Below are positions 1-64,000 of a DNA stretch of 64,000 nucleotides, piece by piece. Below the pieces are notes generated by a model. The model did no database searches. It saw only the letters and a list, made by a program, of their open reading frames with translations, and was not told where the DNA came from. The DNA comes from an uncultured Alphaproteobacteria bacterium. Its GTDB lineage: Bacteria; Pseudomonadota; Alphaproteobacteria; Methylaequorales; Methylaequoraceae. Numbering within the stretch: position 1 is the first letter of the stretch; the number at the start of each line of letters is the position of its first letter. Made by a program: the position numbers and the translations under genes. The stretch covers positions 13,542 through 77,541 of the forward strand of contig CACMJG010000005.1 in the NCBI GenBank assembly GCA_902613995.1, read 5' to 3'.

Positions 1-202
1 TTAGCTTAGATTCTTCCACTATTTTTTTATTTTTTTCAAGTAAATCGTTTTTTATCTTTAAAAATTTTTCTTTGTTTTCCTTATTTGCCCTCAATGCCTT
101 TTTTTGAGGTATTAAAAAGTTACGAGCAAATCCGTTTTTAACATTTACAATGTCTCCGATTTGACCCAACCTATCAAAAGACTCTAATAATATAACTTCC
201 AT
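1..202 (-). CDS. rplI: 50S ribosomal protein L9, N-terminal part (truncated by window edge)
   Basis: Manual translation from ATG at 202: [43 protein letters not shown], the L9 N-terminal motif. Follows rpsF-rpsR-DUF2232. Confidence 0.95.
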
Positions 203-204
203 AA

Positions 205-1149
205 TTACCTTTTTTTATTCGCTTTTTTACTTATGTTTTCAAATATACCTAAAAATAACAATATCAGAAAAAGAACATACCCTAAAAATACAAAAAGTAA
301 AAATATAATTAAAAATTTAATGAAATTATTAAGTTTAATTTTTTTAAAATGATTATTAAATGCAATGTAACCCTCCAAGAGAAAACTAAAAGACATACAA
401 ATTAATGCATTAATACTTAAAACAAACATTTGTGAATTTTGATTTTGAGTTAGAACAATAAGAAGCATAATTAAAAAAATTAATGAAAACCACAATGGTG
501 TTGTAAAATCAACAAAGTTAAGATCTTCAACTGGTTTAATCATAAATTTTTGTAAGATAAATTTTGAAAAAATAAAATTTAAACTAAATGTTATGAAAAA
601 AATTAGAGAATTAATTGATGGAAATATTATCATTATAATCTGAATAAGTTTATCTAACTCATTGTTTTTTTGTAGCCCGTAATTTGAAATAATCTGTGCA
701 ATTGATTTTTGTAAGAAAGCACTTAACTTTTCATATTCAAAATCATTGAAAAAAATAATATAAAAGAAAGCTAAAATGAATAGAAAAGAGATTATTATTC
801 CTGAGAGTAAATTTGAAGAATCAAGGTTGATTTTTTTTGATAAGTGGTAGGATCCAAAAAAGAATGTAGTTACAAATGAAGTTATAAAATGAAAAATAAT
901 AAGTTGATTTGGAGAAAAATCTTCACTTAAAAAATTTATAAATACCAAAATTAGTAAAGCCAAAGCACATGATTTTAAAAAATCTGAATATTTAATAGCT
1001 AGACCAATTATTAAAAAAGGCAGAGGGTTTAAAATTGAATACAACTGCGGAGAAATTTTGAGAAATAAAAGTTGGAAAACTAAAATGAATATTGTCGAAT
1101 AAAAAATTATAAGAGATTTTTGTTTATTAGATTGAGTTGCTCCCATCAA
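205..1149 (-). CDS. DUF2232-like polytopic membrane protein
   Basis: Hydrophobic 314-aa protein in the conserved alphaproteobacterial position between rpsR and rplI. Confidence 0.65.
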
Positions 1150-1391
1150 CTAGATACATATGGAAGCAAAGCTAAGTACCTTGCTCTTTTTATTGCAGCA
1201 GATAACTCTTTTTGTTTTTTTGTTGATACTTGGGTAACTCTACTGGGTAATATTTTTCCTTTTTCGGTTACATATTTTCTTAAAAGATTTAAGTTTTTAT
1301 AATCAACGGCAGGAGCATCTTTACCCGATAAAGGACAAGACTTTGAAAAAACTATTCTAGACGACGTATTATCAAAAACTTTGTTTCTCAT
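1146..1391 (-). CDS. rpsR: 30S ribosomal protein S18
   Basis: [24 protein letters not shown]...[13 protein letters not shown]. Confidence 0.97.
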
Positions 1392-1402
1392 TTAAACCTA
1401 TG

Positions 1403-1726
1403 TCATTCTGTATTTTCTAGAAGAGGTGAAGGTTCTTTGTCAATCATTTTTATTTTTAATGTCATAAAACGTAAAAAACTCAGATCTTGTTTTACTTTAA
1501 CATAAAAAGATTTAAATACCTTTGGATCACATTTACAATTAATCATGTAATAGTAACCTTTTGAATTTTTCTTTATTTTAAATGCTAAATCTCTTAAACC
1601 CCAGGATTCTTTTTTCAGAATTTCTCCTCCTGCTTTCTCAATTTCCTCTAAAGATTCTTGAAATTTGTCTTGAGCAGATTTCTGGGATAGTTGTCCACTG
1701 AATATAAAAACATTTTCATACAACAT
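1403..1726 (-). CDS. rpsF: 30S ribosomal protein S6
   Basis: YENVFIF...ESWGLRDLAFKIKKNSKGYY; upstream of rpsR. Confidence 0.95.
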   Translation of the reverse strand: MLYENVFIFSGQLSQKSAQDKFQESLEEIEKAGGEILKKESWGLRDLAFKIKKNSKGYYYMINCKCDPKVFKSFYVKVKQDLSFLRFMTLKIKMIDKEPSPLLENTE

Positions 1727-1840
1727 TATCTTGTTTCCTTCTGGATAAACTTTCTAGTTCAGCTATTTAAAAATTAATTAAATAGCAAGGTTAAATCTTT
1801 GTGTATATAACAATATAATAAATTTTTAATCAACAAAAAA

Positions 1841-2803
1841 ATGTTTAGTAAAATTATTGTAGTTTTTCCTGGTCAAGGTTCTCAAAATGTTGGTATGGGA
1901 AGAGATCTATTTGAAAAACACCCTGTAGCCAGAGAAGTTTTCGAGGAGGTTGATGATACATTAAATCAAAAACTTTCAAAGATTACTTTCAATGGGCCTG
2001 AAAATAAACTCACCCTTACCGAAAATACACAACCAGCAATTATGTCAGTTAGTATGGCTTTAGTAAGAGTAATTGAACACGAATCCAAAAAAAAAATTTA
2101 TGAATTTTCAGATACAATTTTAGGTCATTCATTGGGAGAATATTCGGCACTTTGTGGTCTTAATTCTTTAAATTTAAAAGATGCAACTTCTCTTTTAAGA
2201 AAAAGGGGAAAAGCTATGCAAGATTCAGTTATGAATTTGAAAACAAAGATGGCTGCAGTCATTGGCTTAGATATAAAAAAAGTTGAAAAAATTATTGAAG
2301 AAAACGATGTTGGTCCAAACGAATTATGCGAAATAGCCAATGATAACTGTCCAGGTCAAGTAATTTTATCTGGAACAGAAAATGGAGTAATTTTCATTAC
2401 TGATATCTTAAAAGATAATGGTGCAAGAAGCATCGTAGATCTCAAAGTTAGTGCACCATTTCATTGTAGTCTGATGGATAAGGCATCGGACATGATGAAA
2501 GGTTATTTAAAAGATATTGCTTTGAAGGACTTAAGATCTAATTTTGTAAGCAATGTAACTGCTGAGTTCGAAAAAAATTCTGAAAAAATCAAAGAATTGT
2601 TAATTAAACAAGTTTCAAGTAGAGTAAGATGGAGAGAAAGTATTATTAAATCAACAAATAAAGTAAATTCTATTGTTGAAATTGGACCTGGAAAGATACT
2701 TACTGGAATGAACAAAAGAATTAATAGAGATTACAATCTTTTAAGTGTGTCAAATTTGGATGACATTAACAAATTTCTTGAAAAATTTAAGGATATTTTA
2801 TGA
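1841..2803 (+). CDS. fabD: Malonyl CoA-ACP transacylase
   Basis: FPGQGSQ, GHSLGEY, VSAPFH motifs. Confidence 0.97.
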   Translation: MFSKIIVVFPGQGSQNVGMGRDLFEKHPVAREVFEEVDDTLNQKLSKITFNGPENKLTLTENTQPAIMSVSMALVRVIEHESKKKIYEFSDTILGHSLGEYSALCGLNSLNLKDATSLLRKRGKAMQDSVMNLKTKMAAVIGLDIKKVEKIIEENDVGPNELCEIANDNCPGQVILSGTENGVIFITDILKDNGARSIVDLKVSAPFHCSLMDKASDMMKGYLKDIALKDLRSNFVSNVTAEFEKNSEKIKELLIKQVSSRVRWRESIIKSTNKVNSIVEIGPGKILTGMNKRINRDYNLLSVSNLDDINKFLEKFKDIL

Positions 2804-3519
2804 GAAAAATTCTTTTAACAGGAGCCAATGGAGGAATCGGGGAAGCAATTTGTAACTCTTTGGGAGTCAAATACGAAATATTTGTTTTAGGAAGAAATGA
2901 GTCTAAAATAAAAGACCTTCGCAAGAAAAATAAATTCATTAAAGGAAGTTTTATATGTGATTTAAGTGATGAGAATCAAATTAACAAAATAATTAAAGAA
3001 ATTAATAAGAAGTCTATTGATTTTGATATTTTGATAAATAATGCTGGAGTTACAAATGATGCCTTGTTCTTAAGAATGGATTTAGAAAAGTGGGAACATG
3101 TTATTGATACTAATTTAAAATCAAACTTTTTACTTTCTAGTGCCCTATCCAAAAATATGATTAAAAAAAAATGGGGACGTATAATAAATATTACCTCTGT
3201 AGTTGGACATACTGGAAACTTTGGCCAATCAAACTACAGTGCCTCGAAAGCTGGAATACTCGGCATGTCAAAATCTATAGCACTAGAATTAGCCAAAAGA
3301 AATATCACTGTAAACTGCATAGCCCCAGGTTTTATTGAAACATCAATGACGGCTGTATTATCTGAATCGCAGCGTGAGGCTCTAGTTGAAAAAATTCCAA
3401 TGGGAAAAATCGGATCTCCCAAGGACGTAGCAAATTGCGTTGAATTTTTAGTATCAGACAAATCAGAATATGTTACCGGGCAAACCATCCACGTAAATGG
3501 AGGACTTGCAATGTTATAA
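2800..3519 (+). CDS. fabG: 3-oxoacyl-ACP reductase
   Basis: TGANGGIG, NNAG, NYSASK; position in fab cluster. Confidence 0.95.
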   Translation: MRKILLTGANGGIGEAICNSLGVKYEIFVLGRNESKIKDLRKKNKFIKGSFICDLSDENQINKIIKEINKKSIDFDILINNAGVTNDALFLRMDLEKWEHVIDTNLKSNFLLSSALSKNMIKKKWGRIINITSVVGHTGNFGQSNYSASKAGILGMSKSIALELAKRNITVNCIAPGFIETSMTAVLSESQREALVEKIPMGKIGSPKDVANCVEFLVSDKSEYVTGQTIHVNGGLAML

Positions 3520-3583
3520 TATATTTGATTTAAAAAAAACATTAATTAATATATGAATGAAACTTTAATTAAAAGGAACGTTT

Positions 3584-3820
3584 ATGAGTGATATACCAGA
3601 AAGAGTTAAGAAAATCGTAGTAGAGCATCTAGGGGTTGAAAAAGAAAAAGTAGTGGAGAGCGCCAGTTTTGTCGATGATCTTGGTGCAGATAGTTTGGAT
3701 ACGGTGGAACTTGTTATGGCATTTGAAGAGGAATTTAACATCGAAATACCAGATGATATAGCCGAGAAAATAACTACAATAAAAGAAGCAATTGAGCATA
3801 TAGAAAATTCTCAAAATTAG
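3584..3820 (+). CDS. acpP: Acyl carrier protein
   Basis: [20 protein letters not shown]. Confidence 0.98.
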
Positions 3821-3821
3821 A

Positions 3822-5081
3822 ATGAGAAGGGTGGTAGTTACAGGGATTGGAATGTGTACACCACTTGGTTTTGGTCACAACCACTGTTGGGAACAACTTA
3901 TTTCTTCTAAATCTGGAATTAGGAAGCTTACGGGATTTGAAATTGAAGACTTAAAATCCAAAGTAGGCGGGCAATTAATCTTGGAGGGAGACAGCTCTCT
4001 CTTTCCGGAAAAAGTCATTGAACAAAAAGACAGAAAAAAAATTGAACCCTTCATCGAATACGCGCTAATAGCAGCTAAAGAAGCAATTCAGGATTCTGGA
4101 TGGAAACCTTCAAATGATTTGGAGTCAATGAGAACTGGCGTGATGGTTGGTTCGGGAATTGGTGGGCTTGATGGTATTCGAAAAAGTGCTGAAAATTTAA
4201 AAAATAGTCCGAGAAAGATTTCTCCTTTTTTTATACCCTCATGTCTTATTAATTTAGCGAGTGGACACATTTCAATTAAATATAATTTTAAAGGCCCAAA
4301 TCATTCGGTGGTAACTGCTTGTGCTTCTGGAGCACATGCTATAGGTGATTCATTCAGAATGATATCTCAAGGCGATGCAGATGTAATGATTTCAGGGGGC
4401 ACTGAATCAGCGTGCACAAGATTTGGTATTGCAGGATTTTGTGCAATGAGAGCTCTTTCAACAGGTTTTAATGACGATCCTGAAAGGGCTTCTAGACCGT
4501 GGGATAAAAATAGAGATGGATTTGTGCTTTCTGAGGGATCTGGAATGATTGTTTTGGAAGAATTTGAACATGCAAAAAAAAGATCTGCGAATATATATGC
4601 TGAAATAATTGGATATGGTTTGTCTGGTGATGCCTATCACCCAACGGCGCCAGCATCAGACGGTGATGGAGGGTTAAGGGCAATGAAAATGGCTTTAAAA
4701 AATGCTCACCTCGATTCTGAAAATATAGATTACATAAACGCACATGGTACATCGACACCACTAGGGGACGAAATTGAATTTAACTCTGTAAAAAAACTAT
4801 TTTTAAATCATACTGATAATTTATTAATGTCATCTACAAAATCATCTACAGGACATCTACTCGGGGCATCAGGAGCAGTTGAAGCAATATTTTCTATATT
4901 ATCAATAAAAAATGGGATAGCTCCCCCAACTTTAAATCTTGAGGAATTATCAGAAGGTTGTGGTGGAATAAATTTAGTGCCAAAAGAGAGTATTGATAAA
5001 GAAATAAATCATGTTTTATCAAATTCGTTTGGATTTGGAGGCACAAACGTATCTTTAATTTTTAAAAAAACTAATAAGTGA
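3822..5081 (+). CDS. fabF: 3-oxoacyl-ACP synthase II
   Basis: VTACASG, DAYH, NAHGTST, GHLLGA, NSFGFGG. Confidence 0.97.
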   Translation: MRRVVVTGIGMCTPLGFGHNHCWEQLISSKSGIRKLTGFEIEDLKSKVGGQLILEGDSSLFPEKVIEQKDRKKIEPFIEYALIAAKEAIQDSGWKPSNDLESMRTGVMVGSGIGGLDGIRKSAENLKNSPRKISPFFIPSCLINLASGHISIKYNFKGPNHSVVTACASGAHAIGDSFRMISQGDADVMISGGTESACTRFGIAGFCAMRALSTGFNDDPERASRPWDKNRDGFVLSEGSGMIVLEEFEHAKKRSANIYAEIIGYGLSGDAYHPTAPASDGDGGLRAMKMALKNAHLDSENIDYINAHGTSTPLGDEIEFNSVKKLFLNHTDNLLMSSTKSSTGHLLGASGAVEAIFSILSIKNGIAPPTLNLEELSEGCGGINLVPKESIDKEINHVLSNSFGFGGTNVSLIFKKTNK

Positions 5082-6025
5082 TTAAAAATCTTATTTTTCT
5101 TTTTATAATTGCTTTAAATTTTCTTTTTTATGTTTTTTTTAAAGAGGAAGATATCAATGAAGTTAAAATAATTATTAACCCCGGGATGCAACTAAATCAA
5201 ATAGCAAATGTATTAAAACAAAACGGATTAATCAAAAATGAATCTATTTTTAAAACTTGGGTAATAATCAATAATTCTCAAAAGGAATTAAAATTTGGTG
5301 AATATTATTTTAGCAAAAAAATATCTTTAAATATAATTTTAGAAAAATTAAAAAAAGGGAAGTCTTTATATAGGAAACTAACAATCATTGAAGGTTCAAC
5401 TAAGAACGATTTACTCAGGATTTTACATAAATTTGACTCTAAAACACTTATATCATTTGATGATATCCCTGATTCATTAGTAGCTGAAACTTATTTTTAT
5501 AAAGTTTCAGATAATGCTGAAGTAATCTTAAATAATATAATAAAAAAAAGTAATGAGCTTTCTAAAAAAATTTGGAATGAGAGAAATAAGCAAATTCCTC
5601 TCAATGATGTTAATGAGTTATTTATACTTGCTTCTATTGTAGAGAAAGAAACTTTTATCAAAGAGGAAAAATCCATCATTGCTGGTGTTTTTTATAATAG
5701 ATTTAAAAAAAACATGAAACTTCAATCTGACCCGACAGTTGTTTATGCCATAACTTTGGGAAAAAAAAAAATGGGAAGAAAACTTCTTAGGAAGGATCTT
5801 AAAATCAAGTCAAAATTTAACACTTACGTAAATAAAGGGCTTCCGCCAGAACCTATTTGTATACCAGGAATAGATTCCTTAATCGCAGCATCCAGGCCTT
5901 CAAAAAGTAATTATTTATATTTCGTTTCAAAAAATAAAAAAAACGAAGGACACCTTTTCTCTGAAAGATATAAAGATCATTTGGAAAATATAAAGTCTGT
6001 AAAAAAAAAGTTGAAGAATGAATAA
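5078..6025 (+). CDS. mltG: Endolytic transglycosylase MltG (YceG)
   Basis: LASIVEKE, LQSDPTVVY, GLPPEPICIPG; fabF-mltG-gmk synteny. Confidence 0.93.
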   Translation: MIKNLIFLFIIALNFLFYVFFKEEDINEVKIIINPGMQLNQIANVLKQNGLIKNESIFKTWVIINNSQKELKFGEYYFSKKISLNIILEKLKKGKSLYRKLTIIEGSTKNDLLRILHKFDSKTLISFDDIPDSLVAETYFYKVSDNAEVILNNIIKKSNELSKKIWNERNKQIPLNDVNELFILASIVEKETFIKEEKSIIAGVFYNRFKKNMKLQSDPTVVYAITLGKKKMGRKLLRKDLKIKSKFNTYVNKGLPPEPICIPGIDSLIAASRPSKSNYLYFVSKNKKNEGHLFSERYKDHLENIKSVKKKLKNE

Positions 6026-6650
6026 AAGTAAAGAATTAAGGAAAGGACTAATGCTAGTTTTATCATCTCCTTCTGGGGCAGGTAAAACATCAATTTGTAA
6101 AAAAGTAATTAGTTTGGATAGAAGAATTTCGCTATCTGTGTCATATACCACAAGACCAAAACGAAAGAGTGAAAACGAGGGCAAGGATTATTTCTTTGTT
6201 TCAAAAGAAAAGTTTGAGGATCTAAAGAAAAAAAGTTTTTTTATTGAATTTGCAAACGTTTTTGATCATTGGTATGGAACTCCGAAGGATTTTATTGAAA
6301 AAAATCTTAACAATGGTCAGGATGTTATTTTTGATATTGATTGGCAGGGAGCACAAAAACTCTCTGATTTTTCTAAAAATGATGTTGTTTCAATTTTCAT
6401 TTTACCACCGAGTAATAAAGAACTTCATGAGAGACTAAAAAAAAGAGCAGAGGACAGTTTGGAAACTGTCAGTAAAAGAATGAGTAAGGCAAGATCAGAA
6501 ATTAGTCATTGGATAGAATATGATTATGTTTTAATAAATAATAATCTAGAAAATTGTTCATCTGAAGTTTTAAATATTCTCAATGCGGAAAGAAAAAAAA
6601 GAAATAGACAAAAATTCATATTTGATTTTATTGCAAGGCTATTAGATTAG
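6018..6650 (+). CDS. gmk: Guanylate kinase
   Basis: SSPSGAGKT, SYTTRPKR, DIDWQGA. Confidence 0.97.
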   Translation: MNKSKELRKGLMLVLSSPSGAGKTSICKKVISLDRRISLSVSYTTRPKRKSENEGKDYFFVSKEKFEDLKKKSFFIEFANVFDHWYGTPKDFIEKNLNNGQDVIFDIDWQGAQKLSDFSKNDVVSIFILPPSNKELHERLKKRAEDSLETVSKRMSKARSEISHWIEYDYVLINNNLENCSSEVLNILNAERKKRNRQKFIFDFIARLLD

Positions 6651-7412
6651 AAGTTTTGAAAGTTTTTCAAAATCATTTGGTCCCAAATCCTGTGGCCTAG
6701 AATTAGGATCAATACCACACTCTAACATTTTTTTTTCGGCACCAATATAGAATGTCTTTAAATTATTTTTAATTGTTTTTCTTCTTTGTCTAAATGAAAT
6801 TTTTAGAATACGATCTAATTCATCATAAATTTTATTTTTTTTTCTATATGGGGTGATTTTTATCACCGTTGATTTAACTTTTGGTTTGGGAGTAAAGTTG
6901 TGTGGTTCTACTTCAAACACCTTTTCAACAATTGCGTGCAACTGAAGTAATACTGATAATCTACTGTAATAGGGAGTTGACACTTCGGCACTTAATCTTT
7001 CAGCCACTTCTTTCTGAACCATGAGAACCATTGACTCTACTATATCAAAATCAATTATTAATCTTATTATTAAAGTACTAGCAATGTTATAGGGAAGATT
7101 TGAGATAATCTGAATTTTCTTGTAATTAAAATCCTTTAAATTTATGTTTAAAATATCATCATGAACATAAGAGACTGTATCTTTAAATTTTTCTTGAAGT
7201 TTTAATAATTTAGATCTTAGATTTCTATCCTTTTCTATGAGAATTAATTTTTTAGGTTTGTTTTGGAGTATTTCTTTTGTCAACGCACCCTGACCAGGAC
7301 CTATTTCAAAAATAACTTTATCCCTGATATCTTTAATAGAGACTATTTTTTTTAAAATCGATTTGTTTACTAAGAAATGTTGACCTAGGCTTTTCTTAAA
7401 AAAGTGTTGCAT
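6642..7412 (-). CDS. rsmA: 16S rRNA adenine dimethyltransferase KsgA
   Basis: KKSLGQHFL, EIGPGQG, SNLPYNI. Confidence 0.96.
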   Translation of the reverse strand: MQHFFKKSLGQHFLVNKSILKKIVSIKDIRDKVIFEIGPGQGALTKEILQNKPKKLILIEKDRNLRSKLLKLQEKFKDTVSYVHDDILNINLKDFNYKKIQIISNLPYNIASTLIIRLIIDFDIVESMVLMVQKEVAERLSAEVSTPYYSRLSVLLQLHAIVEKVFEVEPHNFTPKPKVKSTVIKITPYRKKNKIYDELDRILKISFRQRRKTIKNNLKTFYIGAEKKMLECGIDPNSRPQDLGPNDFEKLSKLLI

Positions 7413-8435
7413 TTAAGCTCTCTTCTTTAAGAAATCAAAAGACGCTAGCAAACTTTCCAGATTTGCAATATTTTTTTTTGCAATATCAAAAGCAGGGCCG
7501 TGATCTGGAGAAACCCTCAGAAAAGGAAGCCCACCAGTAACATTTATTGAATGATTAAAATCTAATGTTTTGATGGGTATTAATCCCTGATCATGATACA
7601 AGCAAAGAATTCCGTCAAATTGTTCTCTTTTTGATTTATGAAAGCAAGAATCACTGCTTAATGGACCTATAACTTGCATTTTATTATTCTTACATGTTTC
7701 TATAATGGGTTTTATGATTTCTATTTCTTCGTTTCCAATAAGACCCTCTTCACCCGCGTGGGGGTTAAGACTTGTTATTCCAATTTTTGGAGATCTAATT
7801 TTCCAAATCTTTGATAAAGAATTCTTAAAAGATACAATCTTGTCAAAAATAATTTTCTTGTTTATAAACTTGTGAATTTTTCTGAGTGGGATATGTGTAG
7901 TTATTAGACCAACAATTAGATTTTTTCCTTGATCAACAGGTTTGCTGGTAGATAAAATCATGATTTCAGAATATTTTTTCTTATTGTTTTTTGACGTAAG
8001 GTACGATAAATATTCAGTTTGGCCATTAAAATTAAATTTAGCTTTTTTTAAAGTGGTCTTACAAACTGGAAGTGTGAGCATTCTAGACGATCTTTTCATA
8101 TGTATAAACTTAAATGCTTCATTAATAGATTTGAGCACATATTTACTATTTTTAGGATCTGGGTTTCCTGGGATGAAATCGATATTTGCTTTTAGATCAA
8201 TTATTGGAATAGATCTTGAAAAAATTTTATTTATATCGTTATCTTTAGTTACAACTTGGAAATTTGCCTCTAAATTAAAAAAACTTTTAACTTGATTTAA
8301 TTTTTTTAAATCGTCAACTAAAATGAATGGTGGAATTTTATGTAAATCTCGTTTTAACCAAGCTTTTATTATTATTTCGGATGAAATGCCAGAAGGTTCA
8401 CCCATGCTTACAATTATAGGTTTGTCTGATTTCAT
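7413..8435 (-). CDS. pdxA: 4-hydroxythreonine-4-phosphate dehydrogenase
   Basis: SMGEPSGI, NPHAGEEG, YHDQGLIP, SPDHGPAFDIA. Confidence 0.96.
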   Translation of the reverse strand: MKSDKPIIVSMGEPSGISSEIIIKAWLKRDLHKIPPFILVDDLKKLNQVKSFFNLEANFQVVTKDNDINKIFSRSIPIIDLKANIDFIPGNPDPKNSKYVLKSINEAFKFIHMKRSSRMLTLPVCKTTLKKAKFNFNGQTEYLSYLTSKNNKKKYSEIMILSTSKPVDQGKNLIVGLITTHIPLRKIHKFINKKIIFDKIVSFKNSLSKIWKIRSPKIGITSLNPHAGEEGLIGNEEIEIIKPIIETCKNNKMQVIGPLSSDSCFHKSKREQFDGILCLYHDQGLIPIKTLDFNHSINVTGGLPFLRVSPDHGPAFDIAKKNIANLESLLASFDFLKKRA

Positions 8436-9643
8436 TTGTTAAAAAACTTTATATTTGTACTTTTTCTAATATTTGATAAATAGGTATTCGTCAATTGGTT
8501 AAATTTTTTGGAAAAAGCTCTTCTTTCAATTGCTTCTCTAGAAATATCATTTGATTTTAAGACTTTCCTCTCGCACACATATAATAAATTGTATTCGCCA
8601 TCTATTTCAAAAACTTGAGTAAAACTTTTCTCATCGGAAACATCTAATTGTTTGCGAAATGAATCTGATAAATCTTTTAAAGCCATATCTTTGAATTTCA
8701 AAAATTTAATTTCTCCCTCAATTTTTGACTTTTTTGTGTTTTTACAGTTTATGTTTTTTTTATATAGATTTTGAATTTCCTTCTTATTAATTGAAGAAAA
8801 TTTTAAAAAAGAAAATGTAATTTCTTCATTTCCAAATCTTCTTTTCTTATTTAGTTTTAAAATTTTAAATCCATTATTCATTTTTATATTTGTTTTTATA
8901 TCTCCTGAGTTCATACTATTAAGAATTTCTTTTGTATAAGAATCAAGGCTGTCTTCAAATATCCACCCAGTTTTAAGTTTGTTTCCTTGTGGATTAAGGT
9001 CACTAAATTTATTAGCTAAAAGTTCAAACGAAGTTCCAGAATCAAGCAGAGATATCACTTTTTTCATTTTTTTTTCAGACGATTCCCAATCATTAGGTTT
9101 TTCGTTAAGAAAAATTATTTCGGAAAAATTAAATTCAATTTTACCAACTTTATTTTTGTAATTGTTAAGAATCGCATCTATATCTGCTGAATTTATAGTG
9201 ATCTTTGTTGCAAACATTTGCTGAGAAAGTTTTTTCCATAATAACTCATTTTTTAATTGTTCAACCACTACCTCAGGGTCTATATTTTCATTTTCTAAGA
9301 ACAATTCAAATTCTTCGAATTCCTCAACTGGAAAATTGTAGATTGCTGAAGCGAGTTCAATCACTTCTTCTTTATTAGCGGAGATTTCAGCTTTTTTTGC
9401 CTCAATTTTTTTTAGTTTTTCTATTATCAACAGTTCAAGTACACGGTCTCTAACCGAATCTCTATTTTTAATGTTATCTTCAAGTTTCAGTGATTTTAAA
9501 ACAAGCTTTATTCTTTCTGACAAGTCATATGTTGTAATTGCTTCGGAATCAACAGATGCTATTATTCCTTCAAATTTTTGATCAGCTAAAGTAATTTTAA
9601 AAAAGAAAAGTACTAGCAGACAAATGAAAAAGTTAAATATCAT
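8432..9643 (-). CDS. surA: SurA-family periplasmic chaperone/PPIase
   Basis: Probable start ATG at 9643 (MIFNFFICLLVLF, signal peptide). IIASVDSEAITTYDL N-domain and parvulin-like SFELLANKFS; lptD-surA-pdxA-rsmA synteny. Confidence 0.82.
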   Translation of the reverse strand: MIFNFFICLLVLFFFKITLADQKFEGIIASVDSEAITTYDLSERIKLVLKSLKLEDNIKNRDSVRDRVLELLIIEKLKKIEAKKAEISANKEEVIELASAIYNFPVEEFEEFELFLENENIDPEVVVEQLKNELLWKKLSQQMFATKITINSADIDAILNNYKNKVGKIEFNFSEIIFLNEKPNDWESSEKKMKKVISLLDSGTSFELLANKFSDLNPQGNKLKTGWIFEDSLDSYTKEILNSMNSGDIKTNIKMNNGFKILKLNKKRRFGNEEITFSFLKFSSINKKEIQNLYKKNINCKNTKKSKIEGEIKFLKFKDMALKDLSDSFRKQLDVSDEKSFTQVFEIDGEYNLLYVCERKVLKSNDISREAIERRAFSKKFNQLTNTYLSNIRKSTNIKFFNK

Positions 9644-11807
9644 TTTCCATGATTTCTTTAAGTGTAAAAAGAAAGAGGAAATTGTTAGAGGTAGGGTTTT
9701 CCGGGTTATGAGTGTATAGTCTTGACCAATTGAACGAAAATCCAAGGCATTCATCTTCATATTTGACTTTTGCATTAATATCATGAAATTTAATTTTCTT
9801 CTTCTTATCAAATGTTGATGATGTAGTAAAGCTCCAGAATTCTGAAAGTTTTTGCTCTATAGAGAAATTGAACTGATTTTTTGATTCAATAATATTTTGT
9901 CCGTTATTATCTAAGACTGCTGGAGCGTTTATATTTCTGGCGCTAAAGTAAGTATTTTTAATATTAAATAAAAGTGTGGAATATGAGTTTTTAATTGAAA
10001 AGTTATCTCTGTCTAAAGACAAATAAAGACTAAGATTAAAAGAGTCAATTGGTGATATTTCGAGATTTGCAAGAAAATCCGAAAATTTATCATTAATACC
10101 TGAATTTTTTGGTAAATATTTATGATTATCAAAATGATAGCTTTGGGCCAAGCCAATTTTACTAAAATTTTTTGTGGAATTGGATTGTTTTAAGAAGGAT
10201 AATCCAAAATCAAATCTATCTATACTGTCTGCTCTGTAGAATCCTGATAATCTATTTCTATTAAACAAATCAAAATAATCCAAGTAAAAATTGTTAACAT
10301 TACTTTCGTCTGGAATTTCTCTATTAAATGCATTAGGTGAAGTTTTTAGATACATAAATTGTGGTTTTACAATTGTTGTATATTTTTCAGTGTATTTAAT
10401 GTATGGCTTTTTTAATTCAACAGAAAATTGAGGGTAAAGGTTCGATTTAAATTCACTGTGTTTAAATGTTCCAGTTTTTGGATTATGATATTTTTTGATA
10501 TGAAAAATCCCAGCATTCAAATGCGCTCCAAAATTAACCATGGTGCCATCATTCAGTATGGTCGGGAAAAAAATATTTTGGTTAACAAAAAACTTTTTTG
10601 TTTCATTACCTTCATTTCTTTTTAAATTTATCATTTCAAGATTAGTCTCAAAATTTAGACGGTTCATTTTTTTTTCTGAATTTAGATTTAAGGTAAATCT
10701 TGGAAAAATTTTTGGTATTATTCTTCGATTTACGTCCTGTCTTAGATCCTGAAATAAATAAGATTCTAAGCTATAAAAATTGGAATTTCTGTGTGTATTT
10801 AATTTTAGAAAGGATGTTAGGGTATCTCTGTATCCGTATTTATAAGTATTCAGGTAATGTCGATCAGCTGTTCTATGCACTTGAAAATCAATATACGAAC
10901 TTTTGTTTAAATCAAAATTTCCAGTTGTTTTGATATGACCTCTTTTTTTATCTTCTTTTATACCATTTTCTTTTTTATTATTTTCTATTGTTCCACTAAA
11001 TTCTGAAACTATTTCACCATTAATGAAATTTTTCCTGTGTTCAATAAATAAAGCTGGATTTTTTTTTTGCGAAAATCTTGGTTTGATTGTTATATCCTGA
11101 TAGTCATCAATTGGTATATAATATGGAAGATCAGTGGCAAATCCAAAAAAATGATTTTGGATGAAGCTAGGTGATATAAATCCTGCTTTTCTTTTTACAA
11201 GAGGTGAGGCATGAGAAAAATAAGGAAGGTAAAACACACTTTTCCCTTTAAAATCAAGAAATGTGTTGTAATACTTTACGTCAAGAGATTTTTTATCATG
11301 TATTATTTTTTTTGCTCTTAATTGTATTAAGGGTGCATCATAACGGCCTGTTTTTTTGTTAAAACATATTTCACATGCAGTAAAAACTCCATTTTCAAGT
11401 TGTTCCCAACTTTCATCTCTTCTTTCAACTCTTTCAGCTGCTAACCTTAAATAATTTTTTTTATTATTAAATGGTTTTGATGGTAAATAAAGAAAGTTTT
11501 TTTCAATTATTGCATTTCTAAGTTCTTGATCAGCAACAATTTTGTGAGCTTTAAGTATTGAACCATCTGAATTGAAAATTGTGACGTTATCTCTTGCGGA
11601 TAAAACATTTGATGAATTATTCAAGAAAACTTTATCCGCATTTAATTTAAATTTTTCATCAACTATCTTTACACCGCCTGTTGCATAGATTCTTGTGTTA
11701 TCCTTATCGTAAGTAAATTGTTCTGCGGTTATTTCGAGTTCGTCATCTGAATATGCAAGATTATTTAAAAATAAAAAAATTAAAATTGAGTATCTAACCA
11801 TCTTCAA
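9633..11807 (-). CDS. lptD: LPS-assembly protein LptD
   Basis: OstA-like N-domain, FTACEIC, PYFSHA; C-terminal YEDEC and aromatic-rich beta-barrel. Confidence 0.92.
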   Translation of the reverse strand: MKMVRYSILIFLFLNNLAYSDDELEITAEQFTYDKDNTRIYATGGVKIVDEKFKLNADKVFLNNSSNVLSARDNVTIFNSDGSILKAHKIVADQELRNAIIEKNFLYLPSKPFNNKKNYLRLAAERVERRDESWEQLENGVFTACEICFNKKTGRYDAPLIQLRAKKIIHDKKSLDVKYYNTFLDFKGKSVFYLPYFSHASPLVKRKAGFISPSFIQNHFFGFATDLPYYIPIDDYQDITIKPRFSQKKNPALFIEHRKNFINGEIVSEFSGTIENNKKENGIKEDKKRGHIKTTGNFDLNKSSYIDFQVHRTADRHYLNTYKYGYRDTLTSFLKLNTHRNSNFYSLESYLFQDLRQDVNRRIIPKIFPRFTLNLNSEKKMNRLNFETNLEMINLKRNEGNETKKFFVNQNIFFPTILNDGTMVNFGAHLNAGIFHIKKYHNPKTGTFKHSEFKSNLYPQFSVELKKPYIKYTEKYTTIVKPQFMYLKTSPNAFNREIPDESNVNNFYLDYFDLFNRNRLSGFYRADSIDRFDFGLSFLKQSNSTKNFSKIGLAQSYHFDNHKYLPKNSGINDKFSDFLANLEISPIDSFNLSLYLSLDRDNFSIKNSYSTLLFNIKNTYFSARNINAPAVLDNNGQNIIESKNQFNFSIEQKLSEFWSFTTSSTFDKKKKIKFHDINAKVKYEDECLGFSFNWSRLYTHNPENPTSNNFLFLFTLKEIMENDI

Positions 11808-12888
11808 TATGTATGAGGGTGCTAACTAAAAATAAATTTAAAATTAATGGTGGTGACCATACCGCAAAAAAAACATTTATATTCCCAGTCTGACCAAGAG
11901 TTTTCACTAGATCTGAAAAAAAATGAAATAGAACTCCAATAATTATCCCAAGTATTATTTTAGCAATATTTTTTTTTATTCTTTCTTTTTTAAATGACAA
12001 CGCGCAACCTAACAGGACCATTCCCATTAAGATTAAAGGAAACGAGTAAAGATAATTTTTATAAATTACATGCTTTCTTACTGAAAATCCTGAATTCTCT
12101 AAATTCTTAATATATTTTTTTAATTCCCAAAAACTAATTGTTTCAGGTGGCCTAAAGTTTTTTTCAATTTTGTTTGCATCTAAGTTAATTTCGATATCCA
12201 TTTGATCAAATTTCTGTGGTGATTTGTTTAATTCTAGCCTATACCCATTATTCAATACCCACAATTTATCATTAATCATTTTTACATTTTCAGTATCAAT
12301 TCTTTCAAGAAATTTATTATTGAGATCAAATTTAAATATTTTTACTTCTGTTAATTCTTTTTCTTGAGAGGAATAATGTTTTGCGTTGATTACGTATTCA
12401 AAAAACTGATTTCTTTCTCTTAACCATAATCCAGTTTGTGAAATAGAATATAAACCTGAGCTTCCTTTAAAATAAATGCTTTCATAATTTTTAAATTTAA
12501 TATTCATAAATGCAAAAATTGGATTAAATAATAAAATGAAAATTGCACTAATTAACATCACGTTTATTAATGCTGGAAATATTAAAGACCATATTGAAAA
12601 ACCTGAAGCTCTTAGAACACTTAATTCATTGTTCTTATTGAGCTTCATGTAAGTATTCATAGATGATAATAAAAATACAGTAGGCATAATTATTGGAAAA
12701 AGTGATGGAATGTGCAAAATAGACATTTTCAATAAAATGCCAAATTCAATATTTTTACTGGAGCTCCTTCTTATAAGTTCAATTAAATCAATTGAAATAA
12801 AAAGAAGACACGAAAAGACAAAGATTATTAAAAATGATAAGAAATTTTCTTTAATTAAATATCGTAAAATTATTTTATTTTTTAACAT
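11794..12888 (-). CDS. lptG: LPS export ABC permease LptG
   Basis: LNKNNELSVLRASGFS; YjgP/Q topology; second of the pair. Confidence 0.88.
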   Translation of the reverse strand: MLKNKIILRYLIKENFLSFLIIFVFSCLLFISIDLIELIRRSSSKNIEFGILLKMSILHIPSLFPIIMPTVFLLSSMNTYMKLNKNNELSVLRASGFSIWSLIFPALINVMLISAIFILLFNPIFAFMNIKFKNYESIYFKGSSGLYSISQTGLWLRERNQFFEYVINAKHYSSQEKELTEVKIFKFDLNNKFLERIDTENVKMINDKLWVLNNGYRLELNKSPQKFDQMDIEINLDANKIEKNFRPPETISFWELKKYIKNLENSGFSVRKHVIYKNYLYSFPLILMGMVLLGCALSFKKERIKKNIAKIILGIIIGVLFHFFSDLVKTLGQTGNINVFFAVWSPPLILNLFLVSTLIHIEDG

Positions 12889-13973
12889 TATACTTTTTGT
12901 GATCTATTGCTAAATAAAATAACTAAAAATAAACAACATATAATCGGAAAAAAATTTAAAGCTTGAAAATTGGAATATTTAATTGAAAAATTAGAAGAAA
13001 TAATTGAGACAATTTGAAGCAAGATTATTGTTCCAAAAACAATAACAGGTTTTAACAGACTGTCTTTCCTTTTATATCCAAAAGACACTATTACAAACGC
13101 AATCACCATTCCGAAGCCAATGATGTTTAAAGGCATTGAATATCTTAGAGTTAGCTCAGCTTTAAATGCTTGAAGGTTATTTAGATCATCTTGGGATTTA
13201 AAGTTGGGATTCTTCAATTCATACAAAGATCTCTCTGAGGGAGATTTCCATCTATTTAGAAGATCTGTTTGATCATTTTGATTAATATCTAAAAGATACT
13301 CATCAAAATATAAAACTGAAAGTTTTTTATCCTTACCCTGAAAATGTTGAGAACCGTTTTGTAATAGAATTTTTGTTGAATCTGGGTTTGTAACTAACCT
13401 GCCTTTCTTAGCTATTAATGTTGTTGTTCTTTGTTCATCTCTTGTGTCGTGAATAAAGACATTATGAAGACCGTCTTTTTTTCTTTCCTTAACGAATATT
13501 GTAAAGTCTTTACCAAAGTTGTTAAACGTTCCTTCTTGAAGAAGTGATGAAGAGTAATCGTTTTTCAATGTATATAAAAGAATTTTAAAATTTTCATTGG
13601 ATTTTGCTGACTGATAGAGAGTAAAGAAAAAGCTTATACAGCTCAAAAGGATTGAAAAAATCAAAGTGGGCTTAATTATACTATATACCGAGAAGCTTGA
13701 TGATTGAAGAATTATTAACTCCTTGTCAGTTTGCATTCTTGCTAAAACAAAGAAAATAGAAAGACTTGCAATAGTTGGGAGAAGAATAGGTATTATTTGG
13801 GGTAATGATAGAAAAATAAGTTTTGCGAAAATATAAAAAGGAAGGCCTCTACCTACCATTAATTCAATCAATTGAACACTTTTGGCTAGGCAAAAAAGAG
13901 AGAATATTAATATCAGAATTAAAATGAAATTATTAAATAGTTGTCGTAGAATATATTTATCAACTAAATTCAT
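12888..13973 (-). CDS. lptF: LPS export ABC permease LptF
   Basis: Probable start ATG at 13973 (MNLVDKYILRQ); DKELIILQSSSFS; divergent from pepA. Confidence 0.88.
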   Translation of the reverse strand: MNLVDKYILRQLFNNFILILILIFSLFCLAKSVQLIELMVGRGLPFYIFAKLIFLSLPQIIPILLPTIASLSIFFVLARMQTDKELIILQSSSFSVYSIIKPTLIFSILLSCISFFFTLYQSAKSNENFKILLYTLKNDYSSSLLQEGTFNNFGKDFTIFVKERKKDGLHNVFIHDTRDEQRTTTLIAKKGRLVTNPDSTKILLQNGSQHFQGKDKKLSVLYFDEYLLDINQNDQTDLLNRWKSPSERSLYELKNPNFKSQDDLNNLQAFKAELTLRYSMPLNIIGFGMVIAFVIVSFGYKRKDSLLKPVIVFGTIILLQIVSIISSNFSIKYSNFQALNFFPIICCLFLVILFSNRSQKV

Positions 13974-14039
13974 TGAATAATGGAAAAAAAAACAATATAC
14001 ATTATTTATTACAAATTTTATCAAGAAATAATACAATAA

Positions 14040-15509
14040 ATGAAAATAACTTTTGAAAAAAAAAAAAAAGAAAAAGATCACTTAGTAATTATTTACAAAA
14101 ATAAACTAAGTTTAAACCAACTAGCCCTTAGTACAGAACAAATAAATCTTCTCAAAAATTCAAATATATTCTTTAAAGGGAGAAAAGAATTTACAGAAAC
14201 TATACATTACAGCACAAAAGCAGAAATCAACTCACTCACTATAGCTAAAATACACTCTGAAACTTCTGATGAGGCGAGTTTTAAACTAGAAAGTTTTGGT
14301 GGAAGATTATTATCTTATCTAGAAAAAAAAAAATTTTTAAATACTGCAATAATTTTTGAAGATAAAGAATTTAATATATCTGAAAAAAAATTACTTATCA
14401 CTGGGTTGAACCTAAAATCATACAAGTTTGATAAATATAAAACTATAGGCAAAGAGAGGCATTTTTTAGAATCTTTAAAGATCATAGATCCCCAGAATAA
14501 ATTTAATAATAGCGACAAAAGAGAGATAACATCAGGAAAAAGAGTTAAAGGCGTATTTTTGACAAGAGATCTAGTATCAGAGCCAGCAAATGTCTTGTAT
14601 CCATCTAAGTTTGTAGACTTTTGCAAAATTTTAAAAAAAACAGGAGTATCAATAGAAGTTTTAGATGAAAGAAAAATGAAATCTCTAGGAATGAATGCTT
14701 TATTAGGAGTTTCCCAAGGATCAGTCAGACCAGCAAGAACTATGATTATGAAATGGATTGGGAATTCAAGCAATAAAAAACAACCAATTGCTTTTATTGG
14801 TAAAGGTGTCACTTTTGATACTGGTGGAATTTCAATCAAACCATCAGGTGGAATGGAAGATATGAAATGGGATATGGGAGGAGCTGGTGTAGTTGCTGGC
14901 TTGATGTATACTTTAGCTCTAAGAAAAGCAAAGGCCAATGTGATTGGTGCCGTTGGTCTTGTCGAAAATATGCCTGATGGAAATGCTCAAAGACCAGGAG
15001 ATATTGTAAAATCAATGTCAGGACAAACTATTGAAGTTTTAAACACAGATGCTGAAGGTAGATTAGTTCTTGCTGACGTTTTGTGGTATGTGAAAGAAAA
15101 GTTCAAACCAAAATTAATGGTTGACCTAGCAACACTTACTGGAGCAATAATTGTTGCCCTTGGAGACAGATATGCAGGAATGTTTACAAATAGTGATGAT
15201 CTAGCAGATAAGCTGTATAGCTCATCGAAAGAAACTCAAGAACTAATCTGGAGACTTCCTCTTGATAGTGACTTTGATAAACTTCTTAATTGCCAGGTTG
15301 CAGATATGAAAAATATTACTGGTGCCCGTGGAGCAGGCAGTATAACTGCAGCTCAATTCCTTAAGAGATTTGTGGGAGAAGTAGACTGGGCGCATCTTGA
15401 TATAGCTGGAGTTACATGGTCAAAAAAAGGCACAAGCTTATCCAGACCTGGTGGAACAGGCTTTGGTGTGAGGTTATTAGATAATTTTGTAAAGAAAAAT
15501 TATGGTTAG
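14040..15509 (+). CDS. pepA: Leucyl aminopeptidase
   Basis: [25 protein letters not shown]. Confidence 0.97.
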
Positions 15510-15963
15510 TAAAATTAAAATTAATTTAAACTTTTATTCAATTACTTCAAATTTCAATGATGTTCTGTTAAAACTTTGCAATAAAATTATATATTCCGAC
15601 GAAAGTTTCTACGTGAACTTTGATAAATCAGAAACCAAAATGGATGTTGATAAGTTCCTTTGGATAAGTCAAAGAAATAACTTTCTTCCTCATAAAACAT
15701 ATGGGGAGAAAATTTTCAAAAAAGATAAGATCATTTTGTTTGATGGTTGTTATAAAAAGTTACAAAGAAATGAGAGATTTAATACACTAGTAGTTTCGCC
15801 TTGTGTAAAAATCAAAAAATTTGAAATATTTAAAAAATTTTTAATTTTTTCCTACACGAAGCAAAATTTATTTAATTCAAAAATCAAAAATGACATAAGC
15901 AAAAGTAATTTTGTAGTAAATTGGTATCAAGAACTTAGCCCATTTAAATGGAAAAAAATTTAA
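15502..15963 (+). CDS. holC: DNA polymerase III chi subunit (divergent)
   Basis: DKFLW...FLPH motif; pepA-holC synteny. Confidence 0.75.
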
Positions 15964-15978
15964 AATTGGAGAATATTA

Positions 15979-16398
15979 ATGCAAAGAACTTTATCAATAA
16001 TTAAACCTGATGCAGTAAAAAGAAGTCTTACTGGAGAGATCAACTCTATAATACAAAAAAATAATATTAAGATTGTAGCTCAAAAAATGTTAAAGCTCTC
16101 AATAGAAGATGCACAAAATTTCTACAATGTTCATAAGGAAAGAGCTTTCTTTGACGATTTGTGTAATTACATGATATCTGGACCAATTATCGTACAAGTA
16201 CTTGAAGGAAAAGATGTCATTTCAAATTACAGAGAGTTAATGGGTGCAACAAACCCTGAAAATGCTGATGAAAATACAATTAGAAAGCTTTATGGAGTTT
16301 CAGTTGAAGAAAATTCTGTTCACGGATCAGATAGTGAGGATAATTCAAAAATTGAGATAGAATTTTTTTTCGCAAAGAGAGAAATTTTTGATATTTAA
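15979..16398 (+). CDS. ndk: Nucleoside diphosphate kinase
   Basis: RTLSIIKPDA, GATNP, NSVHGSDS. Confidence 0.98.
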   Translation: MQRTLSIIKPDAVKRSLTGEINSIIQKNNIKIVAQKMLKLSIEDAQNFYNVHKERAFFDDLCNYMISGPIIVQVLEGKDVISNYRELMGATNPENADENTIRKLYGVSVEENSVHGSDSEDNSKIEIEFFFAKREIFDI

Positions 16399-16517
16399 TA
16401 TATTAAAAAAAACCAAAGTAGAGCTAACAGAATAATTACAAGTATTGTTGTTATTATGGAGGCTTTCATGAATTTCGCAAAAAATTCTTGATGTTCTTTG
16501 CCATCGAATTTACCCAT
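16395..16517 (-). CDS. 40-aa single-TM protein, aa3-type cytochrome c oxidase subunit IV-like (missed by ORF track)
   Basis: Manual translation: MGKFDGKEHQEFFAKFMKASIITTILVIILLALLWFFLIY. Resembles the D..EH...F..F.K + TM pattern of alphaproteobacterial COX subunit IV. Start overlaps the purN stop region. Confidence 0.65.
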   Translation of the reverse strand: MGKFDGKEHQEFFAKFMKASIITTILVIILLALLWFFLIY

Positions 16518-17085
16518 TTTTAGTCTCCAAATACTTTAATACTCTTATATACAATTTATGTTCTTTCATCAATATTTTTTTTTGCAGAGATGCTGCATCG
16601 TCGGACTTCAGTACTCTAACTACTTCCTGATCAATTATTTTTCCTGAATCAATGTTTTTGTCAACAAAGTGAACTGTACATCCTGAAAATTTAACTTTTT
16701 TTCTTATCGCTCTTTCGTGCGTATTCAATCCTTTAAAGGCTGGAAGAAGTGAAGGGTGAATGTTGATAATTTTATTGTTCCATTTTTTAACAAAATCCTT
16801 ACTTAAAACTTTCATAAATCCTGCTAAACATATCAAGTCTACTCTTTTCCTTAATAGATATTTTGATAAAGAGTTTTCAAAATCAAAAATATTAGAATGT
16901 TGATTTTGATTTATGATTTTTACATCTATACCTTTTTCTGATGCTCTTTTTATACCTAATGCCAAAGGGTTGTTAGAAACCACTGTAGCAACTTTAGATT
17001 TTATTAATTTTTTTTTTGTCGCCTCAATGATATTGAGCATATTGCTTCCATTACCAGAAATTAAAATGCCTAGGTTATATTCCAT
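16510..17085 (-). CDS. purN: Phosphoribosylglycinamide formyltransferase
   Basis: ISGNGSN, LAGFMKVL, NIHPSLLP. Confidence 0.97.
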   Translation of the reverse strand: MEYNLGILISGNGSNMLNIIEATKKKLIKSKVATVVSNNPLALGIKRASEKGIDVKIINQNQHSNIFDFENSLSKYLLRKRVDLICLAGFMKVLSKDFVKKWNNKIINIHPSLLPAFKGLNTHERAIRKKVKFSGCTVHFVDKNIDSGKIIDQEVVRVLKSDDAASLQKKILMKEHKLYIRVLKYLETKNG

Positions 17086-18104
17086 TCTCCAAATTTCCTT
17101 ATTACAACATTAGATTTTTTTTTACTATTATTTTCAACCTCACCGAGTAAACAGAACTTTACTTTATTTTTCATTAAGTGATTTAAAACTTTTTTATAAT
17201 TATCCTTTTTTATTATTATTATAATCCCGACACCGCAATTGAAAGTAGAAAGCATTTCCTGAGGTGAAATATTTGCTAATTTTTTTAACCAATGGAAAAT
17301 TTTTGGAATTGTAAAATTTTTAGCATTAATAACACCTTTTAAATTTTTAGGAATAGCCCTTGATAAATTTTCAAAAATTCCGCCACCTGTAATGTGTGCT
17401 ATTGAATTTATTAACTCTTTTTTAATTAAAGGTAATAGGTCATTCACATATATTTTTGTTGGAATTAATAATTCTTCACCAACTGTTTTACTAGCATCAA
17501 ATGGTAATTTGGAAGTAACTGTTATTCGATTTTTTTTTAGTGCTTTACGAATTAATGAAAAACCATTTGAATGAATTCCACTTGATTTGATTCCAATTAA
17601 AATATCACCATTTTTTACTTTATTTACATTTAGTAGTTGTTTTCTTTCAACAACTCCGACAGCAAATCCTGCTAGATCGAAGTCGTCACCCCTATACATT
17701 CCAGGCATTTCAGCAGTTTCTCCACCAATTAGAGAACAGCCTGATTGCTTACATCCATGGTCAATACTTTTAATAATTTTAAGAAAGTTAACTCCGGAAA
17801 TTTTAGAAGAGGAAAAATAATCAAGGAAAAATAAAGGTTCGCCTCCATTTGCTAAAATATCGTTAACGCACATTGCAACTAGATCAATACCCAGATAGTC
17901 TAATATTTTAGATTCAACTGCTATCTTTAGCTTTGTTCCTACGCCATCAGTGCTACTAAGAAGAATGGGATCTTTATATTTTAATTTTTTAAGGTCTAAT
18001 AAAGAACAAAAGCCCCCAGAATTTTTTATGATTTCTTTTCTGAAGTTCTCTTGAGTAATTTTTTCTAATTTTTTTACTAATTTGGACGCTTTCTCTGTAT
18101 CCAC
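17070..18104 (-). CDS. purM: Phosphoribosylaminoimidazole synthetase
   Basis: TDGVGTK, VAMCVND, GGETAEMPG, HSNGFSL, HITGGG. No YxxxGVD N-terminal motif is visible. Confidence 0.96.
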   Translation of the reverse strand: MDTEKASKLVKKLEKITQENFRKEIIKNSGGFCSLLDLKKLKYKDPILLSSTDGVGTKLKIAVESKILDYLGIDLVAMCVNDILANGGEPLFFLDYFSSSKISGVNFLKIIKSIDHGCKQSGCSLIGGETAEMPGMYRGDDFDLAGFAVGVVERKQLLNVNKVKNGDILIGIKSSGIHSNGFSLIRKALKKNRITVTSKLPFDASKTVGEELLIPTKIYVNDLLPLIKKELINSIAHITGGGIFENLSRAIPKNLKGVINAKNFTIPKIFHWLKKLANISPQEMLSTFNCGVGIIIIIKKDNYKKVLNHLMKNKVKFCLLGEVENNSKKKSNVVIRKFGEWNIT

Positions 18105-18224
18105 ACCTGATGATTTATAAGTAATATTAATAATTTACTCCTAAAAAAACTTTAATTATTTCTAAAAAAAAATTAATGTTATAAAATTCTTTAATAAAGG
18201 TAAATTAAATTTAAATATATAATT

Positions 18225-19325
18225 TTGAAAAATATAATCTTAAAAGTTTTACTAATTAACTTCTGCTTTTTTTTTAATGCTTACGCAGATGTTTCCATAT
18301 ATACAGTAAAAGATAATCAAGTTTTTCTTCAAAATAATCAGAATGTCTTAAAGTTGAGAGAAAAAGCTAAAAAACTAGCTTTTGATAACGCTTTTAATAT
18401 TTTAGTAAAAAAAATCTTGGAACCTTCTGAAATTCGAAAACTTGAAAGATTTGAAAAAATAGACATTTCCAGCTTTATAAAAGATTTTAAAATTGTAGAA
18501 GAGAAAATAACTGATATTAACTACAGCGCTAACATATTGGTAAATTTTAACCCTGATCAAGTTTTAAACTTTTTCGATAGTTCAAAAATAAGAAGCAAGG
18601 TGCTAGTCTCTGAGGAATACCTAGTTTTACCAGTTTTTAAGAAGTTTAACACTCTTTACTTGTGGGAAAATGATAATATTTGGTATGACTATCTTTTGGA
18701 CGAATATGATGAATTAGGACTTCTTAAACTATATTTCCCAAAAAAAAATCATATCAATAAAATTCAAATTTCACCAAAACAAATTCTGAAACAAGATAAC
18801 GAATCAATAAAGAATTTTTTGATAAAAAAAAAAAAAAAGAAGGCTCTAATAATTTTTTTAGAAGAATCTTTTAATTTAAAGATAAATAAAATGAATTCGA
18901 CTGTCTCTGCTACGCTATTTTCTGATAAGGGATTTGAGACCATAAAATTGTTTCAAAATGAGGTTTACGAAGGAAATAGTAACTTATCTAATGCTAAATT
19001 ATTATCTAAAATAACAATTAAAGAACTTGGCGAATGGTGGAAGAAAAAAATTGATTCTCCAGACTTTGAATCCACAAGTGAAAAAGTTTTTTTTATAGAG
19101 CTTCAAACAAAAAACTTAAAAGAGAATATATTAATTGAAAAAAGAATTAATGAGATTCTTGGAAAAAGGGGTTTTATCCTTCATGAGTTCAATAATAGTG
19201 AAATTATTTATAAAGTAATTACTAGATATGATTTAGAGCAACTGAATTTAGCTCTAGAGATAGTCAACCTTAGATTGGAAAAATCAACAAAAAAGGAAAA
19301 TTTGTTTAGATTAAAAACGTATTAA
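18225..19325 (+). CDS. DUF2066-like exported protein
   Basis: Signal peptide; sits divergent from purM and upstream of hda, the usual alphaproteobacterial arrangement. Confidence 0.6.
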   Translation: MKNIILKVLLINFCFFFNAYADVSIYTVKDNQVFLQNNQNVLKLREKAKKLAFDNAFNILVKKILEPSEIRKLERFEKIDISSFIKDFKIVEEKITDINYSANILVNFNPDQVLNFFDSSKIRSKVLVSEEYLVLPVFKKFNTLYLWENDNIWYDYLLDEYDELGLLKLYFPKKNHINKIQISPKQILKQDNESIKNFLIKKKKKKALIIFLEESFNLKINKMNSTVSATLFSDKGFETIKLFQNEVYEGNSNLSNAKLLSKITIKELGEWWKKKIDSPDFESTSEKVFFIELQTKNLKENILIEKRINEILGKRGFILHEFNNSEIIYKVITRYDLEQLNLALEIVNLRLEKSTKKENLFRLKTY

Positions 19326-20005
19326 TGAAACAAAATATTTTAAAGTTTAATTTTAAGTTTAAAAGTAGTGAGTTTTTTGTTACTGAAAAAAATATGTTTG
19401 CTTATAATTTTATTAAAAAGTGGCCTGATTGGCAGCAAACTTTAGTTTATTTATATGGACCTGAAAAGTGTGGCAAGACAACAATTTCACAAATGTGGCT
19501 AGAAGCTTCTAAAGGAATCAATTTATCGAGTGAAAATTTTGAAGAATTTTTTCGTGATGATTTAAATATTAACTATATTAAAAGTAACAACTGGCTTATT
19601 GATAATATAGATGATCTGATAACAAAAGATAAAGAATCAAACTCGAATAAGATACTTAATCTTATAAATATTATTAAAGACAATAAAAATGCATTTTTAC
19701 TAATGACAGGGAAAAAATCTCCAAAATATATCGATTGTGATTTAAATGATTTAACATCAAGGTTGCTTTCATCAATTGTTTTAGAGGTAAGAAACCCAGA
19801 CGAAGAATTATTACTTAAAATAATAAAAAAATATTTGAATGACAGAAATATTAATCTGTCACAAAAGAAATTAAATTTTATTGCTAACAGAATTGAAAGA
19901 TCCTACGAATCAGCTTTAGAAATTGCTAAGAAAATTGACTTAATGTCTTTAGAGACTAAATCAAATATATCAATTCATTTTCTAAAATCGAATTTAAAAA
20001 TTTAA
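19325..20005 (+). CDS. DnaA regulatory inactivator Hda/HdaA-like AAA+ protein
   Basis: WPDW...YLYGPEKCGKT, DLTSRL, PDEELL, RIERS. Confidence 0.85.
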   Translation: MKQNILKFNFKFKSSEFFVTEKNMFAYNFIKKWPDWQQTLVYLYGPEKCGKTTISQMWLEASKGINLSSENFEEFFRDDLNINYIKSNNWLIDNIDDLITKDKESNSNKILNLINIIKDNKNAFLLMTGKKSPKYIDCDLNDLTSRLLSSIVLEVRNPDEELLLKIIKKYLNDRNINLSQKKLNFIANRIERSYESALEIAKKIDLMSLETKSNISIHFLKSNLKI

Positions 20006-20796
20006 TAAATTTTATTCATATTAAGTTTAAGCATTATCTTTTTTTTTATTTCTTTATCAATATTGTCCTTACATATCAGCTTAATCTCTTTATCAGATAT
20101 AACTCTCCTTACTGGAATATCTTTTCTTATTGCTATCTTCTCTCTCAATCTAGAGTACTTTTTAAGTTTATCTAGCTCACATCTGTCGCTGGGTTTGAAT
20201 TTAATTTTTTTCCAAGCATTATTTATCTTTTCTGCATAAATTTTAACGTTAATGATTTTGTGATGTTGTGATCTAATTTGTGTTAAATTCTTAACTTTTT
20301 TTTTAATCATATTAAAAATTGGAATTAGGTGTTTCACATCATTTAAAGCGTATTGAATTTTATTTGGATTAAGTGGTCTCACTCTCCAATCAATAAATTG
20401 ATTACTTTTATTAATTTGAATATTCAGTAAATCTTTGCATGCTTTAGCATAACTTACAGAGTTGTTGTAACCTAGTTGTTCTAGGTAAATTTGAATATCG
20501 TAAATCGGCATTGGTATTTTTTTATAAATATTAAAGAATATTTCGATATCTTGTCTAGCTGCATGAAAAATTTTTTTTATTTTGGTATTAAAAAGTAACT
20601 TTTTTAAAAGTGTGTAATCCACGTCTTGAGTTATTGGATCAAGAAAAATGGAGTCATTTTTGTTAGCTAGTTGTATCAGACATAGTTTGGGATAATAGGT
20701 ATCAACTCTATAAAATTCTGTATCAATACCAATTAATTTATCTTTTTGACATTTTTTGTAGAACTGTTTTAATTGATTTTTATTTATTTGTAACAC
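20002..20796 (-). CDS. rnd: Ribonuclease D (short form)
   Basis: IDTEF...TYYPKLCLIQ, FHAARQDIE, WRVRPL...YALNDV; divergent from aspS. Confidence 0.9.
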   Translation of the reverse strand: MLQINKNQLKQFYKKCQKDKLIGIDTEFYRVDTYYPKLCLIQLANKNDSIFLDPITQDVDYTLLKKLLFNTKIKKIFHAARQDIEIFFNIYKKIPMPIYDIQIYLEQLGYNNSVSYAKACKDLLNIQINKSNQFIDWRVRPLNPNKIQYALNDVKHLIPIFNMIKKKVKNLTQIRSQHHKIINVKIYAEKINNAWKKIKFKPSDRCELDKLKKYSRLREKIAIRKDIPVRRVISDKEIKLICKDNIDKEIKKKIMLKLNMNKIY

Positions 20797-20832
20797 TCAT
20801 CGAATTTTATCATTAAAAGAACTTGTCTTCAA

Positions 20833-20885
20833 ATTGTATGAATAAATTTAGGTCTCATATTGTATGAATAAATTTAGGTCTCATA
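20833..20885 (+). repeat. Perfect 26-bp tandem duplication spanning the aspS start codon
   Basis: attgtatgaataaatttaggtctcat occurs at 20833-20858 and again at 20859-20884. Confidence 0.95.
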
Positions 20886-22642
20886 ATTGCGGTGAATTAT
20901 CATTAAAAAACGATGGTAACGTCGTTCATCTTTCTGGGTGGGTAAATAAAAAAAGAGACCACGGTGGTCTATTATTTATTGATTTGAGGGATCATTTTGG
21001 ATTAACTCAATGTGTTTTTGATTCAAATATTAAAAATTTTAAAATAATTGAATCTTTGAAACTCGAGAGCGTTCTGAAAATAATAGGTAAAGTTGTGAAG
21101 AGGAGTGAGGAAACAATTAACAAAAATCTTCCCACTGGTGAAATTGAAATATCAGTTGAAGAATTCATAGTTTTAAATCAGTCAGATCAGATACCATTTC
21201 AAATTTCTGTTGATGATGATGCTTCAGAAGAACAAAGATTGAAATTCAGATATCTTGACTTAAGACGAGATAAAATTCATAAGAACATCATTCTAAGGTC
21301 AAATGTAATTAATAGAATTAGAGAAAAAATGTTGTCAAGAAACTTCTTGGAAATTCAGACTCCCATTTTGACTGCATCCTCTCCTGAGGGAGCAAGAGAT
21401 TTTTTAGTTCCAAGCAGACTAAATCAAGGAAAATTTTACGCATTACCTCAGGCACCACAAATTTTTAAACAGCTTTTAATGGTCTCAAATTTTGACAAAT
21501 ACTTTCAAATTGCACCGTGTTTTAGAGATGAGGATGCAAGAGCTGATAGATCTCCTGGTGAATTTTATCAACTAGACTTCGAGATGGCTTTCGCCGAACA
21601 GGAGGATGTTTTAAGTGAAATTGAACCTGTAATTTTTGAAATATTTAAGGAATTTTCTGACAAAAAAGTATCAAACTTACCCTTCAAAAGAATAACTTAC
21701 AAAGATTCAATAAATAATTACGGCACTGATAAACCTGATCTTAGGAATCCTCTTTTGATAAACGATTTAACAGATTGTTTTGTAAATTCTGGATTCAAAA
21801 TTTTTGAAGAAAACGTAAAAAAAGGAATGGTTGTAAAAGGAATCAAAGCTCCTAAGTCAGCAGATATGCCCAGAGCCTGGTTCGACAAATTAAATACATG
21901 GGCAAGAAATTACGGACAGAAAGGATTAGGTTATATAATTTGTCTTAATCAAGAGTTCAAAGGCCCGATAGCAAGTAATATTAAAAAAGAAAATTTGGAT
22001 AAATTGATTAAAAAAGTTGGACTTGAAAGTGGTGATTCTGTCTTTTTTATATCCGATAAAAAGGAGGATGCAAATAAGTTTGCATCTGTGGTTAGAACAG
22101 AACTATGTAATCAATTAAACTTACTTGAGAAAGATTCATTCCAATTTTGTTGGATAGTCGACTATCCGATGTTTGAAATTAATCAAACAACCAATAAAAT
22201 TGATTTTAGTCATAACCCTTTTTCTATGCCACAAGGCGGAATGGATTCTTTATTAAATAAAAACCCGCTGGATATTTTAGCTTGGCAATTTGATATTGTA
22301 TGCAATGGTGTCGAACTTTCGTCTGGTGCTATAAGGAATCACAAGACAGATATAATGATTAAAGCTTTTGAAATTGCAGGATATAGTCATGATGATTTAA
22401 TGCAAAAGTTTGGATTTCTTTTTAATGCATTTAAATTTGGAGCCCCTCCTCATGGTGGTTCTGCACCTGGAATTGACAGAATTGTTATGCTTTTATCAGG
22501 AGAAGAAAATCTTAGAGAAGTTGTTGCTTTCCCAATGAATCAACAGGCCGAAGATCTAATGTTAGGCTCACCTTCGAAGATTTCTGAAAAACATTTAAAG
22601 GAATTGGGTTTAAATTTGAAGAAAATTGAAAAGACTACTTGA
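20864..22642 (+). CDS. aspS: Aspartate--tRNA ligase
   Basis: [29 protein letters not shown]-like motif (YALPQAPQ), FRDED, GAPPHGG. gatCAB nearby is consistent with a non-discriminating enzyme. Confidence 0.97.
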
Positions 22643-22802
22643 TTTTTTGTTCTTTAAAAATTACGTGTTTTCTTACTTTTGGGTCGTATTTTTTCATTTC
22701 CAGCTTTTCAGCCATTGATTTTGGATTTTTGAATTTAACGTAAAAGTAGCCAGTATCAGCTGTGCTTACCATTTTTACTTGTATCGTATTAGATTTGGCC
22801 AT
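22635..22802 (-). CDS. rpmG: 50S ribosomal protein L33 (missed by ORF track)
   Basis: Manual translation: [55 protein letters not shown]. Confidence 0.96.
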
Positions 22803-22832
22803 GATGAACTTATATAAATTTTATTAAAACTG

Positions 22833-23186
22833 TCAAGTCTTACGTGATTTATCATCTAAGAAAATTTGTACTCCAATAAAAGCTCCCTTAACCCTTGGTA
22901 ACAACCATAGGCTAGAAAAAACTGTTATTAGTGGCCAAATTAACATTTGAAGATATAAAGAAGGACTAAAATATTTTTCAGTTAATAAAATTAAGGGTAT
23001 TAAAATATGACCAATTATAAAGATTGTTATATAAGCTGGTCCATCATCTGACTTATAATCCGATAATTTTATTCCACAACATTTACATTTGTTATAAGTT
23101 TTAACATAACTTTTAAACATTGGAGTTAAACCACAACAAGGACACCTTTTCCTAAATCCACGCTTCATATGTTCTAATTTATTCAT
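22833..23186 (-). CDS. DUF983-family protein
   Basis: RCPCCG..MF...C..CG......DDGPAY, followed by TM helices and LPRVKGA. Confidence 0.85.
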   Translation of the reverse strand: MNKLEHMKRGFRKRCPCCGLTPMFKSYVKTYNKCKCCGIKLSDYKSDDGPAYITIFIIGHILIPLILLTEKYFSPSLYLQMLIWPLITVFSSLWLLPRVKGAFIGVQIFLDDKSRKT

Positions 23187-23190
23187 TAAC

Positions 23191-24663
23191 TTAATTTATT
23201 ATCTTAACATTCTCTCCTAAGATCTTCCCTGAAAATATGTCATTTCTTTTAATCTTAAATGAAACTTTTTGACCAACTCTAAAGCTATTTTCTTGCGGCT
23301 TTAATTTAGAGTTTCTAAAGTATCTATTTTTATTTCTTACTAAACATGAGAATGGTAGATCAATTGCCCTTATAAAAATACCAAAATTTTCAATAGCATC
23401 GATTATACCATAAAAATATTTGATTTTTTTGAATTTGATATAAAGGCTACAAGCTCGTTCTAAAATTTTTCTTTCAATACTGTCTGATTTTTTTTCTTGA
23501 GATGTTAAATGTTCGTCAAGTGATTTTTCAACTGAGTTTTTTTTCCCCTCAAAAACAAAATCTAAAACATCTCGATGCACCCTTAAATCTGAATACCTCC
23601 TTATAGGTGAAGTAAAGTGTGTATAATAGTCTAGTCCAAGTCCAAAATGTCCAAAGTTTTCGCAACTGTAAAATGCTTTTGATTGAGTCCTAAGTAATGC
23701 ATCATTTAAAAAAAAGTTATCTTTATTTATATAATTAAGAATATTAATAAAATCCTTTTGATTATTAAATTTTGAATTCGTGATTATACTATTGTCTCGT
23801 AACATTTTTTTTAGTTCATTGATTTTATCTAATTTTGGTTTTTCATGATTTCTGAAGATGGAGTTTAAATTATTATTTTTTATAAACTTTGCTATATTCT
23901 CATTAGCTATGACCATTAATTCTTCAATAAGTTTATAGGACTCTAAAGATTTTTTCTTTTTAAAAACAAAGTTTTTATTTTTATTTTCAATGATTTCGAA
24001 TTCATCTGAGACGAAATTTATTTTATTTTTTTTTTCTGATAATATTTTCAAAACTCTGTAACACTCAAATAAATTTTTTACCAGACTATAGAATCTGTTT
24101 TTCTTTTCATTAGAAAAAAATATTCTATCAACTTCATTGTAGGTTAATCGTGCAACTGAAATTATTTTTGCTCTGTGAATTTTGAAACTAATAATTTTGA
24201 AATTTTTGATTTTGATTTCGGTGATTACTGATGCTCTCTCTTTATTTGGAATAAGCGAGCATATGTCATTTGAAATTTCATTGGGAAACATTGGAATAAC
24301 TCTATCAGGAAAATAGAATGAATTGCCTCTTTTTTTTGCTTCTAAATCCAACGGATCATTTTTTTCAATAAAAAAACTTACATCGGAAATTGCAATCATA
24401 ATATTGGTTATTCCTTTTTTTGTTTCAGACCAAACAGCATCGTCGAAATCCTTACTATCTTCTCCATCAATGGTAATAAACGGAATATCTGTAAAATCCT
24501 TATGATTGATTATTTTTTTTGTTTTAAGTTGTTTAATGTGAGAGTCGAAAGATTTTGGAAAACCATTTCTCAAACTATTATCTTTTATTTCATTGTCAAT
24601 GATATCGCATAGTTGGATTTTTTTTCCTTTTTTTTTTTTCATAGTTGAAGATATTTTGTTCAC
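23191..24663 (-). CDS. rnr: Ribonuclease R/II family exoribonuclease (RNB plus S1-like C-terminus; N-terminal domains absent)
   Basis: ITIDGEDSKDFDDAV, HFGLGL..YTHFTSPIRRYSDL; topA-rnr-rpmG synteny. Confidence 0.88.
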   Translation of the reverse strand: MNKISSTMKKKKGKKIQLCDIIDNEIKDNSLRNGFPKSFDSHIKQLKTKKIINHKDFTDIPFITIDGEDSKDFDDAVWSETKKGITNIMIAISDVSFFIEKNDPLDLEAKKRGNSFYFPDRVIPMFPNEISNDICSLIPNKERASVITEIKIKNFKIISFKIHRAKIISVARLTYNEVDRIFFSNEKKNRFYSLVKNLFECYRVLKILSEKKNKINFVSDEFEIIENKNKNFVFKKKKSLESYKLIEELMVIANENIAKFIKNNNLNSIFRNHEKPKLDKINELKKMLRDNSIITNSKFNNQKDFINILNYINKDNFFLNDALLRTQSKAFYSCENFGHFGLGLDYYTHFTSPIRRYSDLRVHRDVLDFVFEGKKNSVEKSLDEHLTSQEKKSDSIERKILERACSLYIKFKKIKYFYGIIDAIENFGIFIRAIDLPFSCLVRNKNRYFRNSKLKPQENSFRVGQKVSFKIKRNDIFSGKILGENVKIIN

Positions 24664-24673
24664 TAAAAGTAAA

Positions 24674-27121
24674 CTATTTCTTTTGAGTTTTTTTACTTTG
24701 TTCTATGATCTCTATGGCTTTTTCTAATGTAATAGCACTTTTATCAAGACCGTCTGATAAGGAGTAATTCTTTTTATTATATGATAAATAGTCGGGTCGT
24801 CCTTTTATCCCTTTTTTTTGGACAATATTCTTTTTTGTTTCAGGATGAAGCCCAATGATGATCTCCTTTTTTTCATCGAGATTCTTTTGTATTAATTCAA
24901 TTGCTCGATTTATACCAACTTCTGCGACGTCGTCTTCTTTTAAAGAAATAAATTTTTTTCCATGCTTGAGATAAGGTCCGTATGGTCCTATTGAAGCAGT
25001 TATATCCTCTTTTGTTTCTGGAAATATCCCAATGAATCTTGGTAATTTTAAGTATTTGAGAGATTTTTCGAGATTAACCTCTTCATTACTTACATTTTTA
25101 GGAATACTCACTCTTTTAGGTTTATCGTCATCTCTTTGCATTTCTAGGTATCTGCCATATCGTCCAATTTTTAAAAAAATTTGATTACCAGTTGACGGTT
25201 CAACCCCAATTTTTTTTCCATCTCCGGTCAGGTCTTTGTTATCTTCATCATCACCAATTGCTGAGCTATATTTGCACGCATTTTTGTCGTCTTTGTTGTA
25301 ATTAGTACAACCTAAAAAAGGTCCTGAAGACGCAAATTTAATGGTTAGTTCCCCATCATTACATTTTGGACAATTTTTCTTTTTTAGAATCTCTGGGCTC
25401 AATTCGTTTATTTTATTTATAACTTCAGTAATACTTTTTTCTTTAACGTCATCGACAGCAGAGTTTAAAAGTTTTAGAAACGCTTGAAGTATATTTTTCC
25501 AATCTTTTTTTGATTGAGTAATTTCATCAAGCTGTTCTTCGAGATCAGCTGTAAATTGATAATCCACAAATTTAAAAAAAAAACCATCTAGGAATTTTGA
25601 TAAAATTTTACCTCTCGAACTTGGAATTAAAGATTTATTCTTTATTGAAATATAGTTATTGCTTTCAAGCTTAGTAAAAATTGAAACATATGTTGAAGGC
25701 CTTCCTATTCCGAGTTCTTCTAACTTTTTGATTAAACCCGCCTCGGAATATCTATTGGGAGGTTTTGTGTGGTTTTGCTTAATTTCAATTTTAGATATGT
25801 TTACGATATCTCCTACTTTTAAATTTGGAAGCTTTTGGAGATCATCAGTTTTCTCTGAATAATTATAAATTTTTTTAAATCCTTCAAAAATTTGGATACT
25901 TCCTGATGATTTTAAAAGAAATTCTTCTCCTTTAATAAAATATGACGTTTCAAGATTCTTGCTTTGAGACATTTGAGAGGCTACTGTTCTTTTCCATATT
26001 AAATCGTAGAGTTTAAATTGATCGTCGTTTAATTCTTTTTTTACGTCTTCAGGTTTTTTTTGAAGTTGGGTTGGGGTAACTGCTTCATGACCTTGTTGAA
26101 CAAATTTAGACTTTTCTTTATATATAATCTCTTCTTTTGATAGAAAATTTTCCCCAATGTCGTTACTTATAATATGTCTTAAACTATCAACTTCACTCTT
26201 CTTCATCTTATTTGAGTCTGATCTATGGTACGTAATTAGTGCACCTAGACTACCTATTCCATCTTTAAGTTGTTGTGCCAAAGAATTTGTATATTTTGGA
26301 CTAAATCCTAGCTTTGATGATGCATCTTGGAGTAAAAGCGAATTTGAAAAGGGGCTATAAGGACTTCTTTTTTTTTCTTTTTTTGCTACATCTTCAATTA
26401 AAAATTTTTTTTTTAGCAATCTATCTTTAATAGATGTGGCTTGGATTTCACTTTCGATAGATAGTTTTTCAATTTTTTTACCATTGTCAGAATAAATACT
26501 ACTAGTCATCTTATTTCCATTCTCATCTTCAATTTCTATGATTACTTCCCAAAATTCTTTTGGAACAAATAGATCTATCTCTCGTTCTCTTTCACAAAGT
26601 ATTTTTAACGTGGGAGACTGGACACGACCAGCAGACTTACCAAAAATTGTTCTTCTAGTAGTTATTGGTGAAATTTTATATCCAAAGAATTTATCTAAAA
26701 ATCTTCTTGTAATCGCTGCATCAACAAGATTTTGATTAATATTTCTTGGATTTTTTATAGCATCTAAAATATCTAGTTTTCTTATTGCTGAAAATTCAAT
26801 TCTTTTAAAAGTTTTATTTTGATGCAATTTTTTTTCTTTACATAATTCAACAACGTGCCACGCAATAAGTTCACCTTCTCTGTCAGGATCTAAGGCTAAA
26901 AAAATTTCTTTTGCTTGTTTTATACCCTTTAATATTGGATCAGCTTTTTTCTTATCTACAACCCATTCATCTACCGTGAAATTTTCGTCTTCAGAAATTC
27001 CTATTCCCTTTTCAGGTAAATCACGGAAATGACCAATGCTAGAAACTACTTCAAAGTCGTTCTCAAGATAACCTTTGATAGTTTTAGCTTTAGCAGGTGA
27101 TTCAACAATAAGAAGTTTCAT
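24674..27121 (-). CDS. topA: DNA topoisomerase I
   Basis: LLIVESPAKAKTI, DPDREGE, SAGRVQSP, LITYHRSD, GIGRPSTY; one zinc-ribbon and C-terminal repeats. Confidence 0.97.
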   Translation of the reverse strand: MKLLIVESPAKAKTIKGYLENDFEVVSSIGHFRDLPEKGIGISEDENFTVDEWVVDKKKADPILKGIKQAKEIFLALDPDREGELIAWHVVELCKEKKLHQNKTFKRIEFSAIRKLDILDAIKNPRNINQNLVDAAITRRFLDKFFGYKISPITTRRTIFGKSAGRVQSPTLKILCEREREIDLFVPKEFWEVIIEIEDENGNKMTSSIYSDNGKKIEKLSIESEIQATSIKDRLLKKKFLIEDVAKKEKKRSPYSPFSNSLLLQDASSKLGFSPKYTNSLAQQLKDGIGSLGALITYHRSDSNKMKKSEVDSLRHIISNDIGENFLSKEEIIYKEKSKFVQQGHEAVTPTQLQKKPEDVKKELNDDQFKLYDLIWKRTVASQMSQSKNLETSYFIKGEEFLLKSSGSIQIFEGFKKIYNYSEKTDDLQKLPNLKVGDIVNISKIEIKQNHTKPPNRYSEAGLIKKLEELGIGRPSTYVSIFTKLESNNYISIKNKSLIPSSRGKILSKFLDGFFFKFVDYQFTADLEEQLDEITQSKKDWKNILQAFLKLLNSAVDDVKEKSITEVINKINELSPEILKKKNCPKCNDGELTIKFASSGPFLGCTNYNKDDKNACKYSSAIGDDEDNKDLTGDGKKIGVEPSTGNQIFLKIGRYGRYLEMQRDDDKPKRVSIPKNVSNEEVNLEKSLKYLKLPRFIGIFPETKEDITASIGPYGPYLKHGKKFISLKEDDVAEVGINRAIELIQKNLDEKKEIIIGLHPETKKNIVQKKGIKGRPDYLSYNKKNYSLSDGLDKSAITLEKAIEIIEQSKKTQKK

Positions 27122-27170
27122 AATAATGAAGTTATCTATAATTATAAGTAAGAAATGTCAAAAATAATTT

Positions 27171-27758
27171 TTATTTTTTTAAATTAATTCTTAATTCATT
27201 TCCTTTCAGTAACCTTCTAATATTAGAGATATGTTTTAAAAAAATCATCGTTACCATTAATAATACCATTAAGAAAATATTATCATTTTCTAAGTAAACT
27301 ATAATTAAGATACTTAGTGAAGCTACTAAAGCTGAAAGTGAAGAGTATTTACTCACAACAGCAGTAACTAGCCACACAAGACTAAAAATTAAACCATAAA
27401 AAAAGTTATATCCAAGTAAGCATCCTATAATCACAGCAATGCCTTTTCCCCCTTTAAATCTAATCCATACCGGAAAGAGATGACCGAGAAATATAAATAA
27501 AATGATAAAACTCTGTTCGACTGAATGATTTTTTAAAATAACCACAGGAATTAAACCTTTTAGCATATCAAAAATTAATGTTAATAATCCAAGTTTCCAT
27601 CCACTCGTTCTAACTATATTTGTTGCTCCAATGTTTTTTGATCCTACCAACCTGGGATCACTTTTACTTAAAAGTTTAGATAACAGTAATCCGAAAGGAA
27701 TTGATCCGACGAGATAACAAGTCAACAAAATTAAAATGGTTTCAAGATTTATATACAA
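27171..27758 (-). CDS. plsY: Glycerol-3-phosphate acyltransferase
   Basis: YLVGSIPFG, GSKNIGATN, GHLFP...FKGGKG, HISNI.RL. Confidence 0.96.
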   Translation of the reverse strand: MYINLETILILLTCYLVGSIPFGLLLSKLLSKSDPRLVGSKNIGATNIVRTSGWKLGLLTLIFDMLKGLIPVVILKNHSVEQSFIILFIFLGHLFPVWIRFKGGKGIAVIIGCLLGYNFFYGLIFSLVWLVTAVVSKYSSLSALVASLSILIIVYLENDNIFLMVLLMVTMIFLKHISNIRRLLKGNELRINLKK

Positions 27759-29058
27759 GTCTACCTCTTACAAATGTCATTAAATTTTTTCCTTGAACCA
27801 AAATGCCATCAAAAGGAGAATTTTTTGATTTGCTATGAAAAATTTCTGAATTAATTTTCCATGGTTTTTCTAAATCAAAAACAATTAAGTCAGCTTCTGA
27901 ATCTGGAGAAATTTTCCCAGTTTTTAGGCCTAAAATTTCAGAAGGGTTTTTCGTAATCAAAGCTATAGCTTTATTTAAACTTAGATTGTTATTCTTCACA
28001 AGATTTAGTGTCATCGGTAAGAGCGTTTCTAGTCCTATACCACCAAACTCAGCCTGATTAAAAGGAAGTCTTTTGGCGTCTTGATCGTGTGGTGTGTGAT
28101 CTGAGACAATTACATCTATTGTTCCGTCTAAAATACCATTAATTATACTATTTCTATCTTCTTCTGTTCTCAATGGTGGAGAGAGTTTTGAGAAAGTTCT
28201 ATAATTTTCTAGGGATAGTTCGTTTAAAATAAAATAGGGTGGGGCAGTATCGCAAGTAATAGGCAGACCATCTTTTTTTGCTTTTCTTATAATTTCCACT
28301 GATTCTTTAGTTGAAATGTGACTAACGTGATATCTACATTTTGTATCTCGCACTAACCACAGATCTCTTTCAATAATCATTGCTTCAGAATAATTAGGTA
28401 TCCCGGTAAGTCCCATTCTTGTAGCAAACTCTCCTTCATTTACCATACCTCCTTGACTTAACTCTGGCTCTTCAGCATGTTGAATGATAAGACCATCAAA
28501 AGATTTTGCATAATTAAGTGCTCTTTTCATGACTCTCGCATTAGATACACTTTTATTTCCGTCGGTAAAACCCAAAGCTCCAAACTCTCTCATTAGTTGT
28601 AATTCACAAATTTCATTTCCTTCTGCGCCTCTTGTAATGCAGCCAGTACAAAAAACCTTGCTTAGTGATACTTCCCTTGCTTTTCTTTGAATACTTTGAA
28701 TTATTGCGGGTTGATCAATTGCTGGGTAAGTATTCGGCATACAAACTATTGATGTCACTCCTCCACTTGCTGCAGCTTTACTTGCACTTTTTATAGTTTC
28801 TTTATGCTCAAAGCCAGGTTCTCCAATATTGACTCTCATGTCAACAATTCCCGGTGAAATGAAAAAATTATTGCAATCTATTATTTTAAACTTTTTTTCA
28901 TCAACTGAAATATTTTTTTTCAAGGCTTTGATTATTTTACCTTCGATAAGAATGTCTTTTTTTTCAATTGTATTTTTATCTGGATCAATTATTGAGCCAT
29001 TTTTTAATAAATAGTTAATCGGCAATTTTGAATTATTAAAAGGAATTTTTAAGTTCAT
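27742..29058 (-). CDS. pyrC: Dihydroorotase-family protein (PyrC/PyrC'-like)
   Basis: PGIVDMRVNIGEPG, KLSPPLR, SDHTPH; directly downstream of pyrB. The HxH metal motif is not conserved. Confidence 0.85.
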   Translation of the reverse strand: MNLKIPFNNSKLPINYLLKNGSIIDPDKNTIEKKDILIEGKIIKALKKNISVDEKKFKIIDCNNFFISPGIVDMRVNIGEPGFEHKETIKSASKAAASGGVTSIVCMPNTYPAIDQPAIIQSIQRKAREVSLSKVFCTGCITRGAEGNEICELQLMREFGALGFTDGNKSVSNARVMKRALNYAKSFDGLIIQHAEEPELSQGGMVNEGEFATRMGLTGIPNYSEAMIIERDLWLVRDTKCRYHVSHISTKESVEIIRKAKKDGLPITCDTAPPYFILNELSLENYRTFSKLSPPLRTEEDRNSIINGILDGTIDVIVSDHTPHDQDAKRLPFNQAEFGGIGLETLLPMTLNLVKNNNLSLNKAIALITKNPSEILGLKTGKISPDSEADLIVFDLEKPWKINSEIFHSKSKNSPFDGILVQGKNLMTFVRGRLVYKS

Positions 29059-29061
29059 TTT

Positions 29062-30006
29062 TTATTTATCCTTAACTAGGGCTTTCAAACAAGCCATTCT
29101 GACTGCAACGCCCATCTGAACCTGTTCAAAGATTGCAGACCTATCCAAATCATCAGCTAGTTCAGAATCTATTTCAACTCCTCTATTCATGGGTCCAGGA
29201 TGAAGAACCAATGCATCAGGTTGTGCGTAATTTAATTTTTCATTATTTAAACCATAATACCTAAAGTATTCTCTAATTGAAGGAACAAAAGAGCCTGACA
29301 TTCTTTCAAGTTGAAGTCTTAGCATTATAATCACATCCACATCTTTTAACCCCTCTTTCATTTTATAAAAAACTTTTACACCCATTGATTCAATTTGCTT
29401 AGGAATAAGAGTTGCTGGACCTATTACTCTTACTTCAGCTCCTAATGTGTTAAGGAGGTGAATGTTAGATCTTGCAACTCTGCTGTGCATAATATCACCA
29501 CAGATTGCGACTTTAAGCCCAGCAATTGTCTTTTTTCTTCTCAGAATTGTTAAAGAATCAAGAAGTGCCTGCGTTGGGTGCTCGTGTGGACCGTCTCCAG
29601 CATTTATGACACCACAATTAACTTTTTCGGAAAGAAGTTTCACAGCTCCAGCGTCGTTATGCCTTACAACTATGAGATCTGGTTGCATCGCATTTAATGT
29701 CATTGCTGTATCGATTAATGTTTCACCTTTTTTAATAGAGCTTGATCCGACTGAAATATTTAACATATCTGCGCCAAGCTTTTTTCCAGCCAGTTCAAAA
29801 GAGGTTCTAGTTCTAGTTGAGTTCTCAAAAAATAAATTTATACATGTTTTATTTTTCAGATCATCAAGTTTTTGTTTATTGTCCTCAAGATAATTTGCAT
29901 ATTTTTTGGATAAATTAATTAAATAATTTATTGAGTCTGGAAGAAGGCCCTCTATTCCTAGTAGATGTTTATGAGGATAATTTTTGAAAACTTTTTCCTC
30001 TATCAT
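29062..30006 (-). CDS. pyrB: Aspartate carbamoyltransferase catalytic subunit
   Basis: [29 protein letters not shown]. Confidence 0.97.
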
Positions 30007-30051
30007 TAAAATTGAATATTATAGCTAAAATTTAATTGTTCAATACTCTTC

Positions 30052-31278
30052 TTAAATTATCTTTTTTTTCTTTAGATCTAAAAGATCTTTGTTATCGAGC
30101 TTTAAGAACTTTTTTAGTACTGTTATTGTATCTTGTCCCAGTTTTGGGGGAGGTTTTTTGTACCGAATTTTAGACTCTGAAAAATTTATTGGATTTGCGA
30201 TTAATTTTATTTTTTTGTTTTTTGATTTTGAATGTCGCATTGAAATAACCATTTTTCTTGATTTAACTTGTTCATCCTCAAAAACTTGTTTGATGTTGTT
30301 TATCGGTCCACACGGAACATTAACTTTTACTAATCCCTCAACCCATTGTTTTATGGTTTTTTTTTTAATAATTTTATTTATTATTTTATTAAGATCGCGT
30401 CTGTTTTTAACTCTTGAAGAATTAGTCTTAAATTTAGGATCATTTATTAAGTTTGATATTTTTGCATACTTGCAAAATTCTCTAAATTGCCTGTCGTTTG
30501 CAATTGCTAATACCATAAGTCCATCTTTTGCTTTAGCTGTTTGGTATGGGACAATTGAGGGATGGTCATTTCCAATGCGTTTCGGTATTTCCCCTGATAT
30601 TAGATAATTTTGGGCTACATAACTTAACCAAGAAACCTGGGAGTCCATCAAAGAAATATCAAGATGTTGTCCCTTTCCTGTTAATTCTTTAAATCTTAAT
30701 GCTGATAAAATTCCAATAGTAGAATAAAGCCCAGTTATAATATCAGAAACACCAACACCAATTTTCGTAGGATTTCCTTTTTTTTCACCGGTAATACTCA
30801 TTATACCGCCCATGGCCTGCACCAAATAGTCGTAACCTCCTCTTTTGGAATATGGCCCATTTTGACCAAACCCGGTAATTGAACAATATATTATTTCAGG
30901 ATTTATTTTCTTTATGCTTGTATAGTCGAGTCCGTACTGCCTCAAATTTCCTGCTCTAAAGTTTTCTACGAGAACGTCACATTTTTTTATTAATTTTTTT
31001 GCTAATTCCTGCCCCTCTTTTTTTGTAAAGTCGAGCTCAACTGAATTTTTATTTCGGTTGACGCTAAGAAAATAAGAACTTTCCATGGGTTTTTTTAAAT
31101 TTTTATCAAGGTATGGAGGACCTAAATTTCGAGAATCGTCTCCGCTCAATGGCCGTTCGATTTTTATAATGTTCGCTCCAAGGTCGCCTAGAATTTGTGT
31201 TGATGTTGGTCCAGCTAATACGCGGGTAAGATCAAGAATGTTGATGTCTTCAAGCGGTTGTTTTATTTTTTTATTCAT
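30052..31278 (-). CDS. CaiB/BaiF family III CoA-transferase
   Basis: LDLTRVLAGP, GDDSR, VLVENFR, SITGFGQ.GP, GYDY. Confidence 0.93.
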   Translation of the reverse strand: MNKKIKQPLEDINILDLTRVLAGPTSTQILGDLGANIIKIERPLSGDDSRNLGPPYLDKNLKKPMESSYFLSVNRNKNSVELDFTKKEGQELAKKLIKKCDVLVENFRAGNLRQYGLDYTSIKKINPEIIYCSITGFGQNGPYSKRGGYDYLVQAMGGIMSITGEKKGNPTKIGVGVSDIITGLYSTIGILSALRFKELTGKGQHLDISLMDSQVSWLSYVAQNYLISGEIPKRIGNDHPSIVPYQTAKAKDGLMVLAIANDRQFREFCKYAKISNLINDPKFKTNSSRVKNRRDLNKIINKIIKKKTIKQWVEGLVKVNVPCGPINNIKQVFEDEQVKSRKMVISMRHSKSKNKKIKLIANPINFSESKIRYKKPPPKLGQDTITVLKKFLKLDNKDLLDLKKKKII

Positions 31279-31747
31279 TAGTCTCTCGGTTTGAATTGAA
31301 GAAATCTTCTAAAATAATCCTTGCTGCAAATTTATCTAAAAATTTTTTTTGTTTTTTCTTATTTTTAAAAAATTCATATGTTGAATCTTCAGCCTCGATA
31401 CTTGTATAATTTTCGTCCCAAAAGAAGAACGGAATATTCAGTTTGGATCTGTTCAAGTGATTATCTAAATTTGTAGTAGTATCAATAATAGATTGACTCA
31501 TTTTGTTTATTTTTTTCTCTTCACCTAAAGGTAACCCCACAAGAATGCCGCCGATATTATAGTCATTAATGATCTTAATTATATTTTTGTAAAATTCTAG
31601 ATTTCTAACTAATGTTTCCATTGGCATACTTATTTTGTGATTTTCATCAGATATGGCTATTCCAACTTTTTTCTTACCACAATCCAAACAAATAATTTTT
31701 TTTTTATTAGTTTTTTTTTTAAACTCTTTTATATTGCGAACAAACAT
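31271..31747 (-). CDS. ruvX: Holliday junction resolvase RuvX / YqgF pre-16S rRNA nuclease
   Basis: LDCGKKKVGIAISD, VGLP, WDENYTS, D..AA.IIL. Confidence 0.9.
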   Translation of the reverse strand: MFVRNIKEFKKKTNKKKIICLDCGKKKVGIAISDENHKISMPMETLVRNLEFYKNIIKIINDYNIGGILVGLPLGEEKKINKMSQSIIDTTTNLDNHLNRSKLNIPFFFWDENYTSIEAEDSTYEFFKNKKKQKKFLDKFAARIILEDFFNSNRETNE

Positions 31748-31785
31748 ACCTGATGTTATTTATAAATTAATCTAGTTTGTTATTT

Positions 31786-32073
31786 ATGTCTATTGATAAT
31801 TCAACAGTAAAAAAAGTTGCTAATTTAGCCAGAATTGAAATTAATGAAGAAGAAGAGACTACATTGATTACTGAGCTAAATAATATCCTAGGCTGGGTTG
31901 ATGAATTGAAGCAAGTGAATACAGATAGTGTTGAACCAATGCTTTCAGTTTTTAATGAGTCAATGCAGATGAGAGAGGATAAAGCGGAATCAAATTTCGA
32001 TAATAATCAAATTCTTGATAACTCTCCTGAGAGTAATTCAGGCTTTTTTGTAGTTCCAAGGGTCGTAGAATGA
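31786..32073 (+). CDS. gatC: Asp/Glu-tRNA amidotransferase subunit C
   Basis: Probable start ATG at 31786; VKKVANLARI...FFVVPRVVE. Confidence 0.95.
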   Translation: MSIDNSTVKKVANLARIEINEEEETTLITELNNILGWVDELKQVNTDSVEPMLSVFNESMQMREDKAESNFDNNQILDNSPESNSGFFVVPRVVE

Positions 32074-33515
32074 ATGACTTTGAAAACCTGTCAATTTCCT
32101 CCGCTATAGAAGGTCTGGCAAATAAAAATTTTACATCTCTTGAGTTGACAGAGTTTTTTATAAAAAAGATCGAAAAAAACAAAGATCTTAATTGTTTTAT
32201 TACATCCACCTTTGATAAAGCAATTGAAATGGCAAAAATTTCAGACCAAAAAATCAAAGAAAACGAAGCAAGACCATTAGAAGGAATACCCATAGGAATG
32301 AAGGATCTTTTTTGTACTAATGGGGTGAGAACAACAGCTGGTTCAAAAATTTTAGAAAACTTTGTTCCTTTTTATGAATCGACAGTTTCTAATAATCTTT
32401 GGAATTCAGGAGCAATAATGTTAGGGAAAACTAACATGGACGAATTTGCAATGGGATCTGCAAATACAACAAGCTTTTTTGGAAATGTTAAGAATCCACT
32501 TGGTTCAAAAGTTAATAAAGAACTTGTTCCTGGAGGTTCATCTGGAGGGTCTGCATCTGCAGTTTCCTCTGGGCTATGCCTAGGATCAACGGGTTCAGAC
32601 ACAGGTGGTTCAATCAGGCAGCCAGCTTCATTTTGTGGACTCGTAGGATTAAAACCGACTTACGGCAGATGTTCGAGGTTTGGGATGATAGCATTTGCAT
32701 CTTCTTTAGATCAGGCAGGGCCAATTACAAAAACAGTCGAAGATTCTGCATTGATGCTTCAAGCCATGGTAAGTTTTGATAAAAGAGATTCAACAAGTTC
32801 GAGACAAAGCATTCCAGATTTTTCTGACTTTAAAAAACTTTCAATTAAAGGTAAAAGAATTGGTATACCAAAAGAATACATGATTGATGGTTTAAATTCA
32901 GATATTAAAAAAATTTGGGATTCTGGAATTTCATGGTTCAAAAGCGAAGGTGCTGAAATTCTAGAAATATCTCTACCTCATACAAAATCTGCACTGCCAA
33001 CTTATTACATAATAGCTCCAGCTGAAGCTTCAGCAAATTTGGCACGATACGATGGAATAAGGTATGGATTTAGACACAATGCAGATGATTTAAATGATTT
33101 ATACCAAAAAACTAGAGGGTTTGGATTTGGAAAAGAAGTTAAAAGAAGATTAATGATTGGAACTTATGTTTTGTCTGCGGGATATTATGACGCTTATTAT
33201 TTAAAAGCACTTAAAGTTAGAAAACTTATTTCGCAAGACTTTGAAGACTCTTTTCAAAAATGTGATTTAATTCTCACGCCTACGACTCCAAATGTTGCTT
33301 TTGCGATTGGAGAAAAACAAACTAACCCTATTGAGATGTATTTAAATGATGTATTAACAGTTCCAGCAAGCTTAGCTGGTTTGCCAGCAATTTCAGTACC
33401 CTCAGGTTTTAACAGTGAAAAATTACCAATTGGTCTTCAATTAATTGGAAAACCATTTGACGAAATTTCAGTTCTAGCAGCTGGAGCAGTAATTGAGGAA
33501 TCAAGAGGTTTTTAA
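32070..33515 (+). CDS. gatA: Asp/Glu-tRNA amidotransferase subunit A
   Basis: KDLF, GKTNMDEFAMGS, GGSSGGSA, GSDTGGSIRQPA. Confidence 0.97.
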   Translation: MNDFENLSISSAIEGLANKNFTSLELTEFFIKKIEKNKDLNCFITSTFDKAIEMAKISDQKIKENEARPLEGIPIGMKDLFCTNGVRTTAGSKILENFVPFYESTVSNNLWNSGAIMLGKTNMDEFAMGSANTTSFFGNVKNPLGSKVNKELVPGGSSGGSASAVSSGLCLGSTGSDTGGSIRQPASFCGLVGLKPTYGRCSRFGMIAFASSLDQAGPITKTVEDSALMLQAMVSFDKRDSTSSRQSIPDFSDFKKLSIKGKRIGIPKEYMIDGLNSDIKKIWDSGISWFKSEGAEILEISLPHTKSALPTYYIIAPAEASANLARYDGIRYGFRHNADDLNDLYQKTRGFGFGKEVKRRLMIGTYVLSAGYYDAYYLKALKVRKLISQDFEDSFQKCDLILTPTTPNVAFAIGEKQTNPIEMYLNDVLTVPASLAGLPAISVPSGFNSEKLPIGLQLIGKPFDEISVLAAGAVIEESRGF

Positions 33516-34967
33516 ATGACTTATGTGATAGAAGGTAAAAAAGATAGTTGGCAAGTTGTTTTAGGGCTTGAAGTTCATGCTCAAATCAGTTCAAAGTCAA
33601 AGCTGTTTTCAGTTGCTTCGACTAACTGGGGATCAGATCCTAATACTCAAGTAGAACTTGTTGATTGTGGAATGCCTGGCGCACTTCCAGTTATTAATGA
33701 GTATTGTGTTGATCAAGCAGTTCTCACTGGCTTAAGTTTAAATGCTGAAATTAAAAAAATGTCAATCTTTGACAGGAAAAACTATTTTTATCCAGATCTT
33801 CCTCAGGGTTATCAAATTTCTCAGTTTGAGCACCCTATAGTTGGAAGAGGTCATATTAATATTGAAATCGAAGGAAAAGTAAAAAAAATAGGTATTACTA
33901 GATTACATCTGGAACAAGATGCAGGAAAAAGTCTTCACGACCAAGACATTAAAAATTCATACATAGACCTTAATAGATCAGGTTGTGCATTGATGGAAAT
34001 TGTATCTGAACCAGATTTAAGTAGTCCCATTGAAGCAGCCGAGTATGTCAAAAAATTAAGAAGCATATTGAGATACATCGGAAGTTGTGACGGAAATATG
34101 GAGAAGGGCAATTTAAGAGCAGATGTAAATGTTTCAGTTAAACGTGAAGGAGAGAAACTAGGAACAAGATGTGAAATTAAAAATGTAAATTCGATCAAAT
34201 TTATACAGCAGGCAATTGAATTTGAAGCAAAACGTCAAGTGAATATTATAGAAAATGGAGAAAAAATAATTCAAGAAACAAGATTATTTGATCCGAATAA
34301 ATGTGAAACTAGATCAATGAGAAGTAAAGAGGAATCTCACGATTATCGATATTTTCCAGACCCAGATCTACCCCCACTAATTATATCGGATGAAAAAGTA
34401 ATCTCATTAAAAGAGAAATTACCGGAACTTCCTGATGAAAAGAAGGATAGGTTTATGAGAGAATTTAACTTAAGTAGTTATGATGCTGAAGTAATTGTTA
34501 ATGACCAAGGTATAGCTAATTTTTTTGAAAAACTCGTTAAAGGTAGAGATTCAAAAGTTGTTACCAACTGGATTACAGGTGAAGTTTTTTCGTATTTAAA
34601 AAAAATAAATAAAGATATTAAAAATTCAGGAATTGCTCCAGAGAAAATAGGATCGTTAATAGATTTAATAGTTGATGAAACGATTTCAAATAGACAGGCT
34701 AAAGAAGTTTTTGAGGAGTATATGAAATCTATGGATGATGCAACTACCTTTATTGAGAAAAAAGGGCTTGTTCAGTTGTCTGATCAAAGTGAAATTTATA
34801 AGATAATTGACAAAGTTTTATCAGATAACCCTAAAATGGTTGATGATTATAAGAACGGTAAGGACAAATTATTTGGTTTTTTTATTGGACAAGTAATGAA
34901 GATATCAAAAGGGAAAGCAAATCCAAAGCTTGTGAACGAATTACTAGTAAAGAGGTTAAAAGAATAA
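33516..34967 (+). CDS. gatB: Asp/Glu-tRNA amidotransferase subunit B
   Basis: GLEVHAQ, RKNYFYPDLP, EQDAGK, YRYFPDPDL. Confidence 0.97.
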   Translation: MTYVIEGKKDSWQVVLGLEVHAQISSKSKLFSVASTNWGSDPNTQVELVDCGMPGALPVINEYCVDQAVLTGLSLNAEIKKMSIFDRKNYFYPDLPQGYQISQFEHPIVGRGHINIEIEGKVKKIGITRLHLEQDAGKSLHDQDIKNSYIDLNRSGCALMEIVSEPDLSSPIEAAEYVKKLRSILRYIGSCDGNMEKGNLRADVNVSVKREGEKLGTRCEIKNVNSIKFIQQAIEFEAKRQVNIIENGEKIIQETRLFDPNKCETRSMRSKEESHDYRYFPDPDLPPLIISDEKVISLKEKLPELPDEKKDRFMREFNLSSYDAEVIVNDQGIANFFEKLVKGRDSKVVTNWITGEVFSYLKKINKDIKNSGIAPEKIGSLIDLIVDETISNRQAKEVFEEYMKSMDDATTFIEKKGLVQLSDQSEIYKIIDKVLSDNPKMVDDYKNGKDKLFGFFIGQVMKISKGKANPKLVNELLVKRLKE

Positions 34968-34974
34968 AAAAAAT

Positions 34975-35066
34975 GGAGAGGTGGCCGAGTGGCTGAAGGC
35001 GACGGTTTGCTAAACCGTTATAGGTGGTAACATCTATCGTGGGTTCGAATCCCATCCTCTCCGCCA
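34975..35066 (+). tRNA. tRNA-Ser(GCT), type II with long variable arm, encoded CCA
   Basis: GGAGAGG/CCTCTCC acceptor stem, ACGGT-TTGCTAA-ACCGT anticodon arm, variable hairpin, GGTTCGAATCC T-loop. Confidence 0.97.
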
Positions 35067-35114
35067 TAATTTGCTTATTAAGAGCGAATATAAGAAAAAA
35101 AACAATTGCATTCT

Positions 35115-35615
35115 CTATGTAACAATAAAATATTGTGGTAGAAATGTAGTATTTATGTTTGCTTGAATCAAATAATAAATTAATTTTATAATATAAAAAA
35201 TAATTCCAATTATTGCTATAAATAAAGAATATAGTGTGAATTTCATACCTTTTCTTCTGTCATTAATATCCTCATTTATATCTGAGACTGCAAAAGAATG
35301 TATTGTTCTACCTATAGCTAAAAAAAGAAGTGATAGAACTGCAAAAAATAAAAGATTGTTAAAATAAAGAATAAAATTTAGTATAATGATAAGAGGAGAT
35401 GTTTCACAGAAATTTCCATGAGCTCTCACTGCTCTTTCTAACTTTTTGTTATTATGACCAATAGAAATTTTTGTTTCTCTTCGAATTTTCACTACATTTT
35501 TAAATAATTTATAATAATGAAAAGCTAAGTATAGTATCTCAATCAAAAAAATAATTTCAAAAATAGTTCTTGTCATTGAAAATCCAAAAAATATTGTACA
35601 TATTATCCATAACAC
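35115..35615 (-). CDS. MAPEG-family membrane protein
   Basis: RAVRAHGNFCETSP...GRTIH motif and four TM segments; start uncertain. Confidence 0.75.
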   Translation of the reverse strand: MLWIICTIFFGFSMTRTIFEIIFLIEILYLAFHYYKLFKNVVKIRRETKISIGHNNKKLERAVRAHGNFCETSPLIIILNFILYFNNLLFFAVLSLLFLAIGRTIHSFAVSDINEDINDRRKGMKFTLYSLFIAIIGIIFYIIKLIYYLIQANINTTFLPQYFIVT

Positions 35616-35639
35616 AATTCATACAATTTCAAAAAAAAA

Positions 35640-37055
35640 ATGACAAATGAATTTTCATTACATTGGTTTAGACAAGACTTACGACTAAGTGATAATCCGT
35701 CACTTAACTATTTGTCGCAAAAACATAAAAGAATAGTTTGTGTGTTTATTTATGATGAAGTAAATTGTAATAGAAAACTTGGATCAGCCAGTAAAACGTG
35801 GCTTCATTATTCACTGTTGTATTTAAATAATAAATTAGATAACAACTTGTTAATTTTTAAAGGTAACCCTGAGTCTATATTTTTAGATCTCATAAAACAA
35901 AATAAAATAACTGAAATATCATGGAATAGATGTTACGAGCCATGGAGAGTTGAACGAGATAAATTATTAAAAAAAACACTTAGTAAACATGTTGAAGTTA
36001 AAACATTCAATGGTTCACTTTTATGGGAACCATGGGAAGTCCTAAAGGCTGATTCCACACCTTATAAAATTTTCACACCATTTTATCAGAGAGGATGTCT
36101 CACTAAACAACCTCCTAGGAAACCAATCTCTAACAATTTTAGTTTTTTTAACCACAAAATTAAATCATTGAGCGTAAATGGTCTAAAATTACTTGATAAT
36201 ATGGGATGGGAGAATAAAGTTGTCAATCACTGGGAGATAGGCGAATCATTTGCTGAAAAACAAATGAATAATTTCCTTAAAGAAGGTCTTGGAGATTATT
36301 CTCACGGAAGAAATTTCCCAAATAAACTTAATGTATCAAGAATCTCACCATATCTTCATTGGGGACAAATTTCTCCAAATACACTTTGGTATAATGCTGA
36401 AAAACTTCAGCAGGATGTTGAAACAATAAATATTGATATATTTAAAAGTGAATTAGGTTGGCGAGAGTTTTTTTATAATTTAATGTTTCATTTTCCGAAT
36501 ATACAGAGTAAAAATTTACAAAATAAATTTGACAAGTTTCCATGGGATTCTAATGATGAATTTTTAAAATCATGGCAAAAAGGTTTAACTGGCTATCCTA
36601 TTATCGACGCTGGAATGAGAGAACTATGGAAGACTGGTTACATGCATAATAGATTAAGAATGATAACAGGATCTTTCTTAGTTAAAAATCTTTTATTGCA
36701 TTGGCAGCATGGTGAGAAATGGTTTTGGGATTGTCTTTTTGATGCTGATTACGCAAGTAATTCAGCAAGCTGGCAATGGGTTGCTGGTACAGGAACTGAT
36801 GCAGCGCCTTACTTTAGGATATTTAATCCGATAACGCAGGGAAAAAAATTCGATCCAGAGGGAGAATATATAAAAAAATATGTTCCTGAACTTAAAAATA
36901 TACCACACAAATATCTTTACACTCCTTGGGAATGCCCATCAGAAATTTTAAGCGAGATTAATTTAAAACTTGGTGTTGATTATCCATTTCCAGTAGTTGA
37001 CATCAAACTTTCGAGGGCAAAAGCACTTAAAGCCTTTTCAATCTTAAAAAAATAA
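35640..37055 (+). CDS. phrB: CPD DNA photolyase (class I/III type)
   Basis: WFRQDLRLSDNP, SRISPYLHWG, WREF, GYPIIDAGMREL...MHNRLRM, WQWVAG, FNP. Confidence 0.92.
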   Translation: MTNEFSLHWFRQDLRLSDNPSLNYLSQKHKRIVCVFIYDEVNCNRKLGSASKTWLHYSLLYLNNKLDNNLLIFKGNPESIFLDLIKQNKITEISWNRCYEPWRVERDKLLKKTLSKHVEVKTFNGSLLWEPWEVLKADSTPYKIFTPFYQRGCLTKQPPRKPISNNFSFFNHKIKSLSVNGLKLLDNMGWENKVVNHWEIGESFAEKQMNNFLKEGLGDYSHGRNFPNKLNVSRISPYLHWGQISPNTLWYNAEKLQQDVETINIDIFKSELGWREFFYNLMFHFPNIQSKNLQNKFDKFPWDSNDEFLKSWQKGLTGYPIIDAGMRELWKTGYMHNRLRMITGSFLVKNLLLHWQHGEKWFWDCLFDADYASNSASWQWVAGTGTDAAPYFRIFNPITQGKKFDPEGEYIKKYVPELKNIPHKYLYTPWECPSEILSEINLKLGVDYPFPVVDIKLSRAKALKAFSILKK

Positions 37056-37061
37056 AATCTT

Positions 37062-38546
37062 ATGAAAAAAATCTTTATTGTGTTGGGTAATCAACTTTTT
37101 AATCCAAGTTACTTTGAAAAATTCAGAAATGACCATCTTTTCTTTATTTGTGAAGATTTTCAACTTTGCACTTATCAAAAACACCATAAACACAAAATTT
37201 TATTATTTCTTTCTGCAATGCGCTCTTTTGCTGACGAATTGAAAAAAAAAAAATTTGAAGTAATTTATAAATCCATTGAAGAGAAAGATTTTAAAGAAAG
37301 CTATGTTGATAAGCTATTTAAAGAAATAGAAAAAGAGAATGCAAAAGAGATATCTATGTTCGAAGTCGAAGATAAATTTTTTGAGAAACAGCTTTTGGAC
37401 AACTTAAAAGAATTAAAATTAAACTATTTAAAATCTCCTATGTTTTTGAGTTCAAGAAATGATTTTAAAACATATCTAAATCAAGTCAAAAAACCATTTA
37501 TGGCAAACTTTTATAAAAAACAAAGAGTTGATCACAACATTTTAGTCGATTCAGATAATAAACCGGTTGGTGGTAAGTGGAGTTTTGACGACGAAAATAG
37601 AAAGAAACTTCCTAAAGAAATAGATTTGCCAGAAAAATTTACATTTAAAGAAACTAAACATACTAAAGATTTGAAAGAAATTGTTGAAAAAACGTTTTCT
37701 CATCATCCAGGAAAGACAAAAAGCTTTTGGACTTGTACAAACAGAAAAGATACAGAAAGTTACTTAGATTATTTTTTAGACAAAAAGATTGAGAATTTTG
37801 GGGATTATGAAGATGCAGTTGATCAAAGAGACAATATTTTGTTTCATTCTGCCCTTAGTCCTCAAATAAATTTAGGTTTATTAACACCTGAAGAAATCAT
37901 TTCTAAAATTAAGAGTAAAACTATTTCTAAGATAAATTCTCATGAAGGTTATATCAGACAATTAATTGGATGGAGGGAATTCATTCGGGGAATTTATCAA
38001 AATTTTGACAAAAAGTTAGAAAAAAGCAATTTTTTTAATCATAAAAAAGTAATGAAAGAAACGTGGTACACTGGTACCACTGGACTTGTCCCTTTAGACT
38101 ACTCTATAAACAACGCAATAGAATACGGATGGACTCATCATATTGAAAGATTAATGATTTTATGTAATATCATGAATTTATCGGAAATAAATCCTAAAGA
38201 GGTTTACAAATGGTTTATGGAGATGTTTATTGATTCATCAGACTGGGTTATGTCACCAAATGTTTACGGGATGGGATTGTTTAGTGACGGAGGAATTTTT
38301 GCCACAAAGCCTTATATTTGCGGTTCATCGTATTTCTTAAAAATGATGCATTTTAAAAAAGGAAGTTGGTGTGATATTATGGATGGACTTTATTGGAGAT
38401 TTATTGATAAACATAAAGATTTTTTTCTAAGTAACCCAAGATTATCAATGATGGTAAGAATTCTAGAGAAGATGAATGAAGAAAGAAAAAATAAAATCTT
38501 TAATGCAGCAAACCAATTTATAAAAAATAACACATATGAAAATTAA
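37062..38546 (+). CDS. Bacterial cryptochrome/(6-4) photolyase family protein (FeS-BCP clade), apparently lacking Fe-S cysteines
   Basis: LGNQLF, HHKHKI..FLSAMR, GGKWSFD.ENR, FGDYEDA, HHIERLM, FSDGG..ATKPY, LYWRF. Confidence 0.88.
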   Translation: MKKIFIVLGNQLFNPSYFEKFRNDHLFFICEDFQLCTYQKHHKHKILLFLSAMRSFADELKKKKFEVIYKSIEEKDFKESYVDKLFKEIEKENAKEISMFEVEDKFFEKQLLDNLKELKLNYLKSPMFLSSRNDFKTYLNQVKKPFMANFYKKQRVDHNILVDSDNKPVGGKWSFDDENRKKLPKEIDLPEKFTFKETKHTKDLKEIVEKTFSHHPGKTKSFWTCTNRKDTESYLDYFLDKKIENFGDYEDAVDQRDNILFHSALSPQINLGLLTPEEIISKIKSKTISKINSHEGYIRQLIGWREFIRGIYQNFDKKLEKSNFFNHKKVMKETWYTGTTGLVPLDYSINNAIEYGWTHHIERLMILCNIMNLSEINPKEVYKWFMEMFIDSSDWVMSPNVYGMGLFSDGGIFATKPYICGSSYFLKMMHFKKGSWCDIMDGLYWRFIDKHKDFFLSNPRLSMMVRILEKMNEERKNKIFNAANQFIKNNTYEN

Positions 38547-38910
38547 AGTTTTTTATAACAAGTCTTGTAATATTTGTAAAACTGAAATAGATCATTACAA
38601 AAGTCTTATTAACAATAAAATTTCTTTTATTAATATCATAGATAACAAGGAAGCTCAAAAAGCTACTTCAAAGTCTTACAAAGATTTGATAAGAAGACTT
38701 CATGTTTTTAAAGAAGGTAAAGTTATTGTGGGAGCCAAAGCTTTTTTGGAGATATGGAAAATAATTCCAAAATATAGGATTTTATACCATTTATTTAAGT
38801 TTAAAATGTTTTACGTTATATTATTTATTTTTTATGAGATCGCAGCTTTTTTTCTTTACTTAAAAAATAAACACCTCCTTAAAAATGAAAAAAAGCCAAC
38901 TTCCAACTAA
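38536..38910 (+). CDS. DUF393 / DCC thiol-disulfide oxidoreductase-like protein
   Basis: VFYNKSCNIC..EI; RLHV...G..AF..IW. Confidence 0.8.
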   Translation: MKIKVFYNKSCNICKTEIDHYKSLINNKISFINIIDNKEAQKATSKSYKDLIRRLHVFKEGKVIVGAKAFLEIWKIIPKYRILYHLFKFKMFYVILFIFYEIAAFFLYLKNKHLLKNEKKPTSN

Positions 38911-39010
38911 AATATGTGCAAATTGCAAAAAACAGTTTGTATGGAGAAAGAAATGGCGAAGAGATTGGGAGAATGTTAAATTTTGTTCAAAAAAATGCTC
39001 TAAACTTTAG
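38885..39010 (+). CDS. DUF2256-family small Cys-rich protein (missed by ORF track)
   Basis: Manual translation: MKKSQLPTKICANCKKQFVWRKKWRRDWENVKFCSKKCSKL. Confidence 0.88.
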   Translation: MKKSQLPTKICANCKKQFVWRKKWRRDWENVKFCSKKCSKL

Positions 39011-39644
39011 TATATCTTAGATAAGGTTTGATTTTCTTAAAATCCCCAAATAATTCTTTTGCCTCCTCGTCAGATACTGCTGGAACTATAATAACATCAT
39101 CATTTTGTTTCCACTGAGCTGGTGTGGCGACCTTGTTTTTAGTTGTGAGCTGAACTGAATCAAGAACTCTAATGATTTCATCAAAGTTTCTACCTGTGGT
39201 CATGGGGTATGTAAGTGTCATTCTGATTTTTTTATCTGGGTCTATTAAAAAAATTGATCTAACTGTTGCATTAGTCATAGCCGTTCTTTTGCCATCATTC
39301 ACTTCATCAGATGGTAACATATTGTAAAGTTTTGCGATTTGAAGATTTTCATCAGCGATAAGTGGATAACTGACTTTCACACCCTGAGTTTCTTCGATAT
39401 CCTTTTTCCATTTATGATGATCTTCAACTGAATCAACACTGAGTCCAATTAATTTACAATTTCTTGATTTGAATTCTTTTTCGATTTTTGCCATGTAACC
39501 AAGCTCAGTTGTACAAACAGGAGTAAAATCTTTTGGATGAGAAAATAATATTCCCCACGAATCGGATAGATACTGGTGAAGATTTATTGGCCCTTCAGTT
39601 GAAACTGCATCAAAATTAGGAGCGATATCGTTGATTCTTAACAT
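39000..39644 (-). CDS. 1-Cys peroxiredoxin (Prx6 type)
   Basis: FSHPKDFTPVCTTE, YPMTTGRNFDE. Confidence 0.95.
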   Translation of the reverse strand: MLRINDIAPNFDAVSTEGPINLHQYLSDSWGILFSHPKDFTPVCTTELGYMAKIEKEFKSRNCKLIGLSVDSVEDHHKWKKDIEETQGVKVSYPLIADENLQIAKLYNMLPSDEVNDGKRTAMTNATVRSIFLIDPDKKIRMTLTYPMTTGRNFDEIIRVLDSVQLTTKNKVATPAQWKQNDDVIIVPAVSDEEAKELFGDFKKIKPYLRYTKV

Positions 39645-39722
39645 TTAAATATTTTATAAAAAAAAAAAAAAAAAGAAATAGAAATTGATATATTTTATTT
39701 AACTACAATAATTTAGATCTCA

Positions 39723-40865
39723 TTGAATCAATTAAAATTTATGCTTGAGAAATTAAATAATCTATTTTTAGAAAATCAGCAAGATGCTTTTTTTATTTTT
39801 TATCCAGAAAAAATTAAAAGAATACTGGAATATTTTTCTAAAGAATTTATGGGGACAGTAATTTACGCTGTCAAAGCCAACCCAGCTGATTGTGTGCTTG
39901 AACAAGTAATTAAAAATGGAATCAGATCGTTTGATGTAGCATCATTAAAAGAAGTAAAGTTAATAAGGAAAAAACTATCGGATTCTGAAATTTATTTTAT
40001 GAATACTGTTAAGTCTAGATCTTCAATAAGGGAATCTTATTTCAAATACAATGTAAGAAATTTTTCGATTGACTCTACTGACGAATTAAAAAAAATTATA
40101 GAAGAAACAAATTCTGCGAATGACCTAGTTATTTATTTAAGAGTTTCAGTGCCAAACGATTTTTCTACCGTAAATCTTTCCTCTAAATTTGGAATTAATC
40201 ATAGAGAAGCACCAAAATTGTTAAATCAAATAAAAAAATATACAAGAGAAATTGGACTTACTTTTCATGTTGGCTCACAATGCGTAAATCCACATGCTTT
40301 CAAAGTAGGGATTAAAATTATGAAAAAAGTAATGCAAAACAGTAAAGTTAAAATTAAATATCTAAATGTTGGTGGAGGATTTCCATCATCGTATCCTGGT
40401 GAAGAAGAGTTTTTACTATCTGATTATTTTAATCAAATAAAAGACGAATTTTCTAAATTATCTGAATTTAATCTTTGTCCTCAAAATTTATTTTCTGAAC
40501 CAGGAAGATCAATTGTTGCAGATTGTATGTCTTTGGTAACTCGAGTGAATTTGAGAAAAAAAAATAAACTTTTTCTAAATGAAGGAATTCACGGAACTCT
40601 CAACAATGCAGGTTATTTAAATTTCAGATATCCTGTTAGACTTTTTAATAGAATTGATAAAAGTTCTAGACTGCAGTCCTTTAGTTTTTATGGACCAACT
40701 TGTGATTCACGAGATTTTATCAGAGGTCCTTTTAATTTACCAAGTTCCATTGATGAAGGAGATTGGATAGAAATTTTGAGTATGGGTGCTTATAGTCTGA
40801 CAATGCAAAATGATTTTAACGGCTTTTTTAAAAAGCCAAAAATATTTAATATTGACGAATTGTAG
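39723..40865 (+). CDS. Fold-type III PLP-dependent decarboxylase (ornithine/lysine decarboxylase-like)
   Basis: YAVKANP, FHVGSQ, VGGGFP, EPGRS, GPTCDS, GAYS. Confidence 0.9.
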   Translation: MNQLKFMLEKLNNLFLENQQDAFFIFYPEKIKRILEYFSKEFMGTVIYAVKANPADCVLEQVIKNGIRSFDVASLKEVKLIRKKLSDSEIYFMNTVKSRSSIRESYFKYNVRNFSIDSTDELKKIIEETNSANDLVIYLRVSVPNDFSTVNLSSKFGINHREAPKLLNQIKKYTREIGLTFHVGSQCVNPHAFKVGIKIMKKVMQNSKVKIKYLNVGGGFPSSYPGEEEFLLSDYFNQIKDEFSKLSEFNLCPQNLFSEPGRSIVADCMSLVTRVNLRKKNKLFLNEGIHGTLNNAGYLNFRYPVRLFNRIDKSSRLQSFSFYGPTCDSRDFIRGPFNLPSSIDEGDWIEILSMGAYSLTMQNDFNGFFKKPKIFNIDEL

Positions 40866-40903
40866 ATATTCAAAGTTTTTATTAATCTAAATAATTATAA
40901 AAG

Positions 40904-41782
40904 TTAAATAATAATAAATACCCCGCCTGAGATAAAAATAATTCCAATTAATTTTTGCAATGAGAAATTCTCATCAAAAAATAAACTTCCAAATAAAATC
41001 GCACTAAATTGTCCAATTGCTCTTTTGATCGATTCCATTATAGGAACAAAATTAAATATAATAGCATAGAACTGAGTTATAGTTGCAAATGTACCAATAA
41101 TTACTGTAAAAAAAATTAGATTTAAATGTTTGGTTTTTAGTTTTTGTAAAATTAAAAGTTGTTTCATTGAAATTAAAAACAAAATTAAAAAAGTTGCAAA
41201 AGCTTGAATAAAACCATGGACATTAATTGAACTGTGTTTCAAACACATTTTATCTAAAACGGGAGTAACACTCCAACATAGTGCTACTAATAACATTAAC
41301 TTAGCACTTTGGTTTCTTGTAATGTGAATAACGCTTTTAAATATTTGAGTTATATTAAATGCATTAGAATACAATGATAATGTTCCAAAGATTATAGAAA
41401 AAACACCGAAATATTGGGTTTTAGATAATCCTTCATCTAAAAAAATAAATGAGAATATAGAACTAAATAAAGGAGAAAAAGAGAGAAGGGGTATTGTAAG
41501 GCTAAGATCTGATTCTTTAATCGATTTTAGAAATAATAATGCTGAAAATATTCCTAAAATTATTAAAATTGTGCCTGGAATCAAATATGAAGAAATATTT
41601 ACGTAAAAATTATCTTTTAAGCACCAAATAAAAAAGATTATTATTTGAACAAATGTGAATGACAATAGTAAAACTTTTGAATCAACATATTTTAGCGAAA
41701 GTTTCCTTGTTAAATCGAATACAGCCCAAAAAAAACCTGAAAGTAAGCAAATTAAGATAGAAGACGACAAAATAAATCTCAA
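40904..41782 (-). CDS. EamA/DMT family transporter
   Basis: About 10 TM segments; SDLSLTIPLLSFSP...LDE.LS internal repeat. Confidence 0.85.
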   Translation of the reverse strand: MRFILSSSILICLLSGFFWAVFDLTRKLSLKYVDSKVLLLSFTFVQIIIFFIWCLKDNFYVNISSYLIPGTILIILGIFSALLFLKSIKESDLSLTIPLLSFSPLFSSIFSFIFLDEGLSKTQYFGVFSIIFGTLSLYSNAFNITQIFKSVIHITRNQSAKLMLLVALCWSVTPVLDKMCLKHSSINVHGFIQAFATFLILFLISMKQLLILQKLKTKHLNLIFFTVIIGTFATITQFYAIIFNFVPIMESIKRAIGQFSAILFGSLFFDENFSLQKLIGIIFISGGVFIII

Positions 41783-42001
41783 ATATTATTTATATTTGGT
41801 TTGATTTTTTTTAATACCAATGAAAGTAATAGCCTAAATATATCAAAATAAAAGATTATGGAAACAATTTAGATAAAGATATCATATCAAAGAACTAAAA
41901 CTTTTATAAACTAGTAATTTTGATTTCTAAAAGAATAAAAAAATCTTTGAAAGGAGAGTGAGTTTTAGAGTTTTAAATCTTTTCTGATACTTCTTTAAGA
42001 G

Positions 42002-42793
42002 TTACATTCCTGGCATTCTCATCAAACTGGCACCTACAGAATCTAATTCTTCAGCCATTTGAATAAACTTCACATGCATTTCAAATTTTCTTTGTTGGTC
42101 AATTGTATTCACCATTTCTTCAACCGCATTAACGTTACTTTTTTCTAAATAACCTACAACTATTTTTGCTTGTTGATTTGGTTGAATGTCAATTACCTCA
42201 GTTACACCATTTTCATTGGGTTCAGACTCTATCCTAATGTGACCGTCTAGAGTTTTTTTTAAATTATCATTTTCTCCTGGGGTAAATGTTGCAATTAATC
42301 CAACATTTTGAGGCAATGCATCAGGTTCAGCACCAATTGGTATTATAAAAATTTCTCCTTGGGGGGAAATTGTAATTTCCCTAAATGCTGGTAAAACCAA
42401 AGGTTGTAAACCTCCATCGAGCATTTTATTACCCGCTCCGTCTAAAAGCTCTCCATTTTCGCTTGTCTGAAAATCTCCGCGTCTTGATAATGACGGAGCC
42501 CCACCGTTTTTTGGTTGAATAACAAAATATCCATTGCCATCAATAGCAGCGTCTAAAGGATTTTTCGTAAAATCCATTGTACCTTGTTGAATTGAAAATC
42601 CTCCAACATTTCTTGATGAAACGATTCTTGGTTCAACTCCATTTTGTCTGTTTAGATAAATAGAACCAAAATCTGTAACAATATCCTGCCTAAAACCGGG
42701 CGTGCTTAGGTTGGAGAGATTATGTGATGTTGCAGTCTGATTCTCCATTAGCATTTTCAAACTGTTAAGTGCTGTTTGTGCCATTCTATCCAT
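42002..42793 (-). CDS. flgF: Flagellar basal-body rod protein FlgF
   Basis: MDR...HNLSNLSTPGFRQD, PLDAAIDGNGYF, SRRGDF, LEKSNVNAVEEM; follows flgE. Confidence 0.88.
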   Translation of the reverse strand: MDRMAQTALNSLKMLMENQTATSHNLSNLSTPGFRQDIVTDFGSIYLNRQNGVEPRIVSSRNVGGFSIQQGTMDFTKNPLDAAIDGNGYFVIQPKNGGAPSLSRRGDFQTSENGELLDGAGNKMLDGGLQPLVLPAFREITISPQGEIFIIPIGAEPDALPQNVGLIATFTPGENDNLKKTLDGHIRIESEPNENGVTEVIDIQPNQQAKIVVGYLEKSNVNAVEEMVNTIDQQRKFEMHVKFIQMAEELDSVGASLMRMPGM

Positions 42794-42817
42794 TTAAAAA
42801 GCTCCTAATAATCTTGG

Positions 42818-45800
42818 TTACATTCTGATGTTCACAATTGCTTGTGTTGTTGCAGCTGTGGTTTCAATTGATTTAGCATTTGCTTGGAAGTTTCTTTGTG
42901 CAGTAATTAAGTTCACAAGCTCTTCAGTAATATCAACGTTTGATCTTTCTAAAGAACCTGAAAGTACTGTTCCAAAACCTTCAGCACCAGCTTCACCAAC
43001 TGTTGCTGTTCCCGATACTGCAGTTTCAACATATGTTGAGTTACCAATTTGTTTTAGACCGTTCTGGTTGTTAAAGTTTGCTAAAACAATTTTACCAAGC
43101 GGATTGTTTTGACCATTCGTATAGTTTGCTCTCACTGTACCTGATGAATCGATTTCAAGACCATCTAATCTACCTGATGTAAAACCATCCTGATTAACTG
43201 TATTCACAGAGAAAGGCTGAGCGAGCTGAGTTGACTTTGTAAAGTCAATATCAAGATCAATACTAAATCCAGCTTCTTGCTTTTCATAATGAACGCCTTG
43301 TTTTGGACTGACAATTCTACCTGATTTATCGAAAGTAAGTTCTCCTTCATCAATGAAAAGAGGGAAGTATCCATCAACAACGTTCGCAGGAGGAGTAGTT
43401 ACTTTATTTCCATTCGCATCAACAAATAAAGCTAAACCTTCTGAGTTGGTTGCTTGTGTTAAATTAAAAATCTGTGGGACAGTTCCAACACCAAGATCAA
43501 CATTGTCGAGACCAAATTTACCTGCTCCTCTAACTTTGATTGTAGAGTCTCTTCCCGTAGTTCCGTTTGTAAAAGTGAAATTATTAGTGTCTGAATTATA
43601 CGATACTGTAATTCCACCACCAACTATCCCAGTTGTTCCTTCAATTTGGTTCATTCTTTCTTGAAGTGCTTCGGCTAGAGTTGTGCCGACATAAAAACCT
43701 TGAGGTATTTCAATAATACCTGGAACACCATTGACTGAGACGTTAAATATGTTTTCGTTATTCTGATTACTCAATCGAAATACTTGAGTTAAGTCTTCTG
43801 TTGCAGAGGCTCCAACGGCCACTGCAGGAAGTGCCGCCAATCCTTTTGCTTCTGTTTTTATTGCATTAGTTTTGGTTTTACCCACACCTAGCAGACCATT
43901 ATCTCCGCCAAAGAAATCTGTTGCATCAGTAACAGAACCATCCGTTGCTGAAAGAAGATATCGACCAACTGCAATATCCGATGCTGTTTGAGCGGTTGTA
44001 ACGCCAATTGCTCCATTTGCAGCAATTGTTTCTCCAGTTGTTCCACTGCTAAATTCAAATGCTTTTAATTCACTGTTATATCCTACTTTAATCCCAAAAC
44101 GTTTATCGTTTAGCTGAATTTCTGCTCCATCTGCAACGAAAGTTGCAGCAGAAAATTTCTCGCCACCTCTTATTAATGTTTCAGTTGTATCATCAGATGT
44201 TGGGATTCCAAGATTATTGGTAGAAGTTGCAGTAGAGGCTCCAAAAATTTTAAAACTGTTAAAGTTACTATTTGTACCTGTTCCTAAAATATTTCTATCA
44301 ATTTCGAATTGCAGTCTTTGGTTCAGAACATCATACGAAACTTCGATAGGAGGATCTTGAACATCAACCCAGTTAGTTGCCATATTTGAGGCTCCTGTAA
44401 TTGTTGAGTCAAGAGACCCTGCGTCACTTCCAAGTCCCAAAACCTGACTGGTATTTATAGATGCGGCAGAACCATTAATATTAAATTCAGCACTATGAAT
44501 TCCAAATATTGGATCACCAACTGAAACACTTCCATGTGCTCTGGCAACAGTTGAATCATCAACCATCTTGTTAGTATATGAATGTTTGTTAGCCGTTCCT
44601 ATTTCTCTCAAAACAACTTTTTTATTACTAAAGTTTACATCTGCACCTTTAAATACATTTTCTGCACCTTGAAAGAAAGCTTCAACACTCGTTGAGAGCT
44701 CGCTATATATCTTTCCATCATTATTCGTAGCAGCAATGTTAAAATCTGCATCTGGAAAATTCATACCAGACGTACTACATTCAACGAAGTATTTATTGCC
44801 TGAATCTTGAGCTGCTCTGATGACTGTAAATTCTCTTCCATTAAAAAAATTAGAATTTGTTGTATCAGTTGTAGAAGCATCAAACAAACCTAATGCTCTT
44901 ATTTTTTCATTTACAGTGAGACCTGGGTCGGATGCACCAAAATAAAATTTTACTGTATTTTCTGATTGATCGTACTCAACTATATTTCCATCATTTCCAG
45001 CTCCCATGGTATCAGCTTCGTCATAAACATGAAGTTGAGGGCTTTTGCCGAAATATGAATGGGTTAAAAACTTTTCTTCATCGGTAATTGCGGTAATTAC
45101 CCCAGAATCATTTGTAGTTGCATTGGCTCTTGTAATTTTAAAAGCCTGATTGTGCTCTAAAATACCTGTCATTGTTCCACCGGTATATTCTGCAAATAAG
45201 CTATTTTGAACACCTATTGATGCAGCATTACTAACAACGTCAGTTGATGCAGTTACTGCATAATTATTTAATGCGTCATTCAATCTAGCCTGTGTATGAG
45301 CTAAAAACTGATCTCTAGTAAAGTCGGGTGATGCACCTGTTAGTGTTATGCCCTCAAGAGTAGAAACATAGGAATCTGTGAGAAGGTCAACACTTATAGG
45401 TGTTGTTAAACCTGTCGATGTTCCATCAGCATTTAGCTTTAGTAAATCAATTGTGAGTGTATCATCAACGTTCTGTACGACCTGTATTTTTTTGTCATCT
45501 CCATATGCTGCATTTATTGCTCTTTGGATTTCTGTAGAGAGTTGTGCTGCGTTATAAGAACCTGGACGAATATCAATATTTACCGGTTGGTCACCATTAT
45601 CGACATTAACAGTCATAAAGTTGGTTCCCCAAAAAATACCTGAACCTGTATTACCACTTTCAACAGTTGATTTAAATTGAACTGGGTCAGTAACAATTGT
45701 AACAGTTTTGTCGCCTTCCTCACCAAAATCAAATCCACTAGATTCACCAGTAACCTTTGCTGGTGTTGAGTCAACTAAAGTCTGAAGATCATCTTGCTTA

Positions 45801-46654
45801 AACAAAGGAGAACCTTTTCCCTCCAAGAAATAGTTATCGTCAGGAACTTTAGTTGTTTGTTGACCAAATCGATCAATAAAAATTGGTTGTTTTGTATCAT
45901 TAACAGCTTTAACAAGATCTGGTTCAATTACAGTATCATTAATAACTAATCGCGTTTCAAACTTATTTGTAGGATCAGCTGCTGAAGCTGCCTGAGTTCT
46001 TATAAAAAAGATTGTAGCAATTGTTGGATTACCTAAATCATCAAAGATTGTTATTGAGGTTGAATTATTGTAAGTGGTTGGATCATTCGGGTTAAATACA
46101 TAACCACTTGAAAATTGCTCATTATCTGTAATTACATCACTTGTCGCGGAGACGTTAACACCCAAATCAATTTGGGTTGTTGCCTTTGGTGTTCCTGATG
46201 TTACTGGGAGCTGCAAAGGAACTGCACTTGTCAAATCTTTTGCCGTTACAGATCCATCGGCGTTAACTGGAAACGTAAGGAGGAACTGACCAGATGAGTC
46301 AGTCACGTACCTGTCATTGTTCACATTAAATGAACCGTTACGAGTATAAACTGTTTGCCCTGATGTAAGCGACGGCTTAAGGGAGAAGAAACCTTGACCA
46401 GAAATTGCTATATCAAGAACATTTAAAGAAGAGGTAATGTTACCCTGAGTAAACTGCTGCTTAACACTTTTAAGAATTGTACCAGAACCAATTGATGATG
46501 AAGCGTTTTGTAATGGTGAAGTTGCAAAAATATCACCAAATTCTGCTCTTGATCTTTTAAAACCAGTTGTATTAACGTTAGCAATGTTATTAGACGTTGC
46601 TGAAATGTCTGACTGTGCTCCGTTAAGTCCGGTAAGTGCTGTATAAAATGACAT
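42818..46654 (-). CDS. flgE: Flagellar hook protein FlgE, giant (1278 aa) with ~860-aa insertion
   Basis: SNNIANVNTTGFK, QFTQGNI, DIAISGQGFF, YTRNGSF; C-terminal QDG..G.L...I..SG...Y.NG and LERSNVDITEELVNLITAQRNFQANAK; flgB-C-D-E-F order. Confidence 0.93.
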   Translation of the reverse strand: MSFYTALTGLNGAQSDISATSNNIANVNTTGFKRSRAEFGDIFATSPLQNASSSIGSGTILKSVKQQFTQGNITSSLNVLDIAISGQGFFSLKPSLTSGQTVYTRNGSFNVNNDRYVTDSSGQFLLTFPVNADGSVTAKDLTSAVPLQLPVTSGTPKATTQIDLGVNVSATSDVITDNEQFSSGYVFNPNDPTTYNNSTSITIFDDLGNPTIATIFFIRTQAASAADPTNKFETRLVINDTVIEPDLVKAVNDTKQPIFIDRFGQQTTKVPDDNYFLEGKGSPLFKQDDLQTLVDSTPAKVTGESSGFDFGEEGDKTVTIVTDPVQFKSTVESGNTGSGIFWGTNFMTVNVDNGDQPVNIDIRPGSYNAAQLSTEIQRAINAAYGDDKKIQVVQNVDDTLTIDLLKLNADGTSTGLTTPISVDLLTDSYVSTLEGITLTGASPDFTRDQFLAHTQARLNDALNNYAVTASTDVVSNAASIGVQNSLFAEYTGGTMTGILEHNQAFKITRANATTNDSGVITAITDEEKFLTHSYFGKSPQLHVYDEADTMGAGNDGNIVEYDQSENTVKFYFGASDPGLTVNEKIRALGLFDASTTDTTNSNFFNGREFTVIRAAQDSGNKYFVECSTSGMNFPDADFNIAATNNDGKIYSELSTSVEAFFQGAENVFKGADVNFSNKKVVLREIGTANKHSYTNKMVDDSTVARAHGSVSVGDPIFGIHSAEFNINGSAASINTSQVLGLGSDAGSLDSTITGASNMATNWVDVQDPPIEVSYDVLNQRLQFEIDRNILGTGTNSNFNSFKIFGASTATSTNNLGIPTSDDTTETLIRGGEKFSAATFVADGAEIQLNDKRFGIKVGYNSELKAFEFSSGTTGETIAANGAIGVTTAQTASDIAVGRYLLSATDGSVTDATDFFGGDNGLLGVGKTKTNAIKTEAKGLAALPAVAVGASATEDLTQVFRLSNQNNENIFNVSVNGVPGIIEIPQGFYVGTTLAEALQERMNQIEGTTGIVGGGITVSYNSDTNNFTFTNGTTGRDSTIKVRGAGKFGLDNVDLGVGTVPQIFNLTQATNSEGLALFVDANGNKVTTPPANVVDGYFPLFIDEGELTFDKSGRIVSPKQGVHYEKQEAGFSIDLDIDFTKSTQLAQPFSVNTVNQDGFTSGRLDGLEIDSSGTVRANYTNGQNNPLGKIVLANFNNQNGLKQIGNSTYVETAVSGTATVGEAGAEGFGTVLSGSLERSNVDITEELVNLITAQRNFQANAKSIETTAATTQAIVNIRM

Positions 46655-46677
46655 ATTATTTCTCCTCTATTGTTATT

Positions 46678-47382
46678 TTATTTGTTTGATTTAAATTTTA
46701 TTGCTTCAGCTGCTGAAATTTCCCCGTAATCTTTAGTTTCTAAAATTACGTCCTCGCTATTTTTTGGAGCAGATGCTGCAATAACTTTGTTGTAAACTGC
46801 AGTATTTAATCCATCTGAGCCTTCAGCATTTCCTGAATACGCTTGAATTGTTAATTGAGTCTTATTCTTTTTTATTTCCTCTGGAATATCAGTCCAACTA
46901 AATCCCACAAGTCCTTTGTCATTTGAACCTAAACTCATTGAATGAATGATTTCACCATTAGAGTTTGCAAATGTAAGCCCAACGTCATTAGAGAACAATG
47001 GTAGATCTACAACACCGTGAATTTCTCCATTATCGTCGGGGCTAGCAACCTGTCCTGGTATTAACACTGAATGCCCAAGAAATTGTGCTGCCGTTGCAAC
47101 TCTGTTAGGTTCTAATTTTGAACCAAGGCTTGTTAAATTATTATTAATTTCCGTTATACCTGTTACTGTAGAAAATTGAGCCATTTGGGCAATAAAATCA
47201 CCGTTGTCCATTGGAGCAAATGGGTCTTGATTTTGCAATTGAGTAGTCATTAGCTTTAAGAAATCTTCTTGTCCAAGAGCAGTTTTTTTATTGCCCTTTG
47301 CAGCCTCTTCTTGAGTCTTTACACCAAGTTTGTTTAAGATATTATTTAACGATTGTTCCGATGTTTTTGATATATCTGGCAT
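46678..47382 (-). CDS. flgD: Flagellar hook capping protein FlgD
   Basis: LGQEDFLKLMTTQLQNQDPFAPMDN..FIAQMAQFS. Confidence 0.96.
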   Translation of the reverse strand: MPDISKTSEQSLNNILNKLGVKTQEEAAKGNKKTALGQEDFLKLMTTQLQNQDPFAPMDNGDFIAQMAQFSTVTGITEINNNLTSLGSKLEPNRVATAAQFLGHSVLIPGQVASPDDNGEIHGVVDLPLFSNDVGLTFANSNGEIIHSMSLGSNDKGLVGFSWTDIPEEIKKNKTQLTIQAYSGNAEGSDGLNTAVYNKVIAASAPKNSEDVILETKDYGEISAAEAIKFKSNK

Positions 47383-47394
47383 TTTATCCCCTAT

Positions 47395-47808
47395 CTATTT
47401 ACCCATACTTGCAGTTTTAAGCATTAATGCTCTAACGGTTGATATTACCTCAACATTATTCTGATATTGTCTTGATGCCTCAAGCATGTCGACGTATTCC
47501 TCTTCGATGTTGACAGGTGCTCTGTAGATAAAACCATCTTGGTCTGCCATTGGATGACCAGGTTTAAATTCTTTTATCGGATCAATATCCATTTTTTGAA
47601 CAGTTACTGCATCAACAGTTGAAATTCCTCTTTTTCTTATAAGATCAAAATACTTAGTTTCAAAGATTGGCTTAACTGGTTTGTAAGCATCCTGAGGACT
47701 TGATGCGATATTATCAGCATTAGCTAAGTTACTTGCAGTAGCATTTAATCTTACTAATTGAGCTCCCATTGCTCTTTGTGCTATGTGGTAAATATTTTTA
47801 ATATCCAT
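47395..47808 (-). CDS. flgC: Flagellar basal-body rod protein FlgC
   Basis: RLNATASNLANAD, PGHPMAD.DG, EYVDMLEASRQYQNNVEV. Confidence 0.95.
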   Translation of the reverse strand: MDIKNIYHIAQRAMGAQLVRLNATASNLANADNIASSPQDAYKPVKPIFETKYFDLIRKRGISTVDAVTVQKMDIDPIKEFKPGHPMADQDGFIYRAPVNIEEEYVDMLEASRQYQNNVEVISTVRALMLKTASMGK

Positions 47809-48197
47809 TATTCACCCCTTATTGCCCCCATTAAACCTCTAACTTTAGAATTTATAAAATCCAAAGTTGTTTGATATCTTACTGCATTCTCAGCAAATTC
47901 CATTTGCTCAACAGCAAGTTCGACTGTATTTCCGTCAACAGATGGATTAACCGATTGTCTGAATTGAACTTTTCCTGGAAGGTTTTTTGAAGTAACGGCT
48001 ATATGACTTTTGTTAGATGTTTTTAAAGGACCAACATTTAGTGATCTAGCTAATTCTACTTCAAATTCGACATCTCGAGCTTTGTAGTTTGGAGTTGCTG
48101 CATTTGCAATGTTTGAAGCAAGAATTTCTTGTTTTTGATTTCTTACTCTTAATGCATTGCTCAATACATTTAATTGTTGTTTAATATTATCTACCAT
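47808..48197 (-). CDS. flgB: Flagellar basal-body rod protein FlgB
   Basis: QEILASNIANAATPNYKARD, DGNTVE...EQ..F..N...YQ. Confidence 0.95.
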   Translation of the reverse strand: MVDNIKQQLNVLSNALRVRNQKQEILASNIANAATPNYKARDVEFEVELARSLNVGPLKTSNKSHIAVTSKNLPGKVQFRQSVNPSVDGNTVELAVEQMEFAENAVRYQTTLDFINSKVRGLMGAIRGE

Positions 48198-48227
48198 TTA
48201 ATAATTTTTCTATTTTGGTTTGGAATT

Positions 48228-48243
48228 TGCAAATTAAATGCCA
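48228..48243 (-). promoter_or_regulatory. sigma-54 -24/-12 promoter for flgBCDEF
   Basis: TGGCATTTAATTTGCA (GG-N10-GC), ending 30 nt before the flgB ATG. Confidence 0.85.
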
Positions 48244-48262
48244 AAAGAAAGGTTTTAAAATT

Positions 48263-49255
48263 ATGGATGAAAAAAACGCTTTTAACACAGACTTAGACCC
48301 TGAGGTTATTAAAATAAGAGATAAAATAATTAGTAAAATCGGAGATAAACCACTTGAAGAGGTAAATTCTATAATTAAGAAATTATTAAATGAAAGTATG
48401 GACGAAGTTACCAGATTAGGAGCTTTGGCTGCGAGATTAAAGATTATAAGATCAAAAATCGATCTTTTGTATGAAAGAAAAGTTGAAATTAAGCCGGAAA
48501 AGCAAGTAAAGAAACCTAAGGAAGAAAAAAAAGAGGAAAAACCCAAAAAGTCAGAGGAAAAATGGATTAGGTTAAAAATGTTAGAAGCCGGGGAGGTGAA
48601 TGGTAAACAAATTGACAAAGGTGTAATACTTGATGTTAAAGAAGAGGATGGAAAAAAACTTGTAGAATCAAAAAAAGCTGAAGTTGTTGAGGAAGTTTCT
48701 GAAGGCGCTTCACCTATACAGAAGTCTGAAGATACTAAAAACGAAAAAGAAATAAAAAATGATAAAAAAGAAAGCTCAGAAACAAGCGAAAAAAGCGATT
48801 CACCATTAAAACAAGATCCTAAAACTGAGGCAGACTCAAATACGAATGAAGAAACTGAACAATTAAAAGATAATTCAGAAGAAGAGTCTAAAGCAAAAAA
48901 TCTTCTTGAAAAACATGAGGACGCAGTTCAAGAAGATGATAAAAATGATGAAGTTGATTTAAAGAATGAAGAAAAACCAGGTGATATTAATAGTGAAAAT
49001 ATAGAGCAAAAATCTGAAACAGATGATCGAGTTGATGCACCGTCTACAAATATAAATGATAAAGATTCAATTTCAGATGAAAATGAAAAAAAACAAAATG
49101 CTTCAAAAATAGATGAAAATAAAGAAAATACCGAAGAGCAGGACATTAAATCAAAATCCGAAAATGAAGAAAATGAGAGTAAAATCGAAGATAAGAAAGA
49201 TTCAACTAACGAAGTAAAAAATGAAGATAAGGATATTGAAAAAGAAATAAAATAG
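48263..49255 (+). CDS. Hypothetical protein: helical N-domain, small beta-domain, long acidic low-complexity tail
   Basis: Open frame in ORF track (48215..49255); ATG at 48263 (MDEKNAF) is the likelier start. Last ~190 aa are E/D/K/N/S-rich. Confidence 0.75.
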   Translation: MDEKNAFNTDLDPEVIKIRDKIISKIGDKPLEEVNSIIKKLLNESMDEVTRLGALAARLKIIRSKIDLLYERKVEIKPEKQVKKPKEEKKEEKPKKSEEKWIRLKMLEAGEVNGKQIDKGVILDVKEEDGKKLVESKKAEVVEEVSEGASPIQKSEDTKNEKEIKNDKKESSETSEKSDSPLKQDPKTEADSNTNEETEQLKDNSEEESKAKNLLEKHEDAVQEDDKNDEVDLKNEEKPGDINSENIEQKSETDDRVDAPSTNINDKDSISDENEKKQNASKIDENKENTEEQDIKSKSENEENESKIEDKKDSTNEVKNEDKDIEKEIK

Positions 49256-49310
49256 TTTCTATACTTGAAAAATTATTAGTAAAAAGAAATTTAAACTTTC
49301 AGAACACCTA

Positions 49311-49673
49311 ATGCATAAAAAAATTATTAATAATACTGTTGGATTTGTGTTCGTAATCCTAATGTTTTTTCTAAGTTCCTGTAAAGATGTTTTTTTAAGG
49401 TTCAAGTACCAAACAATAGAATGTCAGGAAAATAGCTTTGATTTAAGAAAAATCTCAATCAAAAATGACAAAGTAGGATCTTTTGTAGATGTTCAATTTG
49501 GAAACTTTTATCACAAAATTGAAATTCTAAAAAATGATATGGATTGGATCCTTTTAGGAAATAAGAAATTAGACTTAGAGGTCGGGATTCGTAAGGATTC
49601 AGAAATAGTTGAAGTTAGACTGAAAAATATTATTAAAAATTTAAAGTGTAAAAAAGATGTTTTCAGAATGTAG
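49311..49673 (+). CDS. Hypothetical lipoprotein
   Basis: Hydrophobic leader ending in lipobox LSSC; two further Cys. Confidence 0.65.
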   Translation: MHKKIINNTVGFVFVILMFFLSSCKDVFLRFKYQTIECQENSFDLRKISIKNDKVGSFVDVQFGNFYHKIEILKNDMDWILLGNKKLDLEVGIRKDSEIVEVRLKNIIKNLKCKKDVFRM

Positions 49674-49684
49674 TAATTTGTTAT

Positions 49685-50107
49685 TTACTTTCCATGATAT
49701 TTTAAAATCGGCTCAATTTCATCCTCATTTAAACCTGTAGCAGTGGATATTTCCTCTAAACTTCGTCCTTGATTAGCCATTTGAATGGCAGTTGTAATAT
49801 TAGAGTCTCCTTTGTTAGAATCTGCAAGTCTTGAAATTTCAAGATCCAACTTTTCTAATGTGTATTTGTAATCATTAAGAATTTTTTTTTGTTCTGATAG
49901 ATTGATTTCTAACGATCTGAATTCTTCAATTAAGTCTTTAATGGCTCTTTCTAGCATGTTAGTTGTTTTTGAATTTTGATCATTTTTGAAATAATCAAAT
50001 AAAAAAGCCGAAACTACAAATATTAAAAGAAGTATCGTTAGAACTACAATAATTGTGGAAATATTGCCAGCTGGATCTTTTTCTATATAATCTCTAAGGA
50101 AATCCAT
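49685..50107 (-). CDS. DUF2802-like membrane-anchored coiled-coil protein
   Basis: One TM, a coiled coil, and C-terminal AIQMANQGRSLEEISTATGLNEDEIE resembling the DUF2802 helix-turn-helix-like tail. Confidence 0.55.
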   Translation of the reverse strand: MDFLRDYIEKDPAGNISTIIVVLTILLLIFVVSAFLFDYFKNDQNSKTTNMLERAIKDLIEEFRSLEINLSEQKKILNDYKYTLEKLDLEISRLADSNKGDSNITTAIQMANQGRSLEEISTATGLNEDEIEPILKYHGK

Positions 50108-50143
50108 GCTTACATATTATTATTAAATTTTCTTTACAACAAC

Positions 50144-50419
50144 TTATTTAAATTTTCTATTTTCAATGAATTGTTTAAACTCAAGAAAAAGTTCATTATT
50201 TAAATTTTTATTTGATTCCAATTTCTTAATAAGATCTCTAAGCTTTTCTAAACGATATGATATCTCTTTATTTTTGGATAATAAGTTATCAGAATTATTA
50301 TTATTAATTAATTTAATAAAATATTGTAATTTTTCTTCTATTTGGTTAAGTTCTGCAACATTTTCTGTCGTGGTAGCTTTCTCCAGAATTTTTAGTATAG
50401 AATCTAGTTCTTTTTCCAT
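50144..50419 (-). CDS. Helical protein, possible short FlgN export chaperone
   Basis: Immediately downstream of flgM (canonical flgA-flgM-flgN order); all-helical with an N..N..LF motif near the C-terminus. Confidence 0.4.
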   Translation of the reverse strand: MEKELDSILKILEKATTTENVAELNQIEEKLQYFIKLINNNNSDNLLSKNKEISYRLEKLRDLIKKLESNKNLNNELFLEFKQFIENRKFK

Positions 50420-50433
50420 TCACTGATGGGATG

Positions 50434-50745
50434 TTATTTCATCTCTTTATAGGCATCGAACAGTGCATCGGCAACTTTTGCTAAATCGACTGGGTAGTTA
50501 CCATTTTTAATTGCTTCTTTGATTCTGGAAGTTGAAGCTTTGTCAATTGGTGGTTCCTTGGACATACTCTTAATCTTTTCCTTAGTAATGAACTGCGAAA
50601 CCTTTCCATCATAATTACTAGGATCTGTTTTGGTAGTATTATCTACCTTTTTTACGATAGTTTTTGAAGTATTTATAGTCTGAGTCTCTTTTTTTGAATT
50701 AGCTACATCAGAATTCAAAGCTTTATTTTTAATTTGGTCTATCAT
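50434..50745 (-). CDS. flgM: Anti-sigma-28 factor FlgM
   Basis: PPIDKASTSRIKEAIKNGNYPVDLAKVADAL; follows flgA. Confidence 0.9.
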   Translation of the reverse strand: MIDQIKNKALNSDVANSKKETQTINTSKTIVKKVDNTTKTDPSNYDGKVSQFITKEKIKSMSKEPPIDKASTSRIKEAIKNGNYPVDLAKVADALFDAYKEMK

Positions 50746-50769
50746 ATTTCTTAATCCTTACACTATATA

Positions 50770-50797
50770 TATACGACTAACTTTTATTATTGTTTAG
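50770..50797 (-). promoter_or_regulatory. Putative sigma-28 promoter for flgM
   Basis: CTAAAC-N14-GTCGTATA, overlapping the flgA stop; imperfect match to TAAA-N15-GCCGATAA. Confidence 0.45.
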
Positions 50798-51497
50798 CGT
50801 TAAGTATAACTTTTTTTTCATTTTTTGCATATCCAACAATAATTTTTCCACTCTTAATGTTTTTTACTTTTATCATATCCATGTAATCTGCATCATTCAT
50901 GGCTAAACCGTCCTCTTTAATTGTGACAAAGCTCTTATTATTAATAATTTTTACCACTGAATTTTTTTTAATTAACCAGTCCTTTTGAAGGTTTGAGCGT
51001 TTAAATAATTGATTTGAACTCATACTTTTTTTCAACTTTTTTCCTACAATATCTGATTTGTCTAAAATAAAGACGTTTCTTTGACTATGTTTTCTTTTTA
51101 TTATTATTAAATCTTTCTCTTTAATAATTGTGCCTTTCTCTTTGAAGTTTTTAAGCGCATAAAAATCTGATAATTGTTTACTTTTAGTCTTTGATTTCAG
51201 TTTATTGACTTTATTTCTAACTACAAATTGCCAAGGGTTATTTCCAATACAATTAACCTTTATAAGCTTTGAGTTGCCAGAAATATCATTTATTATTATA
51301 TTATCCTTCTCACAAGCTGGATATCTCAAGCTTTCTAGGATATTAACATTTGCTTCTACATCTTGTTTTTCTAACCATTTTTCAATTAAAGACTTGATTT
51401 CGTAACCTGAGATTGTTGAAGCTAAAGAATTTTTCACAATCAAAAAGGTAATAATAAGAGCTTTTAAAATGATTTTTAAATTTAAATTAATTGCCAT
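50787..51497 (-). CDS. flgA: Flagellar P-ring chaperone FlgA
   Basis: Signal peptide, YPAC...C....PW, SAF-like region, IKKNSVV...G..M.D......I.VKN..SG.I..G. Confidence 0.85.
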   Translation of the reverse strand: MAINLNLKIILKALIITFLIVKNSLASTISGYEIKSLIEKWLEKQDVEANVNILESLRYPACEKDNIIINDISGNSKLIKVNCIGNNPWQFVVRNKVNKLKSKTKSKQLSDFYALKNFKEKGTIIKEKDLIIIKRKHSQRNVFILDKSDIVGKKLKKSMSSNQLFKRSNLQKDWLIKKNSVVKIINNKSFVTIKEDGLAMNDADYMDMIKVKNIKSGKIIVGYAKNEKKVILNAKQ

Positions 51498-51912
51498 AAA
51501 AATATATATGATTGGTTTTAGATGAACTATTATGATTAGTTAAATTTTTTTTATTTTTGACTAAATTCATTATCTCGTTTAAAGAAGGAATTCTTATTTT
51601 TTTTCCTGCATATAGAAAGTGAGGATTGTTTCTAACGAATGCGTGTTTATTCATTTCAATGATTGAAATTTCAATGACCTTCATATTAAGTCCACTCTTT
51701 CCATAATATTTATCTAAAATACTACTTAAAGATTCTCCACTTTGGACTTTATGGACAACAGAATGATTTTGGTTTTTTATAAAGATATTTTCTTTATTTA
51801 AACCTGATCCAGTACCGGACATTCCTTTGTATTCTAGAACTACAAAGGGCTCGTTCGAACCAGCTTGTTCAAATAAAAGGATAATACTTATAGCTAATAT
51901 AATAAATTTCAT
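51487..51912 (-). CDS. Secreted protein with a FimV/HubP-type LysM domain
   Basis: Signal peptide; HKVQSGESLSSI...IIEMNKHAFVRNNPHFLYAGKKIRIP. Confidence 0.75.
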   Translation of the reverse strand: MKFIILAISIILLFEQAGSNEPFVVLEYKGMSGTGSGLNKENIFIKNQNHSVVHKVQSGESLSSILDKYYGKSGLNMKVIEISIIEMNKHAFVRNNPHFLYAGKKIRIPSLNEIMNLVKNKKNLTNHNSSSKTNHIYFYGN

Positions 51913-51920
51913 TTTTACAC

Positions 51921-53096
51921 CTAATTCATAAATTTAATAATTTTGCCTTTAATTTCGTCTTTATTATTCAAAGGGTTTAAAGGCTCAACAGTCGCAGAGT
52001 TTCTTCTTGAATCACTAACTGTTAGAACAATCCATTCACTCATTGTAATATCCTCAGAATCAGAAATAAAACCAACTGTACCTTTTTTTAAACCTTGATT
52101 CAAACCAATTGGAATTGTTAATTCATTATTAACAAGTTCAATTTCAGCCCTAAGTGGTTGACATTTTAAATTATCTAAAATTCTATATTGAATTTTAGAA
52201 ATACTTTTGTCTACGAATTCAATTAATTTGTCCTCAGATACTCTAAGAAATGCATCAATATGTTGATAGCCTGTTTTGTTTCCAATCCATAAAGAAAATT
52301 TGTAATTTAAAGAATCTAATACCTTGTAATACGGGCCTTCATAAATGTTTAAAGTAATATCAACCATTAGTTCCTTTGATACCGAAGTAAGTCTTCCTTT
52401 GGCGTAACTAAGTTTCATGATTGGATGCAAAGCAAATTCTCCTTCGTTTAAAGCATTTTGTTTACCCTCAACTAAATTATTATAGTCAAGTGCTATTGAT
52501 TTTTTAACGATTTTACTCGGATTAAAAGCTATTTTTGAAGAATCTTTTAAATTAATAAAACTAAGATTATTTAAATTGCCAAAGATTTCTGAGGAAATTT
52601 TCATTGGAAGTTTATCAGTCCACGCAGGAAGTTTGCTAGAAACCGAATAATGTGGTGCCAAGTATGATAAATTTACAAAATCTCTATTTGCACAATTAAG
52701 CATGCTATTTACGTTTACCAGATAAGCTTTGATTGTAACATTGTAATGTGTCTCATCTTGACTTTCTTCAATAATTACAAAATCCTTTATAGTTGAAGAT
52801 GGTCTTATCAAAACATTTTCGTTAAGGTTTGTGTTCATGTCCACACTTGAATATCCATCAACCTTTGCTCCTCCCTGAAGACTAGCTAGGTAAAGTGCAT
52901 CTTCTAATGCTCTTTTTTTAGCAAGACTAACATTATTTTCTATGATGACAGCTCTGCCTTTAGAAAAAACTTCTTTATAATTAATTTCATTGGCCAATAA
53001 ATAAGTGGTTCCTAAAAGAATTATAAAAAGTGATGTAAAAAAATAAGCTAATTGTTTTAGTAATACATCAAAAGAATTATATTGAATTTTTCTCAA
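51921..53096 (-). CDS. flgT: Flagellar basal-body protein FlgT (H/T-ring)
   Basis: KGRAVI......AKKRALEDAL..AS...GA.V..YS N-domain; C-terminal IPIG.NQG.K.G beta-domain; follows flgP. Confidence 0.8.
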   Translation of the reverse strand: MRKIQYNSFDVLLKQLAYFFTSLFIILLGTTYLLANEINYKEVFSKGRAVIIENNVSLAKKRALEDALYLASLQGGAKVDGYSSVDMNTNLNENVLIRPSSTIKDFVIIEESQDETHYNVTIKAYLVNVNSMLNCANRDFVNLSYLAPHYSVSSKLPAWTDKLPMKISSEIFGNLNNLSFINLKDSSKIAFNPSKIVKKSIALDYNNLVEGKQNALNEGEFALHPIMKLSYAKGRLTSVSKELMVDITLNIYEGPYYKVLDSLNYKFSLWIGNKTGYQHIDAFLRVSEDKLIEFVDKSISKIQYRILDNLKCQPLRAEIELVNNELTIPIGLNQGLKKGTVGFISDSEDITMSEWIVLTVSDSRRNSATVEPLNPLNNKDEIKGKIIKFMN

Positions 53097-53111
53097 TTTA
53101 TGTCCTGTTCT

Positions 53112-53621
53112 TTACATTGATTGTGCTGATCTAAACAGATACGCAACCATATCTTGATCTATTTCTAAAACTGTTTCGTAGGTATCACTTCCAGTTGGAT
53201 TGATTCTAACTGTCCTCGCACCTCTGATAACGCCCGACACAATACCTCTAAACGTGTCATTTTGCACCATTAAATCTATCACAGTTGTATTACTGTCTAC
53301 TTTCAACCCATGAATTTGTTCTGCAAGTTCTCTCATCGCAGCCATTCTAGCAGATCTGATAGCCATTAATCTTTTTTGTTCAACATTTTGTCCGGGTTGA
53401 GTTGAAACTACAGCATATCCAGTTGCAGTAAGAGTTGGAAAATTAATAGACGCTCCGTCTAGTAATTCTCTTGTTTTATTAAGTTGACTAGTTGGCTTTG
53501 AATATTCTTCGTAATTCTCTTGTGTCTCGTTAGACAAATTTGAATTTGTAAATCCACTCATCATGTTCCCGTTACAGGATTGCAAAAAAATCGCTAAAAC
53601 AGGTAATAAAAATTTCTTCAT
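53112..53621 (-). CDS. flgP: Flagellar lipoprotein FlgP (LPP20 family)
   Basis: Lipobox LQSC; ATGYA......Q.RLMAIRSARMAAMRELAEQIHG..V...T......V..D.....V.GVIRGA. Confidence 0.85.
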   Translation of the reverse strand: MKKFLLPVLAIFLQSCNGNMMSGFTNSNLSNETQENYEEYSKPTSQLNKTRELLDGASINFPTLTATGYAVVSTQPGQNVEQKRLMAIRSARMAAMRELAEQIHGLKVDSNTTVIDLMVQNDTFRGIVSGVIRGARTVRINPTGSDTYETVLEIDQDMVAYLFRSAQSM

Positions 53622-53656
53622 AGTTAAATCCTTCTAAAATTAATTTCTTAACTTCG

Positions 53657-53672
53657 TGCATAAATTATGCCA
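53657..53672 (-). promoter_or_regulatory. sigma-54 promoter for flgP-flgT-LysM-flgA-flgM
   Basis: TGGCATAATTTATGCA (GG-N10-GC), 35 nt before the flgP ATG, which has an AGGA RBS. Confidence 0.8.
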
Positions 53673-53710
53673 TTTTGTTTTATTGAATTGAAATCCTTAT
53701 TAGGTGGGCA

Positions 53711-53726
53711 TGGCATGTCTCTTGCA
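53711..53726 (+). promoter_or_regulatory. sigma-54 promoter for flhA-flhF-flhG-fliA
   Basis: TGGCATGTCTCTTGCA, close to the TGGCACGNNNNTTGCW consensus. Confidence 0.87.
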
Positions 53727-53811
53727 TCTCACTACATATGATTTTTAAATATAAAAAAACCAGCTTTTCTCGACTTTTTTTGGTCAGAATTTTGACACAA
53801 AGGATGTATTA

Positions 53812-55953
53812 ATGGATTTAGTGCTTAAAACATTCCAAAAAGAAAACTTTTTAAGTTTTGCCAGAACTTTTAGTATTCCAATTGGCATAATGATTCTAAT
53901 TGCAATGATGGTTATACCATTGCAACCATGGATGTTAGACATTTTATTTACTTCAAATCTATTGGTTTCTTTATTAGTTTTGATGGTTGCTTTACAAACT
54001 TTTAGACCACTTGACTTTTCAAGTTTTCCCACAGTTTTGCTTTTTGCAACGGTTTTAAGGTTAGGACTTAACGTTGCTTCAACTCGTGTAATTTTGAAAT
54101 CAGGTCACAACGGTACAGACTCAGCAGGCTCAATAATCGAAGCTTTTGGAGAGTTTGTGATGTCTGGAAGTTATGCAGTTGGGTTATTTGTTTTTTCTAT
54201 TTTAGTAATTATCAATTTGATTGTTATAACAAAAGGAGCTGGACGAGTTTCTGAGGTGGCAGCTAGATTTACACTTGATGCAATGCCTGGAAAACAAATG
54301 GCAATTGATGCTGATTTAAATGCGGGAATTATTTCAAGTGAGGAGGCAAAGGGTCGAAGAAATGAAATAGCAAAAGAAGGAGAATTTTATGGTGCGATGG
54401 ATGGGGCCGCAAAGTTTGTAAAAGGAGATGCCATAGCGGGAATTTTAATTTTAGTCATAAATATAATTGGTGGACTTATAATTGGTTCGATTATGCACGA
54501 TCTAACAATTAGTGAGTCGGCAGAAACATACATACTTCTGACAGTAGGAGATGGTCTTGTTGCTCAAATTCCTTCATTGCTGCTCGCGATGGCCACAGCT
54601 ACTATTGTAACTAGAATATCGTCTGATAATAATGATTTAGCAGGACAAATATCGAAACAAATGGGCCTGTCGAGAGCATGGGTTCCAGTTTCTGCAGTTC
54701 TGCTTCTTTTTGGTTTGGTTCCAGGTATGCCAAATACATTATTTTTAACTGGTGCATTTTTGTCAGGACTTATTGCTTGGTTTACTTCCAAACGTGATGG
54801 ATTAAATCAAACCGAAGAACAAACGGAATCAAAAAGTGAAGAGGAAAATATAGGAAATATAGAAATAGACGAAGTTTCTGACAATGCCTCAATATCTCTT
54901 GATCTAGGATATGGTTTAATATCATTGGTTGATTCTACAGATAAAAAATCAGCTGGCCCATTAATCTCGAAAATTACTAGTATAAGAAAACAAGTTTCAA
55001 AGGATTTGGGTTTTATAATTCCAAATGTCAGAGTTAAAGATGATTTATCTTTAGACGCAAATTCATATAAAATACGGATTGGACATACAATTGTTGCTGA
55101 AGACAAAATTTATGTTGACAGAAAACTCGCTATGCCTGGGGATGAAACTCAAATAAAGATTCAGGGAATACAGGTTAAAGATCCATCTTTTGGATTAGAT
55201 GCTGTTTGGATCGAACAGCATTTAGTTGCTAAAGCTGAGTCTAATCATTACATGGTCATTGAACCAGAGGCAGTAGTAGGCACTCATCTTAATCAAATTT
55301 TATTAAAGTATGCAGGTGAATTAATAAGTCAGGATGATGTTCAGTCTTTACTTGATAATTTATCAAAAACTCACCCACAGCTTGTTCAATCAGTCATTCC
55401 AAAACTTGTTCCATTACATTACCTCACAATTATTTTAAGAAACTTATTAGTTGAGAGAGTCCCGATTAATGACTTAAAAAAAATTCTTGAAGCTTTATCG
55501 AACCTTTCTGAAAAAAAACTCAGTCCTGACGAATTATCTGAGGCAGTTAGACCAGCAATTTCTTCACTTTTAATACAGAAGATATCAAATGTAAATGAAC
55601 CACTTGACGTGATAACATTCAACCCTGAATTTGAACAGATGCTAATATCTATGACCAAAAAAAGTGGTTCCGATGGTCTTTTGATTGACCCCTCATTAGC
55701 AAAACAAATGATAAAGTCCATTATTGATGTGGGAGAAAAATCCTCATTAACTGGAAACTCTCTAGTTGTAGTGACTTCTCCAATTATCAGAAAAGACTTA
55801 TCAATTTTACTACGACAACATGTAGATGACATTGTTGTGCTTTCTTTCACAGAGTTACCTGAAAATAAAAGAGTAAAAGTTATCGCAACAATAGGTGAAC
55901 AAATAACAACAGAAAATAAAAAGGAGCAAAAAAATGAAAACTCAACTATTTAA
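53812..55953 (+). CDS. flhA: Flagellar export gate protein FlhA
   Basis: FSSFPTVLLFAT..RL.LNVASTR, RVSEVAARFTLDAMPGKQMAIDADLNAG, FYGAMDGAAKFVKGDA. Confidence 0.97.
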   Translation: MDLVLKTFQKENFLSFARTFSIPIGIMILIAMMVIPLQPWMLDILFTSNLLVSLLVLMVALQTFRPLDFSSFPTVLLFATVLRLGLNVASTRVILKSGHNGTDSAGSIIEAFGEFVMSGSYAVGLFVFSILVIINLIVITKGAGRVSEVAARFTLDAMPGKQMAIDADLNAGIISSEEAKGRRNEIAKEGEFYGAMDGAAKFVKGDAIAGILILVINIIGGLIIGSIMHDLTISESAETYILLTVGDGLVAQIPSLLLAMATATIVTRISSDNNDLAGQISKQMGLSRAWVPVSAVLLLFGLVPGMPNTLFLTGAFLSGLIAWFTSKRDGLNQTEEQTESKSEEENIGNIEIDEVSDNASISLDLGYGLISLVDSTDKKSAGPLISKITSIRKQVSKDLGFIIPNVRVKDDLSLDANSYKIRIGHTIVAEDKIYVDRKLAMPGDETQIKIQGIQVKDPSFGLDAVWIEQHLVAKAESNHYMVIEPEAVVGTHLNQILLKYAGELISQDDVQSLLDNLSKTHPQLVQSVIPKLVPLHYLTIILRNLLVERVPINDLKKILEALSNLSEKKLSPDELSEAVRPAISSLLIQKISNVNEPLDVITFNPEFEQMLISMTKKSGSDGLLIDPSLAKQMIKSIIDVGEKSSLTGNSLVVVTSPIIRKDLSILLRQHVDDIVVLSFTELPENKRVKVIATIGEQITTENKKEQKNENSTI

Positions 55954-57079
55954 AGCTAGAGACATGAAAACAGCCATGAATTTAGTAAATGACGAATACG
56001 GAGATAAAGCTATTATCCTATCAACAAAAAGAAATAATGGTGTTGTTGAAGTTGAAGCGTCCGACAATGACAAAGTAATTGAAACTCATAAAAAGAAAGT
56101 AGAAGAAAAGAAAAATTTTTCGAAAGTTTTCAATAAAGAAATAAACATACCTTCCAAAGAAAGAGAATCAAATACAGACAATGTTTCTTATATTGGAAAA
56201 AAAGAGTCCAATCAAAACACACATGGCAAAATCGACACGCAAATGCTTGAAAAAATTCAGATTCAACTAGAATCACTAAAAGATGAAATGAACAAGATGA
56301 TTATAACAGACCAATCAGGCATTTCTGATAAATTGTCGTACTATACGCCAATTAAATTAAGGCAAGAAAAGTTTTTACCTGAAATAATAAATAAATTAAG
56401 TTATTCTTTTATAGGAAAAAATCTGGAGGAGGGAAGAGTGTCTTTTTTCAGAGAATTATCTAAAAAATTGGCATCAGATGATTTCCCAAGATTATTGAAT
56501 TCAAAAAATATCTTTATTTTTGGAAATTCTGGGTCAGGAAAATCTACTCTATCTGCAAAAATTGCTTCTTTTTTATCAGATAAGAAAAATACTAAAAATA
56601 TTTATTTTTATGATGTAACAAATTCTAGTACTGGAAACTCAGACACATTAAGATCTTACAGTAGAGTTCTCGGCTTTCCAGTAAAAGATTATAATTTTTT
56701 CAATTTTAATAAACAAAATGAGGATGATGCTGTAAACATTTTTGATATTTCTGGAGACATTAATTTTGGTGTGCAAAAAATAAAAGAGATAAAAAATTCA
56801 TTTCCGTCTTTTAATTTTTGTTCTATATTAACATTACCAAGTGGATCAAATTCTGAAATGATTGATGGATTAAGCGATAAAGTCTCTCATATAAGACCAA
56901 TGATAGCTGTCACAAAACTTGACGAGTGTTGGGTAGGAGCCGAAGAATTTTCTTCTTTAGCCAAAAATAATTCTAGGATTGGAATTGTTACGGGCACAAA
57001 AGTTTTAATTGATTCAATTATTGAAGCTAATGAAAACTCACTGACAAAATATATGAAAGAGAATTTTAAAGGTGTCTGA
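55934..57079 (+). CDS. flhF: Flagellar SRP-type GTPase FlhF (degenerate)
   Basis: N-terminal F.A.DM..AM..V..E.G..A.ILST; GNSGSGKST P-loop; DISG; TKLDE; between flhA and flhG. Confidence 0.8.
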   Translation: MKTQLFKARDMKTAMNLVNDEYGDKAIILSTKRNNGVVEVEASDNDKVIETHKKKVEEKKNFSKVFNKEINIPSKERESNTDNVSYIGKKESNQNTHGKIDTQMLEKIQIQLESLKDEMNKMIITDQSGISDKLSYYTPIKLRQEKFLPEIINKLSYSFIGKNLEEGRVSFFRELSKKLASDDFPRLLNSKNIFIFGNSGSGKSTLSAKIASFLSDKKNTKNIYFYDVTNSSTGNSDTLRSYSRVLGFPVKDYNFFNFNKQNEDDAVNIFDISGDINFGVQKIKEIKNSFPSFNFCSILTLPSGSNSEMIDGLSDKVSHIRPMIAVTKLDECWVGAEEFSSLAKNNSRIGIVTGTKVLIDSIIEANENSLTKYMKENFKGV

Positions 57080-57869
57080 TTCGATTGCAATAACCAGCGG
57101 AAAAGGCGGAGTTGGTAAAACGACTTTTGCTGTGAACTTATCGATTGCACAAAGAAAGTTTACGGATCAAGTTTTTCTACTCGACACTGATATGGGGATG
57201 GCTAATTCTCACGTTCTTCTAGGGGTAAATCCGGAATACAGTATTTCGGATGTAATTTCAGGTGAAAAACAAATATCAGAAATTATTGAAAACTACAAGA
57301 AAGGGATTGATTTAATCTCTGGGGGAACTGCTTCTAATAATCTGCTTAATCTCGAAAATGTGAAGAGGTATTCTATTCTAAATGAAATAGATAATCACCT
57401 CAAAACCTTTAAAAATGTTAAACTAATGGTTGATATTGCAGCTGGTGCTGAAGATAATGCTCTTGTTTTCTCATTAGCTTGTGATCGTATTTTAATTGTA
57501 ATTGTTGGAGAACCAACTAGCTTTATAGACTCGTATGCTTTGATAAAAGCATTATATTCTAAATCATCCTTTAAAAATTACTGTGTTGCAGTTAACCAAG
57601 TGGATAACGAAAGTCATGGAAAAGATTTATTCAAAAAATTCCAATCAATTACAGCTAAATTTTTAGACGTAAATTTGCATTATGTTGGGTGTGTAAAAAG
57701 TTCTCAGAAAATTAGGAAGTCAATTGTTGATAGAAAACCTATAAGTATTAGTGAACCAAAGTCTGAAATTTCTCAGTCTTTTTTGAAAATAACCAAGAAT
57801 ATTAATGAAACGCCATCAAACGAATGGGGGGGATTAACTTTTCTTTCAAAAGTTCAGAAAAGAGCGTAA
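57072..57869 (+). CDS. flhG: MinD-like ATPase FlhG/FleN
   Basis: ITSGKGGVGKT, DTDMGMAN, DIAAG, EPTSFIDSY.LIK; GTG start. Confidence 0.9.
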   Translation: MSDSIAITSGKGGVGKTTFAVNLSIAQRKFTDQVFLLDTDMGMANSHVLLGVNPEYSISDVISGEKQISEIIENYKKGIDLISGGTASNNLLNLENVKRYSILNEIDNHLKTFKNVKLMVDIAAGAEDNALVFSLACDRILIVIVGEPTSFIDSYALIKALYSKSSFKNYCVAVNQVDNESHGKDLFKKFQSITAKFLDVNLHYVGCVKSSQKIRKSIVDRKPISISEPKSEISQSFLKITKNINETPSNEWGGLTFLSKVQKRA

Positions 57870-57879
57870 ATTATAAATT

Positions 57880-58584
57880 ATGAACAATTATTATTTGGAT
57901 AAATCACAAACCTCAATACATGATTTAATTCAAGATAATCTTGATCTTGTCAGGAAAATTGCCTGGCAATTGCATGGAAGAGTTCAGAATATTGTTGAAT
58001 TGGAGGACCTAATTCAACAGGGAATGGAGGGTTTAGTTCATGCAGCACAAAAGTATTCACCAAAAGAGGGTGTAAATTTTTCTCAGTATGCTCAGCTAAG
58101 AATTAGAGGGTCTATAATTGATTTTCTCAGAAAGAATTCTAATTTATGCAGAACAACAATAAAAAAAAAACAAGAATTTGAAAGATCCAAGCTTGATCTT
58201 GAGAAAAAATTAAATAGACAAGCCACAGAAAAAGAATTGATTGATTTTCTTGGCATCTCAGATGATGAGTTTAATTATTGGAAGAAAGCTTTTGAAGCGA
58301 ATGTAGTTCAAAGTTTGGACACAGCCTATAATGAATATTCAATTCTTTTTGCCAGTAAGGATGATAATCCAGAATTAAGTTTACAAAACAAAGAATTAAA
58401 AAATCAAATTAAAGAGGCATTAGGTGTTTTGAATCAAAGAGAGGCATTGGTGGCACAATTGTACTATGTAGAGGAATTGAATATTTACGAAATTGCTGAG
58501 GTTTTAGAAATTAGTACCGGAAGAATTTCTCAAATTAAAAAATCATTGATTGGAAAATTAAGAAATGAAATCAATTCAGATTGA
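57880..58584 (+). CDS. fliA: Flagellar sigma factor sigma-28
   Basis: LVRKIAW...EDLIQ.G..GL...A..Y, YA..RIRGSIID.LR, region 4 EIAEVLEIS.GRISQI. Confidence 0.93.
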   Translation: MNNYYLDKSQTSIHDLIQDNLDLVRKIAWQLHGRVQNIVELEDLIQQGMEGLVHAAQKYSPKEGVNFSQYAQLRIRGSIIDFLRKNSNLCRTTIKKKQEFERSKLDLEKKLNRQATEKELIDFLGISDDEFNYWKKAFEANVVQSLDTAYNEYSILFASKDDNPELSLQNKELKNQIKEALGVLNQREALVAQLYYVEELNIYEIAEVLEISTGRISQIKKSLIGKLRNEINSD

Positions 58585-58981
58585 AAAAAATAAATGGGAA
58601 AAAATTAATAAAATTGTTTTGAGGGTTGATAATGTAGACCTAATTTATAATCAAGATTTAACTATTAATTTTGTTTGCGGTTTTGAAAACATATCTAGAG
58701 GGAGATGTTTACTTTTAGTTAAAGAAAAGAATAAAAAACAATTTGATAATTTATTTATTTATAATGATAAAGCTTTAATGGAAGTAAATATATTTTTAGA
58801 TGAAAAAAAATTAGATAATCTTTTATACCACATTTCATTAAAAAGAAACTCATCCAAAAAAATTAAAGTAACCATTTCTATTTCAGATAATCTGATGATT
58901 AATCAAAAAGGAGATCTGTATGTTGATAGTGAAACCAAGATAAAAATAAATGAAATTAGTTGGAATATTCCATTATTATAG
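58565..58981 (+). CDS. Hypothetical protein
   Basis: 138-aa ORF overlapping the fliA 3' end; no recognisable motif. Confidence 0.6.
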   Translation: MKSIQIEKNKWEKINKIVLRVDNVDLIYNQDLTINFVCGFENISRGRCLLLVKEKNKKQFDNLFIYNDKALMEVNIFLDEKKLDNLLYHISLKRNSSKKIKVTISISDNLMINQKGDLYVDSETKIKINEISWNIPLL

Positions 58982-58983
58982 TA

Positions 58984-59790
58984 CTAGCGTGCAGATAATT
59001 TTTTTGTTACATCAATTTCTGATTGAAGCATCTTACCACATCCATTAAATGCTTGTTGAGTTCTAAGCATCAAAATTATTTCATCAGTAATATCAGTATT
59101 TGATTTTTCAAGAAATCCTGCTTGTATTTTTCCAATTGTTCTTTCCTTTGGAGCACCAAATGTAGGAAGACCACTTTCAGGTGTTTCATTAAATCTTGCA
59201 TTTCCAATATTTTTTAAACCATGCTCATTTACAAAATCAGCTAATTCAATTTGACCTACTTTTACTATTGTGTCTAAACCGTAAGTTGCACTGATCAAAC
59301 CTTCGCTGTCAACAGATATTTCAGTTAATAATTCAGGATTACCCTCCTCAGTTGGTGCACCAAGAAATGGTATATTAATAGGTGTTTGACCAATTCCAAG
59401 AAGTGGTAAACCGTCAGTATTAACAAGATTACCCTCTCTATCCAATTGGAAAGAACCATCTCTAGTAAAAGCTCGTTCTTGCGGTGCAGTATTCAAACCT
59501 CTTCCTAAAGGTTGTCCTAAAACAAAGAATCCTTCACCCATTATTGCTAAATCTAAACTTCCATTGGTTGCTTGCAATGATCCTTGAGAAAAGCTTTGTC
59601 TTGGTTTTATTGTTTTAACACCCATTCCTGTTGCCTTTTCAGTGGAATTATTGTGTTGAGAATGATAAAGGTCTTCAAACTGTGCCTCACTTTTTTTAAA
59701 ACCATTTGTTCCAGCATTTGCTATATTGTTTGAAATTACAGCTAAGTCTCTATTTGCGGCATCTAGTCCAGTTCGAATTATTGAAAACAT
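58984..59790 (-). CDS. Flagellar hook/rod family protein (FlgG-sized, with FlgE-like motifs)
   Basis: VISNNIANAGTNGFKK, DLAIMGEGFF, FTRDGSF, LEKSNTDI..E. Lacks the FlgG-specific RQPG..SS...PSGLQIG segment. Confidence 0.85.
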   Translation of the reverse strand: MFSIIRTGLDAANRDLAVISNNIANAGTNGFKKSEAQFEDLYHSQHNNSTEKATGMGVKTIKPRQSFSQGSLQATNGSLDLAIMGEGFFVLGQPLGRGLNTAPQERAFTRDGSFQLDREGNLVNTDGLPLLGIGQTPINIPFLGAPTEEGNPELLTEISVDSEGLISATYGLDTIVKVGQIELADFVNEHGLKNIGNARFNETPESGLPTFGAPKERTIGKIQAGFLEKSNTDITDEIILMLRTQQAFNGCGKMLQSEIDVTKKLSAR

Positions 59791-59800
59791 GACTTATCAC

Positions 59801-59816
59801 AGCAAATAGTATGCCA
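59801..59816 (-). promoter_or_regulatory. sigma-54 promoter for the FlgE/G-family gene
   Basis: TGGCATACTATTTGCT (GG-N10-GC); predicted +1 falls on the ATG at 59790. Confidence 0.82.
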
Positions 59817-59860
59817 TTTTTCTTGTTGGTTTGTATTTTTAGTAGTATATTCATCAAATT

Positions 59861-59936
59861 GGGCGGATAGCTCAGTTGGGAGAGCAATTGCTCGACACGC
59901 AATAGGTCGCAGGTTCGAACCCTGTTCCGCCCACCA
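59861..59936 (+). tRNA. tRNA-Val(GAC), encoded CCA
   Basis: GGGCGGA/TCCGCCC acceptor stem, AGCTCAG D-arm, ATTGC-TCGACAC-GCAAT anticodon arm, GGTTCGAACC T-loop. Confidence 0.96.
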
Positions 59937-59942
59937 GAGTTT

Positions 59943-61043
59943 TTGATTATGACGAGAAGAAAATTTATAAAAAAATCTATTTCTGCAAGCTTATTTGGGG
60001 GTGCAGTAGCAAGTTCTTTGTTTTTTCCAAATATTGTTAGCTCAAAGAAAAAACATACATGGGTAGCAGTTTCTGCCTTCGACAAAGCTGGGATTTTGGG
60101 AAGGTCCTTTGCAAGGCTATGCGATGAAATAACCCGAATTTCTGAGGGAGAACTTAATATTAGGCTTTTTCATGCAAACGAATTGGTTGGTGCTTTTGAG
60201 TCATTTGACGTAGTCCAAAGTGGAACTTGTCAAATGGGATTTGGATCTCCATACTATTGGACAGGTAAGTCTCCTGCAATATCTTTTTTATCAGGAATTC
60301 CATTTGGTTTTAATCAACAGGAGATGGCAGCTTGGTTCTATCATGGAGATGGATTAAAATTAGCAAATAAAGTTTATAATGAATTAAACCTAAAATTTTT
60401 TCCGGCTGGTAATACAGGAAATCAAATGGGAGGTTGGTTCAATAAATCAATCAATGAAGTTACCGATTTCAAAGGTCTAAAATTTAGAATGCCTGGTTTA
60501 GGTGGAGAAGTGTTAAAAAGTTATGGAACCAATGTGGTATTGCTTCCTGGACCTGACGTTGTTCCTGCAATAACATCTGGTACAATAGACGGTACTGAAT
60601 GGATTGGCCCTGCTGCTGATTTAGGGAAAGGCTTACATAAAGTTTGTAATTACTATTATTATCCTGGATGGCATGAACCTGGCACTTGTCTTGAATCATT
60701 CATAAATCTTGACTCTTGGAACAAACTTAGCAACGGACTCCAAAAATTAGTAGAAGCTTCCTGCGCCAAATCTAATTCGATGATTGCTTCAGAATTCTTT
60801 GCAAGAAATTGCTTTGCTGTCAAAAAATTGAAAGATCAATATAACGTCTCATTTATGAGGTATAATGATAAAGTTCTTAAACTTCTTAAGCGAAGGTCCG
60901 ATGAGGTTGTTTCCGAAATAGCAGCAAAAGATAAGATGTCGAGAGAACTATTTGAAAATATTATTTCATTTAGAGAATTAGCTATTTTTTGGTCACACTA
61001 CTCTGAAGCAGATTACTTAAATGCAAGAATTTTGAACAATTAA
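59943..61043 (+). CDS. dctP: TRAP transporter substrate-binding protein (TakP-like, Tat signal)
   Basis: TRRKFIK Tat leader; YYWTG, GNTG.QMGGWF, FRMPGLGG, DGTEW.GP, YYYPGWHE. Confidence 0.9.
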   Translation: MIMTRRKFIKKSISASLFGGAVASSLFFPNIVSSKKKHTWVAVSAFDKAGILGRSFARLCDEITRISEGELNIRLFHANELVGAFESFDVVQSGTCQMGFGSPYYWTGKSPAISFLSGIPFGFNQQEMAAWFYHGDGLKLANKVYNELNLKFFPAGNTGNQMGGWFNKSINEVTDFKGLKFRMPGLGGEVLKSYGTNVVLLPGPDVVPAITSGTIDGTEWIGPAADLGKGLHKVCNYYYYPGWHEPGTCLESFINLDSWNKLSNGLQKLVEASCAKSNSMIASEFFARNCFAVKKLKDQYNVSFMRYNDKVLKLLKRRSDEVVSEIAAKDKMSRELFENIISFRELAIFWSHYSEADYLNARILNN

Positions 61044-62419
61044 ATTTGATTAGGAAGCCACGTTATAATTGTTGGAAATTTGTACAAGATTATTAATAAA
61101 AATATTTGGATTATAATAAAAGGTATCACACCTTGATAAATATCACTGGTTTTTATTTCCGTTGGACTTACTCCCCTTAGATAAAATAAAGCAAAACCAA
61201 AAGGGGGTGTTAGAAAACTTGTTTGCAGGTTAATTGCAAACATTATTGCCAACCAAACTGGATCATAACCTAAAGCAATTAAAGATGGTCCTACAATTGG
61301 AACAATTACAAAGACAATTTGAAAAAAATCTAAAAAAAATCCCAATAAAAAAATCACAATCATCACGATCAATAACGATGTAACTGCACCTCCAGGAATA
61401 CTAGAAATAAAGTTTTCAACAATAAGGTCACCGCCAAAACCTCTAAAGACTAGTGAAAATAAAGATGCTCCGATAAGAATAAAAAAAACCATTGATGAGA
61501 TTTTTAATGTTTCTTCACACGCTGACATTAAAGATTTTAATTCTATTTTTTTTTTAATGGATAAAATTATGGAGCCCAAAGCGCCTAATGACGCCGATTC
61601 AGTAGGTGTTGCAATTCCAAATAAAATAGATCCTAAGACAACTATTATCAAACTTAAAGGTGGTAATATGATTTTTATAATTTCTGTTATGTTCAATGAA
61701 GATTTTTTTAAGTTTTTGTCAATCGGAAATAAGCCGGGATTATAAAGTGAACATAAAAATATCCACATAAAGTAAAAACTGACTAATAGTAAGCCTGGAA
61801 TAATTGCACCAGCAAATAAATCAACACTGCTCACCGGATCTGGGGCTAGTTCACCTGAAATGGCAGATGCCTGTTCATTTGCACCTTGAAAAACGTCTGC
61901 TAAAAGAACAAGTACAATCGATGGTGGAATAATTTGACCTAGAGTACCGCTTGCACAGATAACTCCAGTAGATATTTTTTTATTGTATTTCCACTTAATC
62001 ATCAATGGAAGAGATAATATCCCCATAGTTACAACTGTTGCGCCGACTATACCAGTAGATGCTGCCATAAGGACTCCAACAATTAAAATGGAGTAGACCA
62101 ATCCACCTTTTTTTTCCCCCCAAATCTTGCTCATATTTTCCAGTAACTCATTTGCTATCCCAGATTTCTCAAGCATCACTCCCATGAAAATAAAAAGTGG
62201 CACTGCAATTAAGGTCTCATTAGTCAAAATTCCAAAAATTCTATTTGGTAATACACTTATTAAAACAAGAGGAAATATGTCAAAAAGAAAACCAATCACT
62301 CCAACAATAATCGCTGTTCCAGCTAGCGTTAAAGCTACTGGATAGCCCATCAATAAAAAAATCGCTAAGATAATGAATAAAAATAATGCGAAAAATTCTT
62401 GATTAAGAAATTCAGTCAT
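61040..62419 (-). CDS. dctM: TRAP transporter large permease
   Basis: AVPLFIFMG, AASTGIVGA, SGTLGQIIPPS, FLTPPFG. Confidence 0.93.
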   Translation of the reverse strand: MTEFLNQEFFALFLFIILAIFLLMGYPVALTLAGTAIIVGVIGFLFDIFPLVLISVLPNRIFGILTNETLIAVPLFIFMGVMLEKSGIANELLENMSKIWGEKKGGLVYSILIVGVLMAASTGIVGATVVTMGILSLPLMIKWKYNKKISTGVICASGTLGQIIPPSIVLVLLADVFQGANEQASAISGELAPDPVSSVDLFAGAIIPGLLLVSFYFMWIFLCSLYNPGLFPIDKNLKKSSLNITEIIKIILPPLSLIIVVLGSILFGIATPTESASLGALGSIILSIKKKIELKSLMSACEETLKISSMVFFILIGASLFSLVFRGFGGDLIVENFISSIPGGAVTSLLIVMIVIFLLGFFLDFFQIVFVIVPIVGPSLIALGYDPVWLAIMFAINLQTSFLTPPFGFALFYLRGVSPTEIKTSDIYQGVIPFIIIQIFLLIILYKFPTIITWLPNQI

Positions 62420-62928
62420 TTTTTTTTGAAAAAATCAAAGATTCTGTGAATTAATTCCATCGATAAAAGTATTCCCATAAAGAAGATAAAAAATTTCAAA
62501 ATGTAAATATTTTGAAGACCACCGGTTTCTTTTGAATCCTCACTTATTAGAAATGATCTCAGAAAGTAGTCATAACCTTTGGTAATAAGAAAAAAACAAA
62601 ATGGCAATCCAAATATAATAGATCCAATCAAATTAACTTTATTTTTTTTAATCTCATTAAAATTTCTGTAAAGAATGTCAATTCTCACGTGTCCATCTTT
62701 GTTTAGGGTGTAGGCAATACCAAACAAAATAAAACAAGCGTGAGTCCAAATATAAAGATCTTGCAACCATGTAAATCCTATCGAAAAAATATATCTTAAT
62801 ATCACTGATAGGCTTACTAAAGTAATTAAAACCAAGATGAAGATAGAAGCCATATTTCCAAAAAATAAATTAATCTTCTTAAGCGAGATTTTTGGTATGA
62901 ATTTTTTCACTAAATGATTGTAATACAT
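62416..62928 (-). CDS. dctQ: TRAP transporter small permease
   Basis: Four TMs; LRYIF, GHVRIDILY. Confidence 0.9.
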   Translation of the reverse strand: MYYNHLVKKFIPKISLKKINLFFGNMASIFILVLITLVSLSVILRYIFSIGFTWLQDLYIWTHACFILFGIAYTLNKDGHVRIDILYRNFNEIKKNKVNLIGSIIFGLPFCFFLITKGYDYFLRSFLISEDSKETGGLQNIYILKFFIFFMGILLSMELIHRIFDFFKKK

Positions 62929-62973
62929 TTTCTTTGATTGACAAATTTTTAGAATTAATTATTAAATAGACTC

Positions 62974-63099
62974 ATGAAAGTGTTAAGATCAATTAAATCT
63001 GCAAAATCTAGACACAGAGATTGTCGTGTGGTGAAACGAAAAGGTAGACTCTATGTAATAAATAAAACAGATGCACGATTTAAAGCTAGACAAGGTTAA
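62974..63099 (+). CDS. rpmJ: 50S ribosomal protein L36 (missed by ORF track)
   Basis: Manual translation: [41 protein letters not shown]. Confidence 0.96.
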
Positions 63100-64000
63100 C
63101 TAATTTTAGCTATTCTTAAGTTATTGGTTGAGCCTGATACTCCAATAGGTGCTCCAGCTGTTATAACAACATAATCTCCTTTTTTTACAATTCTTTCCTT
63201 TTTTGCCACATCGCATGCGTTTTCAATCATTCCTGAAAAACTTTTTGGCTCTAATGCGTGAATGTTGTGGACTCCCCAAATTAAAGCAAGTTGCCTAGCT
63301 GTAAGTCTCTCAGGAGATAAACCTATAATAGGGACAGTTGGTCTTTCTCTCGCTGCTCTTTTTGCAGTTCCTCCAGATCTGGTATAGGTAAATATTGCTT
63401 TGGCTAAAACAGTTTTTACAACCTGAGATGCAGCTGAACTTATTGCATCTGAGGTAGTTTCTTCAAGTTTTATTTTTTTACTCTCTAATAGCTGTCTATA
63501 TGAAAAATCATTTTCCACACCTCTTATAATTCTGTCCATAATTTTCACAGATTCTATAGGAAATTTGCCTGATGCTGTTTCAGCTGAAAGCATAACACAG
63601 TCAACAGAATCGAATACAGCAGTAGCGACATCTGAAGCTTCAGCTCTTGTTGGTGACGGAGAATTAACCATTGAATCAAGCATTTGAGTTGCAACAACAA
63701 TTGGCTTTCCATGATTCCTACAAGCATCAACAAGTCTTTTTTGTATAATGGGTACTTCCTCTGGTGGCATTTCAACTCCCAGATCGCCCCGGGCTACCAT
63801 TGCAGCATCACAATGTTTTAATATTTCTTCCATTCTTTTTATTGCAAGCGGTTTTTCAAATTTAGCCATGATTGCTGTTTGATCACCAGTAATTTTTTTA
63901 AGTTTAAGTAGATCATTAGCTTTTTGTACAAATGATAACGCTACATAATCAAGACTGAGGTTGAGACACAATTCCAAATCTTTGATATCTTTTTTGGTTA
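63096..64000 (-). CDS. pyk: Pyruvate kinase, C-terminal part (5' end beyond the window)
   Basis: [31 protein letters not shown]...[18 protein letters not shown]. The frame stays open to the window edge. Confidence 0.95.

Follow-up and report, generated by a model that had tools for sequence, protein, structure and literature searches.

The 20 flagellar genes at positions 42002–59816 of the window (the whole 64,000-nucleotide stretch of DNA analysed here) belong, with a probability that we put at roughly 85%, to one flagellar system of the Fla1/fla3 type, which is complete, dispersed and native throughout the host order. The region represents about one third of this complete, chromosomally dispersed flagellar gene set. 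The host order, TMED127 or "Methylaequorales" in GTDB, comprises one family only of uncultured ocean methylotrophs of the lanthanide-XoxF type with streamlined genomes of ∼1.5 Mb, and an XoxF-type PQQ dehydrogenase was found in the host, whose genome is a MAG of 22 contigs. The TMED127 flagellum is of the same kind as Fla1 and is not a new system; the initial annotation had put it forward as a candidate for an undescribed system with several unknown accessory genes, most of which have counterparts in the described fla3/Fla1-type cluster. What is new is the presence of a Fla1-type flagellum in the abundant TMED127 lineage, for which no mention of flagella was found in the literature examined, and its complete lack of chemotaxis genes.

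The genes of the region are co-oriented or divergent and form the units flgBCDEF, flgP-flgT-LysM-flgA-flgM-(flgN?)-DUF2802 and flhA-flhF-flhG-fliA-orf138, in addition to an extra FlgE/G-like gene. FliA, FlgM, FlhF, FlhG/FleN, FlgT, FlgP and a DUF2802-like gene had been named in the initial annotation, and each was recovered in its place. The first unit, on the minus strand, contains the rod genes flgB (47808–48197; E. coli FlgB 2e-23) and flgC (47395–47808; E. coli FlgC 3e-23), both with Pfam matches, the hook cap gene flgD (46678–47382; Pfam FlgD 85 bits), flgE (42818–46654) and, as its final gene, the proximal rod gene flgF (42002–42793; Pfam Flg_bbr_C and LlgE_F_G_D1; E. coli FlgF phmmer 6e-24). 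The flgE product is a giant hook protein of 1278 aa (Pfam Flg_bb_rod, D1, FlgE_D2, and Flg_bbr_C) with a 1410-aa orthologue on the Octadecabacter plasmid pOA238_118 (E = 0). Divergent from flgB on the plus strand, an acidic K/E-rich protein of 346 aa with a conserved N-terminal part (48215–49255) gave no match in Pfam and NCBIfam searches and has homologues at the same position in TMED127, relatives, and Octadecabacter. Next to it lies a gene for a 120-aa predicted lipoprotein or secreted protein (49311–49673, plus), in which an N-terminal hydrophobic segment precedes a Cys and which is conserved in TMED127 and relatives.

The second unit, also on the minus strand, starts with flgP, encoding an LPP20-family outer-membrane lipoprotein (53112–53621; Pfam LPP20 33 bits; Octadecabacter LPP20 2e-40), and flgT, encoding the H-ring protein (51921–53096; Pfam FlgT_N 40 bits, over the 28.8 cut-off; Octadecabacter FlgT_N orthologue 1e-32). 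These are followed by a gene for a secreted LysM peptidoglycan-binding protein of 141 aa (51487–51912; Pfam LysM), which has weak similarity to the FimV/HubP core and is conserved in relatives (1e-27 to 1e-48), the P-ring chaperone gene flgA (50787–51497; Pfam ChapFlgA 76 bits), and the anti-sigma-28 gene flgM (50434–50745; Pfam FlgM 34 bits). A 91-aa coiled-coil protein (50144–50419) matched no Pfam or NCBIfam family and is a candidate FlgK/L chaperone (FlgN) from its position after flgM, and the unit ends with a conserved DUF2802-like membrane protein with one TM helix (49685–50107; Pfam DUF2802 30 bits, under the 33.5 cut-off). The third unit, on the plus strand, consists of the export gate gene flhA (53812–55953; Pfam FHIPEP 770 bits; PDB FlhA 568 bits), flhF (55934–57079), flhG/fleN for a MinD-type ATPase (57072–57869; Pfam CbiA/ParA; Pseudomonas-locus orthologue 2e-44), the sigma-28 gene fliA (57880–58584; Pfam Sigma70_r2 and r4; E. 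coli FliA 3e-32), and orf138 (58565–58981). The flhF product is a divergent SRP-type GTPase (TIGR03499 76 bits, under the 174 cut-off) in which, as read directly from the sequence, the P-loop and TKLD are kept and DISG stands in place of DTAG. The product of orf138 is a beta-rich protein conserved at 11 loci, and its predicted fold (AF2 pLDDT 90) had no match among PDB structures. The extra FlgE/FlgG-family gene (58984–59790, minus) has its own promoter and encodes a 268-aa protein lacking the D2 domain (TIGR03506 228 bits; under the FlgE and FlgG equivalog cut-offs), with an orthologue on pOA238_118 (6e-45); its assignment as the true FlgG was rejected, as the true FlgG is encoded on contig C3.

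Four sigma-54-type promoters stand at the heads of these units, in agreement with the promoter use first proposed for the region. Exact matches to TGGCAY-N5-TTGCW precede flgBCDEF (TGGCATTTAATTTGCA; 48228–48243, minus), flhA-flhF-flhG-fliA-orf138 (53711–53726, plus), and the FlgE/G-like gene (59801–59816, minus), and a site with one mismatch precedes flgP-flgT-LysM-flgA-flgM-orf91-DUF2802 (53657–53672, minus). A looser motif, TGG[CT]A[CT]N5TTGC[AT], gave 15 matches in the 1.36 Mb of genome scanned, 7 of which lie directly upstream of flagellar operons, and sigma-54-type promoters were found before flhA, flgB, flgP, flgG, fliK, motA, the FlgE/G-like gene, and the main flagellin. No promoter with the sigma-28 consensus was detected; a late tier of this kind, with a sigma-54-type flagellin promoter, may differ from that of Fla1. 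The rpoN gene and FleQ-like activator that the initial annotation had suggested looking for were both located: a single rpoN adjoins the fli/mot locus, and two extra EBPs occur in all 9 other high-quality TMED127 genomes. These were read from the congener G014, their locus being an assembly gap in the studied MAG; one (394 aa, FleT-like) lacks an HTH and lies immediately upstream of fliE, and the other (354 aa, FleQ-like) is divergent and carries HTH_8, matching the fleT-fliEFGHIJ plus fleQ arrangement of Fla1 (PMC7277832).

A phmmer search with E. coli K-12 proteins for the remaining fli, flg, and mot genes, also suggested earlier, completed the set with contigs C7 (fliE-R, flhB, motAB, and rpoN), C3 (flgG-L and one flagellin) and C1 (flagellins, fliD, and three fliS), where FliJ, like FlgN, is assigned from position only and FliO, like FlhF and DUF2802, scores under curated cut-offs. 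FlhA was present in 37 of the 42 TMED127 genomes sampled, including 9 of 9 high-quality genomes and all 14 genera, at 75–99% identity, and the module, intact-looking at first, is intact. Each genome with FlhA had one FlhA match, no second, "typical" flagellar system or remnant was seen in the TMED127 genomes, and the flagellar genes are split over at least three loci adjoining housekeeping genes. The flagellar set is native to TMED127 and conserved throughout the order.

A binning or assembly chimera with gammaproteobacterial DNA, which had been raised as a possible source of the region, could be suggested by the 22-contig state of the MAG and by a GC content slightly raised at 42–48 kb (0.36–0.38), the latter being due to the first and second codon positions in axial proteins rich in Gly, Ala, and Thr. 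However, the cluster is embedded in a 157-kb contig with sharp edges (an EamA transporter at 40904–41782 on one side and tRNA-Val at 59861–59936 and a TRAP transporter on the other), and its GC3 matches that of 30 neighbouring genes (0.213 vs 0.215, p = 0.91). The same genes recur in the 37 genomes, single-cell genomes among them, and the RpoB tree places the host genome among Alphaproteobacteria. The order of the host is given by the SAG AG-901-J22 (locus L013), which is entered as o__TMED127;g__MED-G10 in Table S3 (PMC12542740) and has an FlhA identical to that of a genome of the host's family (G034). Conservation across the order and composition rule the chimera out, and it retains a negligible probability. 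The host-like AT-rich wobble positions were thus seen correctly in the initial annotation, and of the old, ameliorated acquisition read from them the full amelioration stands, as does the age of any acquisition, with the acquisition itself conditional.

In both the FlhA and FliI trees, TMED127, Octadecabacter, and six other alphaproteobacterial families form one clade (support 100/100 in both), which contains Alphaproteobacteria only and is not nested within Gamma- or Betaproteobacteria. Flagellar and host trees are congruent at the class level, a result that the initial annotation had held to speak against its own proposal of a gammaproteobacterial type, and a gammaproteobacterial origin of the TMED127 flagellum is unsupported. 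Import of the system, or of the entire fla3/Fla1-type lineage, from a gammaproteobacterium is therefore unlikely, even though FlgT, FlgP, FlhF/G, FliA/FlgM, and DUF2802 are common to Vibrio- and Pseudomonas-type systems and TMED127 FlhA is 44–47% identical to that of gammaproteobacteria (Marinomonas, Pseudomonas, and Paraglaciecola) and 36–41% identical to ∼240 other alphaproteobacterial FlhAs. This identity pattern can be explained by the branch of ∼2 substitutions per site leading to the typical alphaproteobacterial clade alone, and the arrangement flhA-flhF-flhG-fliA is also present in Bacillus and Campylobacter, so that the gene set is ancestral rather than a gammaproteobacterial character. 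The backbone of both trees was unresolved, leaving room for a very deep gamma- or betaproteobacterial donor, but the TMED127 clade lies outside every sampled group of these classes, with the best 80 named FlhAs included. A tree constrained to monophyly of all alphaproteobacterial sequences equals or surpasses the free tree in fit (FlhA, dlnL +20 and p-AU 0.84 with 72 rows, p 0.45 with 41 rows; FliI, p 0.55), and the AU tests allow the TMED127 type and the canonical type to be sister lineages. Published views differ, Fla1 being derived from an ancient gammaproteobacterium in one review (PMC7277832) and the origin of fla3 being attributed to other alphaproteobacterial orders elsewhere (PMC12363192).

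Horizontal receipt of the cluster from another alphaproteobacterium (e.g., on a plasmid such as pOA238_118) ahead of the radiation of the order, with later scattering of the genes on the chromosome, is a serious possibility at somewhat under even odds. The type sits on a plasmid in Octadecabacter, horizontal operon transfer has been described for it in Rhodobacterales (PMC5030684; PMC12363192), and its occurrence is limited to 5 of the 14 genera in another order of Alphaproteobacteria and to ∼3% of sampled flagellated Alphaproteobacteria outside TMED127. Within the clade, one family (f121) joins f201 and f136 in FlhA but f35 and f146 in RpoB, although the RpoB backbone is weakly supported. The universal presence, native composition, dispersal beside housekeeping genes, and single FlhA per genome described above weigh against such a transfer, and an ancient transfer looks the same as vertical descent in a deep-branching order.

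Classical chemotaxis cannot steer swimming in these bacteria, since no CheA, CheW, or MCP was found in any of the 42 genomes: domain searches with positive controls gave 0/42 for both CheW and MCPsignal, and phmmer with CheA, CheW, CheR, Tar, and CheZ gave no match in the studied genome. Cells would swim without direction, or their swimming would be modulated by way of proton-motive force or other input. Streamlined oligotrophs are usually non-motile, and the genes could be intact without a swimming organelle being built, as in a relic used for secretion or surface sensing. Octadecabacter type strains, with fla3 only, are described as non-motile (PMC5030684), so that an intact cluster is no proof of swimming, and the examined part of the TMED127 transcript table carries no flagellar annotation. 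Nevertheless, such a relic is improbable. Within a streamlined genome of ∼1.5 Mb, all genera retain ∼50 flagellar genes, or ∼4% of the coding capacity, and FlhA remains highly similar between genera. A structure serving only secretion would have no use for some of what is retained, namely the stator, the flagellins and their cap, the hook-filament junction proteins, and the three FliS paralogues.

For a working flagellum, we infer a regulatory order in which sigma-54 and the FleQ-like EBP (AAA+ plus Fis HTH, without a receiver domain) would turn on the fleT-like EBP-fliEFGHI(J) operon, after which FleQ/FleT would activate the sigma-54 promoters listed above, giving the export gate, rod, giant hook, P and L rings, FliA, and FlgM. 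Once the hook is complete, FlgM would be exported, leaving FliA free to act on late genes, if any. An H-ring or basal disc encircling the LP rings may be built from FlgT and FlgP, FlhF/FlhG would set flagellar place and number, and rotation, whichever ion is used, would depend on a single MotA/MotB stator with a plug and an OmpA-like domain, aided by FliL and a putative MotF-like bitopic protein.

The canonical alphaproteobacterial flagellum (Caulobacter, Rhizobiales, and Rhodobacterales fla1, under CtrA/FlbD/FlbT/FlaF control) shares the core apparatus but lacks FlhF/G, FliA/FlgM, FlgT, and FlgP, and the gene set of the region is, as first noted, unlike this common type, its FliI being 36–40% identical. 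FlgP and FlgT are missing from vertically inherited alphaproteobacterial flagella (PMC7277832). The polar systems of Vibrio and Pseudomonas (FlrA/FleQ-sigma-54, FlhF/FlhG, FliA/FlgM, and in Vibrio the H-ring FlgT/FlgO/FlgP) resemble TMED127 in four-tier sigma-54 and sigma-28 logic, flhA-flhF-flhG-fliA order, and possession of FlgT, FlgP, and a DUF2802 gene. They differ in that TMED127 has no FlrB/FlrC-type two-component tier, REC-type FleQ N-domain, or che genes after fliA and falls in a separate clade; no MotX/MotY (OmpA- or Sel1-type gene) or FlgO was seen in the TMED127 loci examined. The nearest named relative is the cluster on pOA238_118 of Octadecabacter arcticus 238 (NC_020909.1; FlhA 54.8% identical), the sole fla3 cluster of its host (PMC5030684), where 43 of 65 queried TMED127 flagellar-locus proteins have counterparts in near 1:1 local order. 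Among the shared blocks are LPP20-flgT-flgA-flgM facing flhA, a pair of hypothetical genes following flhB, rpoN, flhG-fliA-orf13x and the hypothetical gene divergent from flgB, and shared traits include a CLC channel by fliD, an extra FlgE/G-like gene (267 aa in Octadecabacter), giant FlgE and FlgK (the latter 1436 aa), and a rod-binding-only FlgJ. In contrast, the Octadecabacter cluster is plasmid-borne and broken by IS elements in a host described as non-motile, its flhG-fliA is separate from flhA, its LysM match is marginal (E 0.009), and a DUF2802-like protein was not detected there by sequence. The fla3 system of Rhodobacterales is the Fla1 of R. sphaeroides (PMC5030684; PMC12363192), a link that the initial annotation drew correctly; content, order, and regulators match. 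Compared through its published description (RSP_0032–RSP_0083), Fla1 has in common with TMED127 a sigma-54 hierarchy in which one of two EBPs heads fliEFGHI and lacks a DNA-binding domain and the other has an HTH. Both also possess FliA/FlgM, FlgT, FlgP (LPP20), a FlgK of very large size, a rod-binding-only FlgJ, one MotAB stator without MotX/MotY, FliL with a MotF-like bitopic protein, and an rpoN gene located within the cluster. The TMED127 system differs from it in being the sole, chromosomally dispersed flagellar system of a host without che genes (R. sphaeroides has several che sets) and in its giant hook protein, sigma-54-type main flagellin promoter, recognisable flhF-flhG after flhA, and LysM protein between flgT and flgA.

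The flagellar module at 42002-59816 of the window is made up of four units, and the Pfam and NCBIfam assignments of its genes agree with the names given in the initial annotation. One minus-strand unit carries flgF, a giant flgE encoding 1278 aa (42818-46654, minus strand), flgD, flgC, and flgB, and a second carries flgP (LPP20), flgT, a gene for a small secreted LysM protein (51487-51912, minus strand, between flgT and flgA), flgA, flgM, a gene for a 91-aa coiled-coil protein in the flgN position, and a gene for a DUF2802-like membrane protein. The plus-strand unit shows the order flhA-flhF-flhG-fliA and ends, 3' of fliA, with a 138-aa ORF (orf138; 58565-58981, plus strand), and a 268-aa paralogue of the FlgE/FlgG family stands alone as the fourth unit. 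FlhA scores 770 bits against FHIPEP, FlhG is clear by Pfam, and FlhF, at 76 bits, diverges enough to fall below its cut-off; FlgT_N (40 bits) and LPP20 (33 bits) both lie above their cut-offs and are both orthologous to Octadecabacter genes. An EamA transporter gene borders the locus at one end, and tRNA-Val and a TRAP transporter gene border it at the other. The sigma-54 promoters and the AT-rich wobble positions that had been noticed by eye are likewise borne out, with one sigma-54-type promoter before each of the four units (three exact, one with a single mismatch) and a GC3 of 0.213 in 20 flagellar genes against 0.215 in 30 neighbours (p = 0.91). The slight rise in GC at 42-48 kb stems from the first and second codon positions in the genes for the axial proteins.

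The remaining fli, flg, and mot genes and rpoN, for which a search of the genome had been proposed, are found on three other contigs of the 22-contig, 1.36-Mb assembly (GCA_902613995.1; 30% GC, 89% completeness), whose ORFs were all searched by phmmer with the E. coli K-12 flagellar proteins (annotated RefSeq regions), followed by Pfam on the unknowns. Contig C7 carries fliE-F-G-H-I-(J)-K-L-M-N-(O)-P-Q-R-flhB, two conserved hypothetical genes, motB-motA, and the sole rpoN; contig C3 carries flgG-H-I-J-K-L and one flagellin; and the end of contig C1 carries flagellins, fliD, three fliS paralogues, and a CLC channel gene, with the contig breaks falling within flagellin paralogues and at fliE. 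The export apparatus is complete (FlhA, FlhB, FliPQR, and FliHIJ), with FlhB, FliP, FliQ, FliR, and FliI matched by phmmer at 1e-13 to 1e-122, FliH by Pfam, and FliJ assigned from position alone. Similarly, the switch, rod, and rings (FliF, G, M, N; FlgB, C, F, G; FlgH, I) and the hook, junction, cap, filament, and stator (FlgD, E; FlgK, L; FliD; at least three flagellins; MotA/B) are all represented. FlgK is giant (1696 aa; C3:2758-7848) and FlgJ consists of 100 aa with the rod-binding domain only. The three FliS-like chaperone paralogues (C1:243572-243973, 246073-246459, and 247273-247671) lie beside at least three flagellin genes, and the flagellins beside fliS differ greatly in length (250, 254, and 519 aa); one flagellin gene occupies C1:249430-250989. 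The MAG thus encodes the full gene set of a bacterial flagellum, and the probability that this set yields a functional flagellum of the Fla1 type in the host order, TMED127 ("Methylaequorales" in GTDB), is put here, as judged from the genes, at roughly 0.85.

The identity of the host is supported by an XoxF-type (xoxF5) PQQ methanol dehydrogenase with the CCD disulfide and DYDG lanthanide motifs (C4:10381-12210; L182:1381-3210 in the extracted locus), which is consistent with the TMED127 assignment; no 16S rRNA gene was found in the MAG. In an RpoB tree the MAG falls among the Alphaproteobacteria, with the named Gamma- and Betaproteobacteria grouped on a long branch at 100% support; RpoB alone leaves the deep alphaproteobacterial relationships unresolved. 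In one RpoB tree a closed alphaproteobacterial genome of another family (1,410,127 bp), which is without FlhA, is sister to TMED127, a position that is probably a compositional artefact. A scan of named genomes recovered the single-cell genome AG-901-J22, which is placed in o__TMED127; f__TMED127; g__MED-G10 (Glass et al., 2025, Table S3, PMC12542740) and whose FlhA is 83% identical to that of the window and identical to that of a further family member. The order consists of one family with 42 species genomes in 14 genera, all uncultured, with assemblies of 0.8-2.0 Mb and a genome size of ∼1.5 Mb, in agreement with PMC12542740.

Of the 42 TMED127 genomes, 37 have FlhA (75-99% identity), among them all nine with a completeness of 90% or more, and none of the 14 genera is without it. 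Across the class, 254 of 400 evenly drawn genomes possess FlhA, almost all at 36-41% identity to the query. An identity of 46-58% is reached by only a handful of the 400, which belong to six other families, one of them from an order in which five of 14 genera carry the gene. TMED127 has been described as the most transcriptionally active group of methanol oxidisers in oligotrophic surface oceans, a single genus making up as much as ∼4% of metagenomes (PMC12542740). The text of that study and its accessible supplements contain no flagellar, motility, or chemotaxis term, the available part of its TMED127 transcript table has no flagellar entry, and no literature naming TMED127 was found on flagella.

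The control of the flagellar genes can be read most fully in the other high-quality TMED127 genomes, nine of nine of which encode two extra sigma-54 enhancer-binding proteins (EBPs), resembling FleQ and FleT, so that the FleQ-like activator for which a search had been suggested is present in the order. In a congeneric genome (L186:7678-10091 covers the pair), a 394-aa EBP with an AAA+ domain and no HTH lies directly 5' of fliE on the same strand, and a second EBP of 354 aa, with AAA+ and a Fis-type HTH and no receiver domain, is divergent from it. Both are missing from the MAG carrying the window because of the assembly gap between the starts of contigs C7 and C5. The only EBPs assembled there are NtrC and NtrX (C1:34.9-39.8 kb), which were considered as FleQ/FleR and rejected, since their dusB-ntrBC-ntrYX-trkA context (a classical block at C1:34904-40891) marks them as nitrogen regulators. 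The motif TGG[CT]A[CT]N5TTGC[AT] has 15 matches in the whole 1.36-Mb assembly, seven of which lie directly 5' of flagellar operons (flgB, flhA, the FlgE/G-like gene, flgG, fliK, motA, and the main flagellin) and one of which precedes glnB (C1:142351, plus strand); with a single rpoN and a sigma-54-type promoter before glnB, one sigma-54 therefore serves both the nitrogen and the flagellar regulons. A scan for a sigma-28 consensus (TAAA-N15-GCCGATAA-like) gave no match 5' of flagellar genes. From this gene content, a sigma-54/FleQ/FleT tier would be followed by a FliA/FlgM tier, FlgT and FlgP may form an H-ring or disc, a single MotAB stator would drive rotation, FlhF and FlhG would set the placement and number of flagella, and the hook and hook-filament junction are predicted to be unusually large.

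Chemotaxis genes are absent at every level searched. The CheW domain, which CheA also contains, and the MCPsignal domain occur in none of the 42 TMED127 genomes, with control genomes positive for both, and phmmer found no CheA, CheW, CheR, CheZ, or MCP among the ORFs of the MAG carrying the window. FliM (C7:7727-8704) keeps at its N-terminus a motif, KLSTEEVNALM, that resembles the CheY-P-binding sequence, which raises the question of which input replaces CheY. Swimming may be undirected, modulated in speed via the proton-motive force, or controlled by some other regulator; proteorhodopsin has been reported in TMED127 (PMC12542740).

Several proteins without a known role are conserved in the cluster, including an acidic 346-aa protein, a 120-aa lipoprotein-like protein, the LysM protein, orf241, orf266, and the CLC channel. 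The LysM protein has weak similarity to the FimV/HubP core and is kept in TMED127 and five related families, with a marginal match in Octadecabacter (E 0.009). Orf138 is kept in all 11 Fla1/fla3-like loci inspected, carries the motif LVNIARG, and is modelled by AF2 as a beta-rich domain (pLDDT 90, pTM 0.82). A PDB search with this model gave no significant match (the best had E 0.05, TM did not exceed 0.38, and the likeness was vaguely to an OB fold), and a suspected role as a PilZ-type brake was set aside given a confident model with no such match. Orf241 (C7:12975-13700) is bitopic and of the size of MotF, for which it is a candidate. The CLC chloride channel gene, with a CBS domain (C1:244327-246033; L181:6327-8033), lies among fliS, flagellin, and fliD, and a homologue (4e-71) adjoins fliD on the fla3 plasmid of Octadecabacter.

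The initial annotation had proposed an old acquisition of a gammaproteobacterial-type system, and the gene set is indeed gamma-like and linked to Fla1, but the trees do not support a gammaproteobacterial source. Unrooted trees were built for FlhA (72 rows, quick; 41 rows, careful, LG+C20 PMSF; sampling included the 80 most similar named FlhAs) and for FliI (33 rows, careful), a gene from a different contig than FlhA. In all three trees the typical alphaproteobacterial sequences form one clade on a branch of ∼2 substitutions per site, and the gamma and beta groups are separate, with the joining node unresolved. TMED127, Octadecabacter, a "Rhodobiaceae" MAG, and six other alphaproteobacterial families form an alphaproteobacterial-only clade (100/100 for FlhA and FliI), which is nested in no sampled gamma or beta group. 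Alphaproteobacterial monophyly, with all alphaproteobacterial sequences held on one side of a branch, is not rejected by AU tests against the free tree, the held tree having a lnL 20 higher for the 72-row FlhA set (p-AU 0.84), 1.6 lower for the 41-row FlhA set (p-AU 0.45), and 0.2 higher for FliI (p-AU 0.55). The flagellar trees thus fit the position of the host at class level, and the greater identity to gammaproteobacterial proteins is attributable to the long branch of the typical alphaproteobacterial type. The flhA-flhF-flhG-fliA arrangement is also present in Firmicutes and Campylobacterota, and is thus ancestral rather than gamma-derived.

Inside the clade containing TMED127, the flagellar branching conflicts with RpoB. 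One host carries the system on a plasmid, and in another order its occurrence is patchy, so that exchange between alphaproteobacterial lineages clearly takes place. TMED127 either has the system by descent or acquired it ahead of its own radiation. A broader proposal, which we regard as speculative and on balance improbable, is that Fla1/fla3 is the slow-evolving ancestral alphaproteobacterial flagellum (sigma-54/FleQ, FlhF/G, FliA/FlgM, and H-ring), passed on vertically in deep orders such as TMED127, that the CtrA-controlled flagellum is a fast derivative, that Rhodobacterales regained the old type by transfer, and that TMED127 swims without chemotaxis. If this were true, a streamlined oligotroph of the ocean would be foraging in a way so far unrecognised, by chemotaxis-independent swimming.

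In genome-streamlining theory such oligotrophs are taken as non-motile. A genome of ∼1.5 Mb nevertheless spends ∼50 genes on a flagellum in every genus of TMED127, without a chemotaxis pathway, which adds a core trait to an order hitherto described in metabolic terms only and opens the questions of whether the cells swim and what a methanol specialist would gain from undirected or kinesis-type motility. The host range of Fla1/fla3 widens past Rhodobacterales to at least seven alphaproteobacterial families, and the textbook gammaproteobacterial origin of the type is weakened. The system is ordinary in kind, and what is notable is its host, an abundant, streamlined, obligately methylotrophic ocean lineage without chemotaxis.

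Among known systems, the polar flagellum of Vibrio and Pseudomonas shares the flhA-flhF-flhG-fliA order but has che genes (cheYZAB, cheW) linked to the cluster, which TMED127 is without, and TMED127 lies outside the gammaproteobacterial flagellar clade. The closest likeness is to fla3 of Rhodobacterales, which encodes the "Fla1" of R. sphaeroides (PMC5030684; PMC12363192) and is reported to be the sole flagellar superoperon in Octadecabacter, where strains with fla3 were described as non-motile (PMC5030684). In a tblastn search of plasmids with FlhA, the best match is the 118-kb plasmid of Octadecabacter arcticus 238 (pOA238_118; 54.8% identity), and 43 of 65 TMED127 query proteins have phmmer counterparts on it, including several of the ORFs initially regarded as unknown accessories. 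Content and local order correspond almost one to one, with LPP20-flgT-flgA-flgM and two hypothetical genes facing flhA; fliK-L-M-N-P-Q-R-flhB followed by two hypothetical genes and rpoN, and also motAB; EBP-fliEFGHI with a divergent EBP; flhG-fliA followed by a hypothetical gene (133 aa on the plasmid); a CLC channel adjoining fliD; and an extra FlgE/G-like gene (267 aa on the plasmid). The plasmid also encodes a 1410-aa FlgE, a 1436-aa FlgK, and a FlgJ with the rod-binding domain only. Giant hook and junction proteins, found in both TMED127 and Octadecabacter, are thus a trait of this sub-clade, and FlgE is of normal size (∼430 aa) in a relative from another family. In Fla1 of R. sphaeroides, fleT-fliEFGHIJ is switched on by FleQ, and the class III genes, among them fliA, flgM, and motAB, are switched on by FleQ/FleT in a second step; the structure has FlgT and FlgP rings, MotF, and a 1363-aa FlgK (FlgK1), with no MotX/MotY (PMC7277832). 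TMED127 departs from this system by a sigma-54-type promoter before the main flagellin, with no sigma-28 consensus found 5' of flagellar genes, and by the total absence of chemotaxis genes, but matches it in the HTH-less EBP heading the fliE operon with a divergent HTH EBP, in FlgT and FlgP within the cluster, in the oversized FlgK (1696 vs. 1363 aa), and in the single-domain rod-binding FlgJ. These traits, with the clade shared with Octadecabacter fla3, uphold the link to Fla1 that had been suggested at the outset, and the synteny with the fla3 plasmid together with the described Fla1 arrangement replaces the notion of an undescribed system with that of a known type: compared with R. sphaeroides by description and with Octadecabacter by sequence, the TMED127 module is a member of the Fla1/fla3 type.

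Follow-up and report, generated by a model that had tools for sequence, protein, structure and literature searches.

The flgE gene in the window, i.e., the whole 64,000-nucleotide stretch of DNA from an uncultured Alphaproteobacteria bacterium analysed here, encodes an axial protein of 1278 residues and 136 kDa, three times the usual size, that, judged from its sequence, is the structural hook protein of the organism. Its conserved D0/D1/D2 core is parted in D2 by a very long insert that grew by successive nested insertions, as alignments with shorter relatives show, so that its domains lie one inside another. By homology, the gene is an ordinary member of a marine giant-FlgE family and no one-off. 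Most probably it would make the hook thick and reinforced, with an exposed surface that is variable. This explanation (a structural hook with a nested insert that forms outward shells and stiffens the structure) is given a probability of about 0.6.

The open reading frame is uninterrupted on the minus strand, from an ATG at 46654-46652, in both the ORF list and the translation. An earlier note on this DNA had claimed a giant FlgE of 1278 residues with an intact frame in the slot between flgD and flgF; all of this is confirmed, with the strand corrected to minus for flgE as for flgB, flgC, flgD and flgF (Table 1). Pfam detects Flg_bb_rod (PF00460) at residues 3-33 (35.7 bits), the FlgE/F/G D1 domain (PF22692) at 83-127 (42.8 bits) and Flg_bbr_C (PF06429) at 1232-1275 (54.4 bits). 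FlgE_D2 (PF07559, 59.5 bits) is matched from residue 186 in two stretches parted by the insert. With 279 bits, the protein is above the cut-off (70.25) of the FlgEFG subfamily model TIGR03506. It falls below the curated cut-offs of the NCBIfam FlgE equivalog models NF004238 (392 versus 400) and NF004240 (380 versus 472). The shortfall for NF004238 is slight, and both halves of that model are matched, one on each side of the insert. The N-terminal part of the core corresponds to residues 3-212/243 of the solved FlgE chains 9yee and 8z5u (434-437 aa), the C-terminal part to 250-434 in 9yee and, in Salmonella FlgE (6jzt), to 273-403. Among close orthologues the N-terminal part is 91-99% identical, decreasing to 77% at residues 161-200.

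The order flgD-flgE-flgF is kept at 79-85 of 85 related loci. The pattern TGGCAY-N5-TTGC has three exact matches in the window, each of them preceding a flagellar unit (flgB, flhA or the flgG-like gene); a scan for sigma-70 promoters and terminators around the operon gave no excess over the shuffled expectation. The cluster also encodes FlgT, an LPP20/FlgP-like protein, FlhF, FlhG and FliA, and the synteny of these is retained in SAR116, Paracoccaceae, Parvibaculales and PS1. Whole-genome searches (the genome is 89% complete) found no other D2-bearing FlgE.

Table 1. Coordinates of the hook gene, its parts and associated features in the window.
Feature	Position	Strand	Remarks
flgE coding sequence	42818-46654	-	1278 aa plus stop codon (42818-42820); Pfam and NCBIfam FlgE matches
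Shine-Dalgarno-like AGAGGAGA	46661-46668	-	6 nt before the flgE ATG; read from sequence
Core N-part, aa 1-240	45935-46654	-	D0 N-helix, L-stretch, D1, first half of D2; 9yee/8z5u and L120 alignments
Layer 1 N-arm, aa 241-387	45494-45934	-	ends with strand-helix half of IN-motif-like module (...VNIDIRPGSYNAAQLSTEIQRAINAAYGDD)
Layer 2 N-arm, aa 388-465	45260-45493	-	missing from 794-aa form; P0269 1-466 aligns with 1-465; pLDDT ~90
Layer 3, variable tip cassette, aa 466-767	44354-45259	-	all-beta; missing in P0269; pLDDT ~90 over 477-700
Layer 2 C-arm, aa 768-848	44111-44353	-	P0269 478-952 aligns with 768-1277; missing from 794-aa form
Layer 1 C-arm, aa 849-1105	43340-44110	-	opens with hairpin half of split IN-like module (DKRFGIKVGYNSELKAFEFSSGTTG)
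Core C-part, aa 1106-1278	42821-43339	-	second half of D2, D1, D0 C-helix; 9yee/6jzt alignments; Flg_bbr_C
flgB	47808-48197	-	flgBCDEF operon
flgC	47395-47808	-	flgBCDEF operon
flgD (hook cap)	46678-47382	-	234 aa, ordinary size; Pfam FlgD (3.9e-24), NCBIfam FlgD
flgF (proximal rod)	42002-42793	-	263 aa; NCBIfam FlgF models, Pfam D1 and Flg_bbr_C
Sigma-54-type box TGGCATTTAATTTGC	48229-48243	-	~32 nt upstream of flgB, heads flgBCDEF; consensus match only
FlgE/FlgG-like paralogue without D2	58984-59790	-	268 aa; FlgG TIGR02488 179.8 (cut-off 252.75), FlgE NF004238 204

The extent of the insert is given by the nearest homologue of normal size (L120, 421 aa), whose residues 1-233 align with 1-240 and 246-420 with 1106-1276. 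The alignment breaks at 240/1106, so the insert spans 241-1105, or 865 residues, and enters D2 at a single point, one loop. The core limits first proposed (1-240 and 1104-1278) were right within two residues, and the ~860 residues said to be inserted within D2 are, by alignment and AlphaFold2, a set of folded domains. The insert had also been described as Thr/Gly/Ser/Asn/Asp-rich and of beta type. These residues are indeed abundant (T 11, G 10, A 8.5, N 8, D 7.6 and S 7.4%), but the FlgE core is of similar composition. The insert is not low-complexity and is mostly beta, with several helices.

AlphaFold2 folds the insert confidently (mean pLDDT 84.4, pTM 0.81, at least 70 at 750 of 869 residues). 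Values are low at residues 238-245 and 272-289, a linker, and high from about 293. In a 1196-residue model (residues 60-1255) the pLDDT of the insert stays at 85-95; this model was left out of geometry and fold searching because its core was poorly modelled (mean pLDDT 71, pTM 0.64). A Foldseek search of the insert model, as the earlier note had proposed, gave no PDB match at E ≤ 1e-3; the 50 matches listed include no FlgE chain. A profile of the insert had no match to PDB sequences at E ≤ 1, and phmmer matches of the whole protein to the PDB were confined to the core. Likewise, Pfam returned nothing meaningful for the insert in three 300-residue pieces (E ≤ 10) and the four core families only for 19 orthologues, including forms of ~1540 aa. 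Against the viral library BFVD, the best fold matches are surface-decorated tail-sheath proteins of myophages (E 2e-5 and 4e-4, probability 1.00), which may hint weakly at a decoration-type module in common. No internal repeats of the protein were detected by self-BLAST; profile-profile comparison (hhalign) alone pairs two short motifs, 854-876 with 1014-1036 (E ~3e-9) and 360-382 with 981-1003 (E ~1e-6).

The nesting is read from natural forms of different length. The 421-residue protein lacks 241-1105. The 794-residue FlgE of a non-alpha Pseudomonadota genome (L122) is collinear with the core and layer 1, its residues 6-372 aligning with 1-387 and 390-798 with 849-1277, so that 387 is joined to 849. 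A 953-residue form (P0269) lacks 466-767, and variants of 1539-1547 aa carry an extra 274 residues at about position 742, a fourth layer. Layer 1 has an IN-motif-like module whose helix and hairpin are joined by a loop, and layer 2 lies in that loop; the module is contiguous in the 794-residue form. The C-arm of layer 1 holds a second, contiguous copy (975-1036) and is the part of the insert most widely shared among 1.84 billion representative proteins. These modules (355-387 plus 849-876, and 975-1036) resemble the IN motif PF07196 in their strand, G-x-Y, helix ending in ...A-I-N or ...R-M-N, and hairpin. However, the likeness is by eye only, and PF07196 matched neither the three 300-residue pieces (E ≤ 10) nor the 19 orthologues (E ≤ 0.01). 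FlgL of the same genome gives a weak PF07196 match (22.4 bits, cut-off 22.7).

Conservation follows the layers. In 15 orthologues the tip, i.e., layer 3, is 26-63% identical versus 73-90% across the remaining insert, and among relatives it is lost, replaced or enlarged. Comparison of coding sequences shows the insert to be under purifying selection: against close relatives each of the five regions has an omega of 0.01-0.12, with ~0.3 for the tip at greater distance, all rough values because dS is near saturation (0.8-1.8). At shallow divergence dN of the tip is 4-6 times that of the core, with omega well below 1.

The giant form is widespread. Copies of 1278 aa and 99% identity occur in four independent single-cell assemblies, one of 97% occurs in a metagenome-assembled genome, and the protein belongs to a 182-member cluster at ≥90% identity. 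The same architecture is found on a complete contig of an isolate. In one-genome-per-species collections there are 76 complete orthologues of 1230-1547 aa, from SAR116, PS1, Rhodobacteraceae and others, with length staying near 1250-1300 aa over several orders. When 401 alphaproteobacterial genomes were sampled evenly, 12 among the ~150 matches listed exceeded 1000 aa. A separate, unrelated alpha-type FlgE class reaches 745-1114 aa with different inserts. The earlier note had called the protein exceptionally large. No characterised hook protein is as long, but the survey of homologues makes 1230-1547 aa the rule in this flagellar subtype. Two ways in which that note could have been wrong were an assembly chimera, which is excluded by the four single-cell assemblies and the 76 species-level orthologues, and FlgEs of equal length that were already both common and characterised. 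The latter holds by half, since long FlgEs are common yet uncharacterised: a search of the literature found no paper describing the family. Overall, the first interpretation is partly supported. Two other origins of the insert were rejected. An intein or mobile element would disagree with the lack of such motifs, the in-frame conservation across orders and the host-like GC3, and a recent foreign origin with GC3 values of 0.19-0.20 in the insert segments, 0.21-0.25 in the core and 0.20-0.24 in housekeeping genes.

FlgK is giant as well (1696 aa), and the lengths of FlgE and FlgK co-vary (Spearman 0.89 in 24 genomes that are not phylogenetically independent). BLAST similarity between the two is limited to their shared termini and not seen between the inserts, so shared domains do not account for the growth of the two giants. 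The flagellins are small or ordinary (250-519 aa) and FliD is ordinary; with such small flagellins, no uniformly thick flagellum is built in this lineage. The paralogue without D2 (Table 1) has orthologues of 38-43% identity in four other giant-FlgE genomes. Searches with it in three normal-FlgE genomes gave only matches at the level of FlgG, and the true FlgG of the present genome, on another contig, scores 365. The paralogue, which co-occurs with giant FlgE, is a possible partner. MotY is the T-ring marker of high-torque Vibrio motors; a MotY_N search of the genome had no match, and control genomes were also silent.

A thick shell in layers, with the variable tip outermost, fits the data. 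The earlier note had put forward a thick shell, stiffening, adhesion and evasion of phages or grazers, all of which are candidate roles. FlgE subunits would be exported unfolded and polymerise via the conserved core, with the layers stacking outward as concentric shells by analogy with domains D3/D4 of Campylobacter. When the 18-nm hook of Salmonella and the 28-nm hook of Campylobacter are scaled by mass in cross-section, a width of about 32-35 nm is predicted. The conserved inner layers would add subunit contacts and so make the hook stronger and stiffer, its solvent-exposed surface would be the fast-changing tip, and giant FlgK would cap this hook and reduce the width to that of a filament of ordinary flagellin. 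A stiff hook of this kind would belong to a flagellum under sigma-54 control whose cluster encodes FlgT and the FlgP-like protein.

It is unlikely that stiffening is a by-product and that the outer layers, above all the tip, are mainly an exposed, exchangeable surface for adhesion to particles or hosts or for escape from phages and grazers. A surface of this type accords with a tip that is the least conserved part, is swapped or lost and has a dN above that of the core, and the tail-sheath matches in BFVD hint weakly at the same. Yet tip omega (0.03-0.3) is well below 1, so that positive selection is not demonstrated, and neither lectin, adhesin nor Ig-family domains gave a significant match for the insert in Pfam, the PDB or Foldseek. 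Layers 1 and 2, some 560 residues of the 865-residue insert, are conserved like many core segments (73-90%), which would be surprising if the surface were purely variable, and the hook makes up only a tiny part of the flagellar surface. Growth of the insert might also be neutral, with a permissive D2 loop in which each new domain offers another loop and selection merely keeps the domains soluble and folded for export and assembly, the added domains bringing no specific benefit. Such a ratchet is quite improbable in a streamlined genome of 1.36 Mb that keeps an insert of ~2.6 kb at omega 0.02-0.1, with length held across several orders; the co-variation of FlgK and the co-occurrence of the paralogue further suggest a co-adapted structure. 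For the ratchet it can be said that forms of 421, 794, 953, ~1270 and ~1540 aa all exist in present-day genomes, so that each step appears viable, that the alpha-type class enlarged independently and that flagellins and FlgK show a like tendency. Salmonella even builds hooks from FlgE bearing the D3-D4 insert of Campylobacter (PMC5069557).

Far less credible is an artefact or a non-working hook gene (chimera, pseudogene or surface paralogue), with the hook made from, e.g., the 268-residue FlgE/G-like paralogue. That paralogue does score better on the FlgE model than on the FlgG model, and the genome is incomplete. However, the architecture is repeated in single-cell, metagenome and isolate assemblies, the frame is intact with purifying selection and host-like codon-position composition, the operon slot is canonical and has a ribosome-binding site, and the searches found no other FlgE_D2-bearing gene. 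The structural hook with outward shells remains the preferred reading. A bolder extension is possible, if doubtful: giant FlgE may, with giant FlgK of co-varying length and the co-occurring D2-less paralogue, build a distinct 'armoured' hook in abundant marine Alphaproteobacteria, a multi-shell sleeve of new folds ~32-35 nm wide.

Hook mechanics govern swimming and turning in bacteria with a single polar flagellum. If the armoured hook is real, its stiffness, its buckling threshold for flick-type turning and its exchangeable outer tip would all be tuned in each lineage, and the series 421/794/953/~1270/~1540 aa would record stepwise accretion of domains in a self-assembling machine. The natural intermediates, each lacking exactly one layer, are a clean record of nested gain of outer domains and offer ready-made deletion designs. 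Carriers are among the commonest heterotrophs of the ocean (SAR116, PS1 and relatives of the roseobacters), and with at least one cultured carrier, for example strain IMCC14465, the structure is within reach of cryo-EM. To our knowledge the Campylobacter/Helicobacter type is the only enlarged hook studied to date. Giant FlgE is about 1.5 times longer, with domains that lack solved or catalogued relatives.

Campylobacter jejuni FlgE, at 865 aa, has been described as 'one of the longest' (PMC5069557). Its D3/D4 domains are a nested insert in D2 that widens the hook from 180 to 280 Å and adds subunit contacts, and their deletion impairs motility (PMC5097172, PMC5069557). The Campylobacter/Helicobacter proteins (865 and 718 aa; PDB 5jxl, 5az4, 5npy; TIGR02489) thus resemble giant FlgE in having folded domains nested in the middle of D2. 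D4 sits within D3 and the two stack outward, and the working principle is probably the same. The insert is ~386 aa in Campylobacter versus 865 aa here, with two layers versus three (four in some relatives). TIGR02489 gives giant FlgE 143.3 bits against a cut-off of 412.85, at the termini only, and neither Foldseek against the PDB nor the insert profile found relatives of D3/D4 (5jxl/5az4). With no likeness in fold or sequence to D3/D4, the analogy is one of architecture only.

The core is not of the epsilon type. It is of the type of 9yee and 8z5u, which we take to be Vibrio-type FlgE (434 and 437 aa) and which are its best matches (E 1e-69 and 3e-68, over residues 4-257 and 1097-1277). That system has the same kind of cluster, with FlgT, an LPP20/FlgP-like lipoprotein, FlhF, FlhG, FliA and sigma-54-type boxes. 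It differs in having a short stretch (roughly chain residues 243-250) in place of 865 residues, and the host of giant FlgE is a streamlined alphaproteobacterium.

Giant flagellins of more than 1000 aa are found in marine Oceanospirillales (Thomson et al. 2018; PMC6248924). There, too, an axial protein has become about threefold larger through a central variable region between conserved termini, and the structures formed are thicker. The study is on the filament and brings in FlgE only as a sequence set to separate out flagellins (PMC6248924). In the present genome only FlgE and FlgK are giant, and the flagellins are ordinary or minimal.

The 1278-aa hook protein FlgE encoded in the window carries a long insert at a single point of its D2 domain and, judged from alignments with natural relatives that each lack exactly one layer, this insert is nested. 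Two solved FlgE chains, 9yee and 8z5u (434 and 437 aa), align to residues 4-221/257 and 1097/1134-1277. In a 421-aa homologue from another alphaproteobacterium with the same N-terminal type, residues 1-233 correspond to 1-240 and 246-420 to 1106-1276. This places the insert at residues 241-1105 (865 aa). Its composition is near that of the core, and it is not low-complexity. An earlier note had reported a giant FlgE with an insertion within D2, in the flgD-flgE-flgF slot. This observation is confirmed, with intact frame and FlgE domains, a D2 match in two stretches, and a position after flgB, flgC and flgD and before flgF on the same strand; the strand itself is corrected to minus. The sequence AGAGGAGA stands 6 nt ahead of the ATG start codon. 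The NCBIfam FlgE model NF004238 is matched in two stretches with 392 bits, narrowly missing its cut-off of 400, and the FlgEFG subfamily model is easily passed.

Features of the giant flgE, its surroundings and related flagellar genes (nucleotide positions in the window unless a contig, C1 or C3, or L101, a stretch of C3, is named; these belong to the same genome)
Feature	Position	Strand	Remark
flgE	42818-46654	-	1278 codons, frame uninterrupted; product of 136 kDa
Rod/hook N-motif	FlgE residues 3-33		Pfam
FlgE/F/G D1 domain	FlgE residues 83-127		Pfam
FlgE D2 domain	FlgE, two stretches, from residue 186		Pfam
Flg_bbr_C, C-terminal	FlgE residues 1232-1275		Pfam
flgF and the EamA/DMT transporter gene after it	40904-42793		
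346-aa protein	48215-49255	+	long acidic Lys/Glu/Asp-rich tail; divergent from flgB
Exact TGGCAT-N5-TTGC (sigma-54-type) box	48229-48243	-	about 32 nt before flgB
Exact TGGCAT-N5-TTGC (sigma-54-type) box	53711-53725	+	just upstream of flhA
Exact TGGCAT-N5-TTGC (sigma-54-type) box	59802-59816	-	just upstream of flgG-like gene
One-mismatch sigma-54-type box	53658-53672	-	ahead of FlgP-like gene
FlgE/FlgG-like paralogue, 268 aa	58984-59790	-	without D2
flgK, 1696 aa	C3, L101:2758-7848	-	hook-associated protein 1
Flagellin, 250-aa ORF	L101:34-786		
Flagellin, 254-aa frame	C1:246877-247236		
Flagellin, 519-aa frame	C1:250570-250968		

The 421-aa form lacks the insert as a whole. FlgE is 794 and 997 aa long in two genomes (GC 57 %) that share the phylum but not the class; both proteins match residues 1-387/392 and continue at once with 849/850-1277. 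The counterpart of 466-767 is missing from a 953-aa relative, which aligns to 1-465 and 768-1277. From these relatives it follows that the layers are 241-387 with 849-1105, 388-465 with 768-848, and a tip, 466-767. One module runs unbroken in the 794-aa protein: ...VDIQL..PEEIAARLANAINKAFGDD, 17 residues, then DDRRYGIDVKYDTAAKQFIIYSGTTGD. The window's FlgE has the same module split by 461 residues, ...AINAAYGDD (aa 387) / DKRFGIKVGYNS..GTTG (from aa 850), and an unsplit second copy occupies aa 975-1036; both repeat halves are found by profile comparison (E about 1e-6 and 3e-9). Variants of 1539-1547 aa have 274 extra residues at about aa 742.

An AlphaFold2 model of the insert (aa 238-1106), computed from an alignment of 50 orthologues, has a mean pLDDT of 84.4 and a pTM of 0.81. 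Confidence is low at aa 238-245, 272-289 and 744-755, in two very short loops and in the last five residues. In a 1196-residue model the insert reaches pLDDT 85-95 and the core is poorly modelled. The insert, described by the earlier note as beta-type, is predicted to be mostly beta, with about eight helices as well. AlphaFold and Foldseek had been proposed as a check; a confident model was obtained, and no significant fold match in the PDB (none at E <= 1e-3, and the 50 matches listed include no FlgE chain). Pfam recognizes no family in this insert or in those of 19 orthologues, and an insert-only profile has no match to PDB sequences at E <= 1. Significant fold similarity was seen only in the viral library BFVD, to two predicted tail-sheath proteins of myophages (E 2e-5, 241 columns; E 4e-4, 134 columns, rmsd 3.9, 19 % identity), and is taken as a lead. 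A phmmer search of 1.84 billion representative proteins returned just 396 relatives of the insert, its C-terminal third being the most widely shared part.

All three exact sigma-54-type boxes in the 64-kb window lie just upstream of flagellar units. The cluster includes FlgA, FlgM, FlgT, an LPP20/FlgP-like lipoprotein, a LysM protein, FlhA, FlhF, FlhG and FliA; this set is that of gammaproteobacterial polar flagella. Its order is preserved at SAR116, Paracoccaceae, Parvibaculales and PS1 loci. In these loci a flgG-like gene directly follows flgF; in this genome flgG-H-I-K-L are on another contig. The cluster is split in the window's lineage. The 346-aa protein beside flgB has no Pfam match; tblastn places it at the corresponding position in 53 of 85 related loci.

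FlgK is also enlarged in this genome. Between FlgK_D1 (97-332) and Flg_bbr_C (1653-1692) it has about 1300 extra residues, in which a motif of the type G-x-x-Y-F-(V/A)-K...F-x-L-A...(I/L)-(T/S)-(I/F)-G occurs three times. BLAST shows no similarity between FlgK and the FlgE insert. FlgE and FlgK lengths are correlated (Spearman 0.89 across 24 genomes that are not phylogenetically independent). FlgL (426 aa) and FliD (557 aa) are also encoded, and the flagellins are minimal to ordinary in size. Only FlgE and FlgK show gigantism in this lineage. Flagellins of other giant-FlgE families reach giant size as well (812-1770 aa); for example, one relative's genome (G392) encodes flagellins of 1102 and 1594 aa. 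The 268-aa paralogue misses the cut-off of the FlgG model, and a FlgE model gives it a higher score. In four other giant-FlgE genomes or families an orthologue (38-43 % identity) is located some 12-13 kb from flgE, and three normal-FlgE genomes have only FlgG-level matches. A possible role of the paralogue is that of an adaptor joining the rod to the giant hook.

A length of 1278 aa is extreme against studied hooks and not extreme against the sequence databases. The C. jejuni FlgE, with 865 aa, has been termed 'one of the longest' (PMC5069557), and against studied hooks the earlier description of the window's protein as exceptionally large holds. That description fails among orthologues, of which those of at least 1200 aa (1227-1547) occur in 76 of the best 80 loci, all but two complete. 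In the one-genome-per-species collection from which these loci come, a relative is encoded in 410 of 599 candidate stretches. Carriers of the giant form include SAR116/Puniceispirillum, the PS1 clade (with the cultured isolate IMCC14465, whose orthologue has 1265 aa), Parvibaculales, Rhodospirillaceae, Planktomarina, Lentibacter, Amylibacter, Ascidiaceihabitans and Gemmobacter. Of 401 evenly sampled genomes of Alphaproteobacteria, 224 contain the FlgE D2 domain; among the roughly 150 entries listed, 12 frames exceed 1000 aa and most have 410-650 aa. Among inspected genomes with the window's N-terminal type, nine have a giant FlgE and one a normal one. Long FlgEs in this flagellar subtype, which the earlier note had thought might prove both common and characterised, are common; a full-text literature search found no paper on such giant hook proteins. 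In a giant-flagellin paper (PMC6248924) FlgE appears only as a sequence set to tell flagellins apart. The giant FlgE belongs to a marine family that is widespread and apparently undescribed, and of which the window's copy is a typical member. A second, independent class of enlarged alpha-type FlgE, with N-terminus MSLYGAL..., spans 745-1114 aa (loci L102, L103, L109-L112 and L114). Its inserts have no BLAST similarity to the window's, and hook enlargement therefore has more than one origin. P0140, a 2492-aa library protein, has a non-FlgE N-terminus; none of its FlgE-like segments lies before residue 1200, and they correspond to aa 102-463, 761-919 and 915-1195 of the window's FlgE. It may be a fusion or gene-calling artefact.

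The favoured reading, given a probability of about 0.6, is that the conserved inner layers would reinforce the hook and the tip would form an exposed, fast-changing surface. Identity among relatives is 26-63 % in the tip versus 73-90 % in the rest of the insert, and the tip is exchanged or enlarged in other relatives. A role mainly in surface variation or adhesion would suit the tip better than the conserved remainder, and is considered unlikely. Pairwise dN/dS against six relatives was 0.01-0.12 in every region; only the tip, in the more distant comparisons, rose to about 0.3. These values are rough because dS is near saturation. Neutral accretion at a permissive loop would agree less readily with these ratios; it is rated slightly less probable still.

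That the gene is an artefact, or not the hook gene, is very improbable. A 99 % identical 1278-aa gene is present in four independent single-cell assemblies, a MAG copy is 97 % identical, and the 90 % cluster has 182 members. GC3 is 0.19-0.20 in insert segments, 0.21-0.25 in the core and 0.20-0.24 in housekeeping genes. On these grounds and the low dN/dS an assembly artefact is rejected, and the chimera contemplated by the earlier note gives way to the recurrence of the same gene in independent single-cell assemblies.

The reinforced-hook reading draws on Campylobacter, where nested D3/D4 domains make the hook 280 instead of 180 Angstrom wide, add inter-subunit contacts and are required for normal motility (PMC5097172). 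Campylobacter D3/D4 have also been grafted into Salmonella FlgE (PMC5069557). By analogy, the FlgE layers would form extra concentric shells around the hook, with a width of roughly 32-35 nm if cross-section scales with subunit mass. The earlier interpretation, an outer shell with possible stiffening, adhesion or evasion roles, is partly supported. With its outer domains inserted in nested fashion into D2, the giant FlgE is of a kind already known.
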